Source: a virus (Duplodnaviria; Caudoviricetes). Taken from it: a stretch of DNA of 64,000 bases. Made by a program: the position numbers and the translations under genes. Below the pieces are notes generated by a model. That model had not been told where the DNA came from. It worked only from the letters and a program-made list of their open reading frames with translations, and ran no database searches. The stretch is from the IMG/VR virus record IMGVR_UViG_3300025018_000093, one strand, 5' to 3'. Positions 1 to 64,000 of the stretch are shown here, piece after piece. Position 1 is the first letter of the stretch, and each line of letters starts with the position of its first letter.

Positions 1-111
1 CACCGCGTTATTGGCCGCGACTTCCTTCGCCGTCGGCTCCTTCGGAGCCCATCTTCTTCCGGGGTCGGTGTACCGCCATCCGTCCTCGCTGTCATTAATC
101 CACCAACTCAT
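1..111 (-). CDS. hypothetical protein, 5' part only (runs off window start)
   Basis: ATG at 111 just after the upstream stop; open frame MSWWINDSEDGWRYTDPGRRWAPKEP... to the window edge. Confidence 0.4.
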   Translation of the reverse strand, partial: MSWWINDSEDGWRYTDPGRRWAPKEPTAKEVAANNAV

Positions 112-114
112 GGC

Positions 115-372
115 TTAGACCTCCAGAACAGAAGGGTTGGCGTCCGCAGCCAGCTTCATGAACTTCAACAGATCGTAGATGACTGCATCGGGATCTTTGA
201 AGCTAGCTTGATCGAAGCCCAAATAGTGCTCCCGCAGAGCGCTGGCCACACCTCGGATGTCTGTATCACTCGTGGGGAGCGACGTCCCATAGGCACGAGA
301 CCCTGCCAAGGTCAGAAAAATGACTCGTTCATTCAGCCAGGGGACGGTCCCCGGGTTCGTTGGTAGTTTCAT
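115..372 (-). pseudogene. truncated DNA polymerase beta-like nucleotidyltransferase
   Basis: GSRAYGTSLPTSDTDIRGV (GS...DxD) motif; stops at NPSVLEV after 85 aa; the other frames also close at once. Confidence 0.7.
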
Positions 373-820
373 CTTGCTCTCCTTTTCCAAGTAATTCCAC
401 GTCGGGTATATGGTCCCAACGCCAGTTGGAGTTCAGTTGGATCTGGTCATCGGAGAAGGGAAACTGCACAGCATTCTCGAAGTCATCCCCTCGAAACATC
501 AGCTCCGCCACAGTCGTCTCCACACTCGACCTGTGCTCCTCCCCCAGGAGGACCGTTGTCCAGTCCACGAGCTTCTGTGGCTTTACAGGCCACCGTATGT
601 ATGCCAAGCATACCAGCACGGCTGCCGTTTCATAGGACAGATTGTGGTACGCCTTGGCCAACCGCGTGGCCAACCAGGGGCACCAGTTCTGTGGACGAAG
701 CGTACTCAGATAGAGTACAGCCGCAGAGAGACTTCCTTGCTTGCGAGCACAGTTGTACCCGAAAAGAGGTTCTTTCTCCAAGAGTATCACTCCGTCCTGA
801 CTGATTCTCCGTATGGTCAC
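329..820 (-). CDS. hypothetical protein
   Basis: 163-aa ORF in a - strand run, overlapping its neighbours; no recognised motif. Confidence 0.5.
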   Translation of the reverse strand: MTIRRISQDGVILLEKEPLFGYNCARKQGSLSAAVLYLSTLRPQNWCPWLATRLAKAYHNLSYETAAVLVCLAYIRWPVKPQKLVDWTTVLLGEEHRSSVETTVAELMFRGDDFENAVQFPFSDDQIQLNSNWRWDHIPDVELLGKGEQDETTNEPGDRPLAE

Positions 821-1113
821 TCTTGCTCTCCCCTTTGCATGTCTGCATAAAGTTTCTGGAACCCACTAATACCCATGATGTACCGACGGTTAGCGGAGTC
901 ACGAGCTAGGGATGTTCGGGGTAGAGTTGTGATCACGATAAGTGACCGAAGCCCCACCGTCTGCACTCGTATATGTCCCCGTGGACAACACTCCAGCACA
1001 CGAACGAAAACACCTGCATACCGTCCCTGTACAATCTGGAGGAGTTCTCCAACGAAAGTCGCATCCTCTTCCGCGAGAGGCTGAACGGCAAAATGTGTCC
1101 ACTTGTCACTCAT
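817..1113 (-). CDS. stand-alone KOW-domain protein (paralogue of the NusG C-terminus)
   Basis: GELLQIVQGRYAGVFVRV...QTVGLRSLIVITTLP aligns with GDQVKVVEGKYAGLLMEV...QTSGLRSLSVITRLP of the 49114-50106 product; ATG at 1113 after GGGGAC. Confidence 0.7.
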   Translation of the reverse strand: MSDKWTHFAVQPLAEEDATFVGELLQIVQGRYAGVFVRVLECCPRGHIRVQTVGLRSLIVITTLPRTSLARDSANRRYIMGISGFQKLYADMQRGEQE

Positions 1114-1232
1114 CTTGTCCCCATGGCAGGCAAACGTATGCCCTCCGGCCAGAGATACGCGAAGCCAGCGATTTTTGTCCTGCACTCCGGGACAACAGGG
1201 TACTTTGTTTCCTCCGTTAGATTGACCTCTGA

Positions 1233-1305
1233 TGGCCCCGCTCGGGATCGAACCGAGAACCTGCCGATTATGAGTCGGAAGCTCTAACCATTGAGCTACG
1301 GGGCC
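1233..1305 (-). tRNA. tRNA-Ile2 (anticodon CAT, lysidine type); CCA not encoded
   Basis: GGCCCCG-TA-GCTC AATGGTTA GAGC...GACTCATAATC...GGTTCGATCCC...CGGGGCC-A; closely resembles enterobacterial tRNA-Ile2 rather than tRNA-Met. Confidence 0.85.
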
Positions 1306-1500
1306 GCCCCCATACATCATACGCCCGCTCAACCCTCGGGTGACAAGCTGATAAACGGCCTATGCCCCAGTAGGATGGGAGGGTGTATGCGCCGAGAGTA
1401 TCGTAATGCGGATAAAGGGGCCGCCCTTTGCCGTCTCACCAAATTGCACAAGCGGGTTGAGTTTCAAGTCGTCAGTCCAGACGCTGCGGAGGAAGTGGAG

Positions 1501-2073
1501 ATGTCGGAACTTCGAAAAAAAGTCATTCGTCTTGCTTATCATAGGCCAGACTTGAGGGCGGACCTTCTCCCCCTCCTTTCTCGGCAGGACAAGATGGCGT
1601 TACAGCTTCCTAACGGGAAGATCGTCCTGGATAAGCTCAACTCCTTCCTGCGGAACCAGATGACTGCCATCGCGCAGTACATGGTCCACTCCGAGATGTG
1701 CGCCAACTGGGGATACTCGAAGCTAGCGGCTGCTGGGAAGGCGCGCGCCATGACGGAGATGCGTCATGCGGAAGCTTTGATCGAACGCATCATTTTCCTG
1801 GAGGGTACTCCCATTGTGGGTCTCCTCAATGAGGTGTTCACGGGCAAGATTGTTCCCGAGCAGCTTCAGCTCGACCTCGAAGCAGAACAGAAAGGGATCG
1901 CCGGGTACAACGAAGGCATCGCGATATGCAACCGCGTCCAAGATCACGGAACCCGGCAACTCCTGGAAGCCAATCTGAAGGATGAGGAAGGTCACCACGA
2001 CTGGCTGGCCTCCCAGCTAGACCAGCTCAATCAGATGGGCGTCGGAAACTACCTGGCAGCTCAGATGGGCTAG
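1501..2073 (+). CDS. bfr: bacterioferritin with an N-terminal ~30-aa tag
   Basis: LNSFLRNQMTAIAQYMVHSEM, EMRHAE (heme Met), DLEAE, DEEGHHDWL, QMGVGNYLAAQM; ATG 1501 after GGAGGAAGTGGAG. Confidence 0.95.
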   Translation: MSELRKKVIRLAYHRPDLRADLLPLLSRQDKMALQLPNGKIVLDKLNSFLRNQMTAIAQYMVHSEMCANWGYSKLAAAGKARAMTEMRHAEALIERIIFLEGTPIVGLLNEVFTGKIVPEQLQLDLEAEQKGIAGYNEGIAICNRVQDHGTRQLLEANLKDEEGHHDWLASQLDQLNQMGVGNYLAAQMG

Positions 2074-2312
2074 CCCCGGTACTTTGACTTGTCGACGTCG
2101 GCATAATGGTAGACGGATGCCTCTCTATCAAGGGGAGATTCCTCCCCCATGATGCACAGGAAGGCTCTTTCCGCCCAAGCTGCATGCTCCGTCTCTTTTT
2201 CCTTTGTGAGTGCCACCTCAAACTCCTTGAACAAGTCTGTGAGCTTCTCTTGGACAGAAGGCATGAGTCTCTCCAGCAATAGCTCCCCCAAGCAGGTGTG
2301 ATAATGATTCAA
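2070..2312 (-). CDS. hypothetical protein (start may be 2264)
   Basis: 80-aa ORF filling the gap, converging on bfr. Confidence 0.45.
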   Translation of the reverse strand: MNHYHTCLGELLLERLMPSVQEKLTDLFKEFEVALTKEKETEHAAWAERAFLCIMGEESPLDREASVYHYADVDKSKYRG

Positions 2313-2329
2313 TTGCCACCTACCAGTAG
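2302..2329 (+). promoter_or_regulatory. candidate phage promoter motif TAR-N5-CWAT-N13-TAG
   Basis: TAA tgatt CAAT tgccacctaccag TAG, 25 bp upstream of ATG 2355. Confidence 0.4.
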
Positions 2330-2354
2330 GTTGTAACTAGCTCTGGAAAAGACT

Positions 2355-3053
2355 ATGCCTCGTTCGCTCAAGTCTCGTATCGTTCGCCTTGCCCACAGCA
2401 ATCCCGTGTTACGTGCCCCGCTTCTGGAGATTCTGGAAAGAGTAGCCACGGGTCGGGTAGATGATGAGTTCGAGCGTCTTCTGCACACCCCGCAGTGGTG
2501 GGAGGATAGGGAGGCTACAGACCGCTTGGCGCGTCTGATTTCTCGGAGGTCCCTTTCCGAGCCACAGCTCCGGCAAATCTTCAAGGGACTCCACCGAAAG
2601 ATAGATCCCGCAGAGGCAAATCAGCTCCGCTCCATCTTGGACTGGCCTGCCATCCCTTCCTACGTGCTGACAGAGGAGCAGGCCGATACAATTGTGGAAG
2701 CTCCTTGGTTGTATCCGCACATGGAATCTTGGAAAGGGTACGAGGTGACGGTCTACTATGAGGTCTGGACACACGAGGACCTGGACGTTGGGGATACCGA
2801 TGACAGGGGTGAAGAGTACGAGAAGGAAGCTTTCAGCCTAGAGGAAGCTGTGGATCTCCTGGACAGCTACAGTTGGGAAGATTGGTCCGCTTCTACCCCT
2901 CGCTCTGGTGACTGGTTGGTCTCTGAGGGACAGCAGGATTACCGTGACGGGTCCATAACGTACTATCATGGCTTCGTACAAAGGCTGGACAAGAAAGACC
3001 TCACACGCGAGGAAATCCAGTACCTCTCTAAGAAGTTAGGGGTGCGAGTATGA
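2355..3053 (+). CDS. acidic hypothetical protein with N-terminal RLAH tag
   Basis: 232-aa ORF beginning MPRSLKSRIVRLAHSNPVLRAPLLEIL. Confidence 0.8.
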   Translation: MPRSLKSRIVRLAHSNPVLRAPLLEILERVATGRVDDEFERLLHTPQWWEDREATDRLARLISRRSLSEPQLRQIFKGLHRKIDPAEANQLRSILDWPAIPSYVLTEEQADTIVEAPWLYPHMESWKGYEVTVYYEVWTHEDLDVGDTDDRGEEYEKEAFSLEEAVDLLDSYSWEDWSASTPRSGDWLVSEGQQDYRDGSITYYHGFVQRLDKKDLTREEIQYLSKKLGVRV

Positions 3054-3142
3054 ATGGAAGCAGGAAAGTCCACGGTGAGAACTTGAACGGGGCGCGGTTG
3101 CTTCTACAGCAAGCCAGCGTAGCTACAAAAAAAGGAAAGAGC

Positions 3143-3637
3143 ATGCACACACTTCGCAGTAAGCTTATTCGCCTAGCCTATGCAAACCCAGGAAAGCTCA
3201 GAGATAGCTTGTTGCCTATTCTCGCGAGTAGCCTCAGAAAACACTACGTAGTGTACGGTACGCATCGAAGGGCAAATACACCCCCCGTAACGTTTCGAAA
3301 GACGCAACAGGGTGAGTGGGTCATCATGATGCCTGAAAGCTATGCCCGAGTAGGGGACACGGTGGCAGTCACTAAGAAGGACGGGCACACCAAGAATGTG
3401 CAGATTGTTCGAATTCGACGACCCTTCAATGTGCAAGGCAAGCCCTACGTATACTGTGAGTTCAAAGATTCCTCTGCACGCCCCGTGTCAGCACCGTCAA
3501 TGTCTGTAGCAATTTGTGATAATTGTGGGGCACGTATCAGTGGTTCAGGAGAAGAGCGTGTAGATTCCTCCGGTATCCGAGGGATTGTGTGTCGAAATTG
3601 TGCACGTGCGAGTCGGTATGAACTGAGCTTTGCCTAA
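3143..3637 (+). CDS. hypothetical protein: RLAY tag, small beta domain, C-terminal zinc ribbon
   Basis: ATG 3143 after AAAGGAAAG; MHTLRSKLIRLAYANPGKLRDSLLPIL; GDTVAVTKKDG; CDNC...CRNC. Confidence 0.75.
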   Translation: MHTLRSKLIRLAYANPGKLRDSLLPILASSLRKHYVVYGTHRRANTPPVTFRKTQQGEWVIMMPESYARVGDTVAVTKKDGHTKNVQIVRIRRPFNVQGKPYVYCEFKDSSARPVSAPSMSVAICDNCGARISGSGEERVDSSGIRGIVCRNCARASRYELSFA

Positions 3638-3706
3638 TTTGAGCCGGGATACAGTAGTGCTGGTAATGAGAGAAGATTGCTAGGTTCCGGGGAGTCATGG
3701 GTGGTC

Positions 3707-4435
3707 ATGAATACAGACCAAATGGCGAAGCGAATCTTGACCCGAGTTTTGCGGGCGAGTTCCGTGTCCAGCTCTGACCTCCGGGACGCACTGAACCACG
3801 TATCGGATCTGGCTGGGCGCACACTTCGGGTGGCGGACTTTGATCTCTCCCGCCCTCAGCTTCTCCCCCTGCAGAAGCTCTACGACTATGATGACATCAG
3901 TGCCTGGGCAGAGTGGACTGCGGGAGAGCTTCTGGAATACGAAGAGGACGAGAGAGAAGAAGAGGTAGCTAGATTCCGGGGAGCCAACTGGGCTCGACGC
4001 GCTCTCAAGTGGACCCCTCAGAACATGCCTCCTATCATCGTGGTGATACCGCGAGACAAAGGGACGGAGATCGGGGACGGTCGCGGTCGAGTATCCCTGG
4101 CGCTAGGACTCGGGTGGGACAAGATCCCCACCGTCATCGCAACAGAGCGTTGGAACCAAGACCTTTCGTGGACCCCGGCACGAAATACCGTCTACTGCGC
4201 TGAGACAGCGGCGGGCCGTGGTGGTCCGCCCCTACCTAGAGGGTGTCATGCCTACAATTCACGACTTGTTACCGAAGTGAGGAGAGGGTGTCATGACCAC
4301 TGCAACGTTGCTTCTGAACGCTTCCTACGAGCCCTTACGGGTGATCCCCTGGCACAAGGCGATCACTCTTGCTTTGCTTCAGAAGGCAGACATCCTGGAG
4401 AGCTACGAGGGCAAGGTTATCTGTGCAACCAATGA
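3707..4435 (+). CDS. ParB/Srx-like domain protein; the C-terminal ~90 aa look like run-on
   Basis: MPPIIVV...EIGDGRGRVSLA...IPTVI motif; the tail overlaps the HNH gene by 143 bp. Confidence 0.55.
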   Translation: MNTDQMAKRILTRVLRASSVSSSDLRDALNHVSDLAGRTLRVADFDLSRPQLLPLQKLYDYDDISAWAEWTAGELLEYEEDEREEEVARFRGANWARRALKWTPQNMPPIIVVIPRDKGTEIGDGRGRVSLALGLGWDKIPTVIATERWNQDLSWTPARNTVYCAETAAGRGGPPLPRGCHAYNSRLVTEVRRGCHDHCNVASERFLRALTGDPLAQGDHSCFASEGRHPGELRGQGYLCNQ

Positions 4436-4790
4436 CGTCTACGCCTGGCCAGCGGTAGCACGTCTTCGTTCTCGTGTGTCCTGGAGGGACCGTGGTGTAC
4501 GCTTCAGCCGTACAAACGTGTACAAGCGGGATGACTTTACTTGTCAGTTCTGTGGGAAGAGACATGCTCCGGCTCAGTTGACGTTCGACCACGTTCTGCC
4601 GAAGTCCCAGGGAGGACCAACATCCTGGACGAATATCGTGACGGCATGTCTCTCTTGCAACCAGCGTAAGGGAGCCAAGACACCCAAGCAAGCGGGAATG
4701 GCACTACTGCGGGAACCACGTGAGCCGACGTGGTTCCAGAAGGACCTTGTGGCCTACCAGGAAGTGTGGGAGCCCTACCTCTGGACCTAG
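4293..4790 (+). CDS. HNH endonuclease (McrA-like)
   Basis: LLLNASYEPL, NVYKRDDFTCQFCG, LTFDHVLPKSQGG, NIVTACLSCNQRKG. Confidence 0.95.
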   Translation: MTTATLLLNASYEPLRVIPWHKAITLALLQKADILESYEGKVICATNDVYAWPAVARLRSRVSWRDRGVRFSRTNVYKRDDFTCQFCGKRHAPAQLTFDHVLPKSQGGPTSWTNIVTACLSCNQRKGAKTPKQAGMALLREPREPTWFQKDLVAYQEVWEPYLWT

Positions 4791-4881
4791 CCTCCCAACT
4801 CGCCCGCAAGGGCAACCTGGGCCTCTTGAACTCACAGACGCACATGGTAGTATGTGAATAGCTGGACTTCGGTCCAGCCGC

Positions 4882-5068
4882 CCCAGGGGAGCCTGACGGA
4901 TAGGCGCTCGCAAACGGAACGAGTACTGTAAAAGGGTATCGAGACGTTGACATGACGTAACATGCGGAATTTGCGGAGGCACCGAATGGCTCTCAGCAGG
5001 GTCTGTAGGGAAGCACGTTTGGCCGCGTGTTTACTCGATATAAGTGGGTTCGACTCCCATCCCTGGGA
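4882..5068 (+). ncRNA. tRNA-like RNA with a ~120-nt structured insert at the variable-arm position
   Basis: acceptor CCCAGGG(4882)/CCCTGGG(5061)+A; D arm GCCT-GACGGAT-AGGC; arm CTCGC-AAACGGA-ACGAG; T arm GTGGG-TTCGACT-CCCAT; insert closed by TATCGAG/CTCGATA. Confidence 0.7.
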
Positions 5069-5092
5069 TAGGTTACTATGGAAGGCCAAGCT

Positions 5093-5614
5093 CTACTTCT
5101 GGGCTTGGCCTTCCTGCTCGCGCTTGGACCGCAACTGGTGGAGAACCCGCAGGAGGGTTTCTACAGGTTGCCATAGTCCATACACGGACTCATAGAAGCT
5201 GTCTGTGATACGTCGCACATGATCGTATCTGCTTGAAATGATCCAGTCCTGCTTCGTTTTTGTGGGAAGCCACATCAAAGCACCTGTCTGCTGTGAGACA
5301 CACAGAACGAGTTGCGGGACAGGGCGCTTCCCCTCCCATCCAGATACGGTATCGATTAGAATCGTCGGGTGCGGGAAGTCTTCCGGGGTGTGGAAAACTA
5401 CATTCCGGCTCTTCACCTCCATTAGCACACCCTCGCACAAGACGTCGCTAAGCTGTTTGTATCTCCCAGCATCCGCAATGGTGGCGCGAATACCCTGAGG
5501 CAGTACTTGCGTGTCCAACCCCTGGAGCTGGAAGAACAGAGCAACGTACCTCTCTCAGGCATGTCCCGTTTTGCACTCCCGAATGAACAAGGCGTCGTTT
5601 TCAAACCAATCCAC
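5093..5614 (-). pseudogene. PD-(D/E)xK nuclease-like gene with an in-frame TGA at codon 20
   Basis: GGAGG then GTG 5614: MDWFENDALFIRECKTGHA*ERYVALFFQLQGL...SDVLCEGVLMEVKSR. Confidence 0.65.
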
Positions 5615-5685
5615 AGCAGCACCTCCGAGGAGCATACGCAGTAGCTTTCCGATCTGTCCTGCACAGTGCTTGGAGAGCTGCCCGG

Positions 5686-5713
5686 TAAGTCTTCTATGAG
5701 TGCGGCTTCATAG
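5686..5713 (+). promoter_or_regulatory. candidate phage promoter motif TAR-N5-CWAT-N13-TAG
   Basis: TAA gtctt CTAT gagtgcggcttca TAG upstream of ATG 5757. Confidence 0.4.
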
Positions 5714-5756
5714 CGTTCGCAATGCCACCGGATCAGGTGGAACCTGGAGTACATTC

Positions 5757-6080
5757 ATGCCTACTGACTTCAACGAAATCTCGCAGTGGATGCAAGTGCT
5801 TGAAGCACACAACCTCTTGCACGAGGTACAGGCGCGCCCCCACATCTGGGGAAAGCTCAACCAAGCTCTTGCTGAGGAGGACTTGGAAGGTTTGCAGGAA
5901 GCCCTTGAGAAGGCAGACTTCTATGGACTCCTGACCAACGTCTGGACTTCTCGCTTCGGTGACAAGTTCCAAAAGGCTATGCGTCTTGCCGGGGATCAAT
6001 CTCTCCGCCGAAAGATCATTCGTCTGGCGCATAGGAAACCTGAGCTACGGCCACACTTGTTACCCCTACTGATCAAGTAG
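5757..6080 (+). CDS. small helical protein with a C-terminal RLAH tag
   Basis: ends ...SLRRKIIRLAHRKPELRPHLLPLLIK*. Confidence 0.8.
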   Translation: MPTDFNEISQWMQVLEAHNLLHEVQARPHIWGKLNQALAEEDLEGLQEALEKADFYGLLTNVWTSRFGDKFQKAMRLAGDQSLRRKIIRLAHRKPELRPHLLPLLIK

Positions 6081-6579
6081 ACTTCGGTAGTTTGGGGGCT
6101 GGGAGCACATCCTGCATCTTGCGCAGAATAGTGCAGATGCCACCCATTCTGTGGAATAGAGTGCCCAAGTTCTTGAAGTCCTGGTGCACGAGGATGATGT
6201 GGGAATGCGTCAGGATTGGAGCCTCATCCGCTACCCCCTCCTTCTCCAGTAGGCCAAGCAAGTTGAGGTACGGGAGGAGAAGAAGCTGCATCTGCCGCAG
6301 AGACAGCTCTGCACTTTGCAGAGACTTGTCCAGCTCGGCTATCCAAGTTGCTTGGGAACTCTGCTGCAACTCTTGCAGGACCCGCTTCATTTCCTGGACA
6401 GAGATCCCCATATCCCGAAGAAGCTTCTTCGTGCCCCCTCGCTCAGAGAATGTGTCTGTCTCTGGAGAACTCGTATCCTGAGCAGAGGCTGGGGCTTCCG
6501 ATTCAAGAGCTTTCCCCAGAGAGCTTTCCAGCTCTCGGAGCATTAGATCGAAAAGGCTACCATCGGACTTTCCCTTCAT
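6073..6579 (-). CDS. hypothetical helical protein
   Basis: ATG 6579 after AAGGGGGG; 168-aa ORF. Confidence 0.65.
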   Translation of the reverse strand: MKGKSDGSLFDLMLRELESSLGKALESEAPASAQDTSSPETDTFSERGGTKKLLRDMGISVQEMKRVLQELQQSSQATWIAELDKSLQSAELSLRQMQLLLLPYLNLLGLLEKEGVADEAPILTHSHIILVHQDFKNLGTLFHRMGGICTILRKMQDVLPAPKLPKST

Positions 6580-6924
6580 ATACCCCCCTTGGGGTTTGAG
6601 CCGCCTGTAGTGCGGAGAAAAGAAAGTGGCTTTCAACGAGTAGGAAAGCTCTGAGTGACTCGCCTTGGGAAATCCTGTGGGAACTCCCCATCTCCTCTAA
6701 CACAGCCTGCCAATTGGCTAGCTAGTGGATACTTTCTCCCCTCTTCCGGTATAGTCCAAAGATGGCCCGAGGTTCACACCCAAGAGGTTTTGGAACCTGC
6801 AAGAGGGTCTGCCGCGCTCCAATGGAGCTTTGGGCTTGTCCTGAGGACACACCCGTTCTGGTTTTTGGGGAGGACTTCAGTCCTACCTCCCGCGCCCGAG
6901 CAGAGACAAGTAGCGGAGAAAAAC

Positions 6925-7249
6925 ATGAAAACCAAGATCAGAATGACCTTCGACAAGGTCCGTCATGACCAACCCAATGATATCCACTGCGTGGTGAGTC
7001 TTCAGGCTCCCAAGCTAGAGTGGCAGAAGAAACGACCTCCGATTTGCGTCACCAACGCAATTGATGTGAGCGGATCCATGAGCGGAGAAAAGATGCACTT
7101 CGCAAAGCAGTCCGTGCTCAAGCTCGCAGATCACCTCAAACCTGGAGACTGGTGCGGGGGTGGTGGCTTTCGAATCCAACATCCACCCTATTTGCGAACC
7201 CCTTGAAATGACGCCAGAGCAAAAGGAATGTCTCCTCTTCGACTCGTGA
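6925..7249 (+). pseudogene. von Willebrand factor A domain gene, frameshifted and truncated
   Basis: MIDAS-like IDVSGSMSGEKMHFAK; removing one G from 7156-7160 restores CGVVAFESNIHPICEPLEMT, which stops at 7249. Confidence 0.75.
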
Positions 7250-7261
7250 AGCCAAACTGAG

Positions 7262-7648
7262 GTGGATCGTATGGACTATTCAATACCTCTAGGTCTTCTT
7301 GTGCTCTCGGGTGTGTACTTCCTGTCCACTCTGTTGCTTCTCTGGGCTTTGACACGAACTCTGGGAAAACAGTTTCAACAGGCGTCTGCGACACGATACG
7401 ACTACAAGGTGGTAGACCTGATCATCTTACAAGACCCCGGCAATCACGAGACACAAATCCAGAAGTGGGCGGATGAGGGGTGGAGCATTGTAGCCTGCGT
7501 GCCTTTAGTTGGAGGCGCGACGGAGGGGGCTCCCGAGGTTCGATACATTCTCTCGAAGCCGTGGCAGCCTCGACGCTTGGCAAGCGTCATCAAAGCAGAG
7601 TCAAAACAACTCCCTTGTGAAAAGCCGGATACGGAAGGGAAAGAGTAG
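7262..7648 (+). CDS. membrane-anchored protein with a DUF4177-like domain
   Basis: N-terminal hydrophobic helix, then YDYKVVDL...QKWADEGWSIVACV. Confidence 0.6.
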   Translation: MDRMDYSIPLGLLVLSGVYFLSTLLLLWALTRTLGKQFQQASATRYDYKVVDLIILQDPGNHETQIQKWADEGWSIVACVPLVGGATEGAPEVRYILSKPWQPRRLASVIKAESKQLPCEKPDTEGKE

Positions 7649-8063
7649 CTGCTCTTGACACAGCAGACTGCGTGGATAACACTCTAGGGGATGCCCGTGT
7701 GCTGACGGGACGAAGCGTAGAGGGACGAAGATGAAAGCGATGCCAGCCGGTCACACGTAGGTACCTCTAGCGGAGTCTCCAAGGATTGGTGTTCCCCTGC
7801 CCTATCTGGACGTGGAGCCCTCTTGCCGTCCTGGGAACAAGCCAGTAGCCTCAGTGATCCAGGAATCTCTGATTCACACTGGAGGTTTCAGCAAAGACAT
7901 CTGCGCCACCCTCTGGACCACCCCCCAGATTAGAGAGTGGATGGCCCCAAAAGCGGAAGCTACACAGGCCGCTGCGTAACGAAGGAAGCCCCTATGGAAT
8001 TTGCGGACGTATCCCGGGGAGGCCCCTGGGATACCACTAAGAAACACGTCAGAAGGAGAAGAG

Positions 8064-8870
8064 ATGCAGTCCGGAAGTAACAGTCCAGCTCTTGTGCAAA
8101 TGCGAAAGCAGGGTCTGGATGCGAGCGGGCAGCCTGTCAGCTCCTACTGGAAAGCTCGCATTGAAGCGGAGGAGGGTCGCGTCCGAGTGCAAGAGCTGGA
8201 GGAGGAAATTGCACAGCTCCGCTCCCAGCAGCCGGACCCCTCCCCTTTCATACTCTTGACCCAAAGCCAAGAGGAAGAGCTTGTACGGCTGCGAGCGGAG
8301 AATGCGAAGCTGAGGTCCAACTCACAGACGAAGGAACTAAAGTCGGCTCTGCTAGAAATGGAGTGTGCCAAGAGAACAGCTGCCACAAAGTTTCAGGAAC
8401 ATCTCCGAGTACTGCAGGAAAAGGAGCGGGAGCTTCGCAAAGAAACTCAAGAGGCTATCCGTTCCCGGGACTTCTGGAAGAACGAAGCGGAGATGCTCCG
8501 CAAGTCTTTGAAAGACTTGCACGCTTCCATGCTGTCCACGGAGAACGAAGAGGTCATACCCCTGGGACGCACACCCACCATCCGGGACTTTCTCCTCTGG
8601 GTAGGCGTTCGTCTCACGGAGGGGAGGGTTCTCGCAATCGGAGATGACTTTGGAGTCCCCATCAGCATTGAAGTAAAGGACGGAAGTCTGCGCCGCGTTC
8701 ACGAGGTCGATATCGGGGTGCGAAAGAGCTTCCAGACAGTAGCTCTGTCCGACTCCGTGCCCCAGCTAGTCTCAATTTTCTTTCCATACAAGAGTTACTG
8801 CGGGTATCAGACGGACCCCCGCATACTGGAAGCCTTTCGCATACTCGGACGTCCCTTGACCACCATGTAG
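8064..8870 (+). CDS. coiled-coil hypothetical protein
   Basis: ATG after AGAAGGAG; long heptad-rich region. Confidence 0.75.
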   Translation: MQSGSNSPALVQMRKQGLDASGQPVSSYWKARIEAEEGRVRVQELEEEIAQLRSQQPDPSPFILLTQSQEEELVRLRAENAKLRSNSQTKELKSALLEMECAKRTAATKFQEHLRVLQEKERELRKETQEAIRSRDFWKNEAEMLRKSLKDLHASMLSTENEEVIPLGRTPTIRDFLLWVGVRLTEGRVLAIGDDFGVPISIEVKDGSLRRVHEVDIGVRKSFQTVALSDSVPQLVSIFFPYKSYCGYQTDPRILEAFRILGRPLTTM

Positions 8871-8929
8871 GAGCGGGAGTTCGACCACCTGCGCAAGCTG
8901 AGCAGTCGGTCCCTACTGGAGTTCCTGCC

Positions 8930-9268
8930 ATGAACCTGGAAGAGGCACTCAACAGGTACAGCATTCCCGTGGAGCAGAGTCATGGGCTGTACTACCTCAG
9001 CTACCCTCCTGTCCGGGGGGCTCACTTTCAGATTGTCCCTGGACCTGGGAAGCAGGTGACGCTCCACTTCTTCGACGCTCTCATGGGGTCTGTAGCAGCT
9101 AGCGGAAAACCAATCCGTGTAACCAACGATCCCCACAAAATTGCCAGTGTCATCAAGACACGCCTCAAGCAATGGAATACTGCCATCCTGGAAAACCCCA
9201 GAGGGGCTTCTCAGAAACCAAGCGTCCACAGCGTTGTACAGCGGTATCTGCGACGACTCGAAGGATAG
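8930..9268 (+). CDS. hypothetical protein
   Basis: GGAG RBS; 112 aa; ends SVVQRYLRRLEG. Confidence 0.7.
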   Translation: MNLEEALNRYSIPVEQSHGLYYLSYPPVRGAHFQIVPGPGKQVTLHFFDALMGSVAASGKPIRVTNDPHKIASVIKTRLKQWNTAILENPRGASQKPSVHSVVQRYLRRLEG

Positions 9269-9323
9269 CCTGTCTAGGTGTGTCACAACTTCTTGCTTCC
9301 AGGCGTGGTTGCTCAGTGTGTGC

Positions 9324-9395
9324 GCTCCTGTAGCTCAGTCGGCAGAGCGCTGGCCTCGTATGCCAGTGACCTCGGTTCGATTCCGGGCAGGAGCT
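9324..9395 (+). tRNA. tRNA-Thr (CGT); CCA not encoded
   Basis: GCTCCTG/CAGGAGC acceptor; CTGGC-CTCGTAT-GCCAG anticodon arm; GGTTCGATTCC. Confidence 0.9.
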
Positions 9396-9397
9396 TT

Positions 9398-9468
9398 GTC
9401 TCCATAGCTCAATGGCAGAGCACTGGCATGGTAGGTCAGCAATCCAGGTTCGACTCCTGGTGGAGGCT
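9398..9468 (+). tRNA. tRNA-Thr (GGT); CCA not encoded
   Basis: GTCTCCA/TGGAGGC acceptor; CTGGC-ATGGTAG-GTCAG; CCAGG-TTCGACT-CCTGG. Confidence 0.9.
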
Positions 9469-9485
9469 TTGCTACTAAAGCCCTT

Positions 9486-9515
9486 TTCGACTTCCCTTTT
9501 TCCCCGTGGTAATGT
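9486..9515 (+). promoter_or_regulatory. possible sigma70-like promoter for the chaperonin gene
   Basis: TTCGAC-18 nt-TAATGT, with TGG before the -10. Confidence 0.3.
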
Positions 9516-9545
9516 AGGGTGTTGCGTCTAGCAACAGGGGGGGGG

Positions 9546-11174
9546 ATGATGCGAAAGACAAAGACAAGAACTCCCAAGACCATCTACTTCGGACAAGCCG
9601 CGAGAGAAAAGCTCTTACGAGGTGCTCTCCAACTGGCGGAAGCTGCCGCTGTGACCTACGGCCCTTGTGGACGTATCGTTATCCTGGAAAGAGTCGCGGG
9701 CAACATTGCCACTAAAGATGGTGCTACTGTCGTCCGGGAGATTTCTTTCAGGGACCCGGGGATGTCCATGGGAGCTGCTTTGCTCAAGGAACCTTGCTTG
9801 GCCATGTCGGAGACAGTCGGGGATGGAACGACAACAACAGCCATCCTGGCAGCCAGCTTGCTCAAGGAGTGCCATCGATACCTGGTTGCGGGTGTCAACC
9901 CCATGCACCTGTCCAAAGGGCTCAGAGAGGCTGCTAGGGCCGCTATTGACCTCCTGCATGAACTTGCGATGCCCGTTGAAAGCGAGCATGAGGTTCGCAG
10001 CATTACCCTCATCGCTTCTAACGGGGATACCGAGATTGCACAGCACCTGACGAAAGCCGTCATGTCTGTGGGGCAAAAGGGAACTGTCACCATAGAAGAC
10101 GGCTTGGGGACAGAAACGGAACTGGTACTCCGTGATGGAATGTCCTTGGAGGCAGGATTTGTAAGTCCTTCCTGCTGGCCATCCTCGAAAGAAATCCGAG
10201 AGCATTTCGAGCAACCTTTCCTGGCATTGTTCGACTGTGGTCTATACAGCTTCGAGGACATCCGGGATGTTGTCGAAGTAGCTTCTCAATGGCCGCATCC
10301 ACTCATCATCTTTGCACACACGGTAGAGGCGGGAGCCTTGGCCACTTGGGTGTTGAACGGCAAGAGTAGTGACGGTCGCCCCAGCTGGCATGGTGCCTTG
10401 GTAAAGTGTCCAGGGTGGGGGGATCATAGAAGAGCTTTCCTCGATGATATTGCCAGCCTCTCTGGAGCCACCGTAATTGACCCCAAAGCAGGGATGGACT
10501 TGCACAACCTCAACCCTGAATGGTTTGGTTCCGTACAAACGGCCACGGTAGAGAGGAACAGTACGCTTCTCGTGGGCTATGCAGATGGGGTGACCACGGA
10601 GCGGGTGCAAAAGAGAGTCCGGTGCTTGCAGGCCGAAAAGGAAAGAGCACTCCACGAGTACGACCAAGACAGATTGCAGGAGCGAATTTCCAAATTGAAT
10701 GGTGGTCTGGCAACGCTTCGCGTGGGAGGTATCACAGAGTCTGCTCTTCAAGAGCGTCGCGCCCGTATCGAGGATGCCTTGGGATCTGTACGGGCCGCCT
10801 TGGCGGAAGGGATCGTCCCTGGAGCAGGAGCCGCGTACCTCTTTGCGGCACAGTGGCTAACCGCGCAGGATCCTCCCGAGGGAGATGCATCCTTGGGGTA
10901 TCTCGCATTCATCCACGCTTTGCAGGAGCCTTTCCGCGTGCTCCTTCGCAATGCGGGCCAGGAATCAAGCAATGCTCTGGAGAAAGTGGACCCGATGCAG
11001 GGGGAGGAGTGCAATCCGTGGATGGGGTGGGATGTGGTCCAAAGGAAAGCTCGCCTACTCTATGAGGAACCCATGATCGTGGATGCCACACGGGTAGCTG
11101 TAGAAGCAATCCGATACGTGGCCTCCGCCGTGGGCACCATAATCACGACAGAAGTAATGGTGGTACGGGAATGA
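9546..11174 (+). CDS. groEL: divergent GroEL-like chaperonin
   Basis: AVTYGPCGRIV, TKDGATVVREI, VGDGTTTTAILA, LQERISKLNGG, EGIVPGAG. Confidence 0.93.
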   Translation: MMRKTKTRTPKTIYFGQAAREKLLRGALQLAEAAAVTYGPCGRIVILERVAGNIATKDGATVVREISFRDPGMSMGAALLKEPCLAMSETVGDGTTTTAILAASLLKECHRYLVAGVNPMHLSKGLREAARAAIDLLHELAMPVESEHEVRSITLIASNGDTEIAQHLTKAVMSVGQKGTVTIEDGLGTETELVLRDGMSLEAGFVSPSCWPSSKEIREHFEQPFLALFDCGLYSFEDIRDVVEVASQWPHPLIIFAHTVEAGALATWVLNGKSSDGRPSWHGALVKCPGWGDHRRAFLDDIASLSGATVIDPKAGMDLHNLNPEWFGSVQTATVERNSTLLVGYADGVTTERVQKRVRCLQAEKERALHEYDQDRLQERISKLNGGLATLRVGGITESALQERRARIEDALGSVRAALAEGIVPGAGAAYLFAAQWLTAQDPPEGDASLGYLAFIHALQEPFRVLLRNAGQESSNALEKVDPMQGEECNPWMGWDVVQRKARLLYEEPMIVDATRVAVEAIRYVASAVGTIITTEVMVVRE

Positions 11175-11614
11175 TCACAGCTACCCTGGCAGAGAAGATC
11201 CTCCAGCTGTTACGGGAACTGATCCAAGGATCCTGGGCACTCCGAGAGGAGGGAAAGTTCACCCCGGATGTGGTGGGTAGCACCTGTGTACTACTGACCA
11301 ACGCAGTGCACCTTCTGGACTCCTATCTAACCCAGGTGCAAGCTCAGCAAACAAACAACCTTGGTTGTATACTGAGGTTCCTCGCGCAATCGCAATCCGC
11401 TATCTGTCTTCTATCCGACCAGCGGACGCAACTGATTCTACGATGGCCTACACCGGAGGACTCCCGCGTGGTGTACCCCCACACACAGGACGAGAGCACA
11501 CAAAGCATCGATATCAGGCGGAGATGGATGCGGATCGACAATGCAAACTCAAAAGCTGTCGAGTTCCCTGTGGAAGAGACAGTCACCAAAAGGGCTCACA
11601 ATGGAAGAACGTGA
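11171..11614 (+). CDS. hypothetical protein
   Basis: ATGA overlap with groEL. Confidence 0.7.
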   Translation: MITATLAEKILQLLRELIQGSWALREEGKFTPDVVGSTCVLLTNAVHLLDSYLTQVQAQQTNNLGCILRFLAQSQSAICLLSDQRTQLILRWPTPEDSRVVYPHTQDESTQSIDIRRRWMRIDNANSKAVEFPVEETVTKRAHNGRT

Positions 11615-12041
11615 GGGGCCGCCGCAAGGTCCTTGGAAAAAAGGGAAGGGAGAGTACACAGCCTTTGTGTTGGAGGTGCATGTGTGCGAGACACAGAAAG
11701 AGGGTGTCCGCATGGTGTACACCTATCATGACTTCCAGAGTCCAGAGGACGAAAGGATCGCTCGCAGTCTCTCCTCTGCGGGAGAAGAACAAGCAGCCTA
11801 TGCGCTCATCCTGAACGCTCTTCGTCGAGAGTGCTTTGTCGAGGCTCTACTTCAGCTCCAGCAGGAACCCGGATTCCTGGACAGGTATCGGCAAGCAGAA
11901 CAGGTTGAAAGAAGAGACCTGGAAGTGGAGGTCGCTTCCAAGACCGTCACGATGCTCTCTCGTGTATTGCGGAAAATGGCACCCGAGGTAGCGCGGGAAA
12001 TCATGACGATGATCGATGGGATGCAGGACAAAAAGTCCTGA
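11601..12041 (+). CDS. hypothetical protein
   Basis: coupled ORF, helical C-terminus. Confidence 0.7.
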   Translation: MEEREGPPQGPWKKGKGEYTAFVLEVHVCETQKEGVRMVYTYHDFQSPEDERIARSLSSAGEEQAAYALILNALRRECFVEALLQLQQEPGFLDRYRQAEQVERRDLEVEVASKTVTMLSRVLRKMAPEVAREIMTMIDGMQDKKS

Positions 12042-12071
12042 GACCGCGTAGGTTCATTGGAGGGCTTGCGC

Positions 12072-12293
12072 ATGACTGCAGTAGTACTAGACCTTTCGAC
12101 GAAAGTCCGAAAAACCTTCTGGAACCTCTGGAAAGGACGCCAGCAGGACTTGGAGCTGCCGGCTAACGTTTCCGAGCTGACCCCAGAGAAAGCTTTTCGC
12201 ATGGGGCATAGAAAAGGTTTCTGGGAAGGAGCACTGGACGCTACCCAGGTGGTGGCAAGTCAGTCTTTGGAAGACACCATCCGATCCCAGTAG
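12072..12293 (+). CDS. small hypothetical protein
   Basis: GGAGGG RBS then ATG; FRMGHRKGFWEG. Confidence 0.6.
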   Translation: MTAVVLDLSTKVRKTFWNLWKGRQQDLELPANVSELTPEKAFRMGHRKGFWEGALDATQVVASQSLEDTIRSQ

Positions 12294-12562
12294 CGATCCC
12301 CCGGGGATAACTTCAGACGGTGCCCTGTCCTGAGCTGAATCGTGATCTGCTCTGGGACCTCCCCCGTCTCGATTCCATCCGGCAGAAGAATCGCACGTTT
12401 CTTCCGATGCTTTGCGACAAAGGTGCCGACTGGTGTTTGCACTTTCTCGCCAGCACGCAACTCCAGAAGCACCTCCGGGAGTGTCTCCAGGATCTCTCGG
12501 ATCTCTTTGTGGGTCTTCTTTGTCTTCTGGCTCAGCGATACGAGCAAGTCATGGTACTTCAT
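12260..12562 (-). CDS. HU/IHF-family DNA-binding protein
   Basis: LSQKTKKTHKEIREIL...GEKVQTPVGTFVAKHRKKR...GE. Confidence 0.8.
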   Translation of the reverse strand: MKYHDLLVSLSQKTKKTHKEIREILETLPEVLLELRAGEKVQTPVGTFVAKHRKKRAILLPDGIETGEVPEQITIQLRTGHRLKLSPGDRYWDRMVSSKD

Positions 12563-12582
12563 GGGGTAGCCTAAGTCCGTGA

Positions 12583-12611
12583 TAGTGATGCTATACGGGG
12601 ATTCCCTGTAG
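12583..12611 (+). promoter_or_regulatory. candidate phage promoter motif (N14 variant)
   Basis: TAG tgatg CTAT acggggattccctg TAG upstream of ATG 12648. Confidence 0.35.
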
Positions 12612-12647
12612 GATGATGTCTTTGTTTGAAGGGGACCCGTACCAGCT

Positions 12648-14282
12648 ATGAAACCTCGGAAACAGAAATCAGCGCGGGCTGACGTGACGCCCGTTCGTCA
12701 GCGTACTCAATTTTCGTGCATGGCCGCCTCCATGGCAATGGCTCTTCGTGCACTCGGCATCGATTGTACCGAGGATGAGACGGCAGACGTAATGGGTGTG
12801 CGACCAATGCGAGGGGCAACCTGGGAGGATGCGCTTGCTGCTGCACAGCACTATGGCTGCCGTGCGACGTTATGCGTTCCCGCAACACTCCAGCAAGTCA
12901 AGGAGTGGACGGATGCCGGAGACCCCGTACTGATTGCATGGAACCCTGAAAACAGAGAGTGGTCCCATGCCTCTGTGATCTTCGACGTCACAGAAGAACA
13001 TACCGTTCATGTGGCTGATCCGAACATCCCAGACCCAGACGAAACAGTTCGTGTTGTTCCTCGAAAGGACTTTTACAGCAAGTGGTCAGAGAAGTGGCCT
13101 CGGTACCTCGTTCGGCGCCCTGCCATGCGAATCACGAGAGAAATCACACCTGACGGGAGACAGGTTATGGCTGGCAGCCGAAAAGCAGATGAAGTCTCGG
13201 ATGATCTCCTGGAAGCCCTTCTTACAGGCGTAGGTGACCTTCACAAGATCATTCTCGCACAAGATGACGGAGGTAAGATCGTGAGTGAGGGACTGCTGAG
13301 TTTGAACTCCTTTGCGAGTGTTCTGCGAGAAGCTAACCGACAAGCCAAGTTCGAGAAGGGAAAGGATATGTCCGCGCAGGACGTAGCCGACTATCTCTCG
13401 GAGCACGGGGCTCCCGAGGCTGCGAAGCGATGGATGGAAGAGCACGAGAAGAACAAGGACAACTTCGACAAGAAGGCCAGCCCTCTTCTCAACGCAGATG
13501 ACTACGCTCGTCTCTTGCAAGCCAAGTTCGAGAAGGGGAAGGAAATGTCTGCCCAGGACGTGGCAGACTACCTCTCGGAGCATGGGGCTCCTGAAGCTGC
13601 GAAGCGGTGGATGGAAGAGCACGAGAAGAACAAGGACAACTTCGACAAGAAGTCCACTTCGCGACAAGCCAAGTTTGAGAAGGGGAAGGAAATGTCTGCC
13701 CAGGACGTGGCGGACTACCTCTCGGAACATGGGGCTCCTGAGGCTGCAAAACGGTGGATGGAAGAGCACGAGAAGAACAAGAACAAGTTCGATAAGAAGT
13801 CCTCAAGGGGCCGTGGGCGATTGACGGCGCACTACCCTCAGGGTATCCCCGGAGTGCACAAGCAAGCCATGGAAGGAAGAGATGAGGACGTCATCTCGAA
13901 GGATCTTCTTTTAGCTACCTTCAGGGACCTGGCAGAGGAGTCCGCTGCGGACTTGGCCGCTGTCCTGGCGAATGCCAAGTCCGATGCGGACGTGCAGACG
14001 GCTCTCCGTTACGCGGCCGAGCTGCTGGATGGCTTCGGAGTCGAGTCCATCAACGCCGAGAACTCTTGGGACAACTTCTTCGGGGAAGCTGTGGCTTTGT
14101 ATGTTAACACAGGGGACACCTTCAACACTACGGTCCTCTATGACACACAAGAGAGCATGTTCTACCTGACGAGCTGGGGTGTCTGGGTAGAGAAGTTTGA
14201 ACAACAAGGTGGAAGAGTCAAAGCGGCCCATTGGGATGAGATCCCTGCTTCGGTCGAAGACTGGCTAACCTGGAAGGAGTAG
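12648..14282 (+). CDS. modular protein: C39-like cysteine peptidase, three 45-aa repeats, C-terminal small domain
   Basis: QRTQFSCMAAS (Q,C), WSHASV (H), VADPN (D); repeats QAKFEKGK..NFDKK; YVNTGDTFNTTVLYD. Confidence 0.8.
   Translation: MKPRKQKSARADVTPVRQRTQFSCMAASMAMALRALGIDCTEDETADVMGVRPMRGATWEDALAAAQHYGCRATLCVPATLQQVKEWTDAGDPVLIAWNPENREWSHASVIFDVTEEHTVHVADPNIPDPDETVRVVPRKDFYSKWSEKWPRYLVRRPAMRITREITPDGRQVMAGSRKADEVSDDLLEALLTGVGDLHKIILAQDDGGKIVSEGLLSLNSFASVLREANRQAKFEKGKDMSAQDVADYLSEHGAPEAAKRWMEEHEKNKDNFDKKASPLLNADDYARLLQAKFEKGKEMSAQDVADYLSEHGAPEAAKRWMEEHEKNKDNFDKKSTSRQAKFEKGKEMSAQDVADYLSEHGAPEAAKRWMEEHEKNKNKFDKKSSRGRGRLTAHYPQGIPGVHKQAMEGRDEDVISKDLLLATFRDLAEESAADLAAVLANAKSDADVQTALRYAAELLDGFGVESINAENSWDNFFGEAVALYVNTGDTFNTTVLYDTQESMFYLTSWGVWVEKFEQQGGRVKAAHWDEIPASVEDWLTWKE
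13341..13799 (+). repeat. three ~135-bp intragenic repeats (13341-13475, 13518-13652, 13665-13799)
   Basis: near-identical 45-aa modules carrying synonymous differences. Confidence 0.95.
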
Positions 14283-14285
14283 AGA

Positions 14286-17200
14286 ATGCGTCAGCGTAAC
14301 CCTGGGGACCGCCTTTCTGCAAAGCGAGTGGCAAACATGCATGCTCGCAGAGAAGCTATTCGGAAGAGAGCGGAAATCCGTGAGACCTTTGATATCTTTC
14401 CTGCGGAATTGGAACAAGAGGCCCTGATCGATGCCAAGACGGCAACCCGAGAGGGGTACAAACTCATTTCCCCGCAGCTCTACAAGGACTTGAGAGCTGT
14501 CTATGGAGCGCGAGCGATCAGGTTCTTTCACTTGTATCGTGTGCTCCGTGGGATTCAGCTCGGTAGACCTGTTCCTCCGAATCTGTCCACAGACTTCCGG
14601 GACCTCGTGCGCATCATGGCCAATACCAAGGCCCGTGCGGACGGCAGGAAGATCAGTCCTCCGGTGAAAGACCAGCTCTTCAGTAGCTCCAAGCGTATCC
14701 TCCCCAAGCTAGACGTGGTGGAGAGCGCTTTCCAGGCAGACCCCTCTAAGCGTGGTGGGACACAAACCTGGCGTCCCATCACCGAGCAATATGGACTTCT
14801 GATTGAAGCCCTGGCACGGGACAAAGGTGTCTACCTCAAGATTGGAAAGTACATCGGAGCGGGTGGTGTGCAGTGGCCCGTCTTCTTCAAGATGCGCCCC
14901 GAGGAAGAGGGTATGGCTCGTCTGGAAGACGAGGACACACCAACCTTCGAGGCAATGCAACGACTTCAGAAGAATGTGCAAGAACTTAACGATCTTGCCG
15001 TGTCCTACATCAAGGAGGATGGCTTCATCCCCGAGAAGAGGCAGATAGCAGGCCGGTGGGTGAACATCGCTGTCTCTGAGGAAACGAAACTGGCACTGGA
15101 CGAGCTTCGCAAAAGGCAAGCCTCACTCAGCAGCGTCTTGCGGAAAACCAACAAGACCTGGGCAAAGTGGTGGAGAAGTGCCGATACCTTTGATGTGGAC
15201 TCCGAAGAGTATCGCGCCTGGTTGGAGAACAACCCAGAACCAGAGATGATGCCGAAGACGAAACTCAAGAAGCTACGCGAGAGATGGGAGCGCCGTAAGC
15301 CCAAGGATGGTGACCCTGAATCCCTCAAGGTGTGGGAGAAAGCAGAACCCACGATGGAGGGGCTCAAGGAAGAGATTTCTAAGCGGGGTGCTTCCTATCG
15401 GGCACTGCGGGAAGAGTATGATCGCAACGCCGACGAGACAGTGTACGACCACACAGGTACTCGTTACTCAGTGCAGGAGTTCCAAGAGAAGGAAACAGAA
15501 CGACGGCAGCAGATGACGGAGCTGGCCTCCGACACGCTCATTGATGATGAGCGTATCGAAAGCATGCGTCTCCTTTCAGAAAGTACTCTGGACAAGATTG
15601 AAGGTGACAGCTACACCGTGTCCCTGACGGATGACGCGGCGAAGTCCAATCGGCTGACAAAGATTTTCCCCGTCAAGGAAGTTCCCGCCCGTATCCTGAA
15701 CCAGCTGCTCCCACCCGACAAGCAGCTCTTCACAGGGTTCAAGGGCCAACCCCATATGGTTCCAGTGGTCACCAGTGGAAGGTACGCAGGGATCCCTGTG
15801 GACCATCTGGTGAACGAAAATGGACGCATGATCGAGCGCACGGAGTATATCTTCGACGTACAGAGTGGGACAGGCCGAGGAAGGCCCAAAAAGGCTGCCG
15901 ATTGGGAGCTAACCTCCCGCGAACCTTTCGTGACCGTCGCGGATGACGGACGTCTGTTCATCAGCGTTGAGGGTGGAAAGGGAAGCAAGTGGCGAAAGGT
16001 AGCAGACCAATTGCATGCCATCGCGGGGTTTACGCGAAATGAGAAGGGGGAGATGACCTTCGCAAAGCGGGACCGTCTTGTAGGGGTACCTGGATTCGAA
16101 AAGGACGGATCCTACTACACGCAAGCTGTGGACAAGAATGGGGAGGTGAAGAAACGAGGTCAGTTTGGCTTCTACTTCACGCCTGAGAACTTCGGCACGG
16201 TCCAAGAGAAGATTGGGGCAATGGCTCTCTCTGAGGGTGCCGCGAAACACCTCGAAGACTACTTCGAGGATCTTCTCCGAGCCGAAAAGGCCACGGAAGA
16301 GCAGAATCTAGCACCCTTCCACCACAGCAACCTGGGGGGCTTCCGGGACTGGGTTCTGAATGCAGACGGGGAAGAGTGGCTCAAGGAGAAGCAGAACTTC
16401 GAGAATCTCCAACGGCAACACCCAGAGGATGCCCGTGTGGGGGAATGGGCGAGAAAAGCTCAGGTGCTACGAGACAAGCTCAATTACCCGAAGACCCTTC
16501 TGGAGAAACAACGAAATCTCCAGTCCAAGATTCGAGATTTTCCTAAGTCACCAAATGTCCCAGAGTGGACCAAAGAAGTTGAAGAGATCAACCAGACTTT
16601 CAAGCGCAAAGACCTCGGAGGTTTCCAGTTCCAGCTCCTGGAGCTTCAAAAGAAGTCTCTGGCCTGGATGGAGGCTCGCGGGGATAACGGTGTCTGCTCC
16701 CTAGACACGGGCATCGGAAAGACGCTGGTTGCCTTGGCGATGATCCAAAAGCTTCAACGAGACGGGTGGACAGACTCCGAGATGGTCATCTCGGAGGCGG
16801 AAGCCGCGAAGTCCCTCGCAGATTTCGATTCTGTTAAAGCTGCACTGGCTGCGAACCCGGGAAGTGAAACTCTGCAGAATCAATATCAGGAGCTGAAGGA
16901 CTCTGTAGCTCAGGAGTACCCACACGGAACCAATGGTCGTTTCCTGTACGTGGCTCCATCCAAGAATCTCTTGGGGAATCTCGACAAGGAAGCTGCCGGG
17001 TTCTTGGACTCCGAGGGGTACTCCATCACGGGTGAGAAGATTGACTCGATTCATGCTAAGGGCCAGGGTAGCTTCCAGTCCGTCATGAACAAGAAGCCAG
17101 GGCAGGACACCATTAAGGTGCAGCGGGGTGGCGGGACTGGAGCAATCACCATCGAAAACTGGAAGAAGGAAGTCACGCGGTACGTCGCAATCTTCTTTGA

Positions 17201-18833
17201 TGAGGCACACGAGTACATCACGGGGAGCACAGGCGCCGCAGGGAAAGCATACCTGGGGCTCAAGCACCCACGAAAGATTCTCCTGACGGCCTCTCCCATG
17301 ACCAATGAGCCGATGGACGCCTACCTCCTGGCTTCTGTCTGCAACAACAACGATCTCTCGGACACACGCACACCGGAAGGCCGGAAACGGCGCTCGGACA
17401 TGCGTGAGTGGAAAGACAGGTACTGTGAGACAGTTGGCGGCCGTGTTGTGGGAGCAAAGAAGGGTGACCCCTCCGTGGAGCGGGATCTTCGAACCTGGGC
17501 ACGGACAAACCTCTTCTTTGCCGACAAGCAGAAGGTCAAGGAAGGGTGGGCAAGGCCACCTGAGTTGCGACCGGACAGCGAGCGACCTGGCGGGGGCACT
17601 CGTGTTTTGATGGACCCTGAAGTGGAGTCCATGTCCAAGGAAGTAGCTAGTCTAGCCGTGGACCAGCTCCGCGCATTGTACCAAAGGTTTGAGGACCGAG
17701 GGTACCTCAACAGCATGAAGACCATCATCAACCCCAAGACGGGTGAAGAGGAGCAAGTGATTGTTGGAGTCAAAGAGGACAAACGAAAAGGGGTCCGAGA
17801 CCCAGACTTGGAAAAGTTCACCAAGTTGACAGTGCGTCCGATTTTCGATCTTCTCACCATGTTGTCAATGGCGCCTGAGATGGCAACGGTTCCTAAGATC
17901 GACAATCGCGTAACGGGGGCGACACGGAAGAAACTGGAGTCCTTGTTCTCGAAGCTGTTCCCAGGCAAAAACCCAGGGGACCGCATCTTCCCGGACAGGA
18001 CCATTGCGGACAACCCCAAGTTCCAGGAAGCCAACGCTATCGTCGGCCAGAAGCTGAGCAAGGACATCGACACAGGAACCAGTCGTGTTCTTCTATGGAC
18101 TGACAACGCTAAGCTCGTGGAAGCCACGGCGAAGGAGCTGTCCAAAACGCAAAGTGGCATTCACGTTGCGGCTCTGGCTAACGAGATTCGGTTCTTCCGG
18201 GGTGGGCAGGAGATGGAAGTCTACCTCCACCCTGGTGGCAGGGGAGAGATGGACACTGAGGGTCGCAACAAGGGTATCCCGAAAGATGGGTACAGGATTC
18301 CCTTTGGCCCCAAGATTTACAAGCTCTACCGAAGCAAGAGCAGACACCCAAAGAACAACCCCGGGATGAAACAAGGGGAGCAGTTCAAGTGGTCCCAGTT
18401 CGTCACCTCGAAGTTCGTGCAGGGTAACCCCAACGTGCGCAGCATGACCTGTCTCGGTCAAGCCTACCAATCGGGACAGAACTTCCAGGGCTTTCAGACG
18501 GTCATCCACCTTGACCGCAACCACTGGAACAATGAAAACATGAAGCAACGTACGGCACGGGCATACCGGCAGGGGCAGAAGGAAGAGGTCGAGGAAATCA
18601 CGCTGGATTCGATGTACACTACAGAAGCGAAGCCCGGGGATGCCTCCCTGGATGAGCTTCGACGACTCCAGCAGGCAATGGAAGGGTCGATCTTCGACAG
18701 TATCGTCAAGGAATCCCAGACCCAGCCTCTGGGTACGGAGTGGACCTCGATTCAGAAGCGGTTGTCCAAGTACATGCACGTGGACAAGAAGGCAATGGAA
18801 CTGTCTCTGACCCCAGGGTCCATGACACGATAA
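14286..18833 (+). CDS. giant SNF2/SF2-like helicase (1515 aa)
   Basis: DTGIGKT (I), FFDEAH (II), LTASP (III), GQNFQ...HLDR (V), KQRTARAYRQGQ (VI). Confidence 0.85.
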   Translation: MRQRNPGDRLSAKRVANMHARREAIRKRAEIRETFDIFPAELEQEALIDAKTATREGYKLISPQLYKDLRAVYGARAIRFFHLYRVLRGIQLGRPVPPNLSTDFRDLVRIMANTKARADGRKISPPVKDQLFSSSKRILPKLDVVESAFQADPSKRGGTQTWRPITEQYGLLIEALARDKGVYLKIGKYIGAGGVQWPVFFKMRPEEEGMARLEDEDTPTFEAMQRLQKNVQELNDLAVSYIKEDGFIPEKRQIAGRWVNIAVSEETKLALDELRKRQASLSSVLRKTNKTWAKWWRSADTFDVDSEEYRAWLENNPEPEMMPKTKLKKLRERWERRKPKDGDPESLKVWEKAEPTMEGLKEEISKRGASYRALREEYDRNADETVYDHTGTRYSVQEFQEKETERRQQMTELASDTLIDDERIESMRLLSESTLDKIEGDSYTVSLTDDAAKSNRLTKIFPVKEVPARILNQLLPPDKQLFTGFKGQPHMVPVVTSGRYAGIPVDHLVNENGRMIERTEYIFDVQSGTGRGRPKKAADWELTSREPFVTVADDGRLFISVEGGKGSKWRKVADQLHAIAGFTRNEKGEMTFAKRDRLVGVPGFEKDGSYYTQAVDKNGEVKKRGQFGFYFTPENFGTVQEKIGAMALSEGAAKHLEDYFEDLLRAEKATEEQNLAPFHHSNLGGFRDWVLNADGEEWLKEKQNFENLQRQHPEDARVGEWARKAQVLRDKLNYPKTLLEKQRNLQSKIRDFPKSPNVPEWTKEVEEINQTFKRKDLGGFQFQLLELQKKSLAWMEARGDNGVCSLDTGIGKTLVALAMIQKLQRDGWTDSEMVISEAEAAKSLADFDSVKAALAANPGSETLQNQYQELKDSVAQEYPHGTNGRFLYVAPSKNLLGNLDKEAAGFLDSEGYSITGEKIDSIHAKGQGSFQSVMNKKPGQDTIKVQRGGGTGAITIENWKKEVTRYVAIFFDEAHEYITGSTGAAGKAYLGLKHPRKILLTASPMTNEPMDAYLLASVCNNNDLSDTRTPEGRKRRSDMREWKDRYCETVGGRVVGAKKGDPSVERDLRTWARTNLFFADKQKVKEGWARPPELRPDSERPGGGTRVLMDPEVESMSKEVASLAVDQLRALYQRFEDRGYLNSMKTIINPKTGEEEQVIVGVKEDKRKGVRDPDLEKFTKLTVRPIFDLLTMLSMAPEMATVPKIDNRVTGATRKKLESLFSKLFPGKNPGDRIFPDRTIADNPKFQEANAIVGQKLSKDIDTGTSRVLLWTDNAKLVEATAKELSKTQSGIHVAALANEIRFFRGGQEMEVYLHPGGRGEMDTEGRNKGIPKDGYRIPFGPKIYKLYRSKSRHPKNNPGMKQGEQFKWSQFVTSKFVQGNPNVRSMTCLGQAYQSGQNFQGFQTVIHLDRNHWNNENMKQRTARAYRQGQKEEVEEITLDSMYTTEAKPGDASLDELRRLQQAMEGSIFDSIVKESQTQPLGTEWTSIQKRLSKYMHVDKKAMELSLTPGSMTR

Positions 18834-18844
18834 CGGAGGGCGTG

Positions 18845-19234
18845 ATGTCGGTAGCGAACCCCGAGACGCTAGATGAATGGATGGAGTATATCTCCATCCT
18901 TCAGGAGGATGAGATCCTCAGCAAAGCCAAGGCAGCCAACTCCAAACGCTTCTTCGATAAGCTGCTGGAAGAGGGCTTCACGATGAATGACCTCGACGTC
19001 ATCATGAAAGCTCTCGCGCGAAAGTTCCTAGACTTCAACCTACAACCCCCAGGAGGTCTGGTGGACTTGTCCGACCTCTTGACGGCTGCGGACGTGACAA
19101 GCATGAAGCTCCCAGATCCCAAGACAGTGGACTATGAGCCTGAGCCAGATGAGGTAGACCGAGAGGTCGATGCTCTTGACCTAGAAACAGACTGGGAGGA
19201 GACAACGCCCCTCCTGCCCACAGAAGTGGTCTAG
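18845..19234 (+). CDS. acidic hypothetical protein
   Basis: GGAGG RBS then ATG; MSVANPETLDEWMEYI. Confidence 0.75.
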   Translation: MSVANPETLDEWMEYISILQEDEILSKAKAANSKRFFDKLLEEGFTMNDLDVIMKALARKFLDFNLQPPGGLVDLSDLLTAADVTSMKLPDPKTVDYEPEPDEVDREVDALDLETDWEETTPLLPTEVV

Positions 19235-20520
19235 GACAGGTACTCTGCAAACACGCCCTGCTCCCGAGCTTGTTGCAGGGTCCTCTTCAGAAACTGGACC
19301 TGATTCGAGATTGTACTGCGGCTGACATTCAACTCCACAGCCAACTCCGATGCTCTGCCCATGTCTGTTAGCCCCTGCACCAGATACTGCAATCTCTCCT
19401 GGCGCTCCGGGAGGGGAGCAGAGTCTCGAAGCACCTCTTCAATCTTGTCCAGGAAGCGTTGCCCCAAGTCGGCTTCCAGGATTTGGTCTTCCAGGTCGGC
19501 AGAATAACCCCAGTGCTGGTGCCACCTCGGAGTCTCATCCCCACCATATGCTAACACACAGGCGGGGCGTTCCAGGTAGGAACGCTCTTGCTGCACGAGC
19601 ATTTGAATTTGACGCTCTTGGGTATGGTACTCGGAGTGCTTGTCCACATTTCTTCTCTTCCAGGTACGCACTTCTAATGGAGTGCGTGCCCCCCGAAGAC
19701 AACGGGTGACCGGATCTCGACCCCAAGGGCGCATCTCACTGATGGCAGACCTGTAGGCGAACCAGACAAGATTCAAGAGGGAAGGGTCCCTCCCTTGTGA
19801 CAAGAACTTGTAGAGGGAATCCTTTGCAATGCAGCGAGTTATGAAGTGCATCGCATGGTCCTCTACCAGATCGGATGCGGCTGAAATGCGGAGCTTCTTC
19901 CGAAGGAAAAGACAGATTTCCGGGTACACGACATTCCAGTTCTTTTCAAAGTAGCGTGCCGTGAGATTCTCTTTCAGAGTAGTCGCCTGCACGGGAAGCG
20001 TGGTGTCTTCTGGGAGGGGTGTCTCCACCACGGAATCCGGGGTGACCACAAAGGAGACTTTTCGGGGGCCAGAGCCAGAGCCAGAGCCAGAGCCCCCCTT
20101 CTTACCCTTACGCTTTTCCTGTACGGGCTCTTCCTGTACGGGCTCTTCCTGTACGGGCTCTCCCTCTTCAAACCCCTGACTGAGGAGCTTGGACTTCTCT
20201 ACCCCAGCCTCCGTGAGAGCCCACATCCCGCGCTTCTGTCCCTGCTGGCAGGGGATGCGTAGTTTTGTGTTCTCCCCCCGATGCTCTGCACGCTGGTTTC
20301 GGAAAGCCCACTCGATACACAGCACCAAGCGGGACTTTCCGTCCTTTCTGCTTTCGGAGATTCCACCCGAACTACGATCCAGACCCCTGTCGAAGAGGAC
20401 TTTATCGATGACCACACTACTGAGCACCTCGGCCTCCGGCACAAAGTCCGTCAGCTCGCCAATGACCCGAACAACGTCATCGTAGAAAAACGACGCGGTA
20501 GGCCGCTCTTGATTGTCCAT
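19231..20520 (-). CDS. sigma-70/ECF-like factor with an N-terminal winged-helix (Mrr_N-like) domain
   Basis: region 2-like VEDHAMHF...WFAYRSAISEMR; C-terminal HTH ELAVELNVSRSTISNQ; N-terminal RGMWALTEAG; EEPVQ x3 and GS linker. Confidence 0.65.
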   Translation of the reverse strand: MDNQERPTASFFYDDVVRVIGELTDFVPEAEVLSSVVIDKVLFDRGLDRSSGGISESRKDGKSRLVLCIEWAFRNQRAEHRGENTKLRIPCQQGQKRGMWALTEAGVEKSKLLSQGFEEGEPVQEEPVQEEPVQEKRKGKKGGSGSGSGSGPRKVSFVVTPDSVVETPLPEDTTLPVQATTLKENLTARYFEKNWNVVYPEICLFLRKKLRISAASDLVEDHAMHFITRCIAKDSLYKFLSQGRDPSLLNLVWFAYRSAISEMRPWGRDPVTRCLRGARTPLEVRTWKRRNVDKHSEYHTQERQIQMLVQQERSYLERPACVLAYGGDETPRWHQHWGYSADLEDQILEADLGQRFLDKIEEVLRDSAPLPERQERLQYLVQGLTDMGRASELAVELNVSRSTISNQVQFLKRTLQQAREQGVFAEYLS

Positions 20521-20583
20521 GTTGTCCTCTGTTGACTTGGGCTCTAGGAGCCACAGTCTCGTCTAGGGGGTAGCTGCGATAAG

Positions 20584-22965
20584 GTGAGGTCCACGTCGGG
20601 ATGTCATGGATCGCAGCCTCCAGTATCCTATCTTGGATTGAGGTGTTCTGTCAAGGGAATCGTCACCAACACAGAGCCCGTTTTTTGGGCGTTGTCTGGG
20701 GCAGTAACAGTACAATCATTTGACTATAGAGAACTGGTTAGAGAGTGTAGGACCTTGTCAAGTTACCTGGGGAAGAAGATGCGGCGCAACCTCGATGAAC
20801 TGCTAGCTCTCCGTGCAAAGTTACGCAAAGCACTATCCGTGCGCGTGGGATCGTGCGCGAGGTCTCGTGTGCGGAAAATGAAGCTACGCAAGGCGTACTC
20901 CAAGGTCTCACAGGAGTTGTCTGACACACAGCTCGACATTCTGGCTCGACTTCAGTTCCTTGAGGGAGCATTGAAAAGTCGCAGTGCGAAGGATAAGCTA
21001 GAGTGGATCAAGGGGAAGCCCTTGCGAGCGGCGCTCGCGGAGGCAACAACGTACATCCAAGAGAACTACGGTGAGCTGCCCGAGATATCCCGTTACACCT
21101 GGATTACCAAGGAAAGTACGGGATTCTACCGGGATGTGCGGCGACGCTTGCTTCCCTTGCTCAAGCAATCCACAACTGCACCCGACGACATCATGCAGAT
21201 GCTCCTCACAGGTATGAACCCCTCCGGGGAGACCTTCTACATCGACAAGAACAACGAGAAGATGGAGCTTGACCGAATGTTCCAGGTCGCGGGCTTCAAG
21301 AGCCGCGCGATGCTCCGTCGAGACTTCTCAAACAGGGACGGGAAACTGACGCCCTACGACTTCTCGAACATCATTGCTTCATGGGCGCAGAAGAAAGCGC
21401 TCATCATGATCAAGATGGAGACGCGAGACAAAAAACGACGAGAGAAGTACTGGGGAGAGGAGCTACATCCGCCCGGTGACACCTGGGATGGACCTTCCAG
21501 TACCTGGGAGGGAGAGGCGCAGGATGTCAGCAGTGTTCTCCCAGGGGAAGCTGTGCACGAGGACTGGGGTGCCCAGTCAGAAGCCTGGGCCTTCTCCAGC
21601 ATGCTCTTCCACACGGACACTCCAGAGGCACAGAGGGTTCGAGACTGGCTCTACAACGTGGTGTTCCCACAGCATACAGCTGTGGACATTACCATGCGCA
21701 CTCTCTTCGATATGCTGGAAGAGGGGAACTGGGATGTGTCGGGAAGCAAGCCTCTCCTGCGTCTCCAAAAAATGAACGAGGAGCTGGCAAAGCGCGTTGG
21801 CAAAGCCCTGGGTAAGGACATGAGTCCGAACGCAAAAGGGCAGTACACTAAACTCAATGCTGCACGAGAAGCCGGGTTCAAGAAAATCACCCAGGCCACA
21901 GAGAACCTCAAGAAAGTCGACGTCCGGGCTCTTCGCGAGGAAGAGACTAACATTCAGAAGTTCCTGGATGGCTTGGCACAAAGGGCAGAGGGAGTCCCGA
22001 ACACAAAAGCCAAGGCAGAACTATCTGCAGCACATCGAGAGCAGCAAGCAAACAGGAAAGCAGTCAAAGACCTCCGTGCTCAGATCGAAAGTCTGCAGAC
22101 TCAGGCTACTTCCCGTGGTGGCGTCAGCCCTCGTGTTGTGAAGAACCTAGCCAAGGTCAAAGAGGAACTCAGTGCTGTGCGTAGTTCCCTTACAGCAAAG
22201 CGGAAGGAGTACCGTGCTCTTCAAGCGGAGGCCGTTACTTCTGCGAAGCCTCCCCTGGCAATCCGAAAGCAGCTCGCGACGGCAAAGAAAGAGTTAGCGC
22301 TGCGGGGAGATGCCGTGGAGGTTGCGGATGCTGCGTTTATGGAAGCACAGCGGGCAGCCGAAACAAGTCCCCGCCTCACACCCAAGCTGCGCAAGCAACT
22401 CGACAACACGAGAAAGGCAAAACGCAAGGCCCGCTTACAATACACACTCCAGCGAAAAGCGCTGGATGCATTGGCAGCGGAGGCTATCGCTACAGCAGTG
22501 CTCCCGAGGAAGCTGCAAGCGACAATGACCAAGGTGGAGGGGGAGTTGCAGGTGCTCTCTGTCAAGTTCAAGGACAGCTCTACCAAGGCAAAGGCACTGG
22601 AAGAGCGTGTAAACGCAGGTGGAACTGCACAACGCAACACTGCGGCGATCTCCAACCTCCAAGCACAGCTTGCTTCTTACGAGCAGAAGTCCGAGGAAAC
22701 AAGACAGCAAATCTACCTCCTGGAGAACGCCGCCAAGGGTGGACTCCCGACCGCAGAGGAAAAGGTAGAAGCCGCAGAGGCTACGAAAGCCCTCCAAGTA
22801 ATTCGTGGAAAGTTGTCTCTCCTGACGATGCTCGACGCCATGGAGCTTTCGGGGATGGGCTTCGGTCGACTGCGAAAGGCTAAGACGTTGTCAGCACATC
22901 GCATCCTCTACCGCTGGGCAAGGAAAAGAGGAGCAAGCTGGCAGCGGATTAGGGGTAGAGCTTGA
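20584..22965 (+). CDS. large protein with a long coiled-coil C-terminal half (true start uncertain, probably 20779-20878)
   Basis: 793-aa ORF with an Ala/Lys/Arg-rich heptad region. Confidence 0.7.
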   Translation: MRSTSGCHGSQPPVSYLGLRCSVKGIVTNTEPVFWALSGAVTVQSFDYRELVRECRTLSSYLGKKMRRNLDELLALRAKLRKALSVRVGSCARSRVRKMKLRKAYSKVSQELSDTQLDILARLQFLEGALKSRSAKDKLEWIKGKPLRAALAEATTYIQENYGELPEISRYTWITKESTGFYRDVRRRLLPLLKQSTTAPDDIMQMLLTGMNPSGETFYIDKNNEKMELDRMFQVAGFKSRAMLRRDFSNRDGKLTPYDFSNIIASWAQKKALIMIKMETRDKKRREKYWGEELHPPGDTWDGPSSTWEGEAQDVSSVLPGEAVHEDWGAQSEAWAFSSMLFHTDTPEAQRVRDWLYNVVFPQHTAVDITMRTLFDMLEEGNWDVSGSKPLLRLQKMNEELAKRVGKALGKDMSPNAKGQYTKLNAAREAGFKKITQATENLKKVDVRALREEETNIQKFLDGLAQRAEGVPNTKAKAELSAAHREQQANRKAVKDLRAQIESLQTQATSRGGVSPRVVKNLAKVKEELSAVRSSLTAKRKEYRALQAEAVTSAKPPLAIRKQLATAKKELALRGDAVEVADAAFMEAQRAAETSPRLTPKLRKQLDNTRKAKRKARLQYTLQRKALDALAAEAIATAVLPRKLQATMTKVEGELQVLSVKFKDSSTKAKALEERVNAGGTAQRNTAAISNLQAQLASYEQKSEETRQQIYLLENAAKGGLPTAEEKVEAAEATKALQVIRGKLSLLTMLDAMELSGMGFGRLRKAKTLSAHRILYRWARKRGASWQRIRGRA

Positions 22966-23595
22966 GAGCTAGAAAATCTAGTGGACCCCTTTTCCACACA
23001 ACAAGTCTGGGAAATCTCCTCAGCATCTTGCGATCTGGGAAGCTCATCGCGAGCAGTCAGGACTACAACGATGCATTCGTGTCGCTCTCCGAGATCCCCT
23101 ACACGGGTGACATCAGCCACAACGACGTGATTCTGGTGTTCCGACCAGGATCGGCTGTTCATACCCAAGTCATCCAGGTCAAGTACACAGAGGGCTGGTA
23201 TGACCAGCACCCTGAGCACTCTAGCTACATTGCAGGAGCTGGGTGGCAGGAACAGTACGTGGAGCCCGAATGGGAGCCCCCAGAGAACTTGGACGAGGAC
23301 GGGAGACCCTGGCGATCAGGATGCTGCTTGGAGAGAGGCTGAACTGCTCTCTTTTCTGCACAAGTCCAATGAGAGGGAGTGGGTTTCGAAGACTCCTAAC
23401 GAGGACGTCCGGTTCAACCCAGATGATCTGCTCGGAGTCCTAGTTGTTTCCCCTAGTGCTGTACCCAGCATCGAAAAAGCCCTCTTGAAAGAGGGCTACC
23501 TAGGTGTCAAAACCAAGGCGATGTCCGAGGGTGTTCGGTCTCTCATGCGAGCATCTCTCAAAAAGCGACAGGCGCAGCTCCGTTTGCTCTCTTGA
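22962..23595 (+). pseudogene. ADP-ribosyltransferase-fold protein split by a +1 frameshift
   Basis: LFHTTS...SILRSGKL...FVSLSE in one frame and NEREWVS in the other; deleting one G at 23301-23303 joins DEDG-DPGDQDAAW. Confidence 0.55.
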
Positions 23596-24164
23596 CGACT
23601 CAGCTCCCTGTCTGCTATCCTATGCGAGACCCTCGAAGGATGTCGGTGGGTTTTGAGCGCTCTCCGTTCAAAGCTAACCGACAGGCCGAAAGGACTCTGG
23701 TCACGGGCTGCCAGCGAGGGGTCGGTTGAAACTGAAGAAGAGAGGAACCCTGGCCTTGTTGACGCTTCAGTACCGAAAAGCCCTGGGATTAGGCTAACCC
23801 CATCGAACTATCAGGAGGTGAGGAACCCCTGTCGATGGACATGCCCTGGATGACATACACACCGCAGAAGGGATCTGAGGGAACGTGATTGGGTCATCAA
23901 GTTTGAGTTAGTCGCCCGGAGAGATAAGAGAGCGAACTCGAACTTTCCTCTTTAAGCACCCCAATAGTAATTAGAGAAACACAAGAAAAAAGAACTCTGT
24001 ATCGGCTTCCATAGAGAGTAGCAAAACACGTCGTTTCAGGTTTACGGTCGATCACCCAAGGTAGCTGGGGGTCAGATTAGCCCCGCTTCAAGATTCAGCC
24101 TATCAGGCTTTACTCTTGAGGCTATGGGGAGGGGGGAGTTGCGTCTGCTCCGACCCCCTGGACC

Positions 24165-24724
24165 AAAGTTTCGAAAGTTTCGCCCCAAAGTTTCGCCCCA
24201 AAGTTTCGCCCCAAAGTTTCGAAAGTTTCCCAAAGTTTCGCTGAGTGTCGAATCACTAGGGATGACGCGGGGTTGGAAAGTTTCGAAAGTTTCGTCCCAA
24301 AGTTTCGAAAGTTTCCCAAAGTTTCGCTGAGTGTTGAATCACTAGGAATGACGCGGGGTTGGAAAGTTTCGAAAGTTTCGTCCCAAAGTTTCGAAAGTTT
24401 CCCAAAGTTTCGCCCCCAAAGTTTCGCTGAGTGTTGAATCACTAGGGATGACGCGGGGTTGGAAAGTTTCGAAAGTTTCGTCCCAAAGTTTCGAAAGTTT
24501 CCCAAAGTTTCCCAAAGTTTCCCAAAGTTTCGCTGAGTGTCGAATCACTAGGGATGACGCGGGGTTGGAAAGTTTCAAAAGTTTCGTCCCAAAGTTTCGA
24601 AAGTTTCCCAAAGTTTCCCAAAGTTTCGCTGAGTGTCGAATCACTAGGGATGACGCGGGGTTGGAAAGTTTCAAAAGTTTCGTCCCAAAGTTTCGAAAGT
24701 TTCCCAAAGTTTCGAAAGTTTCCC
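24165..24724. repeat. nested repeat array: ~37 copies of AAAGTTTC interleaved with five 37-bp units
   Basis: 37-bp unit GCTGAGTGTYGAATCACTAGGRATGACGCGGGGTTGG at 24240, 24326, 24426, 24532, 24628. Confidence 0.97.
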
Positions 24725-24736
24725 GGAGGCCCTCAC

Positions 24737-25423
24737 ATGCCCAAGAAGTACCAGCAGCCGCAAGTCGGATTTCAGGTTGCAAAGCCTCCTTCAACAGACC
24801 CTGACGAGCGAACCCTGTCTGCGATTTCAATCCGCCTGACAGGGACAATGCCTCTGGAGCAGGACTATCAGTCACAGGTGCTGGATACTGGGTGGGGCTC
24901 TTCCTCTCCCTGGTTGCAATCGATCAGCTTCTCAGGTGGACCTGGTGGTCAGATTCCGATTTCCCAGGCTGTGGGTATCCCCACAACAGCTGGTACTAGC
25001 GAGGCAACTGTCAGTGAGACGCTAGTCAGTCACGAGGTTCGCCTCCCACAGGACCTGGAGGTCTACCTTGGAGGCATGTTTGAATCCTTAGCTATAGGGT
25101 GCTTCTATCTCCTGTTGGATATGGCTAGAGTGCAATTCCCCTCTTCCAGCCGCTCTGCTCCTTCCCAAAAGGTCTGGGTGTTTCAAAAGGCCCCTACGCT
25201 GTTGCGTCCAGGTGATGCAGCCTTGTTCCCGCTGGTGGTAGACTGGAGACGATGGAACCGGGCTGTGGTACCCGTCCTGAAAGATGAGCGCTGGAGTCCT
25301 CTCATCCCCATCAACAACCAAAGAGTAGCTCAGGGGAGCTACTCGGAGTTCATAGCCCTTCTGGAAGGGTCCCTTCTTCAGTCATTCAAGGATGCAGGGT
25401 ACCTTCCGCAGGATCTGGCATGA
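24737..25423 (+). CDS. hypothetical protein
   Basis: GGAGG RBS then ATG directly after the array. Confidence 0.75.
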   Translation: MPKKYQQPQVGFQVAKPPSTDPDERTLSAISIRLTGTMPLEQDYQSQVLDTGWGSSSPWLQSISFSGGPGGQIPISQAVGIPTTAGTSEATVSETLVSHEVRLPQDLEVYLGGMFESLAIGCFYLLLDMARVQFPSSSRSAPSQKVWVFQKAPTLLRPGDAALFPLVVDWRRWNRAVVPVLKDERWSPLIPINNQRVAQGSYSEFIALLEGSLLQSFKDAGYLPQDLA

Positions 25424-25629
25424 GTATCCCTGCAGATAGACCACAGAAGGCTGTAGCTGTTCCTGCTGGGAAGTCCGTGATGATTTCCTGCCAAGCAACA
25501 CGCGGGTGCCCTGGAAGGCAAGCTATCCTTGTCTCTGTTTTCGACTTGGAGGGTGCTTTCGGGTACGCGGGGCGCAGGACGAGATTTCGATGTCAAACTT
25601 GTGGCCGTGTGTTTGTCATCCGCCACTGA
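25420..25629 (+). CDS. small zinc-ribbon protein
   Basis: CQATRGC...CQTCGRVF. Confidence 0.7.
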   Translation: MSIPADRPQKAVAVPAGKSVMISCQATRGCPGRQAILVSVFDLEGAFGYAGRRTRFRCQTCGRVFVIRH

Positions 25630-25691
25630 CAGAAGTCCCCGGTTTCGCGTAGAATCCCTGGTGGGTTGTGCGGAACGCGAGGGGTCTGAGC

Positions 25692-26330
25692 ATGTCTTGT
25701 TCTTTGTTTCACGGTCCTGGTGCTCGTGATGCAGCCATAGCAGAGGCCTCCCGGATTGGACGAGAAGTCCATCCTCCGATGGGAGACGAGGGCCTGAAAG
25801 TTGAGGACGCACGGGAAGCGGTTCTGATACTGTCCTCACCTGCTGTTGGGGATGACCATGGAGTTCTCCTGATCGGCCCTATGGACCAGGCTAATTCCAG
25901 AGCTTCCGATGTACTCTTGAAGAGCATTGAAGAGCACCGAGGCATGGATGTGGTTCCGGTGCTTTGGGCCTGGGACCTGGCAGAGGTGTCCCTCACGATT
26001 CGCTCTCGTTGCATCCCTCACTGGTCCCCTGGGGAGATGGCGGAGCTACCAGCAGAGACCTTGGAGGTGGCCTGGCAGGTATGTGATGCTGTCTTAGAGG
26101 GGGACTTGCATCGGATCATTTCGGGGGTGCAGGAGGGGAAGACGGACCTGGAGATGCTAGGGAGATGTCTGGCGCACTACATTGCTGTGAGTGCCATGGA
26201 GGGCCAGAGTGAGTTTCTTTGTGTCTGGGATGCCATACGACCGCAGCTCCAGTACACCGTGCTGAGCCCTGTGGGGATTTCTCATGCTCTCCTGCATGCT
26301 GCTCAGGGTAAGACTCGGGGGGGTGCATGA
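25692..26330 (+). CDS. holB: clamp-loader delta-prime-like subunit (short, no Walker A)
   Basis: ASDVLLKSIEE and LTIRSRC (SRC) motifs. Confidence 0.7.
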   Translation: MSCSLFHGPGARDAAIAEASRIGREVHPPMGDEGLKVEDAREAVLILSSPAVGDDHGVLLIGPMDQANSRASDVLLKSIEEHRGMDVVPVLWAWDLAEVSLTIRSRCIPHWSPGEMAELPAETLEVAWQVCDAVLEGDLHRIISGVQEGKTDLEMLGRCLAHYIAVSAMEGQSEFLCVWDAIRPQLQYTVLSPVGISHALLHAAQGKTRGGA

Positions 26331-27319
26331 GCTTCTCACCTGTCCTACTGGTATCCGGTGCGGATGCATATCGTCGCCGCAAAAGGCTCCGTCGTTTGTT
26401 GCAGGGGCTTCAGAGTCAAGGGTGGCGGATTTCTGAGGTAGAGGCGACAGACAGCTTACGGTTGTCCCAGCTACTGACGGGGTCCTCCTTGTTCCGGGCC
26501 AAGACCCTCATCCTTGTGAACAACCCTGACAAGATCAATGCAGAGCTGGTTGTCCGGCAACAGGACAACCCCATGTCGAATGTCGTCCTTCTTCTTCACC
26601 TGGATGGGGAAGCTAAGGGGGCTTTCAAAGCGCTACTCAAGAAGCTACCCGACAGTGCGCACCAGTACTTCCCAAAGCCTAATTTGTGGAAGCAGGACGA
26701 AGATGCGATCTCTCTTTGCCAGGTGGAGATGCGGGAGCACGGAAAGGTGATCTCCAAGGAGCTTTCCGAGCAGGTCGTGGGTTTTGTGGGGTCCTCTGAT
26801 CTTGGGTTTCTGTCCTTTGAGATGCTCAAGCTTTCCATCCTACTTGATGCCTACGGGGAGAAGGAAGTGAAGCCCTCCCATGTGGCTTCCACGGTCACCC
26901 TGATGGAAGAGGCGTCAGTCTTCCCCATCCTAGACGCGCTGGGGACAGGTAACTTGCGGAAGCTCCAGGCGGCTCTGGGGCGCGTCGAAAAAACGACCTC
27001 GGGGGATCCCACGATCAAGGTGGTTCGGCTGCTTGCACCCACCTTGGGGAAATGGGCTGCGGCCGCCTCCCTAGAAGAAAAGAAAGTTCCACCCGAGGAA
27101 GCGGCTGTGATGATGAATCACAATCCGTGGTATCATCAAAACAAAGTTCTGCCCCCGGCCCGGAGATGGGGTTTCCGTCGTTTGATAGCTCTCCTGGGGG
27201 GCTTAGCAGAGTCTGAGCGGCAAGTGTTTACAGGTTCCGTTTCTCCGTGGATTGGCCTTGAATCTCGCATGCTTAGGGCTTGCAGTAAGCTACGAAAACA
27301 GAAGCTCCCCCTGATCTAA
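26327..27319 (+). CDS. holA: clamp-loader delta-like subunit
   Basis: VLLVSGADAY, SLFRAKTLILV, EMLKLSIL, VFPILDAL pattern. Confidence 0.75.
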   Translation: MSFSPVLLVSGADAYRRRKRLRRLLQGLQSQGWRISEVEATDSLRLSQLLTGSSLFRAKTLILVNNPDKINAELVVRQQDNPMSNVVLLLHLDGEAKGAFKALLKKLPDSAHQYFPKPNLWKQDEDAISLCQVEMREHGKVISKELSEQVVGFVGSSDLGFLSFEMLKLSILLDAYGEKEVKPSHVASTVTLMEEASVFPILDALGTGNLRKLQAALGRVEKTTSGDPTIKVVRLLAPTLGKWAAAASLEEKKVPPEEAAVMMNHNPWYHQNKVLPPARRWGFRRLIALLGGLAESERQVFTGSVSPWIGLESRMLRACSKLRKQKLPLI

Positions 27320-27401
27320 TAGCGGTTCGATACCCTGCACTGTGTGGGTTCTGACAAGTCAAAGGAAACTCCCTTTGCAGTGGTAACAGGAGATAGGTTC
27401 T

Positions 27402-29576
27402 ATGAGGACATTCGTGGTGCCAGAGGGCATGCCCCGTTCAATTTTCGAGAACAAGTACAGTCGACAGAAAGTTGACGGCACGTTCCAGAGCTGGGCAGAA
27501 AGGGTGTCTGAGGTGGTGGCTGGGAACTTCACACTCGCCCCGGAGGCATCTCCCGAGGACTATCAGCGGACGCTGGAGCTGGCCACTGCAGGGGTGATGC
27601 CTTTCAGTGGTCGTCACCTGCAACACGGTGACCTGGACCAGAAGAACAAGATCGGAGAAAGTTATGTAAACTGCGCCACAGCTCTCTTTTCCTTCGTGAA
27701 CTTCTGGCTACTGCTCAAGGGTAGCGGCGTGGGTCGGTGCTACGACAGCGCTCTCTGCCGAACCGATTGGGATAATCTCCCCAATGTTCGTTTTGTGCTG
27801 GATGCCCCTGACATTCGCACAGGGGTGGGGGGTCACCCAGACTATGAGACTTGGATTGAGAGCGTGGAGGAGGCGCGCCACAAGTATGACTCTGAATCCG
27901 AAATGGTCCGTTGGTTTGAGGTAGCCGACTCAGCCGAAGGGTGGGTGAAGGTGATCGAGGTGATGGAAACTGCAGCTTGGCAGGGGAAGCACAGGGACAA
28001 GCTGTACATCTTTGACTTCAGTCGAGTGCGGGGCCGTGGTGTTCCCATTGTAGGACAGCAGGGTCGCCCTGCAAGCGGACCCATCCCTTTCATCAAAGCT
28101 CTGATTCAGGTTTGCTCGATTCGGGGAGCTGGGATGAAACCCTGGAAGCAGGCCATGTACGTGGACCACTACCTGGCGGATTGCGTTGCGATGGGTGGTA
28201 TCCGTCGTTCCTCTCGTATTGCTGTCAAGTCCTGGCGTGACCGGGACGTGATTGAGTTCATCGACATCAAGCGAGGGGGGTGGCTGCACACGGCTAACAA
28301 CTCTGTGGGTCTGGATGATGAGTTCTGGGAGAAGGTGCAAACTCCGGCTCCCAGTCATGCGCGACGGGTGTTCGAGGCCATGTGTTCGGCAGGTTACTTC
28401 GACAACACAGGGGAGCCGGGTTTCTTGAACTTGCAACGTATGGTCTGGAACAGTCGGGGTCTCGACCGAATCCAACCTGAGAATCTTCTTTGTGACGATG
28501 GGAGTCGCATTCTGGACCTTCATCCCAAGACGTTGGAGATGATGGGGTCCCTGCTCCAGCATGCTAAGAGTAGAAAGTTCCCGTATTTGTGTAATCCATG
28601 TGGTGAGGTGGTTTTGGCCATTTGGGGTGGTTACTGCGTCATTGGTGACATCTGCCTTGCCAATGCGGAATCCCTAGAGGAAGTTCTGGACGCTGCTCGC
28701 TTGATGGCTCCCTTCCTGATGCGGACGAACTTGATGAAGTTCCTCTACAAGGCAGAGGTGAAGCGAACCAATCGCATTGGCATTGGGATCACGGGCATCC
28801 ACGAGTTCGCCTACAAGCATTTCGGGTTGTCCTTCTGGGACCTCATCGATGAGGAGCGTTCGCAGACGTTCTGGGACTTCATGGCGAGTATGCGCCATGC
28901 GGCGGAGCAATCTGCCACGCAGTATGCGGAGCACCTGGGTGTGGAAGTGCCCCACACGATGCTGACCATTAAGCCTAGTGGCACCATTTCGAAAGTGTGC
29001 GCCTGCACGGAAGGGGCTCATCTCCCTGCCTATGCCTATTATGTGCGGTGGGTGCAGTACAACCAGGATGCGTCGGAGGTGCCCGCGCATCGCCATCGTG
29101 GATACCCCATTAAGGATATTAGCCAGCAGTACCCCGGTCGGGTGGTTGTCGGCTTCCCCACGAAACTACCCATCGCAGACGTGATGGGTGCGGATGTGGT
29201 TTGTGCCGGGGATCCCTCTCCAGAGCAGCACTACCAGTGGCTTCGTCTCCTGGAGAAATACTGGCTTGGTGAGGGGACGCACAATCAGGTCTCCTACTCC
29301 TTGAAGTATGATCCTACGAAGCTCCGCTATGAGGATTACATGCGGGCGATTCTGAAGAATCAAAGTACTGTGCGAGCGTGTTCCTTTATGCCGCAATCGG
29401 ACTTGTCAGCTTACGCCTATCTCCCAGAGGAAGTCATTTCGAAAGAGACCTACGACGGGATGCTCCAGAACATCCGTCGTTTCGCGGCAGAGGCGTATGA
29501 CGACGTGCATTTGGCATGCTCCTCCGGTGCATGCCCCTTGGAGCCTGACCATTTCACCCCCTCGACCTCTGTCTGA
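27402..29576 (+). CDS. nrdJ: class II (B12-dependent) ribonucleotide reductase
   Basis: FSGRHL, YVNCA, CNPCGE, RIGIGITG, TIKPSGTISK, C-terminal CSSGACP. Confidence 0.85.
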   Translation: MRTFVVPEGMPRSIFENKYSRQKVDGTFQSWAERVSEVVAGNFTLAPEASPEDYQRTLELATAGVMPFSGRHLQHGDLDQKNKIGESYVNCATALFSFVNFWLLLKGSGVGRCYDSALCRTDWDNLPNVRFVLDAPDIRTGVGGHPDYETWIESVEEARHKYDSESEMVRWFEVADSAEGWVKVIEVMETAAWQGKHRDKLYIFDFSRVRGRGVPIVGQQGRPASGPIPFIKALIQVCSIRGAGMKPWKQAMYVDHYLADCVAMGGIRRSSRIAVKSWRDRDVIEFIDIKRGGWLHTANNSVGLDDEFWEKVQTPAPSHARRVFEAMCSAGYFDNTGEPGFLNLQRMVWNSRGLDRIQPENLLCDDGSRILDLHPKTLEMMGSLLQHAKSRKFPYLCNPCGEVVLAIWGGYCVIGDICLANAESLEEVLDAARLMAPFLMRTNLMKFLYKAEVKRTNRIGIGITGIHEFAYKHFGLSFWDLIDEERSQTFWDFMASMRHAAEQSATQYAEHLGVEVPHTMLTIKPSGTISKVCACTEGAHLPAYAYYVRWVQYNQDASEVPAHRHRGYPIKDISQQYPGRVVVGFPTKLPIADVMGADVVCAGDPSPEQHYQWLRLLEKYWLGEGTHNQVSYSLKYDPTKLRYEDYMRAILKNQSTVRACSFMPQSDLSAYAYLPEEVISKETYDGMLQNIRRFAAEAYDDVHLACSSGACPLEPDHFTPSTSV

Positions 29577-29614
29577 GTTTTTCCAGCAAAGGAAGGACAC
29601 TTCCCTCTCAGAAT

Positions 29615-30040
29615 GTGTATGGCATGTGGGAGGGAGGGTGCGTGATCAATAAGCTGTTTGGTATTCTCTATCAATCCGGGAAATCGTTCCACATGCACTC
29701 TGTGCCCCAGGGGGATGCTGTTTCTCTGGACAGTGTTCTTCAGAGAGTGGAGGGGACGGAGGTGCGATTGTTCCTTCAGAATGCCCCGGATGGTTGTCGT
29801 TGGGGTGGCTCCGGACTATGTCCTGCGGGACACCATGACGCCCCGGATCTAGTCCTGACGTTCCAGGAGCAGGGCACGCTGCAGAGTGTAGACGGTGCTT
29901 GGAGAGTGGGTGCGCAAGCGATACCCTTCCACCTGTATGAAGGGCACGTCTGTCAGTTCGAGGTTTTCCCTAGTGAGGCGGACCTGCGTGAGCGTGCCTT
30001 GCGCTTGCAGTCTCTGCTTCGGAAAGTACGGGACTTGTGA
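29615..30040 (+). CDS. hypothetical protein
   Basis: ORF coupled to recD. Confidence 0.6.
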   Translation: MYGMWEGGCVINKLFGILYQSGKSFHMHSVPQGDAVSLDSVLQRVEGTEVRLFLQNAPDGCRWGGSGLCPAGHHDAPDLVLTFQEQGTLQSVDGAWRVGAQAIPFHLYEGHVCQFEVFPSEADLRERALRLQSLLRKVRDL

Positions 30041-32427
30041 TGTATTTTTCTGGAAAGGTCAGCGATATTGTCTTCTCGAAGAAGAACCAGGGGTTCTACA
30101 TCCTCAAGATGCTCCTCGATGGGGACTCCGGGGAGGCGCTTGTACGGGAGTACGACTCCATCGGGGAGAGTCTTGTTGCCGTCAAAGGATACGTGCCTGG
30201 CCTGACCGTCCAAGTTGGATCCTGGTTTGGGTTCGAGGGCAAGTGGATACAGGATGCGAAGTATGGTCGGCAGATTGAGATCACCTTGGCCCCTGTGTTC
30301 AAGGGCTACATTGACCCCGAAACGGTGTCCAGCCTCCTGATGGATAACGGTGTTGCGGACATGGTGACCTATGAGCTTCGACGTTCCTTTGGAAAGGATA
30401 TGTCCGAGGCTTTGAAGAGTCCCTCCCGTATCCAGGGAGCCCTGGGGATCTCTTCCTTTGAGGCAGAGTTTATCTCCACGAGGTGGTGCAGTCTCAACCG
30501 CAAGTTGCAGGCCCTGGAGGCCGTCAACAACTTGGGTTTGCCCAAGTCCAAAATCGGTGAGATATGGGGCATGTTTGGGGATGACACGGAGGAGATACTG
30601 GCTACGAATCCTTGGGCTTTGGTACGCATTGACGGAATTCCCTTTGCCAAGATGGATGAGCTGGCGAGGGCAGCTGGTACCCCTCTGGATGGGATAGGAC
30701 GAAGGAAAGCATCCGTCATCTTCGCGTGTCGAGAGTCCCTGGGCAACGGGGACTTGTTCATGGGGTCCCTTAACCTGTTGGCTGCAGTGCAACGCATGGC
30801 CTCCGACCTAACTGCACGGCAGGTTGCGGAGGCTATCCGAGAGTGTCACTCCGAGGGGAGTCTCGTTGTTGACAAGAGCACTCGACCTGGGACTACGGCA
30901 ATCTATGACCCTTGGCACTTTACACTGGAGTCTGACACCGCGAGGGAGTTGCGGGACAGGTTCAACAATGCAGCTCCAGAGCCCGAGTACTTCAACCGCA
31001 TGGCATATGTTGGTGACCGTACCGCTTCCGTTGTGGAAGCCGGTGGGGCTCCTGAGGAAGTCGTGCGGACGGCAATTCAGGAGTGTGCCGAGCAGATTGG
31101 TTTTGCCCTCTCCTCAGAACAATTCGAGGGTGTGCGAAATGGCCTCCTACATCCAATATCCATCCTGACAGGTCTACCCGGGACGGGGAAGTCGACCTCC
31201 ATGCAAGTGCTCGTGCGGGTACTCCGTGCCGCACGGATACACTTTCTCCTGGCAGCTCCCACGGGGATTGCTGCGAAGCGTTTGGGCTCGGTTTGTCATT
31301 CGGTGGCTTCCACCATCCATCGTGCTCTGGGGGCGAAGGGGAAGGATGACGACAACCAGAGAGAGTCCACCTACGCGGGTATTGTGGGGGAGTCGAAGGA
31401 CGTGAAAAACTCGGGACAGGAGGGTTTTTGGGCGAGCAATCCCCGCAATCCCCATCCTTCCGAGGTCGTCATCCTCGATGAGTGCAGCATGATTGACCAG
31501 CATCTGCTGTATCGTGTGCTGCAGGGGACAAGTCCTACAACTCGCCTGGTTCTTGTGGGTGATGCCGCTCAGCTACCCTCGGTTGGTCCTGGAAATGTGC
31601 TTCGTGACATGATCTCTTCGGGTGCTTTCCCCGTAGTGTCTCTGACCCAGATTTTTCGCCAAGAGGACACGAGTGACATTGTAACGGCTGCGCATGCGAT
31701 GTATCGAGGGGAGATCCCTGCGACGGGACGGGAGACAGACTTTGTGCTGCTCCCCGTGCAGGATGAGGAGAAGGTTCTGCAGGTTATCGTTAGGTTGTCG
31801 GAGAAGCTCTACCAGGTGGCAGATACCTGGGAAGGTGAGGGGTCCCCGCCGACGTTTCAAGTGCTCTCTCCTAGGCACATGGGGACGGTTGGGGTGACGA
31901 ACCTGAACTCCCATCTTCGACAGGTGCTGAACCCTCGTTCCGACGCACTGGCTGAGATACGGTTGGGGAAGGAGGATGCCCGCGAGAATGACCGTGTGAT
32001 GGTTGTGAAGAACAACTACGATCTTGGGGTGTTCAATGGGGACATCGGCACTGTGGTGAAGATCGACCGTAGAGCTAAGATCGTAAAGGTCAAGATTCAT
32101 GGGGTACCCCCGGTGTACGTTTCCTTCCCCCTCAGTGCCGTCTACAACCACCTTCGTCTGGCATATGCCTGCACCGTGCACAAGTATCAGGGTCTGGAAG
32201 TGGACACTGTTGTGCTACCTGTCATCCCTAGTTTTAGACACCAGCTGCAGCGGAATCTCTACTACACAGCGATCACCCGAGCCCGCAAGAAAGTCATCCT
32301 GGTGGGTTCTCGCTCTGCGTTGGAGGCTGCTGTCCACAATAACAAGGAAGACCAGAGAAACACGCTGTTTCTGGATCGTCTTCAACGTCTTTTCTCGGTG
32401 CGGTCAGTTTCCTCGGAAACTGCGTAG
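30037..32427 (+). CDS. recD: RecD2-like SF1 helicase
   Basis: LTGLPGTGKST, LAAPTGIAAKR, ILDECSM, VGDAAQLPSVGPG, LAYACTVHKYQGLE, YTAITRAR. Confidence 0.95.
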   Translation: MMYFSGKVSDIVFSKKNQGFYILKMLLDGDSGEALVREYDSIGESLVAVKGYVPGLTVQVGSWFGFEGKWIQDAKYGRQIEITLAPVFKGYIDPETVSSLLMDNGVADMVTYELRRSFGKDMSEALKSPSRIQGALGISSFEAEFISTRWCSLNRKLQALEAVNNLGLPKSKIGEIWGMFGDDTEEILATNPWALVRIDGIPFAKMDELARAAGTPLDGIGRRKASVIFACRESLGNGDLFMGSLNLLAAVQRMASDLTARQVAEAIRECHSEGSLVVDKSTRPGTTAIYDPWHFTLESDTARELRDRFNNAAPEPEYFNRMAYVGDRTASVVEAGGAPEEVVRTAIQECAEQIGFALSSEQFEGVRNGLLHPISILTGLPGTGKSTSMQVLVRVLRAARIHFLLAAPTGIAAKRLGSVCHSVASTIHRALGAKGKDDDNQRESTYAGIVGESKDVKNSGQEGFWASNPRNPHPSEVVILDECSMIDQHLLYRVLQGTSPTTRLVLVGDAAQLPSVGPGNVLRDMISSGAFPVVSLTQIFRQEDTSDIVTAAHAMYRGEIPATGRETDFVLLPVQDEEKVLQVIVRLSEKLYQVADTWEGEGSPPTFQVLSPRHMGTVGVTNLNSHLRQVLNPRSDALAEIRLGKEDARENDRVMVVKNNYDLGVFNGDIGTVVKIDRRAKIVKVKIHGVPPVYVSFPLSAVYNHLRLAYACTVHKYQGLEVDTVVLPVIPSFRHQLQRNLYYTAITRARKKVILVGSRSALEAAVHNNKEDQRNTLFLDRLQRLFSVRSVSSETA

Positions 32428-32450
32428 TAGTCACGGGAAGGGGGTCCTTT

Positions 32451-32786
32451 ATGTCTGATGCAGACACGAACAAATTGCGGGGTTACTTGCAGCAGCTACG
32501 GAGCAAGGTATCCGTGCAGCATGTGACTTGCACTCGAAGAGTGGCCTCACAGAACAAAGCCATGGGGGATACCCTGCTCAGCTACGAGGTGGTGCTTGAG
32601 GAGGGTGTCTCTTTGGACGAGGCGCGGGTGATTTCGCTCCTTCTCGGACTTGAGGTAGACTTGGCTGCACACAACAATGCCCTGGCTGGCGGTATCCTTT
32701 CGCAAGAAAGGCGGGACGTAGCAATGTCTGCTTTGCGCAACAACTACAATGCCCTGCTGTCTCAAGTGCTCGAAAGGGAACGGTAA
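32451..32786 (+). CDS. hypothetical protein
   Basis: operonic ORF. Confidence 0.7.
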   Translation: MSDADTNKLRGYLQQLRSKVSVQHVTCTRRVASQNKAMGDTLLSYEVVLEEGVSLDEARVISLLLGLEVDLAAHNNALAGGILSQERRDVAMSALRNNYNALLSQVLERER

Positions 32787-32795
32787 GACGGAGGA

Positions 32796-33824
32796 GTGAT
32801 GTCTGAGGACAAGACCAATATCCTTTGCTTGGAGGCAAAGGAAGGGGACTCTCTGGTTGACTTGGATGCTGTAGACTTTCTTCTCAATGCAATGGAGGGG
32901 ATGAGCATTGAGTTGGATAGAGATCCCCTGGGCGGTGGCCCCACGCGCCTGCAGAGTAAACTGGCCACTGTGCGGAACATGCTCTCCAAGTTGCAGAGGT
33001 GGTACCACATCGTCAGTCGTGCGGACCACACCTTGGGGCGTTCCCTGTTGCTCATCAACACGGAGCTGGAACTTCGAGTGAAGGATCTACTCGCAAATGA
33101 TCCCGAGGTGAAAAAGCCTACTTCCCACAGAGATCGAGAAGCTGTGGCGCACTACAAGCTGCGGGCGCTGTTTCAAGAGAAGTATCGGCTGGAAGCCGCC
33201 GTGCACGATACGACATCCGTTCTCCGAGCGCTGTCGCAGAAGCGCACGGACCTGAAGGATATGATCTCTCGACTTAGAGATCAGGTGCGGCTTTGCCAGG
33301 ATGAGTTGACGCTGGGTCGCAAGTGGGGTTCCAAGGTACCGGAGTCCAAGCTGGTTATCACCCCAGAGCCTTTCCTTTCTCAGGCGGTTTCGGAAGATGC
33401 CGACGTCACCCTTGCAGAACTGCTGAGCGAGAGTGATCAGGATGCCTCTCTCTACGACTTTGAGGTTCCTACACGGGCTTCCTTGGAGGAGCGCCTTGTG
33501 AGTAAGGAGCCCCTCCCGGACAGTACCCCGGAGCCTTCCGAGGTGGCGGTCACACTGACAGAACTTCTCGGTGCTGAGTTTGATTCGGGGAACCCCTCCG
33601 AGAAGAGTCTAGTTGTGAAGGCGGAGCCACCCTCTGCTCCAGATCCTGCAGAGAAAACTGACAACCCTCTCGACCTCTCTGGCGTTCCGATGGATAATGC
33701 CCTTGAAGAGTTGAGCATGGATGTGCTAGACGAGCTGTTTCAAGAGTCTCAAGGAATTGCCCCCACCGTGGAGGCGGATGCTGAGGATATCGAAGATGGC
33801 CTTCCTGCTGATTTTTGGGAGTAG
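32796..33824 (+). CDS. coiled-coil protein with an acidic tail
   Basis: GGAGG RBS; 342 aa. Confidence 0.75.
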   Translation: MMSEDKTNILCLEAKEGDSLVDLDAVDFLLNAMEGMSIELDRDPLGGGPTRLQSKLATVRNMLSKLQRWYHIVSRADHTLGRSLLLINTELELRVKDLLANDPEVKKPTSHRDREAVAHYKLRALFQEKYRLEAAVHDTTSVLRALSQKRTDLKDMISRLRDQVRLCQDELTLGRKWGSKVPESKLVITPEPFLSQAVSEDADVTLAELLSESDQDASLYDFEVPTRASLEERLVSKEPLPDSTPEPSEVAVTLTELLGAEFDSGNPSEKSLVVKAEPPSAPDPAEKTDNPLDLSGVPMDNALEELSMDVLDELFQESQGIAPTVEADAEDIEDGLPADFWE

Positions 33825-33957
33825 GGAGGTTACTTTTCTCGACGATTGCGTATGGTCACTGGAAGCGGGGGCTTCCAGAGACTGGTCTTGACCGGACCCG
33901 ATTTCCGGGTCGTCCTAACCCTTCACATAAGTCCCTGCGAAAACAAGGAGATGTGCT

Positions 33958-34704
33958 ATGGCCGATTATGATCCGTTCCGAGAGTTTGAGGTTGGTGACA
34001 ATGACGAGGACCTCGCGAGAGATGACAAGGAGAAGTTCAGTCCTCAGAAGGATGAGACGTATCGCGTGAGCTTGGCGTGGTGGCAATCACAAAAGTCCCC
34101 GGATGGTCGCATTCTGTTCAAGATGGACAGTGCGAAGCCCCGGATGCTGCAAACCAAGATCCTGTACGGTGGAAAGGGCGTCGGGTACGCCATCTACAAG
34201 GGACCGGAGTATGCGCGGCTCTTGGGGCGGGAGCCGGAAGACCGCATCGCAACTGTCGTTGTCTCATGGCCGGTGTTCCGCAAGGGTGGCAATGCAGGAA
34301 AAACGGATCCCGACCTGTTCAAGGCGGGGCGTTACGAAGTGCTGCCCTGGATCTTCAGCAAGCACAAGTACCAGCAGGTACTTCGTGCACACAACACGAA
34401 GCCTCTGGGTCGGGGTGATCTTCGGATCACCTGCACCAATGCCCAGTACCAGCATCTGGAGATGGGGTCCTACGAGGATAACTATCTTCGAAAGATCATG
34501 GAAAGCAAGCCGGAACTCTTCGAGGAGATTCGCCTCCGTGTGGCGGAGGTAGCTGGGAAGCTGAAGAAGCACCTGGGTACCGACTACACCCTGGAAGAAC
34601 TTCGCGAGAAGGTGGGCCTGGAAGGCGGGCAGCCGGAGGTGGGTGAGATCGCGACCTCCGGAGAGGACTTCGATGATCTGATCGATGGTCTGACGGAATC
34701 CTGA
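33958..34704 (+). CDS. probable phage single-stranded DNA-binding protein
   Basis: beta-rich aromatic core, acidic tail EDFDDLIDGLTES; sits among recombination genes. Confidence 0.5.
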   Translation: MADYDPFREFEVGDNDEDLARDDKEKFSPQKDETYRVSLAWWQSQKSPDGRILFKMDSAKPRMLQTKILYGGKGVGYAIYKGPEYARLLGREPEDRIATVVVSWPVFRKGGNAGKTDPDLFKAGRYEVLPWIFSKHKYQQVLRAHNTKPLGRGDLRITCTNAQYQHLEMGSYEDNYLRKIMESKPELFEEIRLRVAEVAGKLKKHLGTDYTLEELREKVGLEGGQPEVGEIATSGEDFDDLIDGLTES

Positions 34705-34757
34705 TTCCGGGTTCGGCGGGGAGGGGCTACTGCCTCTCCCCGCGAGAGGGGGAGTCC

Positions 34758-35399
34758 ATGCTAGTGCTGGGACTTGATCCCAGCCTGACGAACTATGGCT
34801 GGGCCTTACACGAGACAACAGCTCAGGGACAGAACAGGTGTGTGTTACGAGGGCGTCACCAGACACCCTCTCGAATGCTGGAGATTCTTCGTTACATGGA
34901 CCACAGGGAATATGTAGCGTCGTTGATTCGAACTCACAAGCCAGATCGGGTTGCCATTGAGTATCCCGTCTTCAACGAGTTGTACAGCTCTGGCATGTAT
35001 GGGTTGTTTCTGTTTACCTTTGAGGCTCTGCTTAGCTCTCGCGCCGACGTCGTGTTTCTCTCGAACAGCTCGACCAAGGCGCTGGTGCGTCGACTTCTGG
35101 ACCGCCCCAAGGGGTGGGGACAAATCACCAAGCAAGACATGATCGAGGCTGCCAAGCGTGATGTCGGTCGAGGAAGATGGACATCGGACGAAGCGGATGC
35201 CTACTGGGTTGCTGTCTTGGGGGGACGGTTCTGGGAGTTCTTTGCAGGGTCTCTGACGGAAGAGGCCTTGAGCGAGTATGAGAAAACGCTGTTCACTGAG
35301 ATAAAACGCCCTACGCGGGGCAAGATGGCTGGGAGAACCGTGGAGAAGGGTCTGGTGTATCGGCAGGATGACAGGTTCTTTCTTCTCTCTCAGTTGTAG
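34758..35399 (+). CDS. ruvC: RuvC-like Holliday junction resolvase
   Basis: VLGLDPSLTNYGWA, VAIEYP, DEADAYWVA. Confidence 0.85.
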   Translation: MLVLGLDPSLTNYGWALHETTAQGQNRCVLRGRHQTPSRMLEILRYMDHREYVASLIRTHKPDRVAIEYPVFNELYSSGMYGLFLFTFEALLSSRADVVFLSNSSTKALVRRLLDRPKGWGQITKQDMIEAAKRDVGRGRWTSDEADAYWVAVLGGRFWEFFAGSLTEEALSEYEKTLFTEIKRPTRGKMAGRTVEKGLVYRQDDRFFLLSQL

Positions 35400-35407
35400 G
35401 ACCCAAT

Positions 35408-36688
35408 ATGGCAAAGAAAACCACAACCGAGAACACCAAGCCGGGGAGTGCCGCTGAGAGGACTCTGCGTGCTATCGCACAGGTGAGAGGTGATCTCGGA
35501 AAGCAACAGGTACAGCTCAGCCGGAAGCACTTGAAGGCTGTCTGGCCGTACATCTCCCCTGGTAACGTCAAGCTCGAATACATTCTGGGCGGAGCTTTCG
35601 ACGCCAAGGGTATGAACTCTTGCCCCGGGTATCCCCGAGGGCGTATCACGAACATCTACGGGAAGGAGCATTGCGGGAAAACGAGTCTATGCCTGCATGC
35701 TGCTGCGGAGACCTGCGCTCGTGGCGGGTGCGTGTGCTACATCGACTATGAGCATGTGCTGGATATCCGGTACGCCGCCAAGTTGGGTGTCCCTGTACAC
35801 GACCCCTCCAAGTTTCTCCTGTTTCAGCCAGAGACTCTGGAGCAGGGTATCGGGTTGGTCTGCATGGCCGCCACCAACAAGATGGATTTGGTTGTGCTCG
35901 ACTCTGTGGGAGCTGCCGTCCCGAAGTCCGCTTTCGAGGTTTCCATCGAGGAGATGGTCAAAGCAGAGAACAAGGCCCTGGGTCTTCAGGCTCGTGTCTG
36001 GTCGAGTGCGATTCCGATGATCCTGCACTACCTGAACTCGGGTGGCACCGCGATGTTGGCCGTTGCTCAGCAGCGTGACAACATTAGCGCGAAAGGAAGC
36101 ACGGTGGTCGGGGGTAATGCCTGGAAGTACTACTCGGCGGTTCGCATTGAGATGCGACAAATCAGCCAGATCAAGGGAAGTCGTTACAATCCGATGACGC
36201 ACAAGATGGATTCAGAGGCGATTCTCGGGTCCCTGGTATCCATCAAGGTTAAGAAGGCGAAGCTTTCGGGTACCTCCAACTATGAGGCCGTCATAGAGTG
36301 CCTCCCGGATGTAGGGTTTGATCCCTTCCGCGTCTGCGTAGACCTGGCCGTCGCGCATGGCATCGTCAAGAAGGCAGGGTCTTGGTACTCTTGGGAGCAT
36401 GCCAAGCATGGTGAGATCAAGCAACAGGGCCTACAGGGTTTCATCACGGCTCTGAGGGGTATCCCGGGGATACAGGAGGAGTTGGACACGGTCATTCGAC
36501 CCTTCCTGCGGTCCCGGGACGTGTCTCCCAGTAGCGAGGATGAGGAGCCGGACTATCACGATGAGGAGGGTGCCTTCGTGGAGGGTGCCCTGGGTGAAGA
36601 GGACTTGGATGAGGAGGAGGTTCTTTCCCGGATCGGTGACATCACGGAAGGGAAGTTCTCGATTCCCTCCGAGGATGAGGAGGATTGA
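35408..36688 (+). CDS. recA: RecA/UvsX-like recombinase
   Basis: GYPRGRITNIYGKEHCGKT, LVVLDSV, GGNAWKYYSAVRIEMR, KKAGSWY. Confidence 0.95.
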   Translation: MAKKTTTENTKPGSAAERTLRAIAQVRGDLGKQQVQLSRKHLKAVWPYISPGNVKLEYILGGAFDAKGMNSCPGYPRGRITNIYGKEHCGKTSLCLHAAAETCARGGCVCYIDYEHVLDIRYAAKLGVPVHDPSKFLLFQPETLEQGIGLVCMAATNKMDLVVLDSVGAAVPKSAFEVSIEEMVKAENKALGLQARVWSSAIPMILHYLNSGGTAMLAVAQQRDNISAKGSTVVGGNAWKYYSAVRIEMRQISQIKGSRYNPMTHKMDSEAILGSLVSIKVKKAKLSGTSNYEAVIECLPDVGFDPFRVCVDLAVAHGIVKKAGSWYSWEHAKHGEIKQQGLQGFITALRGIPGIQEELDTVIRPFLRSRDVSPSSEDEEPDYHDEEGAFVEGALGEEDLDEEEVLSRIGDITEGKFSIPSEDEED

Positions 36689-36691
36689 TCA

Positions 36692-37810
36692 ATGCCCTTC
36701 ACGGTACGAGTGCAGAACTTCCAAAGTATCGCGGATGCGACTCTTGTGGTGGACAGATTCACCACAATCACTGGGCCTAACAACACAGGAAAGTCCGCGT
36801 TTCTCCGTGCCGTGCAGGGCCTCTTTCGAAACTCCAAGGGGACGGATTTCGTGCGCCGTGGTGCAACGCACTGCAGCGTACAGATCACTTTCGATGATGG
36901 TGTCTCCGTCACCTGGGAGAAGGGAAAGAACGTCAATCGCTACCGCATCAACAGCGAGGATTGGCTGGAGAAGGTGTCGCATGGAGTCCCTGAGTCCGTC
37001 GTAGACGTACTCAAGGTTCGTGCCGTGAACATTGCAAACACCTCCTGGTGGCCCCAGGTGGGAGAGCAGTTCAACGGGCAGGTGTTCCTTTTGGACAAGC
37101 CTGGGTCGGTGCTAGCAGAGGCCATCTCTGATGTGGAGCGTGTCGGGAAGCTGAACAAGGCACTCCAGGTGGCAGAGTCAGACCGGAGGAAAGCCCGGTC
37201 TGTACTGAAAGTTCGCCGTTCGGATGAGGAGAAGACCCAGGACAAGCTGGTGCTATTCCACGGTCTGGATGACGTCGGAAAACGCATTGAGGGTTTGGAG
37301 GAGCTGCAGGAACAAGCTGTGAAGGTGCGGGGGGCTCTCCTAGAGCTGCTGCGCTTGAAAGAGGCTCTTCACCGAGAGGGCGCCGTGATTGCGAAGCTTT
37401 CTGGGGTGGACAAGGTTAGTCTACCCGAGAAGGAATCCTTCTCTGAAGTGCTGGAAGACATTCGCATGCACCAGTTTCTTCAGAAGGCTAAGGGGGACCT
37501 GGGTAGTGCAAATCGAGAGGTGCAGGTACTCCAGAAGGCCTGTGAAGCCTTTGCAGCGGTAGACTTCGCGGAGGAGTTGGAGGTGCAGACAGAGAAGGCT
37601 CTTCAGAGTGTCTCTGCTCTTCGACAGTTTCGCTGCAATCTTCAGGAGGCCCAGCGGGATGTGCAGAACCTCTCCGAGGAAGTTCGACAAGCAACCGTAG
37701 ACTTTGTGTGTTCTCAGGAGGAACTCCACGGGGTTCTCCTGGAATTGCCGGAATGCCCCGTGTGCGGTGCTGACATTCAAGACCGGGAGGGACTCCAACA
37801 TGTCCACTGA
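36692..37810 (+). CDS. sbcC: SbcC/Rad50 N-terminal half
   Basis: VQNFQSI, GPNNTGKS (Walker A), coiled coil, C-terminal CPVCG hook; no Walker B. Confidence 0.85.
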   Translation: MPFTVRVQNFQSIADATLVVDRFTTITGPNNTGKSAFLRAVQGLFRNSKGTDFVRRGATHCSVQITFDDGVSVTWEKGKNVNRYRINSEDWLEKVSHGVPESVVDVLKVRAVNIANTSWWPQVGEQFNGQVFLLDKPGSVLAEAISDVERVGKLNKALQVAESDRRKARSVLKVRRSDEEKTQDKLVLFHGLDDVGKRIEGLEELQEQAVKVRGALLELLRLKEALHREGAVIAKLSGVDKVSLPEKESFSEVLEDIRMHQFLQKAKGDLGSANREVQVLQKACEAFAAVDFAEELEVQTEKALQSVSALRQFRCNLQEAQRDVQNLSEEVRQATVDFVCSQEELHGVLLELPECPVCGADIQDREGLQHVH

Positions 37811-39914
37811 AGGCCCCTTGTTGAAGGATTGCCCTGTTCGTCTTGTCTGGCGAACGGATGTTCACATGGCGGACGTATCCCCAGTGTCCCGAACGGATGA
37901 TTGGGTGGAGACCGTTGCAGACAAGCTCCGACAGGTTGGGAAGATCGCCTGGGAGACCAAGGCGCAGGCTGTTTTGGATGGGGGTGACTTCTTCCATATC
38001 AAGTCTCCGGCCCGAACCTCTCATAGGACCCTTCGCCGTACTGTGGAGGTACACAGGGAAAGCTACCCTTGTCCGGTGTACGCCAACTTTGGAAACCATG
38101 ACAGCGTCTACAGTGACCTGCGCTGGCTGCACCAGCAGCCCCTGGGAGTCTTGTTTGAGACAGGGGTGTTCCTGCCGTTGTATGACGAGCATGAGGCTCT
38201 CTTCGAGAAGGATGGTGTCCGCGTCCGTGTCGTGGGGGTTCCTTACCACGGGACCAGTTACGACCTTTCTCGGTTGAAGATCGCCAAGGGTGAGGAAGAC
38301 TACCTCGTTGTCGTTGCGCATCTCCTTGCTTCCGACACGGACAAGGACAGCTTCTATGATAGCGAAGACGTGGTGCGCTACAGTGATCTACGAGACCTCG
38401 ATGCGGACGTGTTTTGCTTTCTCCCAGGAACTCAGGTTCTGGATTGGAACGGGAGGCAGGTACCTATTGAAGAGGTGGGTAGGTCTGTGGCACTGTCAGG
38501 GCGAGCAACCCCTGTGATCGTAGAGCAAGTGCACCCTCCCAGAGAGTACCATGGGGAGGTAGTCTCCCTTGATGTAGAGGGTGTTCCTTCCACTCTGCTT
38601 CCGGGGGCTACCTTGGAACACCCCTTCTGGGTAGCAAAGGGTGTGCTTTCATATCCTTGCAGTTCCTGTGATACCCCTCCAGAGGTTTCTCCCGAGTGGG
38701 TCGCTGCGGAGGCTATTGATGTAGGAGACTTTGTTTCTATCCCGGTGCCGCAGATCCCTTCAAAAGCAGTCTCCTCTCCGGGATTAGCGCGTCTTCTGGG
38801 TTATTACCTTGCAGAGGGGCATCTCATCGAGAATCGGGGAAAGGATCCCGTGGCCGGGGTAGGGTTCTCTTTCCACTCCGGGGAGACTTCTTTGCACCAA
38901 CACGTTGCGGAGCTGGTGCGAGAACATTTTGATCGAGAAGTACACTCTCACCCCGCAGGACCTAATTGTGTACAGCTTTGCACATACGGTCCCGAGATTG
39001 CTTCCTTCTGCGGAGAGAATGGGGGGCGCTACTCCACAAAGAAGGAGGTGTCCCCTTGGGTGTGGCGGTTGGATGCCAGGAGCCGACTGGAGCTTTTGGT
39101 TGGATGGTTGCTTGGGGATGGGCATGCTCGGAACCCAGAGCGCTACGACCGAACTAAGGTCGAAGTTATGGGAGCGACCTCCTCTCCTAACCTAGCATCA
39201 CAGATGTTTCTCCTCTCTTTGTCTCTGGGCTTGCGGGCGACATATTTCATACGTCCAGGTGGAAAGAGCACATTTCCTGGTGGGATTGTCTCTGATGCAG
39301 AGCCTTCTCATATCATCTCCTTCTACGGGGATGATGCTGAGATGTTGGGCGCTCTGATGGGTGTTTCCTTTCCTGAAAGAGAGAAGACTAGAGTGTCTGG
39401 GTTTTTCCAGGGGGGTTTGTATTGGGCTAGAGTGCGAGGTGTTTCCAGGAAGTCCTACCAGGGGCTCGTTTACAACATGCGAACATCCACTCAGGAGTAT
39501 GTTGCTGGACTTCTCTTGACGCACAATTGCTTCGGTCACTGGCACAAAGACCAGGGGATCACGGAGATTACTCCTGGAAAATGGGTAGTAAACATTGGAA
39601 GCCTCACCCGGGGGTCTCTTTCGCAGGACAACCTTGAACGTGCTCCAGCATGTGCGGTTCTCGCTTTCGGTGCCTCCGGGATTCGCATTGAGAGGAGGAA
39701 CTTGCGAGTCGCTCCTGCGGGGGATGTATTTGATACGCGGGGGAGGGCGCAGAGCGAAGTGCAGTCGATGGTCATTGACGATTTTGCTCGAAAGCTCCGA
39801 GAAGTCCTAAACACAACAGAGGAGCGCAAGTCACTGGTGGACTCTCTTCGTGAGATGGAAGGTGTCCCAGAGGCTGTGCGAGAGCGTGCACTGCTCATCT
39901 TGGAGCAGGTGTAG
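37800..39914 (+). CDS. sbcD: SbcD/Mre11 metallophosphoesterase containing an intein
   Basis: RTDVHM, GGDFFH, FGNHD, AHLL and, after splicing, VF-CFGHWHK. Confidence 0.9.
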   Translation: MSTEGPLLKDCPVRLVWRTDVHMADVSPVSRTDDWVETVADKLRQVGKIAWETKAQAVLDGGDFFHIKSPARTSHRTLRRTVEVHRESYPCPVYANFGNHDSVYSDLRWLHQQPLGVLFETGVFLPLYDEHEALFEKDGVRVRVVGVPYHGTSYDLSRLKIAKGEEDYLVVVAHLLASDTDKDSFYDSEDVVRYSDLRDLDADVFCFLPGTQVLDWNGRQVPIEEVGRSVALSGRATPVIVEQVHPPREYHGEVVSLDVEGVPSTLLPGATLEHPFWVAKGVLSYPCSSCDTPPEVSPEWVAAEAIDVGDFVSIPVPQIPSKAVSSPGLARLLGYYLAEGHLIENRGKDPVAGVGFSFHSGETSLHQHVAELVREHFDREVHSHPAGPNCVQLCTYGPEIASFCGENGGRYSTKKEVSPWVWRLDARSRLELLVGWLLGDGHARNPERYDRTKVEVMGATSSPNLASQMFLLSLSLGLRATYFIRPGGKSTFPGGIVSDAEPSHIISFYGDDAEMLGALMGVSFPEREKTRVSGFFQGGLYWARVRGVSRKSYQGLVYNMRTSTQEYVAGLLLTHNCFGHWHKDQGITEITPGKWVVNIGSLTRGSLSQDNLERAPACAVLAFGASGIRIERRNLRVAPAGDVFDTRGRAQSEVQSMVIDDFARKLREVLNTTEERKSLVDSLREMEGVPEAVRERALLILEQV
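38415..39527 (+). mobile_element. intein (371 aa) with a LAGLIDADG homing endonuclease
   Basis: CFLPGT...LLTHN followed by C+1; LLGYYLAEG and LVGWLLGDG. Confidence 0.95.
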
Positions 39915-39925
39915 AGGGGAGCAGT

Positions 39926-40900
39926 ATGTCGGATGTGAAACGCGAAAAGGCCCTGTACTGGTCCTCTTACGACTGCTACACGAACTGTGCTCAGCGCTTT
40001 CTATGGAAGTATGGAAACAAGGAGATTGACCTTGGTGCCGGACTTGGGAAGCCAAAACCAGGAGCAAAGCGGAGTTCGGAGCATCACCAGATCATGGGAA
40101 ACACGATCCAGTATGCTGTGGAACGACTCTACAACGACTATCTCTGGCAGCGCCTCATTGCAAAGGATCCTGCGGAGCGGTGGTCCGAGCGACGCTTGGC
40201 GGAGGCTTTGATTCATATCGTGACGACGGACTTGGAGAGGAGGTTAAGCAGTGCCTACATAGAGTGGGCGTGGGCTCCCTCTCACAGAGAGATGGCGCAA
40301 ACGTGCATCGCAGGTGTCATCGGATTTCTCAAGACCATGAAAGCTAACCATCTGGTGGGGAATCCGGCGAAGGCAGAGCACTTTTTACGGGGCTATCTCA
40401 ATGACGTGCCCGTGGCCGCTAGGGTGGACCTTATCCTGGAAAGGAGTCCTGAGTTGCCCCTCCCAGGTGTGACGATCCTGGATGGAAAGAATAGCCAGGA
40501 AAAAGGGGTGTACACAAGTCCAGACCAGCTTCGTTTCTACGCCCTCACCTATTTGTTGGTGCGTGGAAAGCTCCCGGACAGGGTTGGGTTTGTCTACTAC
40601 AGGTTCCCTTACGGCACCCCCACCGAGGAAGGTGGCACTGAGTCTGGGATTGATTGGGTTCCCTTGGATAAGGAGGATATCCGGGGTCTTGCTCATAAGA
40701 TCGTAGCTGTCCGAGAAAGTATCCGAGAGATGAAGTTCGATGCAGATCCTGTCCCATCGAAGTGCAAATGGTGTGTGTATGAGGACATCTGTGCTCCAAG
40801 GCAGGCACAGAAACAAGTGAATCGAGAGAAGCGTAAGAAGAAGGGGGAGGAGGAAGCTTTCTCTTTCAACGCCGATGAGTTGTTCACCGAGATCGACTAG
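39926..40900 (+). CDS. RecB/Cas4-like PD-(D/E)xK nuclease with probable Fe-S cysteines
   Basis: NCAQRF, ARVDLI...ILDGKNS, QLRFYAL, CKWCVYEDIC. Confidence 0.8.
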   Translation: MSDVKREKALYWSSYDCYTNCAQRFLWKYGNKEIDLGAGLGKPKPGAKRSSEHHQIMGNTIQYAVERLYNDYLWQRLIAKDPAERWSERRLAEALIHIVTTDLERRLSSAYIEWAWAPSHREMAQTCIAGVIGFLKTMKANHLVGNPAKAEHFLRGYLNDVPVAARVDLILERSPELPLPGVTILDGKNSQEKGVYTSPDQLRFYALTYLLVRGKLPDRVGFVYYRFPYGTPTEEGGTESGIDWVPLDKEDIRGLAHKIVAVRESIREMKFDADPVPSKCKWCVYEDICAPRQAQKQVNREKRKKKGEEEAFSFNADELFTEID

Positions 40901-40971
40901 GAGCTTCGTTAAGTTGCCATAGTAGCTGACAAACTGTACCTGTTTACATAGATTGTGAACAGGAGGTGCTT

Positions 40972-41604
40972 GTGCAGTATGTCAACACCAAGACCGCACG
41001 TTCCTTGTTCGGTGTCCACCCTAACACACTTCGGAAATGGGCAAATGCAGGACAGATCAAGTACATACGAACTCCGTCGGGACGACGGCTGTATGACTGC
41101 TCATCACTGTCCTCCGTCCCCAGATCAAAAATCGTGTATGCCCGTGTGTCCTCACGAGGACAACGACACGACCTTGAATCCCAAATCCGAGCACTACGAG
41201 CTAGCTATCCAGACCACGAAGTGGTCTTCGATATCGCCAGCGGTCTTAACTTCAAGCGAAAAGGACTTGACTCCGTACTGGAGCGAGTTCTGTCTGGAAA
41301 GGTCGAAGAAGTTGTCGTTGCTCACAAAGACCGGCTCTGTCGGTTCGGATTTGAACTCTTCGAGTCCATTGCAAGATTCCACAACACAAGGATCGTGGTT
41401 CTCGACGCTGCACAGGAATCACCTCAAGCGGAGCTTGTCCGAGACCTTCTTTCCATCATCCACGTATTCTCCTGCCGTCTTTACGGCCTCCGAAAGTACA
41501 GTAAACAGATCAAGGAAGATTCGGATCTACCCAAGGCCGGAGAGCCTTCCGAGGATTCAGCAGTACCTGGGGATTTCGAGGTATTGGTACAACAAGGCGA
41601 TTGA
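40972..41604 (+). CDS. tnpA: IS607 TnpA serine recombinase
   Basis: MerR-like HTH GVHPNTLRKWA; IVYARVSS; VAHKDRLCRFGF; SCRLYGLR. Confidence 0.95.
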   Translation: MQYVNTKTARSLFGVHPNTLRKWANAGQIKYIRTPSGRRLYDCSSLSSVPRSKIVYARVSSRGQRHDLESQIRALRASYPDHEVVFDIASGLNFKRKGLDSVLERVLSGKVEEVVVAHKDRLCRFGFELFESIARFHNTRIVVLDAAQESPQAELVRDLLSIIHVFSCRLYGLRKYSKQIKEDSDLPKAGEPSEDSAVPGDFEVLVQQGD

Positions 41605-42616
41605 GTACTTACGTCAAAAAGGTACGAAAGCTTCGCTGTATGAGGTTCGGAAGATTCAAGCTCTTGAACATCCCGAGTGGGCACTAACGTGCCCTCAGCG
41701 TATTCGTGAACACGCTATCGCAGACGCTTGCGCAGCAGTGCGCAATGCTAAGCGAAAGTTCGTGACTGTAGGCGGTTTTCAGGCAGTCAAATTCCGGTCC
41801 CGCAAGAATCCAGTACAGGGGTTCGGGTTTGATGCTCAGAGTCTCCACGAGACTTTTGTCTTCCGAGGGAAGAACACCTGCGGCTTCGCCGCAACAGAAC
41901 CATTCGAAGCAGAGCTAGAGGGTTGTAGGGTCAAACGAGAATCAGGGCGATGGTTTCTGACTCTACCCTGTCGGGTAGCTATATCCAAACCTGAGAACCA
42001 AAGGCTAGGAGTTGTAGCACTTGACCCTGGGGTACGCACGTTTGTTAGCTACTACAATCCGTTGTGTTCGGGCTCCTTCGGAGCCGGTGACTTTCGGCGT
42101 TTGTATCGGCTGTGTCTGGGGCTAGACAAGTTGATCTCGAAGAAGGCGCTTGCACCTTCGAAGTGTAAGCGGAACATGCGCAAAGCAGAGCAACGCTTAC
42201 GTTGGAAGATCAAAGATTTTGTTGCGGACATCCACAACAAAGTTGCTCACTTTCTAGCCACGAACTTCGATACGATTCTGATACCGTACTTCAAGACCAG
42301 TAAGATGGTTGGCCGCCTGCGGTCGAAGACCGCGCGCAGCATGCTGACGTGGGCACACCATCGTTTCAAGACAGTTTTGAAGTCGGTTGCAGAGCGCTAC
42401 AGCGCTCTGGTTGTCGAGGTATCAGAGGCTTGGACGTCGAAGACGTGTTCGTACTGCGGGGAAGTACAGAACATAGGTTCGAAGAAAGTCATGCGGTGCG
42501 CCTGCGGCGCGACCGTAGACCGTGATTCAAACGGTGCACGAGGGATTTTCCTTCGTGCTTTGTCGGCAACGACCTGGACGGGCGAACCCCGTCTTGCATC
42601 TGTTAGCAACAGTTAG
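41267..42616 (+). CDS. tnpB: TnpB RNA-guided nuclease with rearranged RuvC (start uncertain)
   Basis: KIRIYP, ALDPGVRTF, ILIPYF, VSEAWTSKTCSYCG, CACG, DRDSNGARGI. Confidence 0.9.
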   Translation: MTPYWSEFCLERSKKLSLLTKTGSVGSDLNSSSPLQDSTTQGSWFSTLHRNHLKRSLSETFFPSSTYSPAVFTASESTVNRSRKIRIYPRPESLPRIQQYLGISRYWYNKAIEYLRQKGTKASLYEVRKIQALEHPEWALTCPQRIREHAIADACAAVRNAKRKFVTVGGFQAVKFRSRKNPVQGFGFDAQSLHETFVFRGKNTCGFAATEPFEAELEGCRVKRESGRWFLTLPCRVAISKPENQRLGVVALDPGVRTFVSYYNPLCSGSFGAGDFRRLYRLCLGLDKLISKKALAPSKCKRNMRKAEQRLRWKIKDFVADIHNKVAHFLATNFDTILIPYFKTSKMVGRLRSKTARSMLTWAHHRFKTVLKSVAERYSALVVEVSEAWTSKTCSYCGEVQNIGSKKVMRCACGATVDRDSNGARGIFLRALSATTWTGEPRLASVSNS

Positions 42617-42634
42617 CAGAAAAGGTAGCAGTAC

Positions 42635-42913
42635 ATGATGGACCACAGCACCAGATTCCAGCAGGCGGTCAAGAAGCGAGATACGCTGCGAGGGAAGTTG
42701 GACCGCTTGCAAGGAAAGCTGGAGAGTGCGCAGTCGCGCCTCTCGGAAGTAGAGGCACAGTGCCGGGCAAAGAACATTGACCCCAGCCAGATCGATGAGC
42801 TGATTGAGAAGGTGGAGAAGATTCTTCTGGGGCGGGTCGAGAACATCGAGCAAAGAGTGCAGGAAGCTGAGGACCAGCTTGCCCCTTACCTTGAGGAGGT
42901 CGCGTCGCTATGA
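42635..42913 (+). CDS. small coiled-coil protein
   Basis: heptad pattern; coupled to the next gene. Confidence 0.8.
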   Translation: MMDHSTRFQQAVKKRDTLRGKLDRLQGKLESAQSRLSEVEAQCRAKNIDPSQIDELIEKVEKILLGRVENIEQRVQEAEDQLAPYLEEVASL

Positions 42914-44079
42914 AGTTGACAGCAAAGAAGGAGGATCTTGAGCGGGCGCTTAAGATCGGAAGTACCACTGTGGCAAACTCCGGTGACGAGTTGCGGGCAC
43001 ACTATCTTTTCCGCTACCGCAATGGGAAGATGGAGGTTCTGGGAAATGACGAGCGCCTTCTGGGAAGTGTCGTCCTAGAGTGCGAAGTTGAGGGGGCCTC
43101 CGACAATCCTGACGAGAACAGGTTTACCGTAGAGGCAGACCGAATCAATCGGTGGCTTTCCGCATCTCCCAAGGGAAACGTCTCTCTTCGATTGAAGGAT
43201 GGAAAAGTGATTGCCCAGGCAGCTCTGGGAAAGGTCACGTTCCGCTCTTTGGACCCCGCTCGGTTCCCGTACTGGGAGTCTCGGCTTGAAGCTGCTACCT
43301 TCACAGGGAAAATCTCTGCTTCGCGTCTGCATCGCATTCTGAAGCATGCCCAGTTGTTCATGTCCAACAACGAAGCCCAGGATCCCGAAATCTGCTCCTG
43401 TGAGTTCAAGGACAATGGGTTCCTGTACGCGACGGATGCCGCTTCTGCGACGATCATTCGTGTGGCTGGGATGGAGAAGTCGAATGCCAGGATGACGAAG
43501 AAGAAGGACATTAGCTCCTACCTCCGATTTCTGGAAGCGCACTCGGAAGACGAGATTGAGTTCTGGGAGCATGACCAGTGTCTGTTTTTGAAGACAAGTT
43601 CTGGAAACCTTTTCGGACAGACGAAGTGGAAGTATGACTTCCCGGATATCGACTTGGGGTCCGCCTTTGAGGATGCACACCACTGGTGGACCTTCTCACG
43701 GGAAGAGATGATTTCGGTGATTGGGTTCCTCACACCCAGTGCGGTCCGAGACCGCTACCAGATCCATTTCAAATTGGATGGCGTCGGGAACATTAACGTT
43801 TCCCTCACCTCCGCTGCGGGTGGAAAGGTGGAGATTCCGGTCAACTGCAAGGAATCCAAGTCCGTTGCCGATTGCGTCCCTCTCCCACAGGGTGGCTTCC
43901 CGTTGTCCTATGAGTACCTCAAGAGTGTCCTCAAGGGTTTGAGCGGAGAGTTCGTGACGATGGCCTCCAGCCAGCTCCTCAATGACGCGGGGGATCCTGC
44001 GGGTGGCTACTGCTCCTTCAAGCAGGAGGTGGAAGGCGACCAGTATCTTGTGGTGCTCGGTTGGTACGAGGAGCAATAG
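42910..44079 (+). CDS. dnaN: DNA polymerase III beta-like sliding clamp
   Basis: 389 aa; KKEDLERALK start, FPYW, LYATD and DFPDI patterns of the three-domain clamp. Confidence 0.65.
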   Translation: MKLTAKKEDLERALKIGSTTVANSGDELRAHYLFRYRNGKMEVLGNDERLLGSVVLECEVEGASDNPDENRFTVEADRINRWLSASPKGNVSLRLKDGKVIAQAALGKVTFRSLDPARFPYWESRLEAATFTGKISASRLHRILKHAQLFMSNNEAQDPEICSCEFKDNGFLYATDAASATIIRVAGMEKSNARMTKKKDISSYLRFLEAHSEDEIEFWEHDQCLFLKTSSGNLFGQTKWKYDFPDIDLGSAFEDAHHWWTFSREEMISVIGFLTPSAVRDRYQIHFKLDGVGNINVSLTSAAGGKVEIPVNCKESKSVADCVPLPQGGFPLSYEYLKSVLKGLSGEFVTMASSQLLNDAGDPAGGYCSFKQEVEGDQYLVVLGWYEEQ

Positions 44080-44083
44080 CATC

Positions 44084-44737
44084 GTGAACATCCCACAGGT
44101 TCCCTCTCTTTCAGGTCTTCAATCTAAGCTATCCCGTGCCCAGGGACGCAGAGACACACTCTTGCAGCGACTCCAGGAGGTTCGTCAGGATATCATGCAG
44201 CTGAAGGAAGAGGAGAGCCTTCTGGACCACGTGGAGACGCTCTTCCGAACGCTCATTGACGCGGAGATTTCAGAGGCCGTGAAGGCAGCCGAGGACTTGC
44301 AGACAGAGGCCCTACGGTCTGTGTTTGTAGACCAGGACTTGTCCGTGCGGGCTGACGTCTCCACGGAACGTGGGAAGGTTTCCGTGTCTCTTGTTACCAT
44401 CCAAAAGGATAAGGATGGTAACGTGACAGAGGGAGGCTGCAACGATACGTTCGGGGGCTCCGTCACAACGGTGGAATCTGTGCTGCTCCGCTTCTTGGTG
44501 CTGCTGCGCCGGAACCTTCGTCCGTTGCTTGTGCTGGATGAGTCGCTACCAGCCTTTGACCCCAACTACGCGACCAACATGGGACAGTTTCTGATGGCCG
44601 TCTGCGAGCGCATGGGTGTCGACATCCTAATGGTGACGCACAACCCGATGTTCTACGAGTCTGCTCATCGAACGTACAGGATTCGCCGCCACCAGGACGG
44701 AGTCAAGTTCGACTTGGTGCATGAGGTGTCGAGATGA
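44084..44737 (+). CDS. sbcC: SbcC/Rad50 C-terminal half
   Basis: short coiled coil, FGGSV signature, LVLDES (Walker B), VTHN (H-switch). Confidence 0.85.
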   Translation: MNIPQVPSLSGLQSKLSRAQGRRDTLLQRLQEVRQDIMQLKEEESLLDHVETLFRTLIDAEISEAVKAAEDLQTEALRSVFVDQDLSVRADVSTERGKVSVSLVTIQKDKDGNVTEGGCNDTFGGSVTTVESVLLRFLVLLRRNLRPLLVLDESLPAFDPNYATNMGQFLMAVCERMGVDILMVTHNPMFYESAHRTYRIRRHQDGVKFDLVHEVSR

Positions 44738-45519
44738 AACGAGAGGGGCAAATCCGGCAGCAGTACAAGCAGGTAAAGTACCGGATACGAAAGAAGTTGC
44801 TGGATAAGAACATGCGGGTGGAGCCCAGTAATTGTTGCTTCCATGCCCCGGTTTCCGTGGAGAAGTCCTCTGGGGTTGTTCTTTGTGCCTACAAGGAAAT
44901 GGCTGAGGATGCAGATTGGGACGTTGTTGTCTGCGATGTGGACCAGGCAAGACAGTGCGACAGGTTTGCACCCGAAGCAACGCCTGACGAGATCAAGTCT
45001 CGTTTCGAGAGATTCCTGGCAGCCGCAGAGACTTCGGGCAATGCTCAGGCTATCGGAACACTGGCGTATCACTACCCAGACTTGGCTGCTTTGCTCTGGG
45101 TACTAGAACCCTGGACTTCCCAGGGGGAGACTTCCTGCGAGGAGTGTGGAACAGGAGGGCGTTGCTATGAAGCTGGTCAACTGGACTCTGAGGGTTCTGG
45201 GGCATCTTCTGTACCCAATACTTCTGCTAGTGATACGATCCTCGTAGAGGATGAGCACGAGAATCCCCAGGGATTGGAAGAGGAGGTTTTTTCGGAGACC
45301 TCCTCTTCGTCCCTTTCGGTCCTACCTCTGGCAGCCTGTGTTGCACCTGACAAGGTTGAGGAGGATGCCGACGCTGAGCACCCCGTTATGACTTCCGCAG
45401 AGGTTCTGCGGAACCAGGAGCGTCTCCCTTCGAGACGGTGGCTTCTCGTGAAGGGTAGTTTTGTGGCAGCCGCAACGGCTCTGCTTTTTCTCCTCATCTA
45501 CTGGTCTCTTTCGGGGTAG
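44734..45519 (+). CDS. hypothetical protein with a C-terminal transmembrane helix
   Basis: FVAAATALLFLLIYWSL tail. Confidence 0.7.
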   Translation: MKREGQIRQQYKQVKYRIRKKLLDKNMRVEPSNCCFHAPVSVEKSSGVVLCAYKEMAEDADWDVVVCDVDQARQCDRFAPEATPDEIKSRFERFLAAAETSGNAQAIGTLAYHYPDLAALLWVLEPWTSQGETSCEECGTGGRCYEAGQLDSEGSGASSVPNTSASDTILVEDEHENPQGLEEEVFSETSSSSLSVLPLAACVAPDKVEEDADAEHPVMTSAEVLRNQERLPSRRWLLVKGSFVAAATALLFLLIYWSLSG

Positions 45520-45524
45520 CTTAG

Positions 45525-46130
45525 ATGAACCCTGCTCTCTTGCAACTACTTCCTACTCCACCCCTAGAGCGGGAGTCCTCGCTGGCTCTCATTCGAGAGT
45601 TTGTGGTGGACCCCCGTTCGTTCCCCTACCTGGTTTCTGCGTCAAAGACGCCATTTCTGTGGGTTGAGCGTCCTCTTATGGGCCATCTTGTGAGAGCGTT
45701 CATCCGCAGAGACCAGGATGTAGACCTCATCTTTCAGCAGGTTCTTGCTACGGTCATTGACCGTGGGGAGACGTATACCTACGGCAACATCCACCCCTAC
45801 ACGGAGGAAGGGGTGCAGAGTGCTCTGGAGTACGTGAGTTATTTTCTGAGTGGCGGTGAAACAGAGATAGTCAACCCTCTCCACCAGTTGCTAGAGCTTT
45901 TAGTGCCAGAGGGATCTCCGTGGGCAGAGACATCGCATTTGGACTTCCAGGGGATCAAAGTTCCAGTTGAGGTGGCGAAGTGGCTCCCCAAGGATACGGC
46001 TGTAGTTGTCCCCTTAGACAGAGGGTTCCTGGGGGACGTCCATCTTTTTGGCCAGACATCCTCCGCAGTGGTTGTGCATAACCCTGCACGCGGCATTGCG
46101 GTTGTCAGGGGTACCCAGGATGGGGGCTGA
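45525..46130 (+). CDS. hypothetical protein
   Basis: operonic ORF. Confidence 0.7.
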   Translation: MNPALLQLLPTPPLERESSLALIREFVVDPRSFPYLVSASKTPFLWVERPLMGHLVRAFIRRDQDVDLIFQQVLATVIDRGETYTYGNIHPYTEEGVQSALEYVSYFLSGGETEIVNPLHQLLELLVPEGSPWAETSHLDFQGIKVPVEVAKWLPKDTAVVVPLDRGFLGDVHLFGQTSSAVVVHNPARGIAVVRGTQDGG

Positions 46131-46827
46131 CACCACAACCGAGATGCGGTCTTGGTTGCAGGAGAACCTGTCTCGCTTTTCCCTTTCCGAAGAGGTCGAG
46201 GAGTATCTCTTGGGCCGGGGGGCAAAGGAGGAGTCCTACAGGGAGTTGGAAATTAAGACCTGGGCTGCGTCCAGCTCTCCTGCACCTTGCAAGGATTTCC
46301 GTGCGAGGTATGGGGACCGAGGAGAGAAACTGCGAGGGTGTCTCGTCACCCCGTACCACTCCCCCTCGGGAAGTCTGATTGGGTTTGAGGCCCGCAGGAC
46401 CACCCAGAAATGGATCACAGACTACCGTCTCATGCCGGAGTGCAAGTGGCTTCCTGTGTGGCTAGGTACACGGAGAGCCATCCCAAAGCTCTGGGATGGT
46501 GGTGAGGTGTGGATTGTGGAGGGGTTGTTTGACCTTTTCGCGATGGAGTGGGTCATACCAAGCACGGATGCGATCTTGGCGTCTGTGCGCGCAGCCCTCA
46601 GTTACTCCCATGTGCAGTTCTTGCGGAGGCTTTCCACGAAGTACGTGCACATGGTGTACGATGAGGACAGTACCGGGAGAGATGGAAATGAGAAGGCCAT
46701 TTTTTCCCTAGATCGCGTAGGTGTGCCGGGGGGTGTTGTGCGCTACTGTGGCGGAAAAGACCCCGGAGAGATTTGGGATAGAGGCGGAGAAGAAGGTCTC
46801 CTCCTCTCTTTCAGCAACATGAGGTGA
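46120..46827 (+). CDS. TOPRIM primase-like protein without a zinc-binding domain
   Basis: YLLGRG, IVEGLFD, VYDEDSTG, KDPGE. Confidence 0.8.
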   Translation: MGADTTTEMRSWLQENLSRFSLSEEVEEYLLGRGAKEESYRELEIKTWAASSSPAPCKDFRARYGDRGEKLRGCLVTPYHSPSGSLIGFEARRTTQKWITDYRLMPECKWLPVWLGTRRAIPKLWDGGEVWIVEGLFDLFAMEWVIPSTDAILASVRAALSYSHVQFLRRLSTKYVHMVYDEDSTGRDGNEKAIFSLDRVGVPGGVVRYCGGKDPGEIWDRGGEEGLLLSFSNMR

Positions 46828-46830
46828 ATC

Positions 46831-47451
46831 ATGGATCTTTGGCTTGCAGGACCCGAGACGAGGAAGCTGTTGGAGAAGGCTATTGCGGAGTGGCACCCGC
46901 ATTTGGCGGACATTGATGCGAAGATTGCCATCTTGATGCGGGATCCCGCATCCAAGTCAGGTGGTGTCGTTTGTCTGGGAGATGCTAAGAAGGCGTCTCC
47001 CATGCTTCGCGCCCTCGGGAAGGAAGACTACATCTTCATCCTGGAGATCGCCGCCAATGAGTGGCAGGAGCTGGATGACAAGCAAAGGTTGGCCCTGATC
47101 GATCACCTGCTGTGCCAGTGTGGAGCAGTCGAGGACGAGAAGAAGGGGACCACGTACACTATCCTGAAGCCAGAGATTCAGCTGTTCAAGGCGAACCTCC
47201 GACGCTTCGGGGTTTGGATGGACATCTCCGATGAAGAGGATGATGGGGACCACGCGGCTACGACCATTGAGGACATGTTCAGTCGGGAGGCCGTGGCCAA
47301 GAGAAAGGGCAAGTCGGATGACACTCAAGTCACAATCGAGGCTGCGGGAAGTTCTGTCACGTTGACAGGGGAAGACTTCCAGGGCATCTCGAAAAAGATC
47401 AGGGGTCTCTCGAAGAAGCTGGGAAAGAGCAAGGATGACCCGGAAGAGTGA
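46831..47451 (+). CDS. phage metallopeptidase-like protein with a degenerate HExxH
   Basis: GDAKKAS...FILEIAANEW...LALIDHLLCQC. Confidence 0.55.
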   Translation: MDLWLAGPETRKLLEKAIAEWHPHLADIDAKIAILMRDPASKSGGVVCLGDAKKASPMLRALGKEDYIFILEIAANEWQELDDKQRLALIDHLLCQCGAVEDEKKGTTYTILKPEIQLFKANLRRFGVWMDISDEEDDGDHAATTIEDMFSREAVAKRKGKSDDTQVTIEAAGSSVTLTGEDFQGISKKIRGLSKKLGKSKDDPEE

Positions 47452-47546
47452 TCTCCCTGCGCGGACCATTCCGCGCCATTAGGCGCACGATCCTCGCATT
47501 TCACAGTCATGGCGAGGTGCCCCCTGTGGGGCGAGGAAACTGACGT

Positions 47547-49190
47547 ATGAGCTGGGACACTAAATATCGTCCAGTCACCTACGCTGATGTGTTGGGTCAG
47601 GAAGCTACAATCAGCATCCTGCGTCAGATCGTGAAGTCCAAGCGGGGTTTCCACCAGAGTTATCTGTTCACGGGACCCTTTGGTACCGGGAAGACAACGC
47701 TGGGTCGGATTCTTGCCCGAGCCCTCCTGTGCTCTGAGGCACGGGAGGGTAACCCCTGCGATGAGTGCCCCTCCTGTATGGAGATGCTTCGAAAGGGGAG
47801 CACGGAGTGCTTCACGGAGGTTGATGCTGCCACGAATAGCGGCAAGGAAGGCATTCGGCGTATCCTGGAGACTATCGAGTTTGGTACGTTCAGCGGAAAG
47901 CAACGGATCTACTTGTTTGACGAAAGCCATCAGCTCTCTCGGGATGCGCTGGATGCGCTTCTGAAGCCGCTGGAGGATACCCGAGGGGACACCGGGGAAC
48001 GCAAACTGGTCTGCATCTTCTGCACCACGGAACCCGAAAAGATGCGGGAGACAATTGGTTCGCGATGTGGCCCCACCTTCGCTGTTCATACGGTCCCTAC
48101 AGAGAAGACTGCAGCTCGACTTGCAGAGATATGCCAGAGGGAGGATGTCCCCTTTGAGTCCGAAGCTCTGGTCCGGGTAGCCGAGAGTGTAGAAGGGCAC
48201 ATTCGAGATGCCTTCAAAGCGTGTGAAATGCTTTCGATGCAGGGAGGGATCACCCTTGCGAACGTCGAGTACTATCTCGGGCATGACCTGAATCGTTTGT
48301 ATCTATCGATCTTCGAGGGCTTGCAGGGGGAGATTTCTTCCGTCATGAACACCCTCGAACAGCTTTTAATTCGAGTTTCTCCGGCTGTGATCTACGAAAA
48401 ACTTGCCAAGGTTGCGATGTTAGCCTACAAATTAGGGTTGGGGATCAGTAAGGTCCCTTCCTACTGGGAAGCTGGGAGGTTACGGCAAATCGGAGCGAAG
48501 TACGGGGGTACCCTACTTGATCTTGCTGAAATGTTTAGCTCTCGCCCTAGGCACCCCTCGAAGGATATGCTCCGATGTGATCTTCTGTCTGTGCATCGCC
48601 GCCTCCAGAGTGGTATTCAATTAAAGTACGTGGAGTCCTCTCCTCTCGCTTCGGCAGGGGAGGTTGTTCTTTCACAACCTGAGACAACCCGAGTGCAGGT
48701 AGCGATAAGCGCGGAGCCGCAGGTGAAGTCTGCAGTCCCGGCCTCGGCAGCGGTTCCTTCTCCCCAGGTGAGTCCCTCTCCTGGGGAGGAAGGTGCCCTC
48801 CGGAAGCCTTCTCTCTTGCCAATACCCTCCGACCAGAGTAGCAATTTCCTGACTACTAGTGGGGTTTACAACCCACCGTGGGGGCAGAGTAAAAGTCGGA
48901 TCGAGGCTATCAAGCGTTTGGAAAACGGTGGCATTGTTTCCAAGGACAGTCCGGTCACGTCTGCTCCGCAGAGTGCTCAGAGCTTTTCTCAACCCCGCGC
49001 TCAGGAAGTCGCTACAGAAACCGCGAGCGAGTTGCCGGCAAACTTGTTTTGCTCTCTCGTAAACGCACTTTCGTCTGAGTTGAGCAAGAGTGGGAAAAAG
49101 CAAAGATCCCAGCATGAAGAGGCCGACAGCCAAGCAGTTCTTCGACCCCCTGGTGAAGGTCCTGGGGAGGTTGACGGACTACCGTGCTGA
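47547..49190 (+). CDS. dnaX: DNA polymerase III gamma/tau-like clamp-loader ATPase
   Basis: KYRPVTYADVLGQ, GPFGTGKTT, CDECPSC, EVDAATNSG, FDESH, TIGSRC. Confidence 0.92.
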   Translation: MSWDTKYRPVTYADVLGQEATISILRQIVKSKRGFHQSYLFTGPFGTGKTTLGRILARALLCSEAREGNPCDECPSCMEMLRKGSTECFTEVDAATNSGKEGIRRILETIEFGTFSGKQRIYLFDESHQLSRDALDALLKPLEDTRGDTGERKLVCIFCTTEPEKMRETIGSRCGPTFAVHTVPTEKTAARLAEICQREDVPFESEALVRVAESVEGHIRDAFKACEMLSMQGGITLANVEYYLGHDLNRLYLSIFEGLQGEISSVMNTLEQLLIRVSPAVIYEKLAKVAMLAYKLGLGISKVPSYWEAGRLRQIGAKYGGTLLDLAEMFSSRPRHPSKDMLRCDLLSVHRRLQSGIQLKYVESSPLASAGEVVLSQPETTRVQVAISAEPQVKSAVPASAAVPSPQVSPSPGEEGALRKPSLLPIPSDQSSNFLTTSGVYNPPWGQSKSRIEAIKRLENGGIVSKDSPVTSAPQSAQSFSQPRAQEVATETASELPANLFCSLVNALSSELSKSGKKQRSQHEEADSQAVLRPPGEGPGEVDGLPC

Positions 49191-50106
49191 GGTAGGGGTA
49201 CCCTGCGCCCAGGTTCTGGATCAAGTTCTAGCGGAGGTGGGGGTTGATCCGGTACAAAGCCCCTGGCCGCTTACAGGCTCGGCTCCACTGGGTCTATACA
49301 GAATCATTGGGTTTGCCTACCGCAACCAGAGACCCAACATTGAGACCTCCAGGTACACGGGGAAGCGTTCATCCTTGTGCATGGACTTTGGTCGCGGTAT
49401 CTGGGGGCTCACACATAGCGGGGTGGAGAGATCCCGAGAATTAGCCAATGTTGTTCTTCCCAGGCTTCTCTCGGACCTGCACCCGGAAACCAGCGGTGAC
49501 CTTGACCCAGAGTTGATACCCGAGAGGGAGCCCGAGCAGGATACCCGAGATGCTTTGACATGGGTGGTGCTTGAGCTATCTTACCTGGGAGAGATCAAGG
49601 TGATGGATGGCTCCCTTGAGCAAGCTCTCCGTCGTTCCCTGCGCTTGGATGCAAATCATCCTATCTTCATCCCGGCAACTTCCTATTGTCGAAATGACCG
49701 CGTGGTGACCCTCCAGCTCATGGAGGGTTACGTGTTTGTGGGGGCCGGTCTTGATGAGGTGGAGTACTTTACGCTGGAGCGGACAGGTTACGTAAAGCAG
49801 GTCATGTCCGTCATTGGGCCAAACGGGATGCGTGTCTTGCACACAATCCCGAACCGCAATGTTGAGGATATGCAGCGGAAGCTGCGTAGCATGGCAATGC
49901 TGGATGTGAATCCTGGAGATCAGGTGAAGGTAGTTGAGGGGAAGTATGCGGGACTTCTGATGGAAGTTCTTTTCGTTGAGGAAGAGTATGTCATTCTGCA
50001 GACAAGTGGTTTGAGATCCCTCAGCGTGATCACACGCCTGCCAAAGATGTTCATGGCTCTGGATAAGACAGAAGAAGAGATGTGGGAGGGGGAGGATGAA
50101 CTCTGA
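49114..50106 (+). CDS. nusG: NusG paralogue (NGN+KOW) with an N-terminal winged-helix (Mrr_N-like) domain
   Basis: WVVLEL, IFIP, LMEGYVFV, GDQVKVVEGKYAG; N-terminus GRGIWGLTHSG. Confidence 0.8.
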   Translation: MKRPTAKQFFDPLVKVLGRLTDYRAEVGVPCAQVLDQVLAEVGVDPVQSPWPLTGSAPLGLYRIIGFAYRNQRPNIETSRYTGKRSSLCMDFGRGIWGLTHSGVERSRELANVVLPRLLSDLHPETSGDLDPELIPEREPEQDTRDALTWVVLELSYLGEIKVMDGSLEQALRRSLRLDANHPIFIPATSYCRNDRVVTLQLMEGYVFVGAGLDEVEYFTLERTGYVKQVMSVIGPNGMRVLHTIPNRNVEDMQRKLRSMAMLDVNPGDQVKVVEGKYAGLLMEVLFVEEEYVILQTSGLRSLSVITRLPKMFMALDKTEEEMWEGEDEL

Positions 50107-50707
50107 ACTGTGGCCCGGACATCACATGGTGGACCCTTCGGTAATGGACTCTCGATTTTCAACGCAGGATGGAATGCAGTACATGGACTCTATCTTCGAG
50201 GAGACCTCGGAGGAGAGCCAAGAGATGATTGAGAGGATACGGGGTATCCTGGATCTTCTCCCCGCTCGTGAAGCGGACTTCATTGACCTGTACTACTTCA
50301 ACCGGCTCAAGCAGACGGCTATCGCCAGGATTTTTCGTTGCAGCCAGCCGACAGTGTGCTACCGGCTGCAGCGGGCAGCAGCTCGTATCCAATTCCTGCT
50401 GGAGCTTCCAGACGTCAGCTCGGCTTCCGTTGAGGTGGCCATGCGATCCTTCCTCAGCAATGAGGTTGACATCAAGATCATGGTCTTGATGTTTGAGACG
50501 ACATGCCAATCTGAGGCTGCAAAACAGTTGGGTATTAGTCAAGGGAAAGTTCGTCACAGGTTCATGCGGTCCCTGGAAAAGATGCGGGGCGTGGAAGAAC
50601 TGTCTGTGTTTGTTACCCTTTTCAACAAGATATCCGAGAACTTGAATATCCTTCGAGAGGTTTGCCGCTCTTCCACGGAAGAGCCTGTCACTCACATTGT
50701 GGACTAG
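50096..50707 (+). CDS. protein with two sigma region 4-like HTH domains
   Basis: LPAREADFIDLYY...QTAIARIFRCSQPTVCYRL and QSEAAKQLGISQGKVRHRF. Confidence 0.75.
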   Translation: MNSELWPGHHMVDPSVMDSRFSTQDGMQYMDSIFEETSEESQEMIERIRGILDLLPAREADFIDLYYFNRLKQTAIARIFRCSQPTVCYRLQRAAARIQFLLELPDVSSASVEVAMRSFLSNEVDIKIMVLMFETTCQSEAAKQLGISQGKVRHRFMRSLEKMRGVEELSVFVTLFNKISENLNILREVCRSSTEEPVTHIVD

Positions 50708-50715
50708 CCGTGCGT

Positions 50716-50743
50716 TAGAAATCCTATCAGACCCTCAAGGTAG
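50716..50743 (+). promoter_or_regulatory. candidate phage promoter motif TAR-N5-CWAT-N13-TAG
   Basis: TAG aaatc CTAT cagaccctcaagg TAG at the head of the structural gene block. Confidence 0.4.
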
Positions 50744-50783
50744 AGTCGGACTACCCCCGACGCTACTCTGTCTGGTAGAAAAA

Positions 50784-51086
50784 ATGGCAAGACCATCCAT
50801 ACAACGTGTTGTGCTGTCACGGGATCTTGCTCGCAGGTGGCTACAGGATAAGGGGAAGGCGGAGCACCGCCTCCGCATTTTTGGTAGCCAGGTGCGAAAC
50901 CTCCCAGGATTGCTCCGGTCACTACGGGACAGTCGTGTCCGTATTGCGGGGATCGAATCTTTGCCTGATCTCGGTATCCAGGAGGGTTTTGACATCGTAA
51001 CCGTATGGTCCTCCGATTACCGTGCTCTTCGCTCTCTCCAGGCATGGGTAGAGCACAAGGGTATGGAGACGTCAGGAGTCTGGTAA
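50784..51086 (+). CDS. hypothetical protein
   Basis: first ORF of a tightly coupled block. Confidence 0.7.
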   Translation: MARPSIQRVVLSRDLARRWLQDKGKAEHRLRIFGSQVRNLPGLLRSLRDSRVRIAGIESLPDLGIQEGFDIVTVWSSDYRALRSLQAWVEHKGMETSGVW

Positions 51087-51087
51087 C

Positions 51088-51516
51088 ATGGCGCTGACCC
51101 GAGTTCAAACAGTTCTGACGTATCAGTCCGGGGGAGGTGGAGTATTCTATCGTTTTGATGTTGTCCAAGATCAACTCGGGAACAGGTCTGTGCGTAACAT
51201 ACGCACTCCCCAAGGGTTGATCGTGGACTCTCTTACAGGTCTTCCGCAGACCGTGGTGAGCGACATCCAGACGGCCCTTGGACAGTTGGGGGACCTCGTG
51301 GCACAGACAAGTGCAGTCAATGGAAATCTCTCCTACACAGGAGAGACTACGCAGTCGGTGGTCTTTGCGACACCTTTCCTGAGCACGAGCTATCGTGTCC
51401 TGGTGAGTGTTGGGGACTTCATCGCTTGGCGGATCGTGAACAAAACCCTCAACGGGTTCGATATCGAATTGGCCAGCACCTACACAGGCGCTATTGGCTA
51501 TGACGTGTTCGTGTGA
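51088..51516 (+). CDS. probable virion protein with a C-terminal beta-sandwich
   Basis: SVVFATPF..SYRV..KTLNGFDI. Confidence 0.6.
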   Translation: MALTRVQTVLTYQSGGGGVFYRFDVVQDQLGNRSVRNIRTPQGLIVDSLTGLPQTVVSDIQTALGQLGDLVAQTSAVNGNLSYTGETTQSVVFATPFLSTSYRVLVSVGDFIAWRIVNKTLNGFDIELASTYTGAIGYDVFV

Positions 51517-51524
51517 GGTGATGC

Positions 51525-52733
51525 ATGGCTCAGGGACCGCTACAGATTGATGCTATCCGGGTGGAGCCCGGATTCTTTGGAACTCGCACCATCGACCGGG
51601 ACAGCTCGGGTTCTCTCCGTTTCACGGACCCCGATGTACCAGGTGGAATTACGTTGGCAGGGCTTGCGGGACTCCGGTCAGTGGCCTCCATCCTGGTAGT
51701 GGGGAAAGGGGGTCCCGGTGCACAGTACGACACTCTGCAAGCAGCTGTGGATGCTGTACCACCGACGTCTAGCTTGACGGCGCCCACTCTCATCCTGGTT
51801 GGTCCTGGGTTGTATCAGGAGAATCTGGTCATCGAGAAGGATGGGGTGTGGATTGTAGGGTTGGGGGGTGTGGTCATCGAGGCTGCCGTTGCGGACCCTA
51901 CTCTTACCATCCAAGCATCTGTGACAGTTACTCCTCAGTGGTGTCGTCTCCAGAACCTACGGGTTCTGAATGCTAATGCTGGAGAGTCGTGCGTTTCTGT
52001 GCTAGGTGGCGTGGGAAGTGAGGTAGGTGCCCAGGAGATCAGCCTGATCGACTGTGACTTGGTGGCCAGCGGGGCGAGTTCCATACAGGTTCTGGCAGAC
52101 ACCATCAACAACCTTCGGGTGATGGGTGGGACTTTCGAGGGGAGCGCTTCCACATCTCTTGTGAGGGCGACGAATTGTCATCAGGTTTCCCTGTCTTCCA
52201 TTGAGAAGCTGTTCAATCTGCAACTCGACTACAACACAGCAAATCCCACACCCGATCAGGTGGGGTGCTCCTACACAGCTAAGAACTCCACGCTCTGGGG
52301 AAACATCCTCTCCACCCTCATCGGGACAGGAACTTTGGAGCTGGGGTCGCTGCTGGCGCCGACAACTGCGGGTGACCTGACTGTCAATGGGGATGGCTCT
52401 GGGAGCTTCCGTGCGGCCGGATGCCGGCTTCGGAACCTATCCCTGAATGGTTCTGCCCCCCTCACACTTGCGAGCTGTACACGGGGCTCTGCTGCGGGAT
52501 CTGGCACTCTGGCTGAGGACATCCAAGAGGGTACAGCATCCTTTTCGGCGGCTAGTAGCAAATCCGTAGTCTTCGGAGTACCGCAACCCGATGCCAACTA
52601 CACGGTTCATCCTGAGACAGAGTTGACATCTGTGATCAGCGTCACAAGTAAGACTGCCGCAGGTTTTACGCTGGGTTTCAGTACCCCGCAGACTACCACG
52701 GTGAGCTACAAGATTCTGCGGAGGGCTTTGTAG
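51525..52733 (+). CDS. pectin-lyase-like beta-helix virion/fibre protein
   Basis: VGKGGPGAQYDTLQAAVDA, ILVGPGLYQENLVI, beta-helix repeats. Confidence 0.7.
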   Translation: MAQGPLQIDAIRVEPGFFGTRTIDRDSSGSLRFTDPDVPGGITLAGLAGLRSVASILVVGKGGPGAQYDTLQAAVDAVPPTSSLTAPTLILVGPGLYQENLVIEKDGVWIVGLGGVVIEAAVADPTLTIQASVTVTPQWCRLQNLRVLNANAGESCVSVLGGVGSEVGAQEISLIDCDLVASGASSIQVLADTINNLRVMGGTFEGSASTSLVRATNCHQVSLSSIEKLFNLQLDYNTANPTPDQVGCSYTAKNSTLWGNILSTLIGTGTLELGSLLAPTTAGDLTVNGDGSGSFRAAGCRLRNLSLNGSAPLTLASCTRGSAAGSGTLAEDIQEGTASFSAASSKSVVFGVPQPDANYTVHPETELTSVISVTSKTAAGFTLGFSTPQTTTVSYKILRRAL

Positions 52734-52734
52734 G

Positions 52735-53625
52735 ATGCTGACGACACAGGAATCAGCTCGAAGAGTTCTGGATCGTTACGTCTTGCGGACAGTTGTGCGC
52801 GGGATCTGCGCTTCAGGGGACTTTCGTACACGCCTATCGTCTTTGCAGGACCTTACTCCAGACGTGATGGAGGCATTCGGAGAGGCCTTCCTTCTTTCGA
52901 TGGTTCGCCCCAGCACAAGGGTTGCTCTTCTTGGAGGGCTCGGCGGGAAAATCAAGAAGCTCTGGGATCTTTTCAAGAAGGCTCCTCAGCTTTGGACGCA
53001 GATTAAAGAGTTCCTGGGTATCCAGGGGTTGACTGACATCCCCAAGCGGATCAAGGAGTGGGCGAAGAAGGGGATGGACGCCTTGAAGAAGGGTCTGCAT
53101 GCAGTGATCGTGCAGAACCCTGTCGCGGCCTTGTATGTTGTTCCGCATAAGAAGATGCCGGGCGTGACGAACATGCTGACCCAGATCAGGAATGCACACC
53201 CTAAGTTGCAAGCTATCCTGGATAAGGTCCACACCAGCATTGTGGATCCCATAGACAAGGTCCTTGCCGAGAGCAAGCTCCTGCGCACGGCAGCTCGCCC
53301 TGTGTTGGCCGCGATTTTCATCTGGGTCTGGCTCCATGTGGTAGAGATATCCTGGGACTTGCACGACTTAGTTCGTGGGTTCACGGGGGCTATTACTTTT
53401 GGGGAACTTCTGCAGTCTCTTCCTGAGTCTGGTGTCGGTTTGCTGCTTTCAGTTTTGTTTCCAGGGCTGGGGACATTCGCGTTACTCCCCCTCACGCTAA
53501 TTGCTCGTGTCCTCTATTTGTTGGCGAAGAAGGTCCTTGTTTGGGTGAAGGGTAAGGGGTTCCTTGTTGACTGGACCAAACTCGGCAAGCCGGAGCAAGG
53601 TCGTGAGCTGGTTCCTGTTTTCTAG
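52735..53625 (+). CDS. membrane protein
   Basis: two hydrophobic C-terminal segments. Confidence 0.7.
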   Translation: MLTTQESARRVLDRYVLRTVVRGICASGDFRTRLSSLQDLTPDVMEAFGEAFLLSMVRPSTRVALLGGLGGKIKKLWDLFKKAPQLWTQIKEFLGIQGLTDIPKRIKEWAKKGMDALKKGLHAVIVQNPVAALYVVPHKKMPGVTNMLTQIRNAHPKLQAILDKVHTSIVDPIDKVLAESKLLRTAARPVLAAIFIWVWLHVVEISWDLHDLVRGFTGAITFGELLQSLPESGVGLLLSVLFPGLGTFALLPLTLIARVLYLLAKKVLVWVKGKGFLVDWTKLGKPEQGRELVPVF

Positions 53626-53636
53626 GGGAAGTATCG

Positions 53637-54224
53637 ATGAAAGACCTATGGGAACGTGTAGCAGAGGGTGACGCTCTATTTGGAGAGGGCACCACGATTG
53701 ACTCTGCCCTAGGCGAGGACGGTGCCTATCTACGGTTTGCTGCCTCTTTGCCACCAGAGAGGGCCAAGAGGAAGAACATGCGGAACGAAGATTGGCTCGG
53801 AAAAAGGCCAGCAGCAGGAACCCGTGTCGCGTTTGCGGATACACTGGAAGCTATCCTGACTTACCCCGACTTCCCGTCCCCCGGGATTGGAAGCACCAAG
53901 GCAGAGGGCAGCATCATTGCTGTGCGTACCAGTTCCGGCGACACGACCTCCAGAGGTGGCCGTGTCTACGTGCAGTGGGATGATGGAAAGGTACGCGCGG
54001 TTGCGCATGAACACCTTCGTCCTGCCTCGGGTCGTCTTCGCATGGCCAACAGCTTCCGCAGAAAGGTGGCTGGTCTGGGTGACCTTACGGACTTCCTTCG
54101 CAGCAGCGAAACAGACCTGGTGCACAAATCCACAAAGGATCTGTGGAGCCTGCGAAAGGAAGGGGAGCAGTACGTCATCGAGCGTATGTTCGATGCCAGC
54201 GGGGATCCCCTGAAGGGAGTCTAA
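53637..54224 (+). CDS. hypothetical protein (SH3-like segment)
   Basis: GRVYVQWDDGKV. Confidence 0.7.
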   Translation: MKDLWERVAEGDALFGEGTTIDSALGEDGAYLRFAASLPPERAKRKNMRNEDWLGKRPAAGTRVAFADTLEAILTYPDFPSPGIGSTKAEGSIIAVRTSSGDTTSRGGRVYVQWDDGKVRAVAHEHLRPASGRLRMANSFRRKVAGLGDLTDFLRSSETDLVHKSTKDLWSLRKEGEQYVIERMFDASGDPLKGV

Positions 54225-54225
54225 C

Positions 54226-54831
54226 ATGAAGAAGCCTGATGCCAGAAAAGTGATTGCGGCATACTTGGCGGGTTTGACTTCCGTTGAGGGACTTTGGCAC
54301 CTCAATCGAGGACACCTAGCGCTGCAAGAGTTGCAACGCCGTCCGAAGACAGCAGGAGAAGTCCGTCACGTCAAGGACAACTCGGGGGATGCATCCACCT
54401 GGGCGTACTCTACGCACAATCCTGTTGACCGAGAGATGGACCCCAAGTTTGACTGGGATCCTCGGATGGCGGAGGACCTGGCTTTGGTTTTGCGCTCCAC
54501 CGTGGCTTCAATGGGTCACGCGATCAGCGCACAGAACAAGTTTGCGCAGATCAAATCTCGTAACGTGAGTCCAGATGGTCGTCTTGGGGGGCGTGGGTAT
54601 GTCCAGCGTGTGGCTGACATGCGGCGTCAATACTTCAACATCGTGGAGGCGCTCTCCTCTTTGCAAGACACCCTGTATGATGAAGTGCACGCTCCGCACT
54701 GGGCTATTTTCAGTCGCGAGATGGATGAGGACACACAGGAAGTTCTGGAGCAGACAGACGACATGCGAAAGGATCCTAGCGGGTGGGCCGACGAGGAGCT
54801 TGACGAGGATCTTGAGGAGGAGTTGGCCTGA
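54226..54831 (+). CDS. hypothetical protein
   Basis: coupled ORF, acidic tail. Confidence 0.75.
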   Translation: MKKPDARKVIAAYLAGLTSVEGLWHLNRGHLALQELQRRPKTAGEVRHVKDNSGDASTWAYSTHNPVDREMDPKFDWDPRMAEDLALVLRSTVASMGHAISAQNKFAQIKSRNVSPDGRLGGRGYVQRVADMRRQYFNIVEALSSLQDTLYDEVHAPHWAIFSREMDEDTQEVLEQTDDMRKDPSGWADEELDEDLEEELA

Positions 54832-56903
54832 TGTCCAAGCACAAGAAAAGAAGTGGCGACGCCTCTCGTCTCCCCAGTGATGACTTCACCTGGACTGAGG
54901 GCAATAGCTTTGGTCTGGATACCTTCCTGTTCGACATGGAAGACGGAGAGGGTGTGGCGCAATCCGCCAGGTTACCCCAAACCAAGGGGTACTCTCGTCT
55001 TCCCGGTACGGAGCAGGTTGAGGAAAGCTCTTTTAGTTCCGTTCCCCTGGGACCTTCCGTTTACACGCATGCCCCGGGGAAGAAGCACGGAAAGAGGCAT
55101 GGGAGTGAGTTTGACGGGGAGGACCGCCTTGGTATTCGAGGATTGTTTGCTGCGGATGCGCATGCGGATGAGTCTGTTCGCCTCCCAGCGTTGGATTGGC
55201 TAGAGCTGGAGACGGACCAGGAGAAGCAGGATCCCGCAAGACTCCCTAAGAATCCCGTGGACAGGTCTATCCGGGAGCTGGAGGAGGCATGGGGTGTTCG
55301 CCATCGCACAGATGGTGTGGTCACCTATGACGAGAATGTCCAAATGGCGGGTGACTTCCGCTTGGGTGAGAACAACCTCGACCTGGACGCGGCTCGCTAT
55401 GCACGTTCGATGGAGGTGGACCCTGCGGAGAAGCATCGTTTCACGGCATCCGACTTGAAGGTGGTTGTCGCGGAGGCGATGCGAAGGTCCGCAGCTGGCT
55501 ATCCTATCCGGGAGGTTCTTCTCCACACGGCTCGTTTGCTTGAAGATGAGGCATACCGGGTCAAGGAGTCCATGCAGGCTCTCGTATCGGAGCATGGACT
55601 TGCAGGAAACGTCTACGTGCGTGCCTCTGCATACCCAGGATGCCACAACGGGGAGTGGACGGAGCATGTGAATAAGCATGCGAAGTCTGCCCGTTATGTG
55701 ATGGCCGCAGAGAAGTGTGCGGATTGTTCGCACAATCGCCAAGGTTCCTGCGCACTACTTCAACGGCGTTTGGTTTCCAGTGTGCCTTGGGAGGAAGCTC
55801 GGGACGTCTACCTACCACGGTTCCTGGCAGAGGGTGTCAAGGTTGCTTCTAAGGGGGATCCCAAGGAAGCCTTGCGCAAGGCCTTTCAATCCAAGGCTGT
55901 CAAGAAAAGTCCGGACACGTATTTCCCCTCAGAGAACTCTTCCGGGGAGGAGAGGCTGGACGCAAAGCTCAAGTCTGCTCGTGACCAGCAAGCTTTCGTT
56001 GGGATACAGGACGTCAAACTCCGACAGCAGGCTCGTCGCCGGGATAAGCTCGCAGCCTATCTAGGCAAGCTCAAGGCAGCGGGTCTCCTGACTGCAAAGG
56101 AAGCTAAGACTCTTCTCCGTGAAGGCGGGGAGATGGAGGATATCAAGTCGACGGTGACCGCCTTGATTGCCCGAAAGGACATTAAGAGTGGGTCTCACGA
56201 CACAGGGGAGCGCGCGACCTACATTGGGCAACCGAAAGAGGTGGTGCGAAAGCTCACGGCTCACGAGAAGGATATCCATAAGATTGCCAAAAAAGCAGGT
56301 GTTCGCCCTGCTGAGGTAAATGGGATGATTCGCTGGGTTCGCGAGGAATTGAATGCAGGGTGGATGGGAAGAGAGCTGGATGGCCTCCTCCGGGCTCGTT
56401 TTGCAAAGCCTCTCCTCAAGGCAGCCAGCGGTATGATTCAGAACCTTCGTGATCAGCACGAAGGACTGGCTGGGCAGCTCTACATTGATGCTGCTACTTA
56501 CGGGGACAAGAGGGGTGTGAAGGGGTGTGAAGAGGGTGCTTTGAAGCACCGCACCAATGACATCCCCTATGTGCTGCGGATGGCCGCGTGCGATTCGTGT
56601 GTGCACTGCAACCAGCATGAAAAGTGCAACAAGTATGGCAAGGAGCTGGTGTCCCTGGAGGACTTCAACAGTAAGGACTTGCGGTCCTACCAGCAGGAGT
56701 CCATCCGCATGGCGGATGCTCCAGACGCCGAGAAGACAGCTTCCATTTTCGCTCCTGTGGAGGATCCTGCGTCGGAGTGGGGGTTGCGCAACGATAACTT
56801 GGAGAACTTTTCCTACTACGGGGAAGAGGAAGATCCAGACGAGATTGGTGATCTTGGCAGCATCGCTTTCAGTGGTATGGACTTGCCAGAGGAGTGGGGT
56901 TGA
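54831..56903 (+). CDS. large protein with two homologous four-cysteine modules
   Basis: HGLAGNVY...C...CADC...C and EGLAGQLY...C...CDSC...C. Confidence 0.8.
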   Translation: MSKHKKRSGDASRLPSDDFTWTEGNSFGLDTFLFDMEDGEGVAQSARLPQTKGYSRLPGTEQVEESSFSSVPLGPSVYTHAPGKKHGKRHGSEFDGEDRLGIRGLFAADAHADESVRLPALDWLELETDQEKQDPARLPKNPVDRSIRELEEAWGVRHRTDGVVTYDENVQMAGDFRLGENNLDLDAARYARSMEVDPAEKHRFTASDLKVVVAEAMRRSAAGYPIREVLLHTARLLEDEAYRVKESMQALVSEHGLAGNVYVRASAYPGCHNGEWTEHVNKHAKSARYVMAAEKCADCSHNRQGSCALLQRRLVSSVPWEEARDVYLPRFLAEGVKVASKGDPKEALRKAFQSKAVKKSPDTYFPSENSSGEERLDAKLKSARDQQAFVGIQDVKLRQQARRRDKLAAYLGKLKAAGLLTAKEAKTLLREGGEMEDIKSTVTALIARKDIKSGSHDTGERATYIGQPKEVVRKLTAHEKDIHKIAKKAGVRPAEVNGMIRWVREELNAGWMGRELDGLLRARFAKPLLKAASGMIQNLRDQHEGLAGQLYIDAATYGDKRGVKGCEEGALKHRTNDIPYVLRMAACDSCVHCNQHEKCNKYGKELVSLEDFNSKDLRSYQQESIRMADAPDAEKTASIFAPVEDPASEWGLRNDNLENFSYYGEEEDPDEIGDLGSIAFSGMDLPEEWG

Positions 56904-56908
56904 GCAGT

Positions 56909-57499
56909 ATGCTAAAGCACACAGATCAGCAGAAATCACTTCTCCGGGAGGTGCTTACGGATATGCTTTCTCTCCTGCAGGCACAGCGATGGAACTACCA
57001 GACGTCGCACTGGCAGAGCCAGGGAGAGCCCTTCTATGGTGACCACCTCATGTTCCAGCGTCTCTATGAGAGTCTGGATGCGGACATCGATGGTTTGGCC
57101 GAGAAGATCCTCGGGCTTCTGGTGATGCCCGGGGATGATGCCTATCCCTTTGACAACACCACGCAAGCTACGAAGCTCTCCCAATGGCTGGAGAGTTGGA
57201 ACGTCTTTGACTGCCCCTACAAGCGTTCTCTCCAGAGCGAGCGCGACATGCAGACACTTTGGGCGAGGGGCTACGAGGTCTTGAAAGACACGGGGTCTCT
57301 GTCCTTGGGGTTAGATGACTGGGTGATGAGCACTGCGAGTGCCCATGAGACCAACCTGTATCTTCTCCAGCAGCGCATGCATGCGCAGGATCACATGCGC
57401 AAGGCGTCTCAGGACTTGACCCGAGCTTGGTATCTCAAGCCGTCTTCCAGTCGTCGTGGGCGAGAGTTCCATGCGGCGGAAGATAAGGAGTCTGATTGA
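56909..57499 (+). CDS. Dps/ferritin-like protein
   Basis: SHWQSQGEPFYGDHLMFQRLYESLDADIDGLAEK, HETNLY. Confidence 0.8.
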   Translation: MLKHTDQQKSLLREVLTDMLSLLQAQRWNYQTSHWQSQGEPFYGDHLMFQRLYESLDADIDGLAEKILGLLVMPGDDAYPFDNTTQATKLSQWLESWNVFDCPYKRSLQSERDMQTLWARGYEVLKDTGSLSLGLDDWVMSTASAHETNLYLLQQRMHAQDHMRKASQDLTRAWYLKPSSSRRGREFHAAEDKESD

Positions 57500-59882
57500 C
57501 GTAGCGGCCAAACTGCGCTCGAAAAAGTGGTCGCACCCGGAGACGGGGAACCAGGTTGAGTTTTCTTCGCTGCCCTCTGAGGAGCAGGAGAGGTTGCGTG
57601 CGCAGGCTATGGCCGCTGCCGAGAAAGAGGAAGCCAAGGGTGGTGAGGGGACTGCCGAGAAAGAGGAAGCCAAGGGTGGTGAGGGGGCTCCCGCGTCGGA
57701 GTCGCCCAATAGTCAATCTCCTGAGGACTTGGAACAGGAGATGTCAGAGCAGAAGGTTCAGCATGTTGTCGAGCTGTCCGAGAATGATCGAAAGCTCTAT
57801 GACAGGATGCTCCAGGAACCCGCTGCGAAGGGGAGTGTGAAGGAACGCCTCTTGGGGAGCTTGAAGCGTCTACAGAACTTGCTCCCTGATGAGGTGATGA
57901 AGCCCATCCAGAAGTATATGCTCCAAAGAGAGCTTCGAAAGTCGGATGCGGATGCTGCCAAGGAGCAGGAGGCGCAGCAGGAGGCTGTGGAGAAGGCTCT
58001 CCAGGCATGGGAGGGTCGTTTCCAGGAGGGTATGGCGGGGGCTCTGGAAGAGGAGGGTGTGAACGCATCTGAGATGACCATTGAGGATATCAAGGGGAAG
58101 TTCGAGGATGCGAAGCTTCGTCAAGAGTTTGCAGATGCCTTCATTGATGATGCGCCCCCAGAAGTGAAGAAGCTGGGTCCACCCTCATTCCTTAAGTTCA
58201 TGCTCACGCACATCCTGGAGAGTATGTTCGAGTGGGCTGGTGCGCCGGAAGGCCATGAGTCTGCAATGGACAAGATGAAGCGCTATGAGGATTACAGCCA
58301 TGAGTTTGACAAGAGTAAGACCTTGGCTATGGAGTCTGAGCAAGAGCTGAAGCTGGCAGAGAAGGATCTGAATGCGCTAGGGAAGCGTCCTACTGTGGGC
58401 AAAGAGCCGCCCGATCCCGGAAGAGAACCCCAGAGAGGAACCCCTGAATGGGATGCTTGGGCAAAGGCAAGTGATACGCTGAAATCTTGGGAGAAGAGTG
58501 TAAAGAAGCAGGAAGACTGGGACGCTAAGAAGGATGTGGTCATTGAGAAGAAGAAGGCTCTCAATGATGCCATGCGTGGTTTGCTGGACATGACTGAGGA
58601 CCAGCAGTTGGGTCCTGGGGACAAGTTGGAAGAGCGGAAACGAGAACGTGAGCAGCAGGAGAAAGAGAAGCCCATCGCGAAGAAAGAGAGAGAACTTCCC
58701 TTCAAGAGTGTCTCGGAGCTTATCCAAAGTCTGGAGCAGGCCCAGGAGGAACTAAGGGAGGAGGCTGAGCAGGAGTCCTCCGATGATCTACCGGATGACG
58801 TGTTTGCGGATGATGATACGGATGTGGAAGAACCCGAGGTGACTTCCAAGACGCCCAAGGCCCCCAAGACGCCTAAGGCCCCCAAGACGCCTAAGGCCCC
58901 CAAGACCCCCGAAGAGACCCCCGAAGAGACCCCCGAAGGAGAGGAAGCGGAAGAGGCTGCCGAGATGGCAGATCCAGGGACGACTTCGGAGAGAAAGAAA
59001 GAACTGGCAAAACGGAAACGCGAGCGAGATCGTGCAAAGTACGTGGCCAAGAAGTATGACCTGGATCAGGGTGCAGTGGAAGCTATGCGCGTGTTCAAAC
59101 GACAGCTCTCTGAGATGGAGACGGAAGAGAAGCCTCCAGCGGCATCCAAGTCCAAGCCCAAGTCCAAGTACCCGGAGAAGTCCAAGTCCCCGGAGAAGTC
59201 CCCTGCCAAGCAGAAGGTGAAACCCCCGCAAACAGATGCACAGAAGATGCAGGAGTTCATGCGTAATGCCGATCCCGACATGAAGAAGCGCATGAAGGAC
59301 ATGACACCCAAGGAGTTCATGGCAATGTTGGCAGTCATCTCTGAAGAGGAAGAAGGGAACAAGCCCGAGACGTTGCGATTCGCCCGGTATCTCCAGGGTG
59401 ATTGGATACGGTGGGCTGAGGATTCTGGGGACGCGAATGGAATGTCGGAGTTCTTTGCGGGAATCCAGGAGGGGCTCAAGGAGCCCTCGGATGAGGTCCT
59501 TGCTTCGACGTTGAAAGCAATGGCGGATGACGCAGAGAAGAGCCAGAAGAAGGCTAGTCGAGAGCTGGAGCGGCGCTGGTTCCGTCTGGGAGCAACAGCC
59601 GAGGGGTACTTCTTTGATAACCCCGAAAAGCGAGAAGTGCGTGAGTTTGCAGAGTCTCACGCAATGGGCAACAGCACGCGCAGAGAGCGTGCTGAGGGGG
59701 CTCCTCCAACGGTAGAAGAAATTGATCATGCTCCCGGTGGCGAAGCTGTTTCCACACTCAATCGCTACCTCATTCAGACAGAAGAGCCTGTCCCTACAAG
59801 TGTTCCGCAGGATCGTGATGATCTTCCCAAGCACCCTAAAATGGCTGCTCGCCAGAGACTGACACGAGGGAGAATCCGATGA
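57471..59882 (+). CDS. large charged low-complexity protein
   Basis: KWSHPETGNQVEFSSLP; AEKEEAKGGEG x2; PKTPKA repeats. Confidence 0.8.
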   Translation: MRRKIRSLIDVAAKLRSKKWSHPETGNQVEFSSLPSEEQERLRAQAMAAAEKEEAKGGEGTAEKEEAKGGEGAPASESPNSQSPEDLEQEMSEQKVQHVVELSENDRKLYDRMLQEPAAKGSVKERLLGSLKRLQNLLPDEVMKPIQKYMLQRELRKSDADAAKEQEAQQEAVEKALQAWEGRFQEGMAGALEEEGVNASEMTIEDIKGKFEDAKLRQEFADAFIDDAPPEVKKLGPPSFLKFMLTHILESMFEWAGAPEGHESAMDKMKRYEDYSHEFDKSKTLAMESEQELKLAEKDLNALGKRPTVGKEPPDPGREPQRGTPEWDAWAKASDTLKSWEKSVKKQEDWDAKKDVVIEKKKALNDAMRGLLDMTEDQQLGPGDKLEERKREREQQEKEKPIAKKERELPFKSVSELIQSLEQAQEELREEAEQESSDDLPDDVFADDDTDVEEPEVTSKTPKAPKTPKAPKTPKAPKTPEETPEETPEGEEAEEAAEMADPGTTSERKKELAKRKRERDRAKYVAKKYDLDQGAVEAMRVFKRQLSEMETEEKPPAASKSKPKSKYPEKSKSPEKSPAKQKVKPPQTDAQKMQEFMRNADPDMKKRMKDMTPKEFMAMLAVISEEEEGNKPETLRFARYLQGDWIRWAEDSGDANGMSEFFAGIQEGLKEPSDEVLASTLKAMADDAEKSQKKASRELERRWFRLGATAEGYFFDNPEKREVREFAESHAMGNSTRRERAEGAPPTVEEIDHAPGGEAVSTLNRYLIQTEEPVPTSVPQDRDDLPKHPKMAARQRLTRGRIR

Positions 59883-60706
59883 GCCACAGGTACTACACAA
59901 CCCCACCTTTCACGGTACTGGTGGCGCATCCCCGTCGAAAAGCGTTTCGCAACCAGATTGTGCGTGACAATTCAGGACAGGCCCAGGTATCCCTCCTGAC
60001 TGGAGATCCCACTGCCTCCTCGGGTAGCATCACAGTCTTGGACGCAGGGTTTCTGGTGACAGCGCTTCCCGCAAGGGGAGGGCTCACGCTAACCCCACCT
60101 CTGACAGTAGGGGTTGTCGTCACTATCAATGGCAATACTCTCACTGGGGTTGCAGGGGCAAGAACACCGGGGGCCAATAACTTTCAAGTTACAGCTTCGG
60201 ATGTGGCGGCGGAGATTGTCGCTGCTATCAATGATGCTGCTAATGCCTTTAAGACAGACGTGGTTGCATGCCGTACGGGTAACTTCGTTGGCTTGACCGC
60301 TGTTACAGCGGGAGCTGCTGGGAATAGCCTTACGCTTGCGACTAGCGACCCGACGGAGGTTAGTCTGTCTGGCGACACACTCCTGGGTGGTGGACAGTCC
60401 GCTGGACAGTCTGTTTTTCGTCTTGGTCCCTACACTTTGGTCACAGGACTGCACTGGTCTCCCGTGGTGGGAAATATCAACAGCTCCGCCACGGCTCTGG
60501 CAGCGGCGATCAATCGACTTCAGTGTTACAGTGCTACGGCTGCGGGTCCCGTGGTCAATATCGTGGGTCCCCCTGGGGTACAGGATGCGGAAGGTTTGGT
60601 CTTCTCCGTCAGCTATGACGGAGTGGTTGAGAACTTTGCCGTGAGTCCCACCAATGGATTCCTAGGTGGGGGAGCACCCAACATGGGTCCACCTGAGATA
60701 CTCTGA
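59879..60706 (+). CDS. virion structural protein (tail-sheath-like insert domains)
   Basis: AAEIVAAIND / ATALAAAIN repeats, LTAVTAGAAGNSLTL. Confidence 0.6.
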   Translation: MSHRYYTTPPFTVLVAHPRRKAFRNQIVRDNSGQAQVSLLTGDPTASSGSITVLDAGFLVTALPARGGLTLTPPLTVGVVVTINGNTLTGVAGARTPGANNFQVTASDVAAEIVAAINDAANAFKTDVVACRTGNFVGLTAVTAGAAGNSLTLATSDPTEVSLSGDTLLGGGQSAGQSVFRLGPYTLVTGLHWSPVVGNINSSATALAAAINRLQCYSATAAGPVVNIVGPPGVQDAEGLVFSVSYDGVVENFAVSPTNGFLGGGAPNMGPPEIL

Positions 60707-60718
60707 TGAGGTGTTGCC

Positions 60719-61459
60719 ATGACGAAGTTGAAGGGAAAGACTCAGAAACTGAGTAACTATGTTGTTCCAGATGCCCCACAGTCCCCCAGGGATAAGGAAC
60801 TCATCCTTGCGGAGCTACCCCGTAACACAAGGGTGTACGTCAAAGAAGAGGGTGGGAAGCTCAAGTACAAGGAGTTGTCGCAGGTTCGCGACTCCGACAC
60901 GCTTATCTACAAGAAGAACGGGGATCCCGTGCTTATGCGGGGTCGCCCAGGTCGCCTGTCGGAGGACCGGACCAAACTCGAAGTTGCTAACAGTGAAGTA
61001 GCTGAAATCAACCGACAGAGGGATGACTATCTTGCGCAAGACAGTCTGGTTCAGGCAGCAAGGATCAACTCGGATGGTCCGGATGTACTGACAGAAACGA
61101 TCATTCGATTGACGGAGGTAGCCTCCACAATCTCGTTTGAGCGTCAGGAGGCACATCGAACAGGAACCCCAACAAGCATCATTGCACGCCGAGAGGTAGC
61201 TGCTCTGGTGGCTGTTCGAGATGCTTCCCTCAAGCGTATCGACCAGCGCTTGCGCAAGCAGGAGATTGACCTGGAAAGTTTGGCTTTCCGCAATCTCTTT
61301 GTCTACATGGTCAGGACATTCACTGAGGCAATGGATGCCACTGGAATACCAGCAACGGAGATAGACTCCGTTGTATCCTACCTCTCGAAGGAAGTGGACA
61401 CGGAAGAGTGGAAAAACTCGGCTCTCAAGTCGATGGTAGGCCCCTCTTCGGTTCATTGA
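60719..61459 (+). CDS. hypothetical protein, possibly the terminase small subunit
   Basis: position directly upstream of the terminase large subunit; helical C-terminus. Confidence 0.35.
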   Translation: MTKLKGKTQKLSNYVVPDAPQSPRDKELILAELPRNTRVYVKEEGGKLKYKELSQVRDSDTLIYKKNGDPVLMRGRPGRLSEDRTKLEVANSEVAEINRQRDDYLAQDSLVQAARINSDGPDVLTETIIRLTEVASTISFERQEAHRTGTPTSIIARREVAALVAVRDASLKRIDQRLRKQEIDLESLAFRNLFVYMVRTFTEAMDATGIPATEIDSVVSYLSKEVDTEEWKNSALKSMVGPSSVH

Positions 61460-61467
61460 GATGATGT

Positions 61468-64000
61468 ATGACGGGAGCCAAAGGAAGTCTAGGCGAATTG
61501 GCCCTTGGAGTGTCTCGCTCCAGGTCTGCCGTACGCGAAAGCGTCTCCGGTCAGGATGACTGTCCCAGTATTATTGACTTCATCGAAGCCCCCTGGGGCC
61601 TTGCCCAGAGGATGTTTCCAGTCCAGAAGGTCATTCTCAAAGCCTACTATGGCTTGGCTCTGGATACGAAGAAACGCAACGTTCGGATCACTGACTGGAA
61701 GCATCAGAACGAGCGCATTCTCACGGAAGCCGAGTACCTTGAGTGGCTTTACGAGCAGGGACGAAGCAATATCCGGGAAGTGGTCGCGGGGGACCGCCGT
61801 CGTGATCTAGTCCTGGCCATCGGACGTCGTTCTGGGAAATGTGTTTTGGGGGGCACCTTGGTCTTGACCAACCAAGGGCTACTCAAGATCCGTGACTTGC
61901 TTCCAGATCCGAATCTGCCCGAAAACCAGTCCGCGCCTTTGCGTGTGCAGGTGGCGCAGGAAGGAAGTCGTCGAGCGGACACCAGTCATTTCTACAATGG
62001 GGGTGTCAAGACAGTCCGTGAGTTGACGACACGGTGTGGGTACCAGCTTGGGGGGACGGACAATCATCGTATCAAGGTGCTGTATCCAGACGGTGCGGTG
62101 CGTTGGAAGTATCTGGCAGACTTGCGTGAGGGAGATATTGTGGCGGTCCATCGGGGGACAAACCTGTGGGCCGTAGATCCTGTAGATTGCCGTTCACACC
62201 ACGTGGCCTCTGGGCAGAAAGAGGTGCGTCTACCCGAGATCCTGGATGAACGCTGGGGCCTCTTGTTGGGGTGTCTTGTCGGAGACGGACATTGGACTAA
62301 GAGGTCCAGTGTTGCGATGACGATGGAAGATCCCGAGATGTGGGATCAGATGCAGGAGCTGTTCTCCGAGTTGCTCGGGCACAGCTCGACATACATGGAC
62401 AAGCGAACTGCAAACACAGGAGACCTCCAGTTTCATAGTGTTGCGGTTCGGGAGTTTCTGCACCGTCTTGGGTGGCGTTGGGATCTGGAGAGAGACCAGA
62501 AAGAGATACCCTGGTCGATTCTGCAATCTCCGAGGTCTGTTGTTGCTGCCTTCCTTCGCGGGTTGTTCGAGACGGATGGTTGCGCAGAGAGCCAGGGGCA
62601 AAGTGTTACTTTCTCTTCTGCTTCTGAGGTTCTAGCACGGCAGGTGCAGACCGTGCTGCTTAACTTCGGCATTGTCAGCTTTGTGTTCCCGAAGCCCGTG
62701 CATGACAAGACGTACTGGATTTTGCGGGTGCGTGGCACGAACTCCCGTCGCATATTTGCGCAGGAGATTGGGTTCCTGACTGATCGAAAGATGTGTCCGC
62801 TACTCGAATCTTTCAGGGAGGATCCTCGGGAGGGTGGGGACACCGAGGCAATCCCCTATCAGCAGGTTCTAGCGCGGCAACTTCTCGAATCGGTGCCCAA
62901 GAACGTTTCTGGTAAGGGATGGACGAGGTCTGCATTGCGTGCTGCTCTGGGGAATGTAATCAAGCCTTCTTCGGGTGAGCCGTTGACATACCCCAGGCTC
63001 CGAAAAGTCATCCAGATCGCTCGGGATGTAGAGGCACAAGACAGTGAGACTCTTGCCCACTTTCAGGGAGTTCTGGACACCAACTACTTCTTTGATCCCG
63101 TAGTCTCCATCACAGAGCGAGAGGAACAGGTATGGGATCTGACAGTCCCCAATGGCCATGCCTTTGTGGCCAACGGGATGGTCAATCACAACACCGAGAT
63201 GGCAGCCTGGATCACGTCTTACGAAATCTACAAGCTTCTGCGCAAGCCTAATCCCCAGGGGTACTACGGCATTCCTCCTGGAGACGAGATCAAGCTGTGT
63301 GCTGTGGCTACGGGTAGAGATCAGGCTGGGGAGCTATACGCCAAGGCGAAGCACTACTTCCTAGACTGCACCTTGTTCGACCCCTATCGGGCGAATATGA
63401 CGACCACCTACAGTCGTTTTCAGACCCAGCACGACATTGAAAGTTATGGGAGATACGGGGAGCACGACGTCACGCAGGCGACGATCAAAGCCACGTTCTA
63501 CTCCTGTATCGCAAAGGGTCTTCGTGGTGCTGGAAATATCGTGGTGGTGTTGGATGAGATTGCTCACTTTGTGACGAGTGGGCAGAGTTCAGGAAAGGAA
63601 GTCTATAAGGCGGTCACGCCTTCTATTGCTGCCTTCAGCCCTAAGGACCCGGACAAGTCCGTTTCGGCGGCACCCAGCCGAACAGATGGGCGAGTCATCC
63701 TGATTAGCTCCCCTCTGGGGAGAGATGGGTTCTTTTACCAGAAGTTTCGACAAGGGTTCGAACGTTCTGAGTCGATGCTGTGCATTCAGGCTCCAACGTG
63801 GGAGGTCAACCCTTCCATCTCGGCAGAGGACCTGGAAGGGTTCTACCTGGATGATCCCACAGATTTCTTCACGGAGTTCGGGGCAGAGTTCTCGGACCGT
63901 ACCCGAGGGTGGATTGAGCGCCGTGAGGATCTGGTGCATTGTATCGATCCAAAGTTGTCGCGACTCTTGAAAGCTCCGGCCCGGCAGCCGCACTTCATGG
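61468..64000 (+). CDS. terL: terminase large subunit with an intein (runs off window end)
   Basis: GRRSGK|T Walker A, VVLDEIAHF Walker B, ILISSP coupling motif, QAPTWEVNP; open frame from ATG 61468. Confidence 0.9.
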   Translation, partial: MTGAKGSLGELALGVSRSRSAVRESVSGQDDCPSIIDFIEAPWGLAQRMFPVQKVILKAYYGLALDTKKRNVRITDWKHQNERILTEAEYLEWLYEQGRSNIREVVAGDRRRDLVLAIGRRSGKCVLGGTLVLTNQGLLKIRDLLPDPNLPENQSAPLRVQVAQEGSRRADTSHFYNGGVKTVRELTTRCGYQLGGTDNHRIKVLYPDGAVRWKYLADLREGDIVAVHRGTNLWAVDPVDCRSHHVASGQKEVRLPEILDERWGLLLGCLVGDGHWTKRSSVAMTMEDPEMWDQMQELFSELLGHSSTYMDKRTANTGDLQFHSVAVREFLHRLGWRWDLERDQKEIPWSILQSPRSVVAAFLRGLFETDGCAESQGQSVTFSSASEVLARQVQTVLLNFGIVSFVFPKPVHDKTYWILRVRGTNSRRIFAQEIGFLTDRKMCPLLESFREDPREGGDTEAIPYQQVLARQLLESVPKNVSGKGWTRSALRAALGNVIKPSSGEPLTYPRLRKVIQIARDVEAQDSETLAHFQGVLDTNYFFDPVVSITEREEQVWDLTVPNGHAFVANGMVNHNTEMAAWITSYEIYKLLRKPNPQGYYGIPPGDEIKLCAVATGRDQAGELYAKAKHYFLDCTLFDPYRANMTTTYSRFQTQHDIESYGRYGEHDVTQATIKATFYSCIAKGLRGAGNIVVVLDEIAHFVTSGQSSGKEVYKAVTPSIAAFSPKDPDKSVSAAPSRTDGRVILISSPLGRDGFFYQKFRQGFERSESMLCIQAPTWEVNPSISAEDLEGFYLDDPTDFFTEFGAEFSDRTRGWIERREDLVHCIDPKLSRLLKAPARQPHFM
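61840..63192 (+). mobile_element. intein (451 aa) with a LAGLIDADG homing endonuclease
   Basis: CVLGGT...VNHN followed by T+1; LLGCLVGDG and FLRGLFETDG. Confidence 0.95.

Follow-up and report, generated by a model that had tools for sequence, protein, structure and literature searches.

Proteins of a group of uncultured huge phages carry a common peptide tag of about 25 residues, which is, at roughly even odds (about 0.5), a capsid-loading signal that would target proteins to the prohead core and be removed by the prohead protease. As judged from the sequences searched, the tag is a virus-only module restricted to one clade of such phages. The procapsid as the destination of the tagged proteins, already proposed, with another phage compartment as the alternative, in the earlier note on this DNA, we infer from the types of cargo, the gene neighbourhood, and the distribution across the clade; the same holds for the partner that the tag would bind, for its cleavage, and for cargo ejection.

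The tag and the proteins that carry it

In the window, i.e., the whole 64,000-nucleotide stretch of viral DNA analysed here, four tags are present, and the genes bearing them form a cluster about 55 kb away from the terminase gene. The features of this cluster are as follows:

1501..2073, + strand: bacterioferritin with an N-terminal tag at 1510-1578 (TIGR00754, Pfam Ferritin)
2355..3053, + strand: 232-aa protein with an N-terminal tag at 2367-2435, then R-V-A at 2439-2447 (tag HMM, E 8e-16)
3143..3637, + strand: 164-aa protein with an N-terminal tag at 3152-3223 (tag HMM, E 2e-16)
4293..4790, + strand: free-standing HNH endonuclease, untagged, within the tagged-gene cluster (Pfam HNH_5, E 5e-17)
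5760..6080, + strand: small helical protein of about 106 aa with a C-terminal tag at 6003-6071 (tag HMM, E 6e-15)

These tags lie exactly where the earlier note had placed them, as confirmed by the coordinates and by an HMM made of the four; run on the window translated in six frames, it recovers its own members at E 2e-16 to 6e-15 and finds no fifth copy (next best match, E 0.8). The tag at 3152-3223 has one additional Gly, while the one at 6003-6071 ends two residues ahead of the stop, so that its protein closes with LLPLLIK-stop; the start of this protein is more likely ATG 5760 than GTG 5700. No Pfam, NCBIfam, or PHROG family was matched by the 232-aa protein, and none was matched above the threshold by the 164-aa protein; a CxxC...CxxC segment can be read in the sequence of the latter toward the C-terminus.

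It had been claimed that the bodies of the four proteins are unrelated and that the codons of the tags differ, and both statements hold. Without their tags, the four proteins show no mutual similarity by BLASTP (best E 2.7), whereas each pair of tags has 11–15 of 23 residues in common, with the same codon used in only 2–4 of those. The conservation of the tag is thus at the protein level; a recent DNA repeat or a mobile DNA module as the source of the tags was ruled out because synonymous sites are scrambled.

The consensus of the tag is M-[ST]-x-LRSK[LVI]IRLAHx[NK]PELR[PA][HD]LLPLLK[EKT]AA. It has a net charge of about +4 and amphipathic helices, and both its Arg, Lys, and His positions and its hydrophobic faces are conserved. 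The helix-Pro-helix shape read earlier from the letters is backed by an AlphaFold2 model based on a 71-sequence alignment, with helices at residues 4–14 and 16–35 and a mean pLDDT of 78. Searched alone, the tag matches nothing in Pfam at E<=10, on which ground LRV and HEAT-type helical repeats were rejected as its identity, and no family in NCBIfam or PHROGs; its profile finds only a designed repeat protein among PDB sequences (E 1), and no description of the tag was met in the literature searched by motif and topic.

The tagged bacterioferritin

The ORF at 1501-2073 encodes a bacterioferritin, an iron-storage enzyme acquired from bacteria (TIGR00754, 146.1 bits versus an equivalog cut-off of 125.55, over residues 42–189; Pfam Ferritin, E 4e-30), and a GGAGG is located about 10 nt upstream of its ATG at 1501. 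The first 40 residues have no counterpart among about 2,590 canonical bacterioferritins, whose 154–165 aa span only 75–81% of the product, which agrees with the earlier view that the tag is foreign to the normal enzyme. After the tag comes a short linker whose final K-M-A (1591-1599) stands directly ahead of the canonical enzyme start. In three tagged bacterioferritins, K-x-A-L is kept exactly at this start despite the diverged tags, the longer orthologues P0277 and P0278 combining variant tags with this K-x-A-L junction. An assembled bacterioferritin 24-mer would be too big for the tail exit; if packaged, the protein would either remain inside the head or have been taken up in unassembled form. 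In the cultivated phage G, a ferritin-like protein has been detected by particle proteomics (PMC12484599).

Distribution among viruses and cells

In a profile search (E<=1e-3), the tag was matched by 4,185 protein-cluster representatives, and related contigs of 170–485 kb contain 8–15 copies each. Among 123 distinct tags collected from 77 viral loci, 106 (about 86%) are N-terminal, 9 C-terminal, and 8 internal, and the N-terminal ones have a Met three residues ahead of the first Leu. In the database matches, 54 of 323 copies are C-terminal and 156 internal, and some proteins bear up to seven tags. LRV matches in Pfam occur in two of the multi-tag proteins.

Prokaryote genomes (596 Gb, searched with a degenerate DNA pattern) contain three tag sites, all of them on MAG contigs and all canonical tags. 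One of these contigs adds a second tag and a homologue of a gene found on a tag-bearing contig, and at least one of the three is clearly phage-derived. The picture of a portable address label drawn in the earlier note is strongly supported, the tag being found only in viruses, on thousands of unrelated proteins, and at either terminus or between domains. When one tag was searched by tblastn against 50,697 phage records, the sole match was the uncultured 485-kb record LR745208.1. Tunturiibacter phage Tunturi_5, the nearest cultivated relative by capsid protein, has no match to the tag profile at E<=1, and no recognisable tag was found in phage G by the single-tag tblastn.

The junction between tag and cargo

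The tag is flanked on the cargo side by [KR]-x-A-[SA]. The motif [KR]-x-A-[SAT] stands immediately ahead of 31% of internal and C-terminal tags versus 0.28% per position elsewhere, and [KR]-x-A immediately follows 44% of tags versus 1.3% elsewhere, so that [KR]xA is 35–110 times commoner at the junction than in the rest of the same proteins. An L-K-E-A sequence is present in some tag copies only, in a different register.

The junction motif also occurs in two proteins whose genes adjoin that of the head maturation protease: a 214-aa scaffold-like protein has it at four conserved sites, one just ahead of the C-terminal FGLF, and a 432-aa head-module protein has it at seven, versus one site each in terminase and portal and 0–3 for control patterns. 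The suggestion that [KR]xA marks a cleavage site has thus gained statistical support from the junction enrichment, the diverged bacterioferritins, and the head proteins. The flanks could instead be helix caps or part of a binding surface.

The head module and the clade

The window ends inside the terminase gene, which marks the start of a head module running past the window end; the capsid, portal, protease, and scaffold-like genes were therefore read in related contigs. The relevant features near the 3′ edge of the window are the following:

51525..61459, + strand: conserved block of co-directional genes immediately preceding that for the large terminase (BLASTP synteny with the related phage L086)
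56894-57499: Dps-like gene inside this block
61468..63999, + strand: large terminase subunit, running off the 3′ edge of the window (PHROG matches, phrog_17415 E 5e-27)

In all five large tag-bearing contigs compared, the terminase is 53–58% identical to that of the window and is followed by portal, protease, and capsid genes. One capsid gene, at least 89% identical, is found in 12 of 22 tag-bearing contigs, all 22 being fragments, and the capsid protein identity is 93% versus 70–75% for terminase or portal. The capsid protein matches gp27 of phage G (PDB 6wkk, E 4e-62) and phrog_2522, major head protein; its identity to cultivated relatives is 38.7% for phage G and 47.7% for Tunturi_5. The head maturation protease of the module corresponds to phrog_18299 (E 2e-14). 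Neither a tag nor a weak tag-like motif was found in the portal, protease, scaffold-like, or capsid proteins.

Tagged genes fill variable slots of the terminase-portal-protease-capsid operon in two of the loci (G002 and G003). The pre-terminase block of L086 has five tagged genes with ten tags; the equivalent block of the window, 51525..61459, has none.

Cargo and modules in common with head proteins

Pfam domains found among the tagged proteins include ART-PolyVal, RelA_SpoT, 2H-SAK, Pentapeptide, DUF2958, DUF5710, and GNAT. RelA/SpoT, 2H, and ART are among the domains characteristic of the polyvalent proteins of phages, for which packaging and injection have been proposed, and Alt of T4 is a packaged ART (PMC5512222). 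No zincin-like metallopeptidase domain is present among the top Pfam tallies of the tagged proteins.

Scaffold paralogues are also tagged. Small tag-X-tag proteins have in common with the scaffold-like protein a segment FDP..IG..PGP..GEFTQQE (40–49% identity, E 1e-8 to 1e-11), and a 45-aa module is common to other tagged proteins and a portal-adjacent topoisomerase polyprotein. For one natural tag-X-tag protein (P0033, 123 aa), AlphaFold2 with an alignment of only 12 rows gave a mean pLDDT of 56 and a pTM of 0.33. The sequence CTAT[CTA] precedes 29% of tagged genes by 8–45 nt versus 8% of 445 controls, and it also lies ahead of scaffold-like genes; as evidence of a shared promoter, it was set aside as too weak and untimed.

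Proposed function and alternatives

The tag clade would comprise uncultured huge phages with a major capsid protein related to that of phage G, in which the tag may dock its protein onto a conserved part of the interior of the assembling procapsid, i.e., the inner face of the capsid protein or the scaffold core. With [KR]-x-A-[SA] placed between tag and cargo, whichever side the cargo occupies, the head maturation protease would cut at this motif and free the cargo inside the head, and the same cutting would split multi-tag polyproteins into separate domains. Virions would thereby carry the cargo along, and at the next infection a large share of it would be delivered together with the DNA. Against this reading stand the absence of a recognisable tag from phage G and Tunturi_5, the untagged portal, protease, and capsid proteins, the location of most tagged genes away from the head module, the size of an assembled bacterioferritin 24-mer, and the possible role of the K-x-A flanks as helix caps or binding surface. 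When the capsid protein (L083:14036-14914, 55-row alignment) was co-folded with the tag (71-row alignment), the score was 0.00, with a pLDDT of 42–44 for the partner.

Somewhat more tentatively, a clade-wide loading system may be proposed, in which a tag at either end or between domains, together with a protease junction, would pack the capsid with a changing assortment of enzymes and polyproteins, at least a dozen in each genome, to be set free once the next host is infected. Its predicted repertoire would include ADP-ribosyltransferases, alarmone synthetase-like and phosphoesterase domains, and a ferritin. It is also quite possible, if not to be asserted firmly, that such a system has not been described before.

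The tag might instead dock to a target other than the capsid, namely one conserved host hub protein or a structure that the phage builds in the cytoplasm, such as a compartment or assembly serving as a replication or assembly factory, so that the cargo would act in the producing cell. A modular and strictly conserved tag does fit a single partner of this kind, and the majority of tagged genes are scattered over accessory clusters, away from the head genes and their module. However, RecA, RecD, RNR, the clamp loader, and the chaperonin of the window are all untagged, and the junction motif in the scaffold-like and 432-aa proteins, the tagged scaffold paralogues, and the tagged genes within the head operon point to the head, which makes this reading rather unlikely. 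Its narrower form, a tag for importing proteins into a compartment that contains DNA, was judged unlikely because none of the replication, recombination, or transcription enzymes of the window is tagged.

It is still less probable that the tag is a self-associating sticker whose helical bundles cross-link tagged proteins into a multi-protein body, possibly the internal core of the head. Many proteins do have 2–7 tags spaced by disordered or domain-sized stretches, small tag-X-tag proteins occur, and the hydrophobic faces of the tag are conserved, but its Arg and Pro positions do not vary, which suits one specific partner better than a generic bundle.

There is little to recommend the view that the tag is recognised by a protease or chaperone, either as a degron or as a signal for a chaperonin or a Clp adaptor, and thereby sets the time at which accessory proteins are folded or turned over. 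The terminal position is typical for degrons, and the phage encodes a chaperonin, but internal copies in polyproteins, cargo-side K-x-A flanks, and modules in common with head proteins would not be expected, and known terminal degrons are much smaller than a structured two-helix unit of 25 residues. Least probable of all is a small basic helix pair that would bind nucleic acid or membrane and so anchor proteins on the phage DNA or on the cell membrane: the net charge and the amphipathic helices would suit it, but the tag has no likeness to DNA-binding families in Pfam, NCBIfam, or PDB, it has too little hydrophobicity for a signal peptide, C-terminal copies exist, and DNA-bound proteins are not known to get through the portal during packaging.

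Comparison with known systems

The capsid targeting sequence (CTS) of T4, present on IPI-III and Alt, consists of about 10 residues, is only N-terminal, and is cut at L/I-x-E; it is common to unrelated proteins, is thought to load these into the prohead core and to be taken off by the prohead protease. The tag resembles it as a short peptide on unrelated proteins that include an ADP-ribosyltransferase, a kind of cargo injected with the DNA in T4. It differs from the CTS in its length of about 25 residues, its two helices, its N-terminal, C-terminal, or internal position, and its [KR]-x-A-[SA] junction, and there is no evident sequence similarity between the two.

The C-terminal helix-loop-helix of the P22 scaffolding protein binds its HK97-fold coat protein on the inner face and has served to package foreign cargo in P22 shells. 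The tag is likewise small, basic, and predicted to form two helices, but it is spread over many genes, whereas the coat-binding domain belongs to one scaffold protein, and no such PDB structure was matched by the profile. In the maturation protease of HK97, a C-terminal segment is enough to bring about packaging in an HK97-fold procapsid; that signal is found on one protein only and is unrelated in sequence to the tag, which many genes bear.

The cargo-loading peptides of encapsulins are short and extended and are encoded beside the shell gene in cellular genomes. The tag shares with them a terminal position and a ferritin-like cargo, and the encapsulin shell has the HK97 fold, but the shell here would be a phage capsid with terminase, portal, and protease, and the tag is helical and has only the three sites in prokaryote genomes. 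An overview of encapsulin cargo loading is available (PMC8346489). Polyvalent proteins of phages and conjugative elements have been described as fusions processed by their own metallopeptidase domain (PMC5512222). Like the tagged proteins, they combine ART, RelA/SpoT, 2H, and GNAT effector domains in multi-domain proteins linked to virion genes, and multi-tag proteins are similarly encoded in the terminase-proximal operon; in contrast to them, the tagged set includes single effectors as well as polyproteins punctuated by a repeated tag with a protease-type junction, an arrangement absent from that account.

Implications

If the capsid-loading reading is true, the tag would single out the weapons that an entire group of uncultured huge phages delivers with its virions, and thousands of hypothetical proteins would become one functional class acting at the moment of infection. 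Many separate effectors would be packaged without fusion into giant proteins, and the tag would represent a compact, natural, and programmable packaging signal for foreign proteins into a large HK97-fold shell. Even with another destination, a strictly conserved docking peptide that is confined to viruses and recurs in over 4,000 protein clusters would imply one hub partner.

Four tagged proteins of the window

A helix-Pro-helix tag of about 25 residues is carried by four proteins of the window, where an earlier note on this DNA had placed it:

1501-2073, N-terminal tag, bacterioferritin (TIGR00754, Pfam Ferritin)
2355-3053, N-terminal tag, no family match
3143-3637, N-terminal tag, no family match
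5760-6080 (5700-6080 with an upstream GTG start), C-terminal tag, no family match

An HMM built from the four copies recovers them from all six translated frames of the 64-kb window with E 2e-16 to 6e-15 and finds no fifth, the next best hit having E 0.8. The protein bodies are indeed unrelated, their best mutual similarity after tag removal being E 2.7. Judged by its sequence, the product of ORF 1501-2073 is a bacterioferritin at the equivalog level (TIGR00754, 146 bits where the cut-off is 125.6; Pfam Ferritin, E 4e-30), while no family was found for the other three in Pfam, NCBIfam, or PHROG. Pairs of tags have 11-15 of 23 residues in common, with the same codon at only 2-4 of these. The conservation is therefore at the protein level, as had been proposed, and a recent DNA repeat as the origin of the tag is ruled out. 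A free-standing HNH endonuclease gene (window 4293-4790) lies within the tagged-gene cluster.

A large family of modular tags

Scanning IMG/VR with the four-tag pattern gave 82 confirmed sites at 77 loci. Single contigs, the largest of 485 kb, often hold several of them, and an HMM iterated over these loci gave 134 matches, 123 of them distinct. The consensus is M-[ST]-x-L-R-S-K-[LVI]-I-R-L-A-H-x-[NKQ]-P-E-L-R-[PAS]-[HDQ]-L-L-P-L-L-K-[EKT]-A-A; both arginines, both prolines, and the leucine positions are kept in more than 90% of copies. Among 1.84 billion cluster representatives, 4,185 proteins match a 34-position profile at E ≤ 1e-3 and 941 at E ≤ 1e-10, and each of five related contigs bears 8-15 tags. 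The tag itself has no match in Pfam, NCBIfam, PHROGs, or PDB sequences, and a literature search found no paper describing it. In 596 Gb of prokaryote data (one genome per species), a degenerate DNA pattern found three sites, against about 0.03 chance matches expected by our estimate. All three are canonical tags on MAG contigs; near one of them stand another tag and a gene homologous to one on a tag-bearing phage contig. The tag family is large and confined to viruses; since it is nearly absent from prokaryote genomes, the generic helix found equally in cellular proteins, which the earlier note had set against its own idea, is not what is seen.

The predicted shape agrees with the helix-Pro-helix description: an AlphaFold2 model (71-row alignment, pLDDT 78) has helices at residues 4-14 and 16-35, with a break at the residue preceding the first proline. 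The tag exists and is modular. In the viral loci, 106 copies are N-terminal, 9 C-terminal, and 8 internal; the best 150 database matches, which are skewed towards multi-copy proteins, hold 113, 54, and 156, respectively. A single protein may bear up to seven tags, with disordered or domain-sized stretches between them. In a more distant lineage rich in Lys and Glu, two proteins of about 1,000 aa (P0024 and P0045) have a cluster of three degenerate tag-like repeats near each end; by their sequence, the tag may thus also be present as tandem arrays.

The junction between tag and cargo

C-terminal tags end with LLPLL(K) plus 0-4 residues, N-terminal and internal tags run on as K-x-A-[AG], and K-x-A-[ST] precedes internal and C-terminal tags. 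[KR]-x-A-[SAT] occupies the four positions directly before internal and C-terminal tags in 31% of cases; in the remainder of these proteins its frequency is 0.28% per position. [KR]-x-A follows 44% of tags (1.3% elsewhere). The motif therefore stands at the border of tag and cargo, whether the cargo precedes or follows the tag. About 2,590 bacterioferritin homologues are canonical enzymes of 154-165 aa without the first 40 residues of the window protein. Two orthologues are longer, one with two tandem tag variants and the other with one degenerate variant; K-x-A-L is kept in all three tagged bacterioferritins, directly before the residues aligning with the normal enzyme start. Conserved junction motifs also occur in the scaffold-like head protein (four, one of them directly before the C-terminal FGLF), a 432-aa protein (seven), and the protease (three); terminase and portal have one each, and control patterns gave 0-3 sites. 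The earlier idea that [KR]xA may be a cleavage site gains support from the enrichment at the junction and the retention in bacterioferritins; cleavage itself is what we infer, and the flank could be structural instead.

Phage type and head module

The window encodes a chaperonin, a ribonucleotide reductase, RecD- and RecA-like proteins, a clamp loader, TnpB, and three tRNAs, and ends at its 3′ side with the large terminase gene; the bacterioferritin gene is recorded on a 261 kb contig. Neither the TnpB/Cas12f-like gene (40955-42616) nor the gene of a 544-aa protein whose N-terminal domain is a C39-type peptidase (12648-14282) carries a tag. Terminases of five large tag-bearing contigs are 53-58% identical to that of the window.

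Order of the head module, read in three of the five large tag-bearing contigs
1, terminase
2, portal (phrog_16240)
3, HAD/topoisomerase-IB polyprotein
4, scaffold-like protein with a charged tail
5, zinc-ribbon protein
6, head maturation protease (phrog_18299)
7, 432-aa protein
8, 226-aa protein
9, 292-aa major capsid protein (phrog_2522)

The capsid protein matches phage G gp27 (PDB 6wkk) with E 4e-62. It is 93% identical among these phages, terminase and portal 70-75%, and its gene is found at ≥89% identity on 12 of 22 tag-bearing contigs, all of them fragments. The nearest cultivated capsid relatives are Tunturiibacter phage Tunturi_5 (PP885688.1; 47.7% identity, compared with L083:14036-14914) and phage G (38.7%). 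A tblastn search of the phage collection with a single tag as the query found it in neither, and Tunturi_5 does not match the tag profile either. The host of Tunturi_5 is an acidobacterium, and two of the three tag-carrying MAG contigs (L079, L080) are binned as Acidobacteria or Terriglobia; together, the capsid kinship and the binning weakly hint at Acidobacteriota as hosts of the clade.

In the large terminases of the window (61468-63999) and of contig G001 (C1:83422-85863), about 450 residues are inserted (query residues 128-576) that the enzymes of four related contigs lack. The insert matches a helicase-type PHROG and a PHROG of unknown function, and may be either an intein or an additional domain.

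Connections of the tag with head genes and proteins

The positions of tagged genes in the head operon vary: in contig G002 one directly follows the portal gene, and in G003 one lies two genes ahead of that for the capsid protein. In L086, syntenic with window 47.5-64 kb, the block directly upstream of the terminase gene holds five tagged genes with ten tags. One (L086:10001-15343) encodes P0001, which is 1,780 aa long and has five tags and, at its N-terminus, a GNAT domain; its neighbors on the two sides are homologues of window genes 53637-54224 and 54226-54831, and the operon, syntenic in other respects, has a variable insertion slot here. The same conserved block includes, in the window, an untagged second ferritin-superfamily gene (56894-57499), Dps-like and matching phrog_3636 'DNA binding protein' (E 8e-9), whose homologue holds the corresponding position in L086.

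Small tag-X-tag proteins have in common with the scaffold-like head protein the segment FDP..IG..PGP..GEFTQQE..L..Q..G.L (40-49% identity, E 1e-8 to 1e-11), and a 45-aa module is common to other tagged proteins and the portal-adjacent polyprotein. Short modules that recur in varying combinations among tagged and head-module proteins are FDP..IG..PGP..GEFTQQE, GCEKLPEGPMRDNCEKKK, and F..WVKGK.F.NP.T.NKV.F.SLP...Q.KIR..W, the last also present in the portal-adjacent topoisomerase polyprotein.

Proteins and loci with shared short modules
L083:9070-9666
L084:8029-8664
L081:10559-11266
P0033
P0027
P0114
P0039

In 29% of N-terminally tagged genes (L001-L077), CTAT[CTA], often CCTAT[CT]CC, is present at 8-45 nt upstream, compared with 8% of 445 other genes; scaffold-like head genes also have it, at a distance of about 20 nt (L084:8009, L081:10538, L084:6064). 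It was not seen upstream of the four tagged window genes, and may be a clade-specific promoter element.

Pfam domains among tagged proteins include ART-PolyVal, RelA_SpoT, 2H-SAK, Pentapeptide, DUF2958, DUF5710, DUF7007, and GNAT. Iyer et al. name RelA/SpoT, 2H, and ART domains for the polyvalent proteins of phages, whose packaging and injection is presumed, and cite T4 Alt as a packaged and injected ADP-ribosyltransferase (PMC5512222). A ferritin-like protein has been detected by particle proteomics of phage G (PMC12484599).

Possible role of the tag

Most tagged genes, the window's four included, are distant from the head genes, which favors docking to a non-capsid assembly or a host hub; this reading is unlikely, yet the best placed of the alternatives. 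Self-association of tags is distinctly less probable, a degron or chaperone signal is improbable, and binding to nucleic acid or membrane is the least credible of these. The tag is also unlikely to direct import into a DNA compartment because no replication or transcription enzyme of the window bears the tag.

Closest in function are the T4 capsid targeting sequence, the coat-binding helix pair of the P22 scaffold, and encapsulin cargo-loading peptides. The tag belongs to none of them, differing in length, shape, and junction motif and working at either end or internally; in contrast to encapsulins, the shell of the tag-bearing phages is a true phage capsid.

Of the earlier proposal that the tag directs proteins into the procapsid or another phage compartment, the portability of the tag holds, and links to head proteins are added here; the procapsid as the destination is our interpretation. 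In the capsid model, to which as a whole we give about even odds, the tag would dock its carrier onto a conserved internal component of the procapsid. N-termini face outwards in ferritin-family cages, so a tagged bacterioferritin 24-mer would show 24 tags; such a cage could dock within a very large head and would be too big for tail passage. The head maturation protease would then cut at [KR]-x-A-[SA], releasing the cargo and splitting polyproteins, and the freed cargo would travel inside the virion.

What the first reader, a model, noticed from the sequence alone, without database searches (positions are those of the whole stretch)
4800..5068. tRNA-shaped RNA with a ~120-nt structured insert, next to an HNH nuclease
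It has a perfect 7-bp acceptor stem, a D arm, an Arg-like arm (CTCG..ACG..CGAG) and a canonical T arm abutting the acceptor. Between the last two lie ~120 nt closed by a perfect 7-bp helix (TATCGAG 4937/CTCGATA 5034) with inner hairpins (AAGCACG/CGTGTTT). G8 and A33 replace invariant U's, so it is unlikely to decode normally. Upstream are GCAA- and UUCG-capped hairpins (4802-4813, 4861-4878). Options: tRNA mimic or decoy, Y-RNA-like RNA, intron-containing tRNA, or an RNA partner of the adjacent HNH protein.
Basis: partly seen in the sequence, partly recalled or inferred. Interest (0 to 1): 0.76.

Follow-up and report, generated by a model that had tools for sequence, protein, structure and literature searches.

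The report
Phage tRNA-shaped RNA with locked anticodon
This is a real, conserved phage RNA gene shaped like a tRNA that almost certainly cannot read codons, because its anticodon loop appears base-paired to a large, near-invariant extra arm; in related phages it sits in the small-RNA cluster beside the gene for the RNA-quality-control protein Ro60, so it may be a new kind of Ro60 partner RNA.

Summary
Window 4882-5068 (+) folds as a full tRNA cloverleaf with about 120 nt inserted at the variable-arm position. ARAGORN and Rfam 15 do not call it.

It is not a decayed tRNA. I found 37 homologues (30 distinct) in Streptomyces phages, IMG/VR and metagenome contigs, and none in 185,579 bacterial and archaeal genomes. 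Covariation supports the structure: 92.8% of cells pair against 74% when shuffled, and 28 of 43 pairs change on both sides.

The extra arm is a three-way junction with about 45 invariant bases. Its 3' strand pairs with the anticodon-like loop: CAAACG/CGUUUG here, with compensatory variants in relatives. That pairing, plus A33 and an 8-nt loop in most members, argues against decoding.

The HNH gene is a neighbour only in this phage. In relatives the RNA lies within tRNA and Y-RNA arrays, directly upstream of a Ro60 (TROVE) gene in two lineages and 2.4-3 kb upstream in a third. All 13 isolate phage records that carry it encode Ro60.

The invariant core contains CCGAAUG, close to the Y-RNA Ro60-binding motif, and GUAGGGAA, as in 5S rRNA loop E.

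My best reading, at about 0.45, is an undescribed Y-RNA-like tRNA mimic. No Ro60 gene lies in this 64-kb window, and binding is untested.

The scan has noted analogous phage tRNA mimics on other DNA, but none matched this core by sequence.

The parts
4861..4878 (+). Leader hairpin (7 bp, UUCG loop), 3 nt before the acceptor stem. It probably belongs to the precursor that RNase P would remove.
   Evidence: Sequence. The processing step is inferred.
4882..4888 (+). Acceptor stem, 5' strand (CCCAGGG).
   Evidence: Pairs 7/7 with 5061-5067. The acceptor stem covaries across the family: 6 of 7 pairs change on both sides.
4891..4905 (+). D arm (GCCT - GACGGAT - AGGC), preceded by G8 and A9.
   Evidence: In the family the D stem is 99% paired and 3 of 4 pairs change on both sides.
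4907..4923 (+). Anticodon-like hairpin: 4-bp stem CTCG/CGAG with loop C-AAACGGA-A.
   Evidence: The stem covaries at 5 of 5 pairs. The loop consensus in the family is AAAACGGA, 8 nt, with A at position 33.
4911..4916 (+). Pseudoknot, 5' strand: CAAACG of the anticodon-like loop.
   Evidence: Pairs 6/6 with CGTTTG 5016-5021. Relatives carry compensatory versions: AAAACG/CGTTTT, TCAACG/CGTTGA, TCAATG/CGTTGA. Permutation p = 0.00035. Duplex energy is -7.4 kcal/mol.
4937..4943 (+). P1, closing helix of the extra arm, 5' strand (TATCGAG). It pairs with 5034-5040.
   Evidence: The P1 columns covary across the family, with every pair changing on both sides.
4944..4958 (+). Extra hairpin ACGT-TGACATG-ACGT, specific to this copy.
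   Evidence: Absent from the typical 152-156-nt members.
4961..4967 (+). P1b, 5' strand (CATGCGG). It pairs with CCGCGTG 5023-5029 and corresponds to the GG/CC pair of typical members.
   Evidence: Family columns 165-166/301-302 are 93% paired.
4972..4981 (+). P2, a small hairpin TGC-GGAG-GCA.
   Evidence: The middle pair is not always kept.
4982..5009 (+). P3 branch: CC/GG pairs, the internal loop GAAT / TGTA (loop-E type, holding the invariant CCGAATG), the 6-bp stem GGCTCT/AGGGTC and the loop CAGC.
   Evidence: CACCGAATGGCT and GGTCTGTAGGGAAG are invariant in 29 aligned sequences, 27 of which were first found with a pattern holding CACCGAATGG and TCTGTAGGGAAG; one later member has CCGAAGGG. 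The sixth stem pair covaries as UA/AU/CG/GC. The motif is compared with GNCGAAN0-1G of Y RNAs (PMC4201824) and with E. coli 5S rRNA.
5010..5022 (+). Junction strand GAAGCA-CGTTTG-G. Bases 5016-5021 are the 3' strand of the pseudoknot.
5023..5029 (+). P1b, 3' strand (CCGCGTG).
5034..5040 (+). P1, 3' strand (CTCGATA).
5044..5060 (+). T arm GTGGG-TTCGACT-CCCAT.
   Evidence: In the family it is 100% paired and 3 of 5 pairs change on both sides.
5061..5068 (+). Acceptor stem, 3' strand (CCCTGGG), plus discriminator A5068. No CCA is encoded.
5080..5114 (+). Perfect 14-bp hairpin just downstream. It may be a transcript end or a processing signal, but it lacks a U tract.
   Evidence: -28.9 kcal/mol, z = -4.8. 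The consensus scan does not call it a terminator.

Best explanation
Window 4882-5068 encodes a stable small RNA of an undescribed phage family.

Structure:
- It has a complete tRNA frame: acceptor, D and T arms.
- Its 'variable arm' is a 100-150-nt three-way junction with a near-invariant core.
- One strand of that junction base-pairs with the anticodon-like loop, so the molecule is locked and does not read codons.

Inferred processing: like its tRNA neighbours, it would be cut out of precursor transcripts by RNase P and 3' processing enzymes and receive CCA.

Most likely function (inferred, not shown): it works with the ring-shaped RNA-surveillance protein Ro60 (Rsr/TROVE), as Y RNAs do. The invariant internal loop (CCGAAUGG opposite UGUAGGGAA) would be the protein-binding face. 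It resembles both the Y-RNA Ro60 motif and the loop E / loop A region of 5S rRNA. The tRNA body would be the module that recruits or distracts tRNA-handling enzymes.

About 0.9 of my confidence goes to 'real, conserved, non-decoding structured tRNA mimic' and about 0.45 to the Ro60 partnership.
For: Family and structure:
- 37 homologues, 30 distinct. Each is a full cloverleaf plus the arm.
- The covariance model separates family members (64 bits or more) from tRNAs (48 bits or less).
- Covariation: 92.8% of cells pair against 74.3% when shuffled and about 50% when slid. 28 of 43 pairs change on both sides, with 0 of 500 shuffles as high.

Pseudoknot:
- 4 invariant pairs, AACG/CGUU.
- The outer pairs change together in three divergent members including this one (permutation p = 0.00035).

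Non-decoding:
- A33 in place of U33, and an 8-nt loop in most members.
- ARAGORN calls none of the copies checked.

Link to Ro60:
- The ORF starting about 45 nt downstream on the same strand is a TROVE protein in L033, and the one 267 nt downstream in L004.
- The same arrangement holds in L010/L017 and L123 (27 nt from the end of the element to the first aligned Ro60 residue in L010, L017 and L033).
- Ro60 lies about 0.7-1.1 kb downstream in L034 and L020, and 2.4-3 kb downstream in Alone3-type phages.
- In G003 the RNA lies among five Y-RNA-like genes.
- All 13 isolate phage records with the RNA encode Ro60, as do 7 of 9 records scanned with Pfam TROVE.

Motif:
- The invariant CCGAAUG resembles GNCGAAN0-1G, the proposed Ro60-recognition motif of bacterial Y RNAs, and GGUCCGA of animal Y RNAs (PMC4201824). 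A CGAA motif is also reported in phage Y-like RNAs that bind a phage Ro60 (PMC12135203).

Precedent:
- Known bacterial Y RNAs are tRNA mimics, and one is cut by RNase P and CCA-tailed.
Against: - No TROVE gene lies in the 64-kb window. The source contig is 0.2-1 Mb, so this does not settle it.
- One complete phage with the RNA (G002) has no TROVE gene.
- In Comrade- and Kela-type phages the RNA is 10 and 37 kb from Ro60.
- Of the 80 Ro60 loci closest to G003's, only G003 itself carries the RNA. Close Ro60-bearing relatives of Comrade lack it by blastn.
- Ro60 is common in large tRNA-rich actinophages: 351 + 87 records. Ro60 also sits inside RNA-gene arrays, so some co-occurrence and adjacency is expected by chance.
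- The core is invariant across phages whose Ro60 proteins are only 25-49% identical and whose true Y RNAs use different motif variants. That fits a highly conserved host partner at least as well.
- The CGAA match is short, its first position is A rather than G, and it lies in an internal branch, not a terminal stem.
- Rfam's YrlA model does not match.
- The MFE fold of this single sequence prefers another pairing in P3.
Confidence: 0.45

Rival explanations
1. The RNA is a 5S rRNA mimic acting independently of Ro60. The three-way junction copies the loop A / helix V / loop E corner of 5S rRNA. It would bind a conserved host 5S partner (ribosomal proteins uL18, uL5 or bL25, or the large subunit itself), either titrating them or entering ribosomes.
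For: - Same layout as 5S rRNA: a junction of three helices, a 2-bp CC/GG helix, a loop-E-type internal loop, then GAA.
- The family core reads GCA-CC-GA and GUA-GG-GAA where E. coli 5S reads GCG-CC-GA (67-73) and GUA-GG-GAA (102-109).
- The core is invariant across phages of hosts with 43-66% GC, which suggests a universally conserved partner.
Against: - The Rfam 5S model gives no match even on the excised domain.
- By sequence alone the 8-nt identity has p of about 0.06, and the 5' strand is not significant.
- The resemblance was noticed after the fact.
- Helix III and loop C are absent.
- I could not check an actinobacterial 5S sequence.
Confidence: 0.15
2. The RNA is a decoy or sponge for a host factor that attacks or handles tRNA, such as an acceptor-end or elbow-recognising toxin, RNase P, or the CCA-adding enzyme. 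It would protect the phage's tRNA supply.
For: - Intact acceptor, T and D arms with the anticodon hidden.
- It is always found in phage tRNA arrays.
- It is phage-restricted: 0 matches in 185,579 bacterial and archaeal genomes.
Against: - Nothing specific points to a particular toxin or enzyme.
- A decoy would not need a 45-nt invariant extra domain.
- Acceptor stems differ widely between members, so no single acceptor-reading enzyme is implied.
Confidence: 0.15
3. The RNA is a dedicated, non-ribosomal aminoacyl carrier. A synthetase that ignores the anticodon (Ala, Ser or Leu type) would charge it, and a transferase outside translation would use it.
For: - A long extra arm and a hidden anticodon are what SerRS, LeuRS or AlaRS could tolerate.
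- Four members have G3-U70 with A73, and one of them gives a weak tmRNA match.
Against: - G3-U70 occurs in only 4 of 29 members. Acceptor stems and discriminators vary freely.
- No aminoacyl-transferase gene is linked.
Confidence: 0.07
4. The RNA is an intron-containing tRNA-Arg(ACG). The insert would be removed to give a working tRNA.
For: ACG sits where an anticodon would be, and the frame is a good cloverleaf.
Against: - The insert lies between the anticodon and T arms, not in the anticodon loop.
- With the insert removed, the loop still has A33 and, in most relatives, 8 nt.
- The insert is the most conserved part of the molecule and pairs with the loop.
- No group I or group II match.
- Several phages already carry a normal tRNA-Arg(ACG) nearby.
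Confidence: 0.04
5. The RNA is a partner or guide of the adjacent HNH nuclease, or a decayed tRNA with a random insertion.
For: The HNH gene ends 91 nt upstream.
Against: - No homologue of this HNH protein occurs in any of 36 other loci holding the RNA.
- No HEARO-type or other Rfam match.
- Strong covariation and 45 invariant bases exclude decay.
Confidence: 0.02

Closest known systems
YrlA / bacterial and phage Y RNAs (Rfam RF02553; Chen et al. 2014, PMC4201824)
   Same: - A tRNA-like module with D and T arms.
- In several relatives it is encoded on the same strand within 2 kb upstream of a Ro60/TROVE gene, among genuine Y-like RNAs.
- It carries a CGAA-type motif in a bulged helix.
- It is found in actinophages.
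[quoted passage not shown]
   Different: - The topology is inverted. Here the ends are at an open acceptor stem and the candidate Ro60 motif is in an internal three-way junction at the variable-arm position. In YrlA the ends form the Ro60-binding stem and the 'acceptor' is a closed hairpin.
- It has an anticodon-like arm locked by a pseudoknot.
- It does not match the YrlA model.
- Its core does not vary with the phage's Ro60 or Y-RNA type.
Class II tRNAs (Leu, Ser, Tyr) with long variable arms (Rfam RF00005)
   Same: - A 7/5 acceptor-T branch, D arm, GTTCRA T loop, and an extra arm between the anticodon and T arms.
- It resides in tRNA arrays.
- One relative even passes the Rfam tRNA threshold (36.7 bits).
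   Different: - The arm is 100-150 nt with a three-way junction, not 25 nt or less.
- A33 and an 8-nt loop.
- The loop is paired to the arm.
- No conserved identity set.
tmRNA tRNA-like domain (RF00023)
   Same: An acceptor/T-arm frame encloses a large pseudoknotted insert. Three to four members have an Ala-type G3-U70. There is a sub-threshold tmRNA match for L018 (24 bits).
   Different: There is no reading frame or tag. It keeps a D stem and an anticodon-like arm. The insert is a fifth of the size. ARAGORN finds no tmRNA.
5S rRNA, loop A / helix V / loop E region (E. coli rrfH)
   Same: A three-way junction, GCR-CC-GA on one strand and GUA-GG-GAA on the other in the same paired register, and a loop-E-type internal loop followed by a helix with G-U pairs.
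   Different: Helix III and loop C are missing. The junction strand is 12 nt and is used for a pseudoknot. The Rfam 5S model gives no match. The statistical support is weak.

Membership tests
Canonical tRNA (RF00005) | 7-bp acceptor stem, D arm, and a 5-bp T stem with a GTTCRA loop abutting the acceptor. | tested here: met
Canonical tRNA (RF00005) | 7-nt anticodon loop with U33 and a purine at 37, free to pair with a codon. | tested here: not met
   A33 is present. The family loop is the 8-nt AAAACGGA. The loop pairs with the extra arm.
Canonical tRNA (RF00005) | Called by tRNA finders and the Rfam tRNA model. | tested here: not met
   ARAGORN and Rfam do not call the window copy. One relative reaches 36.7 bits.
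Y RNA / YrlA (RF02553) | Encoded close to a Ro60/Rsr (TROVE) gene on the same strand. | tested here: inconclusive
   Met in relatives: about 45 nt to 3 kb upstream in three lineages. Ro60 is in the same genome but 10-37 kb away in two lineages. It is absent from one complete phage. It is not found in this 64-kb window.
Y RNA / YrlA (RF02553) | Ro60-recognition motif GNCGAAN0-1G (animal GGUCCGA) in a bulged stem formed by the 5' and 3' ends. | tested here: inconclusive
   An invariant ACCGAAUG is present in a bulged helix. Its first base is A, and the helix is an internal branch, not the terminal stem.
Y RNA / YrlA (RF02553) | A tRNA-like effector module. | tested here: met
   Full cloverleaf frame.
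Y RNA / YrlA (RF02553) | Match to the family covariance model. | tested here: not met
   No YrlA match at E up to 10 on the element or at E up to 0.01 on the window. Neighbouring RNAs in relatives do give sub-threshold YrlA matches.
Y RNA / YrlA (RF02553) | Physical binding to Ro60. | not testable with these tools
   Needs immunoprecipitation or a gel shift.
tmRNA (RF00023) | Ala-type acceptor (G3-U70) plus an internal tag reading frame with a resume codon. | tested here: not met
   The window copy has C3-G70. G3-U70 occurs in only 4 of 29 members. ARAGORN finds no tmRNA. The core is invariant at every base, not in a codon pattern.
Group I/II intron in a tRNA gene | An intron in the anticodon loop with a recognisable catalytic core. 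| tested here: not met
   The insert is at the variable-arm position. No intron family matches at E up to 10.
HNH-associated RNA (HEARO/omega-RNA type) | Conserved linkage to the nuclease gene. | tested here: not met
   No HNH homologue in 36 other loci. No Rfam match.
5S rRNA (RF00001) | Five-helix fold matched by the family model. | tested here: not met
   No match. There is only a motif-level resemblance to loop A / helix V / loop E.

The most novel reading that the evidence does not exclude
The extra arm is a miniature 5S-rRNA/Y-RNA-type recognition module grafted onto a complete, CCA-ended tRNA body. That would make this a new architectural class of Ro60 ligand. It would physically couple Ro60, a sensor of misfolded 5S and other RNAs, to the tRNA-handling machinery during phage infection. 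Alternatively it would enter or titrate the 5S-binding site of the host ribosome, as tRNAs do in mitochondrial ribosomes.
Probability: 0.3. Interest if true: 0.88.

Novelty: new variant of a known kind. Interest (0 to 1): 0.72.

Why it matters
Phage tRNA arrays are usually read as codon-supply devices. This family shows they also hold conserved tRNA-shaped RNAs that cannot decode.

If the RNA binds Ro60, three things follow:
- The Y-RNA concept extends to an inverted architecture with a free acceptor end.
- Cultivable Streptomyces phages (Alone3, Comrade, Kela) become a tractable system for asking what phage Ro60 particles do.
- The similarity between the Y-RNA Ro60 motif and 5S rRNA loop E becomes experimentally testable.

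On the practical side, the gene is unannotated in all 13 isolate records that carry it and is overlapped by a 'hypothetical protein' call in one. The covariance model built here could correct those annotations and seed an Rfam family.

Tried and rejected
- Rfam, gathering threshold and E up to 10, on the window, the element and the excised domain: no family matched, including tRNA, YrlA, tmRNA, 5S, introns and ribozymes.
- ARAGORN: no call.
- Exact core pattern in genome contigs: 0 matches.
- Looser pattern AAACGGA...GCACCGAATGG in viral contigs: 33 extra matches. None is recognised by the model and the number is as expected by chance, so they were rejected.
- Model scan of 80 Ro60 loci from IMG/VR: only G003 itself has the RNA.
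- TROVE by tblastn in the window: nothing.
- RtcB in five phages with the RNA: none.
- Homologues of the window's HNH protein near other copies: none.
- Promoter and terminator consensus scans at 4600-5400: none found. My hand-read TTGAAC-N17-TAGTAT matches only 8 of 12.
- Expression: no RNA holder is listed for the window. One metatranscriptome run holds a 211-nt contig 95-99% like the Alone3-type copy at depth 2. This cannot separate RNA from carried-over DNA.
- Local alignment of the core to E. coli 5S: the 5' strand is not significant and the 3' strand has p of about 0.06.
- Thermodynamics of the single window sequence: the family-consistent nested fold is -56.9 kcal/mol, plus -7.4 for the pseudoknot duplex, against an MFE of -74.1 that rearranges P3. 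Energy alone therefore does not pick the family fold.
- Related contigs L119 and L120 gave the same model score (97.1 bits) and length as the window copy, so probably no extra variation.
- Literature: no description of this family was found in four searches.
Full report
**1. The observation**

- a perfect 7-bp acceptor stem (4882-4888 / 5061-5067, discriminator A5068);
- G8;
- a 4-bp D arm (4891-4905);
- an anticodon-like hairpin CTCG...CGAG (4907-4923) with ACG in the loop and A at position 33;
- a canonical T arm (5044-5060);
- a perfect 7-bp helix (4937-4943 / 5034-5040) closing about 90 further nucleotides;
- two capped hairpins upstream.

The MFE fold reproduces the cloverleaf plus insert. 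It is more stable than all 200 shuffles, z = -3.5. ARAGORN finds three ordinary tRNAs in the window but not this element. Rfam 15 finds nothing here at its thresholds or at E up to 10.

**2. It has homologues**

blastn against 50,697 phage records matched a 48-nt stretch of the insert at 88-92% identity in 13 Streptomyces phage records. These were Alone3, LuckySocke, GiJojo, pSt2308, Francob, Comrade (two records), SparkleGoddess, Belfort, Karp, Stigma, Kela and JustBecause.

The match always fell in unannotated gaps inside tRNA arrays. A pattern made from the shared core then found more:
- 9 IMG/VR contigs and 23 metagenome contigs;
- none in one genome each of 185,579 bacterial and archaeal species.

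Around every complete copy, a script found a 7/7 acceptor stem and a 5/5 T stem at the right distance. Typical members are 152-156 nt. The window copy (187 nt) and metagenome copies L019 and L028 form a divergent subgroup with extra hairpins.

**3. The structure is under selection**

I aligned 27 distinct copies (A1), wrote a consensus structure and built covariance model R1.
- R1 scores family members at 64-168 bits, with the window at 97.1 bits (E = 2e-22).
- The many ordinary tRNAs in the same loci score 48 bits or less.

On the model-guided alignment of 29 copies:
- 92.8% of cells form standard pairs, against 74.3% in shuffles and about 50% when partners are slid by one column.
- 28 of 43 pairs show changes on both sides.
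- None of 500 shuffles reaches any of the five measures.

The acceptor, D, anticodon-like, T and closing-helix (P1) stems all covary.

The extra arm resolves into these parts:
- P1;
- a short P1b (GG/CC in typical members; CATGCGG/CCGCGTG here);
- a three-way junction with a small hairpin P2 (UGC-GNRN-GCA);
- a branch P3: CC/GG pairs, the internal loop GAAU/UGUA, a 6-bp stem GGCUCN/N'GGGUC whose last pair occurs as UA, AU, CG and GC, and a variable loop;
- a 12-nt junction strand, GAAGCGCGUUUU.

About 45 bases of this core are identical in all 29 copies. Those copies come from phages whose elements range from 43% to 66% GC. Part of that invariance was imposed by the search pattern. One further member, found with a different pattern, has CCGAAGGG in place of CCGAAUGG.

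**4. The anticodon-like loop is not free**

In 20 of the 29 aligned copies the loop is the 8-nt AAAACGGA, with A where U33 should be. Its 5' part is complementary to the junction strand.
- AACG/CGUU is invariant.
- The two outer pairs change together in the divergent copies: AAAACG/CGUUUU (typical), CAAACG/CGUUUG (window, 4911-4916 with 5016-5021), UCAACG/CGUUGA (L028) and UCAAUG/CGUUGA (L019).

Cognate loop and strand combinations pair better than swapped ones. The means are 4.92 against 4.31 of 6, with permutation p = 0.00035 over 13 distinct combinations. That figure does not correct for relatedness. Many typical members have one mismatch in the outer pairs.

For the window sequence alone, the family-consistent nested fold (-56.9 kcal/mol, plus -7.4 for the pseudoknot duplex) is less stable than the MFE (-74.1), which rearranges P3. 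The family fold therefore rests on comparative evidence, not on energy.

Taken together, these features argue strongly against decoding: A33, the 8-nt loop, the pseudoknot, and acceptor stems and discriminators that vary freely.

**5. Surroundings in this window**

The upstream ORF 4293-4790 is an HNH endonuclease (Pfam). No homologue of it occurs in the 36 other loci that hold the RNA. It is therefore best read as a mobile nuclease gene that happens to lie here.

Other points about the window:
- A perfect 14-bp hairpin follows the RNA (5080-5114, z = -4.8). It has no U tract, and the consensus scans call neither a promoter nor a terminator.
- The window comes from an aquifer metagenome.
- Its HNH protein is on record on a 0.2-1 Mb contig, so this is probably a jumbo phage.
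- It also encodes a ferritin-like protein and a chaperonin.

**6. The lead to Ro60**

Rfam at relaxed thresholds showed sub-threshold YrlA (Y RNA-like) matches directly beside the element in L018. I therefore searched for the Y-RNA partner protein.

Pfam TROVE (Ro60/Rsr) is present in 7 of 9 phage records that hold the element. tblastn on all loci showed that the Ro60 gene lies downstream on the same strand:

| Loci | Distance from element to Ro60 gene |
|---|---|
| L010/L017/L033 | start codon about 45 nt downstream in L033; alignment begins 27 nt after the element in all three |
| L123 | alignment begins 26 nt downstream |
| L004 (phage G003) | 267 nt |
| L034 | about 0.7 kb |
| L020 | about 1.1 kb |
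| Alone3-type phages (L008, L021, L024; Alone3, pSt2308) | 2.4-3 kb |

In G003 the element is embedded in a run of five Y-like RNAs. Their 5' motif CYGGUGCGMAG is close to the animal GGUCCGA motif. Alone3 has five tandem Y-like genes between the tRNA array and Ro60. Sub-threshold YrlA-like matches also lie a few hundred bases upstream in L033 and L123. All 13 isolate records with the element encode an annotated 'Ro-like RNA binding protein'.

Chen et al. (PMC4201824) defined candidate bacterial Y RNAs in three ways:
- as RNAs encoded near Ro60 on the same strand;
- as carrying GNCGAAN0-1G, which they related to the GGUCCGA contacted by Xenopus Ro60;
- as containing a tRNA-like domain. One of these is cut by RNase P and receives CCA.

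A phage Ro60 has been shown to bind two phage Y-like RNAs that carry a CGAA motif (PMC12135203). The invariant core of the present family contains ACCGAAUG in a bulged helix.

**7. Limits of that lead**

- Ro60 is common in large tRNA-rich actinophages. It occurs in 351 records related to Comrade's protein and 87 related to Alone3's. It also tends to sit inside RNA-gene arrays, so co-occurrence and some adjacency are expected by chance.
- The element is rare among Ro60 phages. It occurs in 1 of the 80 Ro60 loci closest to G003's, and close relatives of Comrade lack it.
- It is 10 kb from Ro60 in Comrade and 37 kb away in Kela.
- One complete phage with the element, G002, has no TROVE gene.
- The 64-kb window has none.
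- The core is invariant across phages whose Ro60 proteins share only 25-49% identity and whose own Y-like RNAs use different motif variants. This suggests the partner may be something more conserved than phage Ro60.
- No RtcB is present in five of these phages.

I put the Ro60 partnership at about 0.45.

**8. A second resemblance**

The junction has the layout of the loop A / helix V / loop E corner of 5S rRNA. E. coli rrfH reads GCG-CC-GA at 67-73 and GUA-GG-GAA at 102-109, with CC paired to GG next to the three-helix junction. The family reads GCA-CC-GA and GUA-GG-GAA in the same register. P2 takes the place of helix II, and P1b takes the place of helix I.

The same 5S strand (CCGAUGGUAG) also resembles the Y-RNA motifs seen here, such as Alone3's CCGAUGCGUAG. 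From my own knowledge, Ro60 binds misfolded 5S rRNA precursors in Xenopus.

This is only a lead:
- The Rfam 5S model does not match, even on the excised domain.
- The 8-nt identity alone has p of about 0.06, and the other strand is not significant.
- I noticed the resemblance after the fact.

**9. Comparison with known families, and novelty**

The RNA fails the defining tests for:
- a decoding tRNA (loop);
- tmRNA (no tag, no conserved Ala identity);
- an intron-bearing tRNA (position, no catalytic core);
- an HNH-associated RNA (no linkage);
- 5S rRNA (no model match).

It shares function-level features with YrlA-type Y RNAs: a tRNA mimic, genomic association with Ro60, and a CGAA motif. It differs in three ways. 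Its topology is inverted, with an open acceptor end and the motif in an internal junction. Its anticodon arm is locked by a pseudoknot. It does not match the YrlA model.

Four literature searches found no description of the family. I class it as a new variant of a known kind, namely Ro60-linked tRNA mimics.

Earlier notes of this scan describe analogous phage tRNA mimics on other DNA.

**10. Expression**

No RNA run is listed for the window. A metatranscriptome run holds a 211-nt contig 95-99% identical to the Alone3-type element at depth 2. That is only a weak hint of transcription.

Noticed in passing
L036 1-700 (Streptomyces phage Alone3, OR725492 10400-11100): Five tandem, unannotated Y-RNA-like genes (5' NNCGAUGCGYAG ... 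3' CUUUUCUAGNN) lie directly upstream of the Ro-like gene. Comrade has two with GGGUCGGAUG (L038 30-250).
   Followed up: partly
L037 180-1130 (IMG/VR G003 60080-61030): Five Y-like RNAs with 5' CYGGUGCGMAG and 3' UGAUCUCRG, close to the animal GGUCCGA motif. Two carry tRNA-like modules. The element sits among them, just before the Ro60 gene.
   Followed up: partly
OR725497.1 (Streptomyces phage LuckySocke) 7780-7918: The element is overlapped by gene 22, annotated 'hypothetical protein'. This is probably a false gene call over an RNA gene.
   Followed up: no
L030 2084-2306 (-): Only the 3' half of an element (from GCACCGAATGG onward) is present, joined directly behind the end of an ORF. The breakpoint is inside the conserved core. 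Its intact relative is L022.
   Followed up: no
L008 1836-1962, L023 3414-3536, L011 4292-4410 and 3281-3406, L034 12164-12298, L020 2096-2248 and 1763-1898, L007 5483-5640, L033 4515-4598: Other over-long (84-158 nt) tRNA-like genes in the same arrays give weak matches to model R1 and are not called by ARAGORN. They are probably further families of tRNA-shaped RNAs.
   Followed up: no
L028 604-677 and L011 3121-3194: ARAGORN reports 'tRNA-???' with a 2-nt anticodon. In L028 it lies immediately beside the element.
   Followed up: no
L001, L003, L018, L020, L033 (a tRNA-Asp upstream of the element, immediately in L018 and L020); L002 (just downstream): A tRNA-Asp(GTC) gene neighbours the element in several otherwise different phages.
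   Followed up: no
window 5080-5114: A perfect 14-bp hairpin without a U tract lies right after the RNA gene (z = -4.8).
   Followed up: partly
window 1291-2073 and 9519-11174: The phage encodes a ferritin-like protein (PF00210) and a Cpn60-type chaperonin (PF00118). The HNH protein is on record on a 0.2-1 Mb contig, so this is probably a jumbo phage from an aquifer.
   Followed up: partly

What the first reader, a model, noticed from the sequence alone, without database searches (positions are those of the whole stretch)
19231..50106. Same winged-helix domain fused to both a sigma-like factor and a NusG paralogue
The first ~110 aa of 19231-20520(-) and 49114-50106(+) are clearly homologous: RPTASFFYDDVVRVIGELTDF/RPTAKQFFDPLVKVLGRLTDY, VIDKVL/VLDQVL, WAFRNQR/FAYRNQR, RGMWALTEAGVEKS/RGIWGLTHSGVERS. 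The pattern resembles the Mrr N-terminal wHTH. One shared module on an initiation factor and an elongation factor suggests a phage transcription system in which both are recruited to the same DNA signal, modification or partner. I do not know of this architecture being described.
Basis: partly seen in the sequence, partly recalled or inferred. Interest (0 to 1): 0.82.

Follow-up and report, generated by a model that had tools for sequence, protein, structure and literature searches.

The report
Mrr-like winged helix on phage sigma and NusG
A huge phage carries the same small Mrr-type DNA-binding domain on both its sigma-like initiation factor and its NusG-like elongation factor, and related phages made the NusG fusion several times independently, which points to an undescribed way of tethering transcription factors to DNA.

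Summary
The first ~115 aa of the proteins at 19231-20520(-) and 49114-50106(+) are homologous (BLASTP E 4e-15, 36% identity). They are the only two copies in the window.

- **Shared domain.** It folds confidently (pLDDT 92) as a winged helix. Its nearest structural neighbours are Mrr_N (PF14338) domains, with E. coli Mrr residues 1-98 the top Swiss-Prot hit.
- **Partner domains.** They are a divergent sigma-70-family factor (sigma2 plus sigma4) and an NGN-KOW NusG paralogue. Both matches are collinear but below curated cut-offs.
- **Distribution.** A profile search of 1.84 billion proteins finds 122 clusters, all from unnamed metagenomic data. About 68 are 1-3 winged helices plus the sigma-like domain.
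- **NusG fusions.** At one syntenic locus (Toprim, DnaX, NusG-like, tandem-sigma4) the NusG paralogue carries the domain at its N-terminus, at its C-terminus, twice, or not at all. These are independent fusions.
- **Other partners.** A Cys-rich domain, a SprT-like protease, and stand-alone copies.

The window's two copies are old paralogues, not a recent duplication. Related complete phages show no recognisable RNA polymerase subunits, so host polymerase is probably used. DNA binding and a common ligand are inferred, not shown. The scan had already noted the NusG/tandem-sigma4 pair in other genomes. Verdict: a new variant of known kinds, moderately to highly interesting.

The parts
20167..20517 (-). 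Winged-helix (Mrr_N-like) domain of the sigma-like protein, residues 2-118 of P0001
   Evidence: HMM domain 2-118, E 7e-33. Homologous to P0002 1-112, E 4e-15. Sits in a 96%-supported clade with the winged helices of sigma-like P0020/P0047, SprT-like P0021/22 and stand-alone P0026/27.
19981..20166 (-). Low-complexity linker of P0001 (residues ~119-180): three EEPVQ repeats, a basic patch, a Gly-Ser run
   Evidence: Read directly from the translation. No HMM covers it.
19240..19980 (-). Sigma-70-family-like part of P0001 (residues 181-427). Sigma2-like ~186-276 (19693-19965); sigma4-like HTH ~343-420 (19261-19494).
   Evidence: Family profile against PDB sequences: FliA over its full length, E 3.6e-4, and many other sigma factors. 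TIGR02937 E 9.5e-5, residues 199-418 against model 11-164/165, below cut-off. AF2 model pLDDT 84. All 50 top PDB Foldseek rows are sigma factors, E >= 0.048. ESM Atlas neighbours carry Sigma70_r2/r4, best TM 0.45/0.57 over 153 residues.
20625..20654 (-). Sigma-70-type promoter-like site (TTGACA-18-TAGGAT) upstream of the sigma-like gene
   Evidence: Consensus scan, 10 of 12 matches. Only 3 sites found against 1.9 expected in the region, so this is weak.
49114..49458 (+). Winged-helix (Mrr_N-like) domain of the NusG paralogue, residues 1-115 of P0002
   Evidence: HMM domain 1-115, E 2e-39. AF2 model pLDDT 92, pTM 0.85, H1-H2-H3-wing-H4. Top Swiss-Prot Foldseek hit is E. coli Mrr 1-98, E 9.5e-4, TM 0.63. 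7 of 10 ESM Atlas neighbour sets carry PF14338.
49459..49548 (+). Acidic linker of P0002 (residues ~116-145)
   Evidence: Read from the translation. It lies between the winged-helix HMM and the start of the NusG-like alignment.
49549..50106 (+). NGN-KOW NusG-like part of P0002 (NGN ~146-255, KOW ~264-300, acidic tail)
   Evidence: Pfam NusG E 0.006 and KOW E 0.016. TIGR00922 nusG E 3.2e-5 and UpxY E 0.0017. Family profile hits bacterial NusG across NGN plus KOW (2lq8 E 1.8e-4, 8syi_G query 9-158 E 0.005) and Spt5 KOW E 3e-9.
50096..50707 (+). Tandem sigma-70 region-4 protein (P0003). It overlaps the NusG-like gene by 11 nt and is its conserved downstream neighbour.
   Evidence: Sigma70_r4_2 E 7e-12, two stretches. 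TIGR02937 E 2.8e-16. The same neighbour is present in L001, L006 and the P0035 contig.
47547..49190 (+). DnaX-like clamp-loader gene, conserved upstream neighbour. It overlaps the start of the NusG-like gene.
   Evidence: tblastn gives 50% identity to LR745208.1. DNA_pol3_delta2 hits are on record for the syntenic genes.

Best explanation
The shared module is an Mrr_N-family winged helix that a clade of huge phages uses as a portable nucleic-acid tether.

- **Usual home.** It sits, in 1-3 copies joined by a flexible linker, at the N-terminus of a divergent sigma-70-family factor. That factor is encoded by a syntenic gene lying alone on the opposite strand beside an SNF2 helicase gene.
- **NusG fusions.** In several lineages, including this phage, the same module was independently joined to the N- or C-terminus of the phage's NusG paralogue. 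That gene lies between dnaX and a tandem-sigma4 gene, just before the virion genes.
- **Shared geometry.** By analogy with cellular sigma region 2 and the NusG NGN domain, both factors would dock on the clamp helices of the host RNA polymerase. Each would then hold a flexibly linked winged helix next to the upstream DNA.
- **Proposed function.** The domain binds duplex DNA through its conserved helix-3 motif (A-F/Y-R-N-x-R) and its wing (R-G-x-W-x-L-T). This would keep the phage initiation and elongation factors on the template, or help them load there, in competition with host sigma and NusG.
- **Likely ligand.** The putative contact residues are conserved across all sub-families. The ligand is therefore more likely a generic or phage-wide DNA feature than a variable operator sequence.

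Shown: homology, fold, family assignment, architecture census, synteny, independent fusions. Inferred: DNA binding, the ligand, RNA polymerase binding, use of host polymerase.
For: - **Homology.** E 4e-15 between the two N-termini.
- **Fold and family.** Confident winged-helix model. Mrr_N is the nearest fold: E. coli Mrr 1-98, E 9.5e-4, probability 1.0, and 7 of 10 ESM Atlas neighbour sets carry PF14338 with nucleases or methyltransferases. Family members P0097 and P0132 pass the Mrr_N gathering score; 14 of 118 members hit it at E <= 1e-3.
- **Census.** About 68 clusters are 1-3 winged helices plus the sigma-like domain. There are 14 N-terminal and 7 C-terminal NusG fusions, two of them with a double winged helix. 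Other partners are a Cys-rich domain, a SprT-like protease, a PP-loop-like domain, and stand-alone forms.
- **Independent fusions.** The NusG locus is orthologous whether the winged helix is N-terminal, C-terminal or absent. C-terminal fusion domains fall in at least 2-3 places on the domain tree, apart from the N-terminal ones.
- **Conserved positions.** Conservation is concentrated in H1, H3 and the wing.
- **Partner domains.** Sigma-like and NusG-like.
- **Host polymerase.** No RNA polymerase beta or beta-prime Pfam hits in the complete relative G001 or in LR745208.1.
Against: - No experiment or DNA-complex model shows that the domain binds DNA.
- The window's own copies do not reach Pfam Mrr_N, even at E 10.
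- The two copies are only 36% identical and sit in different sub-clades, so they could have different ligands.
- Relatives have the NusG paralogue without the domain (G001, LR745208.1), and LR745208.1 has none at all. The module is therefore dispensable for the core system.
- The sigma and NusG assignments are below curated cut-offs.
- Very divergent phage RNA polymerases could escape the Pfam models used.
- The window's own genome outside 64 kb could not be searched.
Confidence: 0.55

Rival explanations
1. Each winged helix is a sequence-specific reader with its own target: an upstream promoter element for the sigma-like factor, and an ops-like or late-operon loading site for the NusG paralogue. 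The two proteins share ancestry of the domain but not a signal.
For: The two copies are 36% identical and sit in distinct old sub-clades. The NusG paralogue lies with a tandem-sigma4 protein directly before the virion genes, a position typical of late-gene switches. Specialised NusG paralogues such as RfaH are loaded at specific DNA sites (PMC7819879).
Against: The predicted recognition helix and wing are the most conserved parts across all sub-families and fusion partners. This is unusual for paralogues with different sequence specificities. Copy number of 1-3, and fusion to a protease and a Cys-rich protein, fit a generic tether better. I identified no target motif. The AAAGTTTC array is not found in the relatives' loci that I held.
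Confidence: 0.2
2. The winged helix is a protein-docking module. It binds a surface of the host RNA polymerase or a common phage protein, much as the winged-helix N-domain of the Gram-positive RNA polymerase delta subunit contacts the polymerase. This would raise the affinity of both phage factors for the enzyme.
For: Many weak Foldseek rows are RNA polymerase delta subunits. Both fusion partners are RNA polymerase-binding factors. Working at either terminus through long linkers is compatible with docking on a nearby surface.
Against: The delta-subunit matches are poor (E 0.36 or worse, TM ~0.35, rmsd 11-13 A), whereas the Mrr_N matches are good. Known Mrr_N partners are DNA-acting enzymes. 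Tandem arrays of up to three copies, and fusions to SprT-like and Cys-rich proteins unrelated to RNA polymerase, argue for a nucleic-acid ligand.
Confidence: 0.12
3. There is no functional coupling. The domain is simply a promiscuous mobile module in these phages, and its presence on both factors in this genome is incidental.
For: The domain occurs with at least five unrelated partners and alone. Relatives lack it on NusG.
Against: The NusG fusion was made repeatedly, at both ends of an orthologous gene, and was retained in at least 21 sequences. More than half of all clusters are sigma fusions. Transcription factors are strongly over-represented among the partners.
Confidence: 0.08

Closest known systems
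Mrr_N (PF14338), the N-terminal winged helix of E. coli Mrr and of many restriction nucleases and methyltransferases
   Same: Same fold and the best structural match. There is a transitive sequence link, because some family members pass the Pfam gathering score. It is likewise an accessory domain attached to a DNA-acting partner.
   Different: Here it is never attached to a nuclease or methyltransferase among the 122 clusters. The window's copies are too divergent to hit PF14338. It occurs in tandem arrays of up to three, and its partners are transcription factors.
Specialised NusG paralogues (RfaH, LoaP, UpxY) and NusG with extra domains (T. maritima domain II)
   Same: NGN-KOW core. A weak hit to the UpxY antiterminator family. 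The gene precedes a long operon. Extra domains that aid recruitment are known for T. maritima NusG (PMC7819879).
   Different: RfaH reads its ops site with the NGN domain itself. Here a separate winged helix is appended through a flexible linker, at either end. No such fusion is mentioned in the NusG review, which has 0 occurrences of 'winged' or 'fused'.
Sigma-70 family factors of the ECF and FliA type, and phage-encoded sigma factors of RNA-polymerase-less jumbo phages
   Same: Collinear sigma2-linker-sigma4 similarity. Jumbo phages without their own RNA polymerase are known to encode sigma factors that redirect the host enzyme (PMC7824862).
   Different: Below all curated thresholds. It has a family-specific conserved motif after region 2 (P-V-C-R ... 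G-A-R-T). It carries 1-3 N-terminal Mrr_N-like domains, which that review does not describe (0 mentions of Mrr, HARE-HTH or NusG).
T4 Alc, a phage factor that makes transcription depend on the modification state of the DNA template
   Same: A functional analogue only for the most novel reading: a phage factor that distinguishes phage DNA from host DNA during transcription (as summarised in PMC7824862).
   Different: No sequence or fold relationship was tested or expected. Alc terminates transcription on unmodified DNA, whereas here the proposal is positive tethering.
HARE-HTH winged helix of the RNA polymerase delta subunit (from my own knowledge, Aravind and Iyer 2012, not retrieved here)
   Same: A winged helix attached to a bacterial RNA polymerase accessory protein. 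Delta subunits appear among the weak Foldseek rows.
   Different: The structural match is poor (TM ~0.35, rmsd above 11 A). Mrr_N is clearly closer.

Membership tests
Mrr_N (PF14338) winged helix | Direct match of the window's own domains to the Pfam model | tested here: not met
   No PF14338 hit for P0001:1-125 or P0002:1-120, even at E <= 10.
Mrr_N (PF14338) winged helix | Transitive sequence link: homologues found by the domain profile match the Pfam model | tested here: met
   14 of 118 profile hits match Mrr_N at E <= 1e-3, best 2.7e-10. P0097 (30.8 bits) and P0132 (32.4 bits) exceed the 29.5-bit cut-off.
Mrr_N (PF14338) winged helix | Winged-helix fold closest to known Mrr_N domains | tested here: met
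   Model pLDDT 92. E. coli Mrr 1-98 is the top hit: E 9.5e-4, probability 1.0, TM 0.63. 7 of 10 ESM Atlas neighbour sets carry PF14338, TM 0.58-0.65, rmsd 2.4-3.4 A. PDB gives only generic winged helices, Z <= 8.6.
Mrr_N (PF14338) winged helix | Binds DNA (modified DNA in the case of Mrr) | not testable with these tools
   Needs EMSA or SELEX with methylated and unmethylated DNA.
Sigma-70 family | Collinear sigma2 and sigma4 domains | tested here: met
   Family profile against FliA over its full length, E 3.6e-4. TIGR02937 covers 11-164 of 165 model positions, E 9.5e-5. All top-50 Foldseek rows are sigma factors. ESM Atlas neighbours carry Sigma70_r2/r4.
Sigma-70 family | Scores above curated family cut-offs | tested here: not met
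   TIGR02937 scores 22.1 bits against a 42.9 cut-off. P0001 has no Sigma70_r2 or Sigma70_r4 Pfam hit, only HTH_11. Foldseek E >= 0.048. 5 of 118 relatives hit Sigma70_r4.
Sigma-70 family | Binds RNA polymerase core and directs promoter-specific initiation | not testable with these tools
   Needs pull-down and in vitro transcription. The host is unknown.
NusG/Spt5 family | NGN domain followed by a KOW domain | tested here: met
   Pfam NusG residues 170-253 and KOW from 267. The family profile aligns to bacterial NusG across both domains, and to Spt5 KOW at E 3e-9. TIGR00922 E 3.2e-5.
NusG/Spt5 family | Scores above curated family cut-offs | tested here: not met
   Pfam NusG 17.5 bits against 22.2; KOW 15.4 against 22.3. 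TIGR00922 23.8 against 135.7.
RfaH-type specialised NusG paralogues | Recruitment at a specific DNA element and an antitermination activity | not testable with these tools
   No target element was identified. There is only a weak UpxY-family hit, E 0.0017.
HARE-HTH (RNA polymerase delta N-domain) | Structural similarity to the delta subunit N-domain | tested here: inconclusive
   Delta subunits appear only as weak rows (E 0.36-0.95, TM 0.34-0.43, rmsd 7-13 A) below Mrr.

The most novel reading that the evidence does not exclude
The winged helix keeps an Mrr-like ability to read DNA methylation. The phage's sigma-like factor and its NusG paralogue would then be licensed only on phage-methylated DNA. 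This would be an epigenetic self-recognition step that channels host RNA polymerase to the phage genome at both initiation and elongation, a positive counterpart of T4 Alc. Relatives of this phage carry at least five N6/N4 DNA methyltransferase genes each. The putative DNA-contact residues are conserved across all fusion partners, as expected for a common, non-sequence ligand.
Probability: 0.15. Interest if true: 0.88.

Novelty: new variant of a known kind. Interest (0 to 1): 0.62.

Why it matters
Sigma factors and NusG compete for the same site on RNA polymerase, and they define the switch from initiation to elongation. A phage lineage has equipped both with the same portable winged helix, and has repeatedly re-invented the NusG fusion at either end of the protein. 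This suggests an undescribed way of loading or retaining a NusG-family factor, through an appended duplex-DNA reader rather than through the NGN domain as in RfaH.

It also defines a large, unannotated family of phage sigma factors: about 68 clusters at 50% identity, all labelled hypothetical. If the domain reads phage-specific methylation, it would be a new mechanism for discriminating phage from host templates. Either way it gives concrete, testable handles on transcription in uncultivated huge phages.

Tried and rejected
- **Direct family hits.** Pfam and PHROGs on the isolated N-domains gave nothing. The domain profile against PDB sequences gave nothing significant.
- **PDB fold searches.** Foldseek and the wide VIA search returned only generic winged helices such as Rok, F-93, MarR, MukF and Hel308. 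No solved Mrr_N-like structure stood out.
- **VIA second look at the sigma-like model.** Z ~9 with rmsd 23-30 A. By the tool's own notes this is not decisive.
- With P0001 it found nothing in IMG/VR. No whole genome is held for the window, so the rest of the 261-kb contig could not be searched for more copies.
- **Complex prediction.** The two winged helices with each other, to test a dimerisation or hand-over idea: no verdict, score 0.00. This counts neither for nor against binding.
- **AAAGTTTC array as ligand.** The array is real. No comparable array lies in the syntenic gaps of L007, and the motif occurs at most once in each fetched locus. I have no support for a link.
- **DNA-modification genes in the window.** None among the ORFs scanned. 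C5-methylase and TGT/DpdA are absent from the relatives. N6/N4 methyltransferases are abundant in both the relative with the domain and the one without it, so they do not discriminate.
- **Literature.** Seven searches and two papers read found no description of Mrr_N-sigma or Mrr_N-NusG fusions. This is a limited search, not proof of absence.

Full report
**1. The observation**

The ORF at 19231-20520 on the minus strand encodes 429 aa (P0001). The ORF at 49114-50106 on the plus strand encodes 330 aa (P0002). BLASTP aligns P0001 residues 4-115 with P0002 residues 1-112 at 36% identity, E 4e-15. Nothing else in the two proteins is similar. tblastn and a six-frame HMM search find only these two copies in the 64-kb window.

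**2. What the element is**

- No whole genome is held for the window.
- The window has 55% G+C.
- It encodes a chaperonin, a 1515-aa SNF2 helicase, ribonucleotide reductase, RecD2, RecA, a TnpB, DnaX and other replication genes.
- The best phage match is LR745208.1, a 485-kb uncultured phage, with DnaX 50% identical.
- The database copy of the proteins lies on a 261,416-bp JGI metagenome contig.

This is a huge phage known only from metagenomes.

**3. The shared domain**

Neither copy hits any Pfam model, even at E 10. A profile of the two copies, searched against 1.84 billion representative proteins, finds 122 clusters at E <= 1e-3 and 48 at E <= 1e-10.

- **Sequence link to Mrr_N.** Of 118 of these proteins, 14 match Pfam Mrr_N (PF14338), best E 2.7e-10. 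P0097 and P0132 exceed its gathering score.
- **Fold.** An AlphaFold2 model built on 144 domain instances is confident (pLDDT 92, pTM 0.85). It is a winged helix: three helices, a beta-hairpin wing and a fourth helix.
- **Structural neighbours.** Against Swiss-Prot models the top hit is E. coli Mrr residues 1-98 (E 9.5e-4, probability 1.0, TM 0.63), with the next rows far weaker. In the ESM Atlas, 7 of the 10 nearest cluster sets carry PF14338, attached to HNH or Mrr nucleases or to an N6/N4 methyltransferase (TM 0.58-0.65, rmsd 2.4-3.4 A). The PDB offers only generic winged helices.

Conservation is concentrated in helix 1, in helix 3 (A-F/Y-R-N-x-R) and in the wing (R-G-x-W-x-L-T-x-x-G).

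**4. The partner domains**

*Sigma-like part of P0001.*
- A profile of the C-terminal ~230 aa of P0001 and 64 relatives gives FliA as its best PDB-sequence hit, aligned over the whole sigma factor (E 3.6e-4). Many further sigma factors follow.
- P0001 alone matches TIGR02937 (sigma70-ECF) over 154 of 165 positions at E 9.5e-5, below the cut-off.
- The AF2 model has pLDDT 84. Its top 50 PDB Foldseek rows are all sigma factors, though with E >= 0.048.
- ESM Atlas neighbours are mostly clusters carrying Sigma70_r2 and r4.

I accept "sigma-like (sigma2-linker-sigma4)" with moderate confidence.

*NusG-like part of P0002.*
- Sub-threshold hits to Pfam NusG and KOW, and to TIGR00922 nusG and the UpxY antiterminator family.
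- A 22-sequence profile aligns to bacterial NusG across NGN plus KOW, and to Spt5 KOW at E 3e-9.

In both proteins the winged helix is joined by a low-complexity linker.

**5. Census of architectures**

- **Sigma fusions.** About 68 clusters are one, two or three winged helices followed by the sigma-like domain. This is the dominant context.
- **NusG fusions.** 21 sequences are fusions to the NusG paralogue: 14 with the winged helix at the N-terminus (as here) and 7 with it at the C-terminus. Two of the C-terminal fusions carry a double winged helix.
- **Cys-rich fusions.** A further 21 clusters join the winged helix to a Cys-rich domain of about 190 aa.
- **Others.** Two are fused to a SprT-like, DUF2786 and DUF7168 protein. 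Two have a PP-loop-like N-terminal part. Eight are stand-alone.
- **Absent partners.** None carries a nuclease or a methyltransferase.
- **Annotation.** All members looked up are metagenomic and unnamed.

**6. Synteny and independent fusions**

- **NusG locus.** The NusG paralogue always lies after a Toprim gene and dnaX, and before a tandem sigma-70 region-4 protein. This holds whether the winged helix is N-terminal (window, L006), C-terminal (the P0035 contig) or absent (LR745208.1 = L001; the complete 436-kb IMG/VR phage G001 = L003).
- **Sigma locus.** The sigma-like gene is also syntenic. It is a lone opposite-strand gene beside the SNF2 helicase gene (L007, L008, L002).
- **Relatives.** G001 has the winged helix on its sigma-like protein and on a Cys-rich protein, but not on NusG. 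LR745208.1 has no winged helix anywhere, and its sigma-like orthologue carries a different repeat-containing N-terminus.
- **Domain tree.** A maximum-likelihood tree of 144 domain instances is poorly resolved. It places P0001's domain in a 96%-supported clade with other sigma, SprT-like and stand-alone forms. P0002's domain groups with the other N-terminal NusG fusions. The C-terminal NusG fusions fall in at least two or three other places.

Two conclusions follow. The window's two copies are old paralogues, not a recent duplication. The NusG fusion arose more than once.

**7. Mechanism**

- **Which polymerase.** The complete relative G001, and LR745208.1, show no Pfam-detectable RNA polymerase beta or beta-prime. 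Use of host polymerase is therefore likely. This fits what is known for jumbo phages that encode sigma factors (PMC7824862).
- **Geometry.** From established knowledge of the families, sigma region 2 and the NGN domain dock on the same beta-prime clamp helices. A flexibly tethered winged helix would then reach the same neighbouring DNA in both cases.
- **Inference.** Known Mrr_N partners are DNA-acting enzymes. The domain here occurs in tandem copies, and its helix 3 and wing are conserved across all partners. From these points I infer a DNA tether with a common, non-variable ligand.
- **Methylation.** Methylated phage DNA is a candidate ligand. Relatives carry at least five N6/N4 methyltransferase genes each. 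These genes occur with and without the domain, so this is not evidence.
- **Expression.** A sigma-70-type promoter-like site lies upstream of P0001 and would fit early expression by the host holoenzyme, but it is weak evidence.

None of the binding steps is shown.

**8. Prior knowledge**

- The NusG review (PMC7819879) mentions extra domains only for T. maritima. It contains no occurrence of "winged" or "fused".
- The comparative jumbo-phage overview (PMC7824862) describes phage sigma factors, but contains no mention of NusG, Mrr or HARE-HTH.
- Other searches found nothing relevant.
- Earlier notes of this scan had already flagged the NusG plus tandem-sigma4 pair, in this genome and in others.

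I rate the finding a new variant of known kinds. Mrr_N, sigma and NusG are each familiar. The fusions, their repeated origin, and the size of the unannotated sigma family are not.

**9. Verdict**

The claim of a common signal remains an open, testable hypothesis. Interest 0.62.

Noticed in passing
window 24165-24724: Dense nested array of the 8-mer AAAGTTTC: 39 copies in the window, 37 of them here, against 2 expected. They are organised in ~86-106-bp higher-order units, in the largest non-coding gap. This could be an origin or a protein-loading array. No equivalent was found in the syntenic gaps of L007.
   Followed up: partly
window 50096-50707: A protein with two sigma-70 region-4 HTH domains and no region 2. 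It overlaps the NusG-like gene by 11 nt. The pair is conserved in every related locus examined (L001, L006, the P0035 contig).
   Followed up: partly
window 817-1113 (-): A 98-aa free-standing KOW-like protein, 42% identical over 53 aa to the KOW region of the NusG paralogue (E 3e-10).
   Followed up: yes
L001 1203-3089; L006 7174-10041; L007 12662-17671: Relatives carry inteins (with LAGLIDADG in some) in dnaX and in the SNF2 helicase gene. The window's dnaX (547 aa) has no intein insert when its translation is compared with L001's. For the window's SNF2 gene (1515 aa), the Pfam scan at E <= 0.001 gave no intein hit.
   Followed up: no
L002 2524-3660 (LR745208.1): The orthologous sigma-like protein lacks the winged helix. 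Instead it has an N-terminal region of about 170 aa with three or four copies of a ~20-aa repeat (L-D-L-L-G-G-V-D-A-I-N-P-L...). This is an alternative N-terminal module of unknown function.
   Followed up: no
L005 1498-2352 (G001) and proteins P0097-P0138: A 21-cluster family joining the same winged helix to a Cys-rich C-terminal domain with two CxxC-type clusters. In G001 it lies directly after a 409-aa gene that looks from its sequence like a MoxR-type AAA ATPase (not checked against any family library). Function unknown.
   Followed up: no
proteins P0030, P0031: Proteins of about 520 aa with an N-terminal region resembling a PP-loop ATPase (S-F-G-M-G-V-D-S) and the winged helix at the C-terminus. 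No Pfam or NCBIfam hit. Possibly a DNA-modifying enzyme.
   Followed up: partly
G001 and LR745208.1, whole records: Each related huge phage carries at least five genes with N6_N4_Mtase domains above the Pfam cut-off, but no C5 methylase and no TGT/DpdA.
   Followed up: partly
window 40955-42616: A TnpB-like gene (Cas12f1-like TNB domain E 2.6e-15, plus the OrfB HTH) inside the replication-gene block.
   Followed up: no
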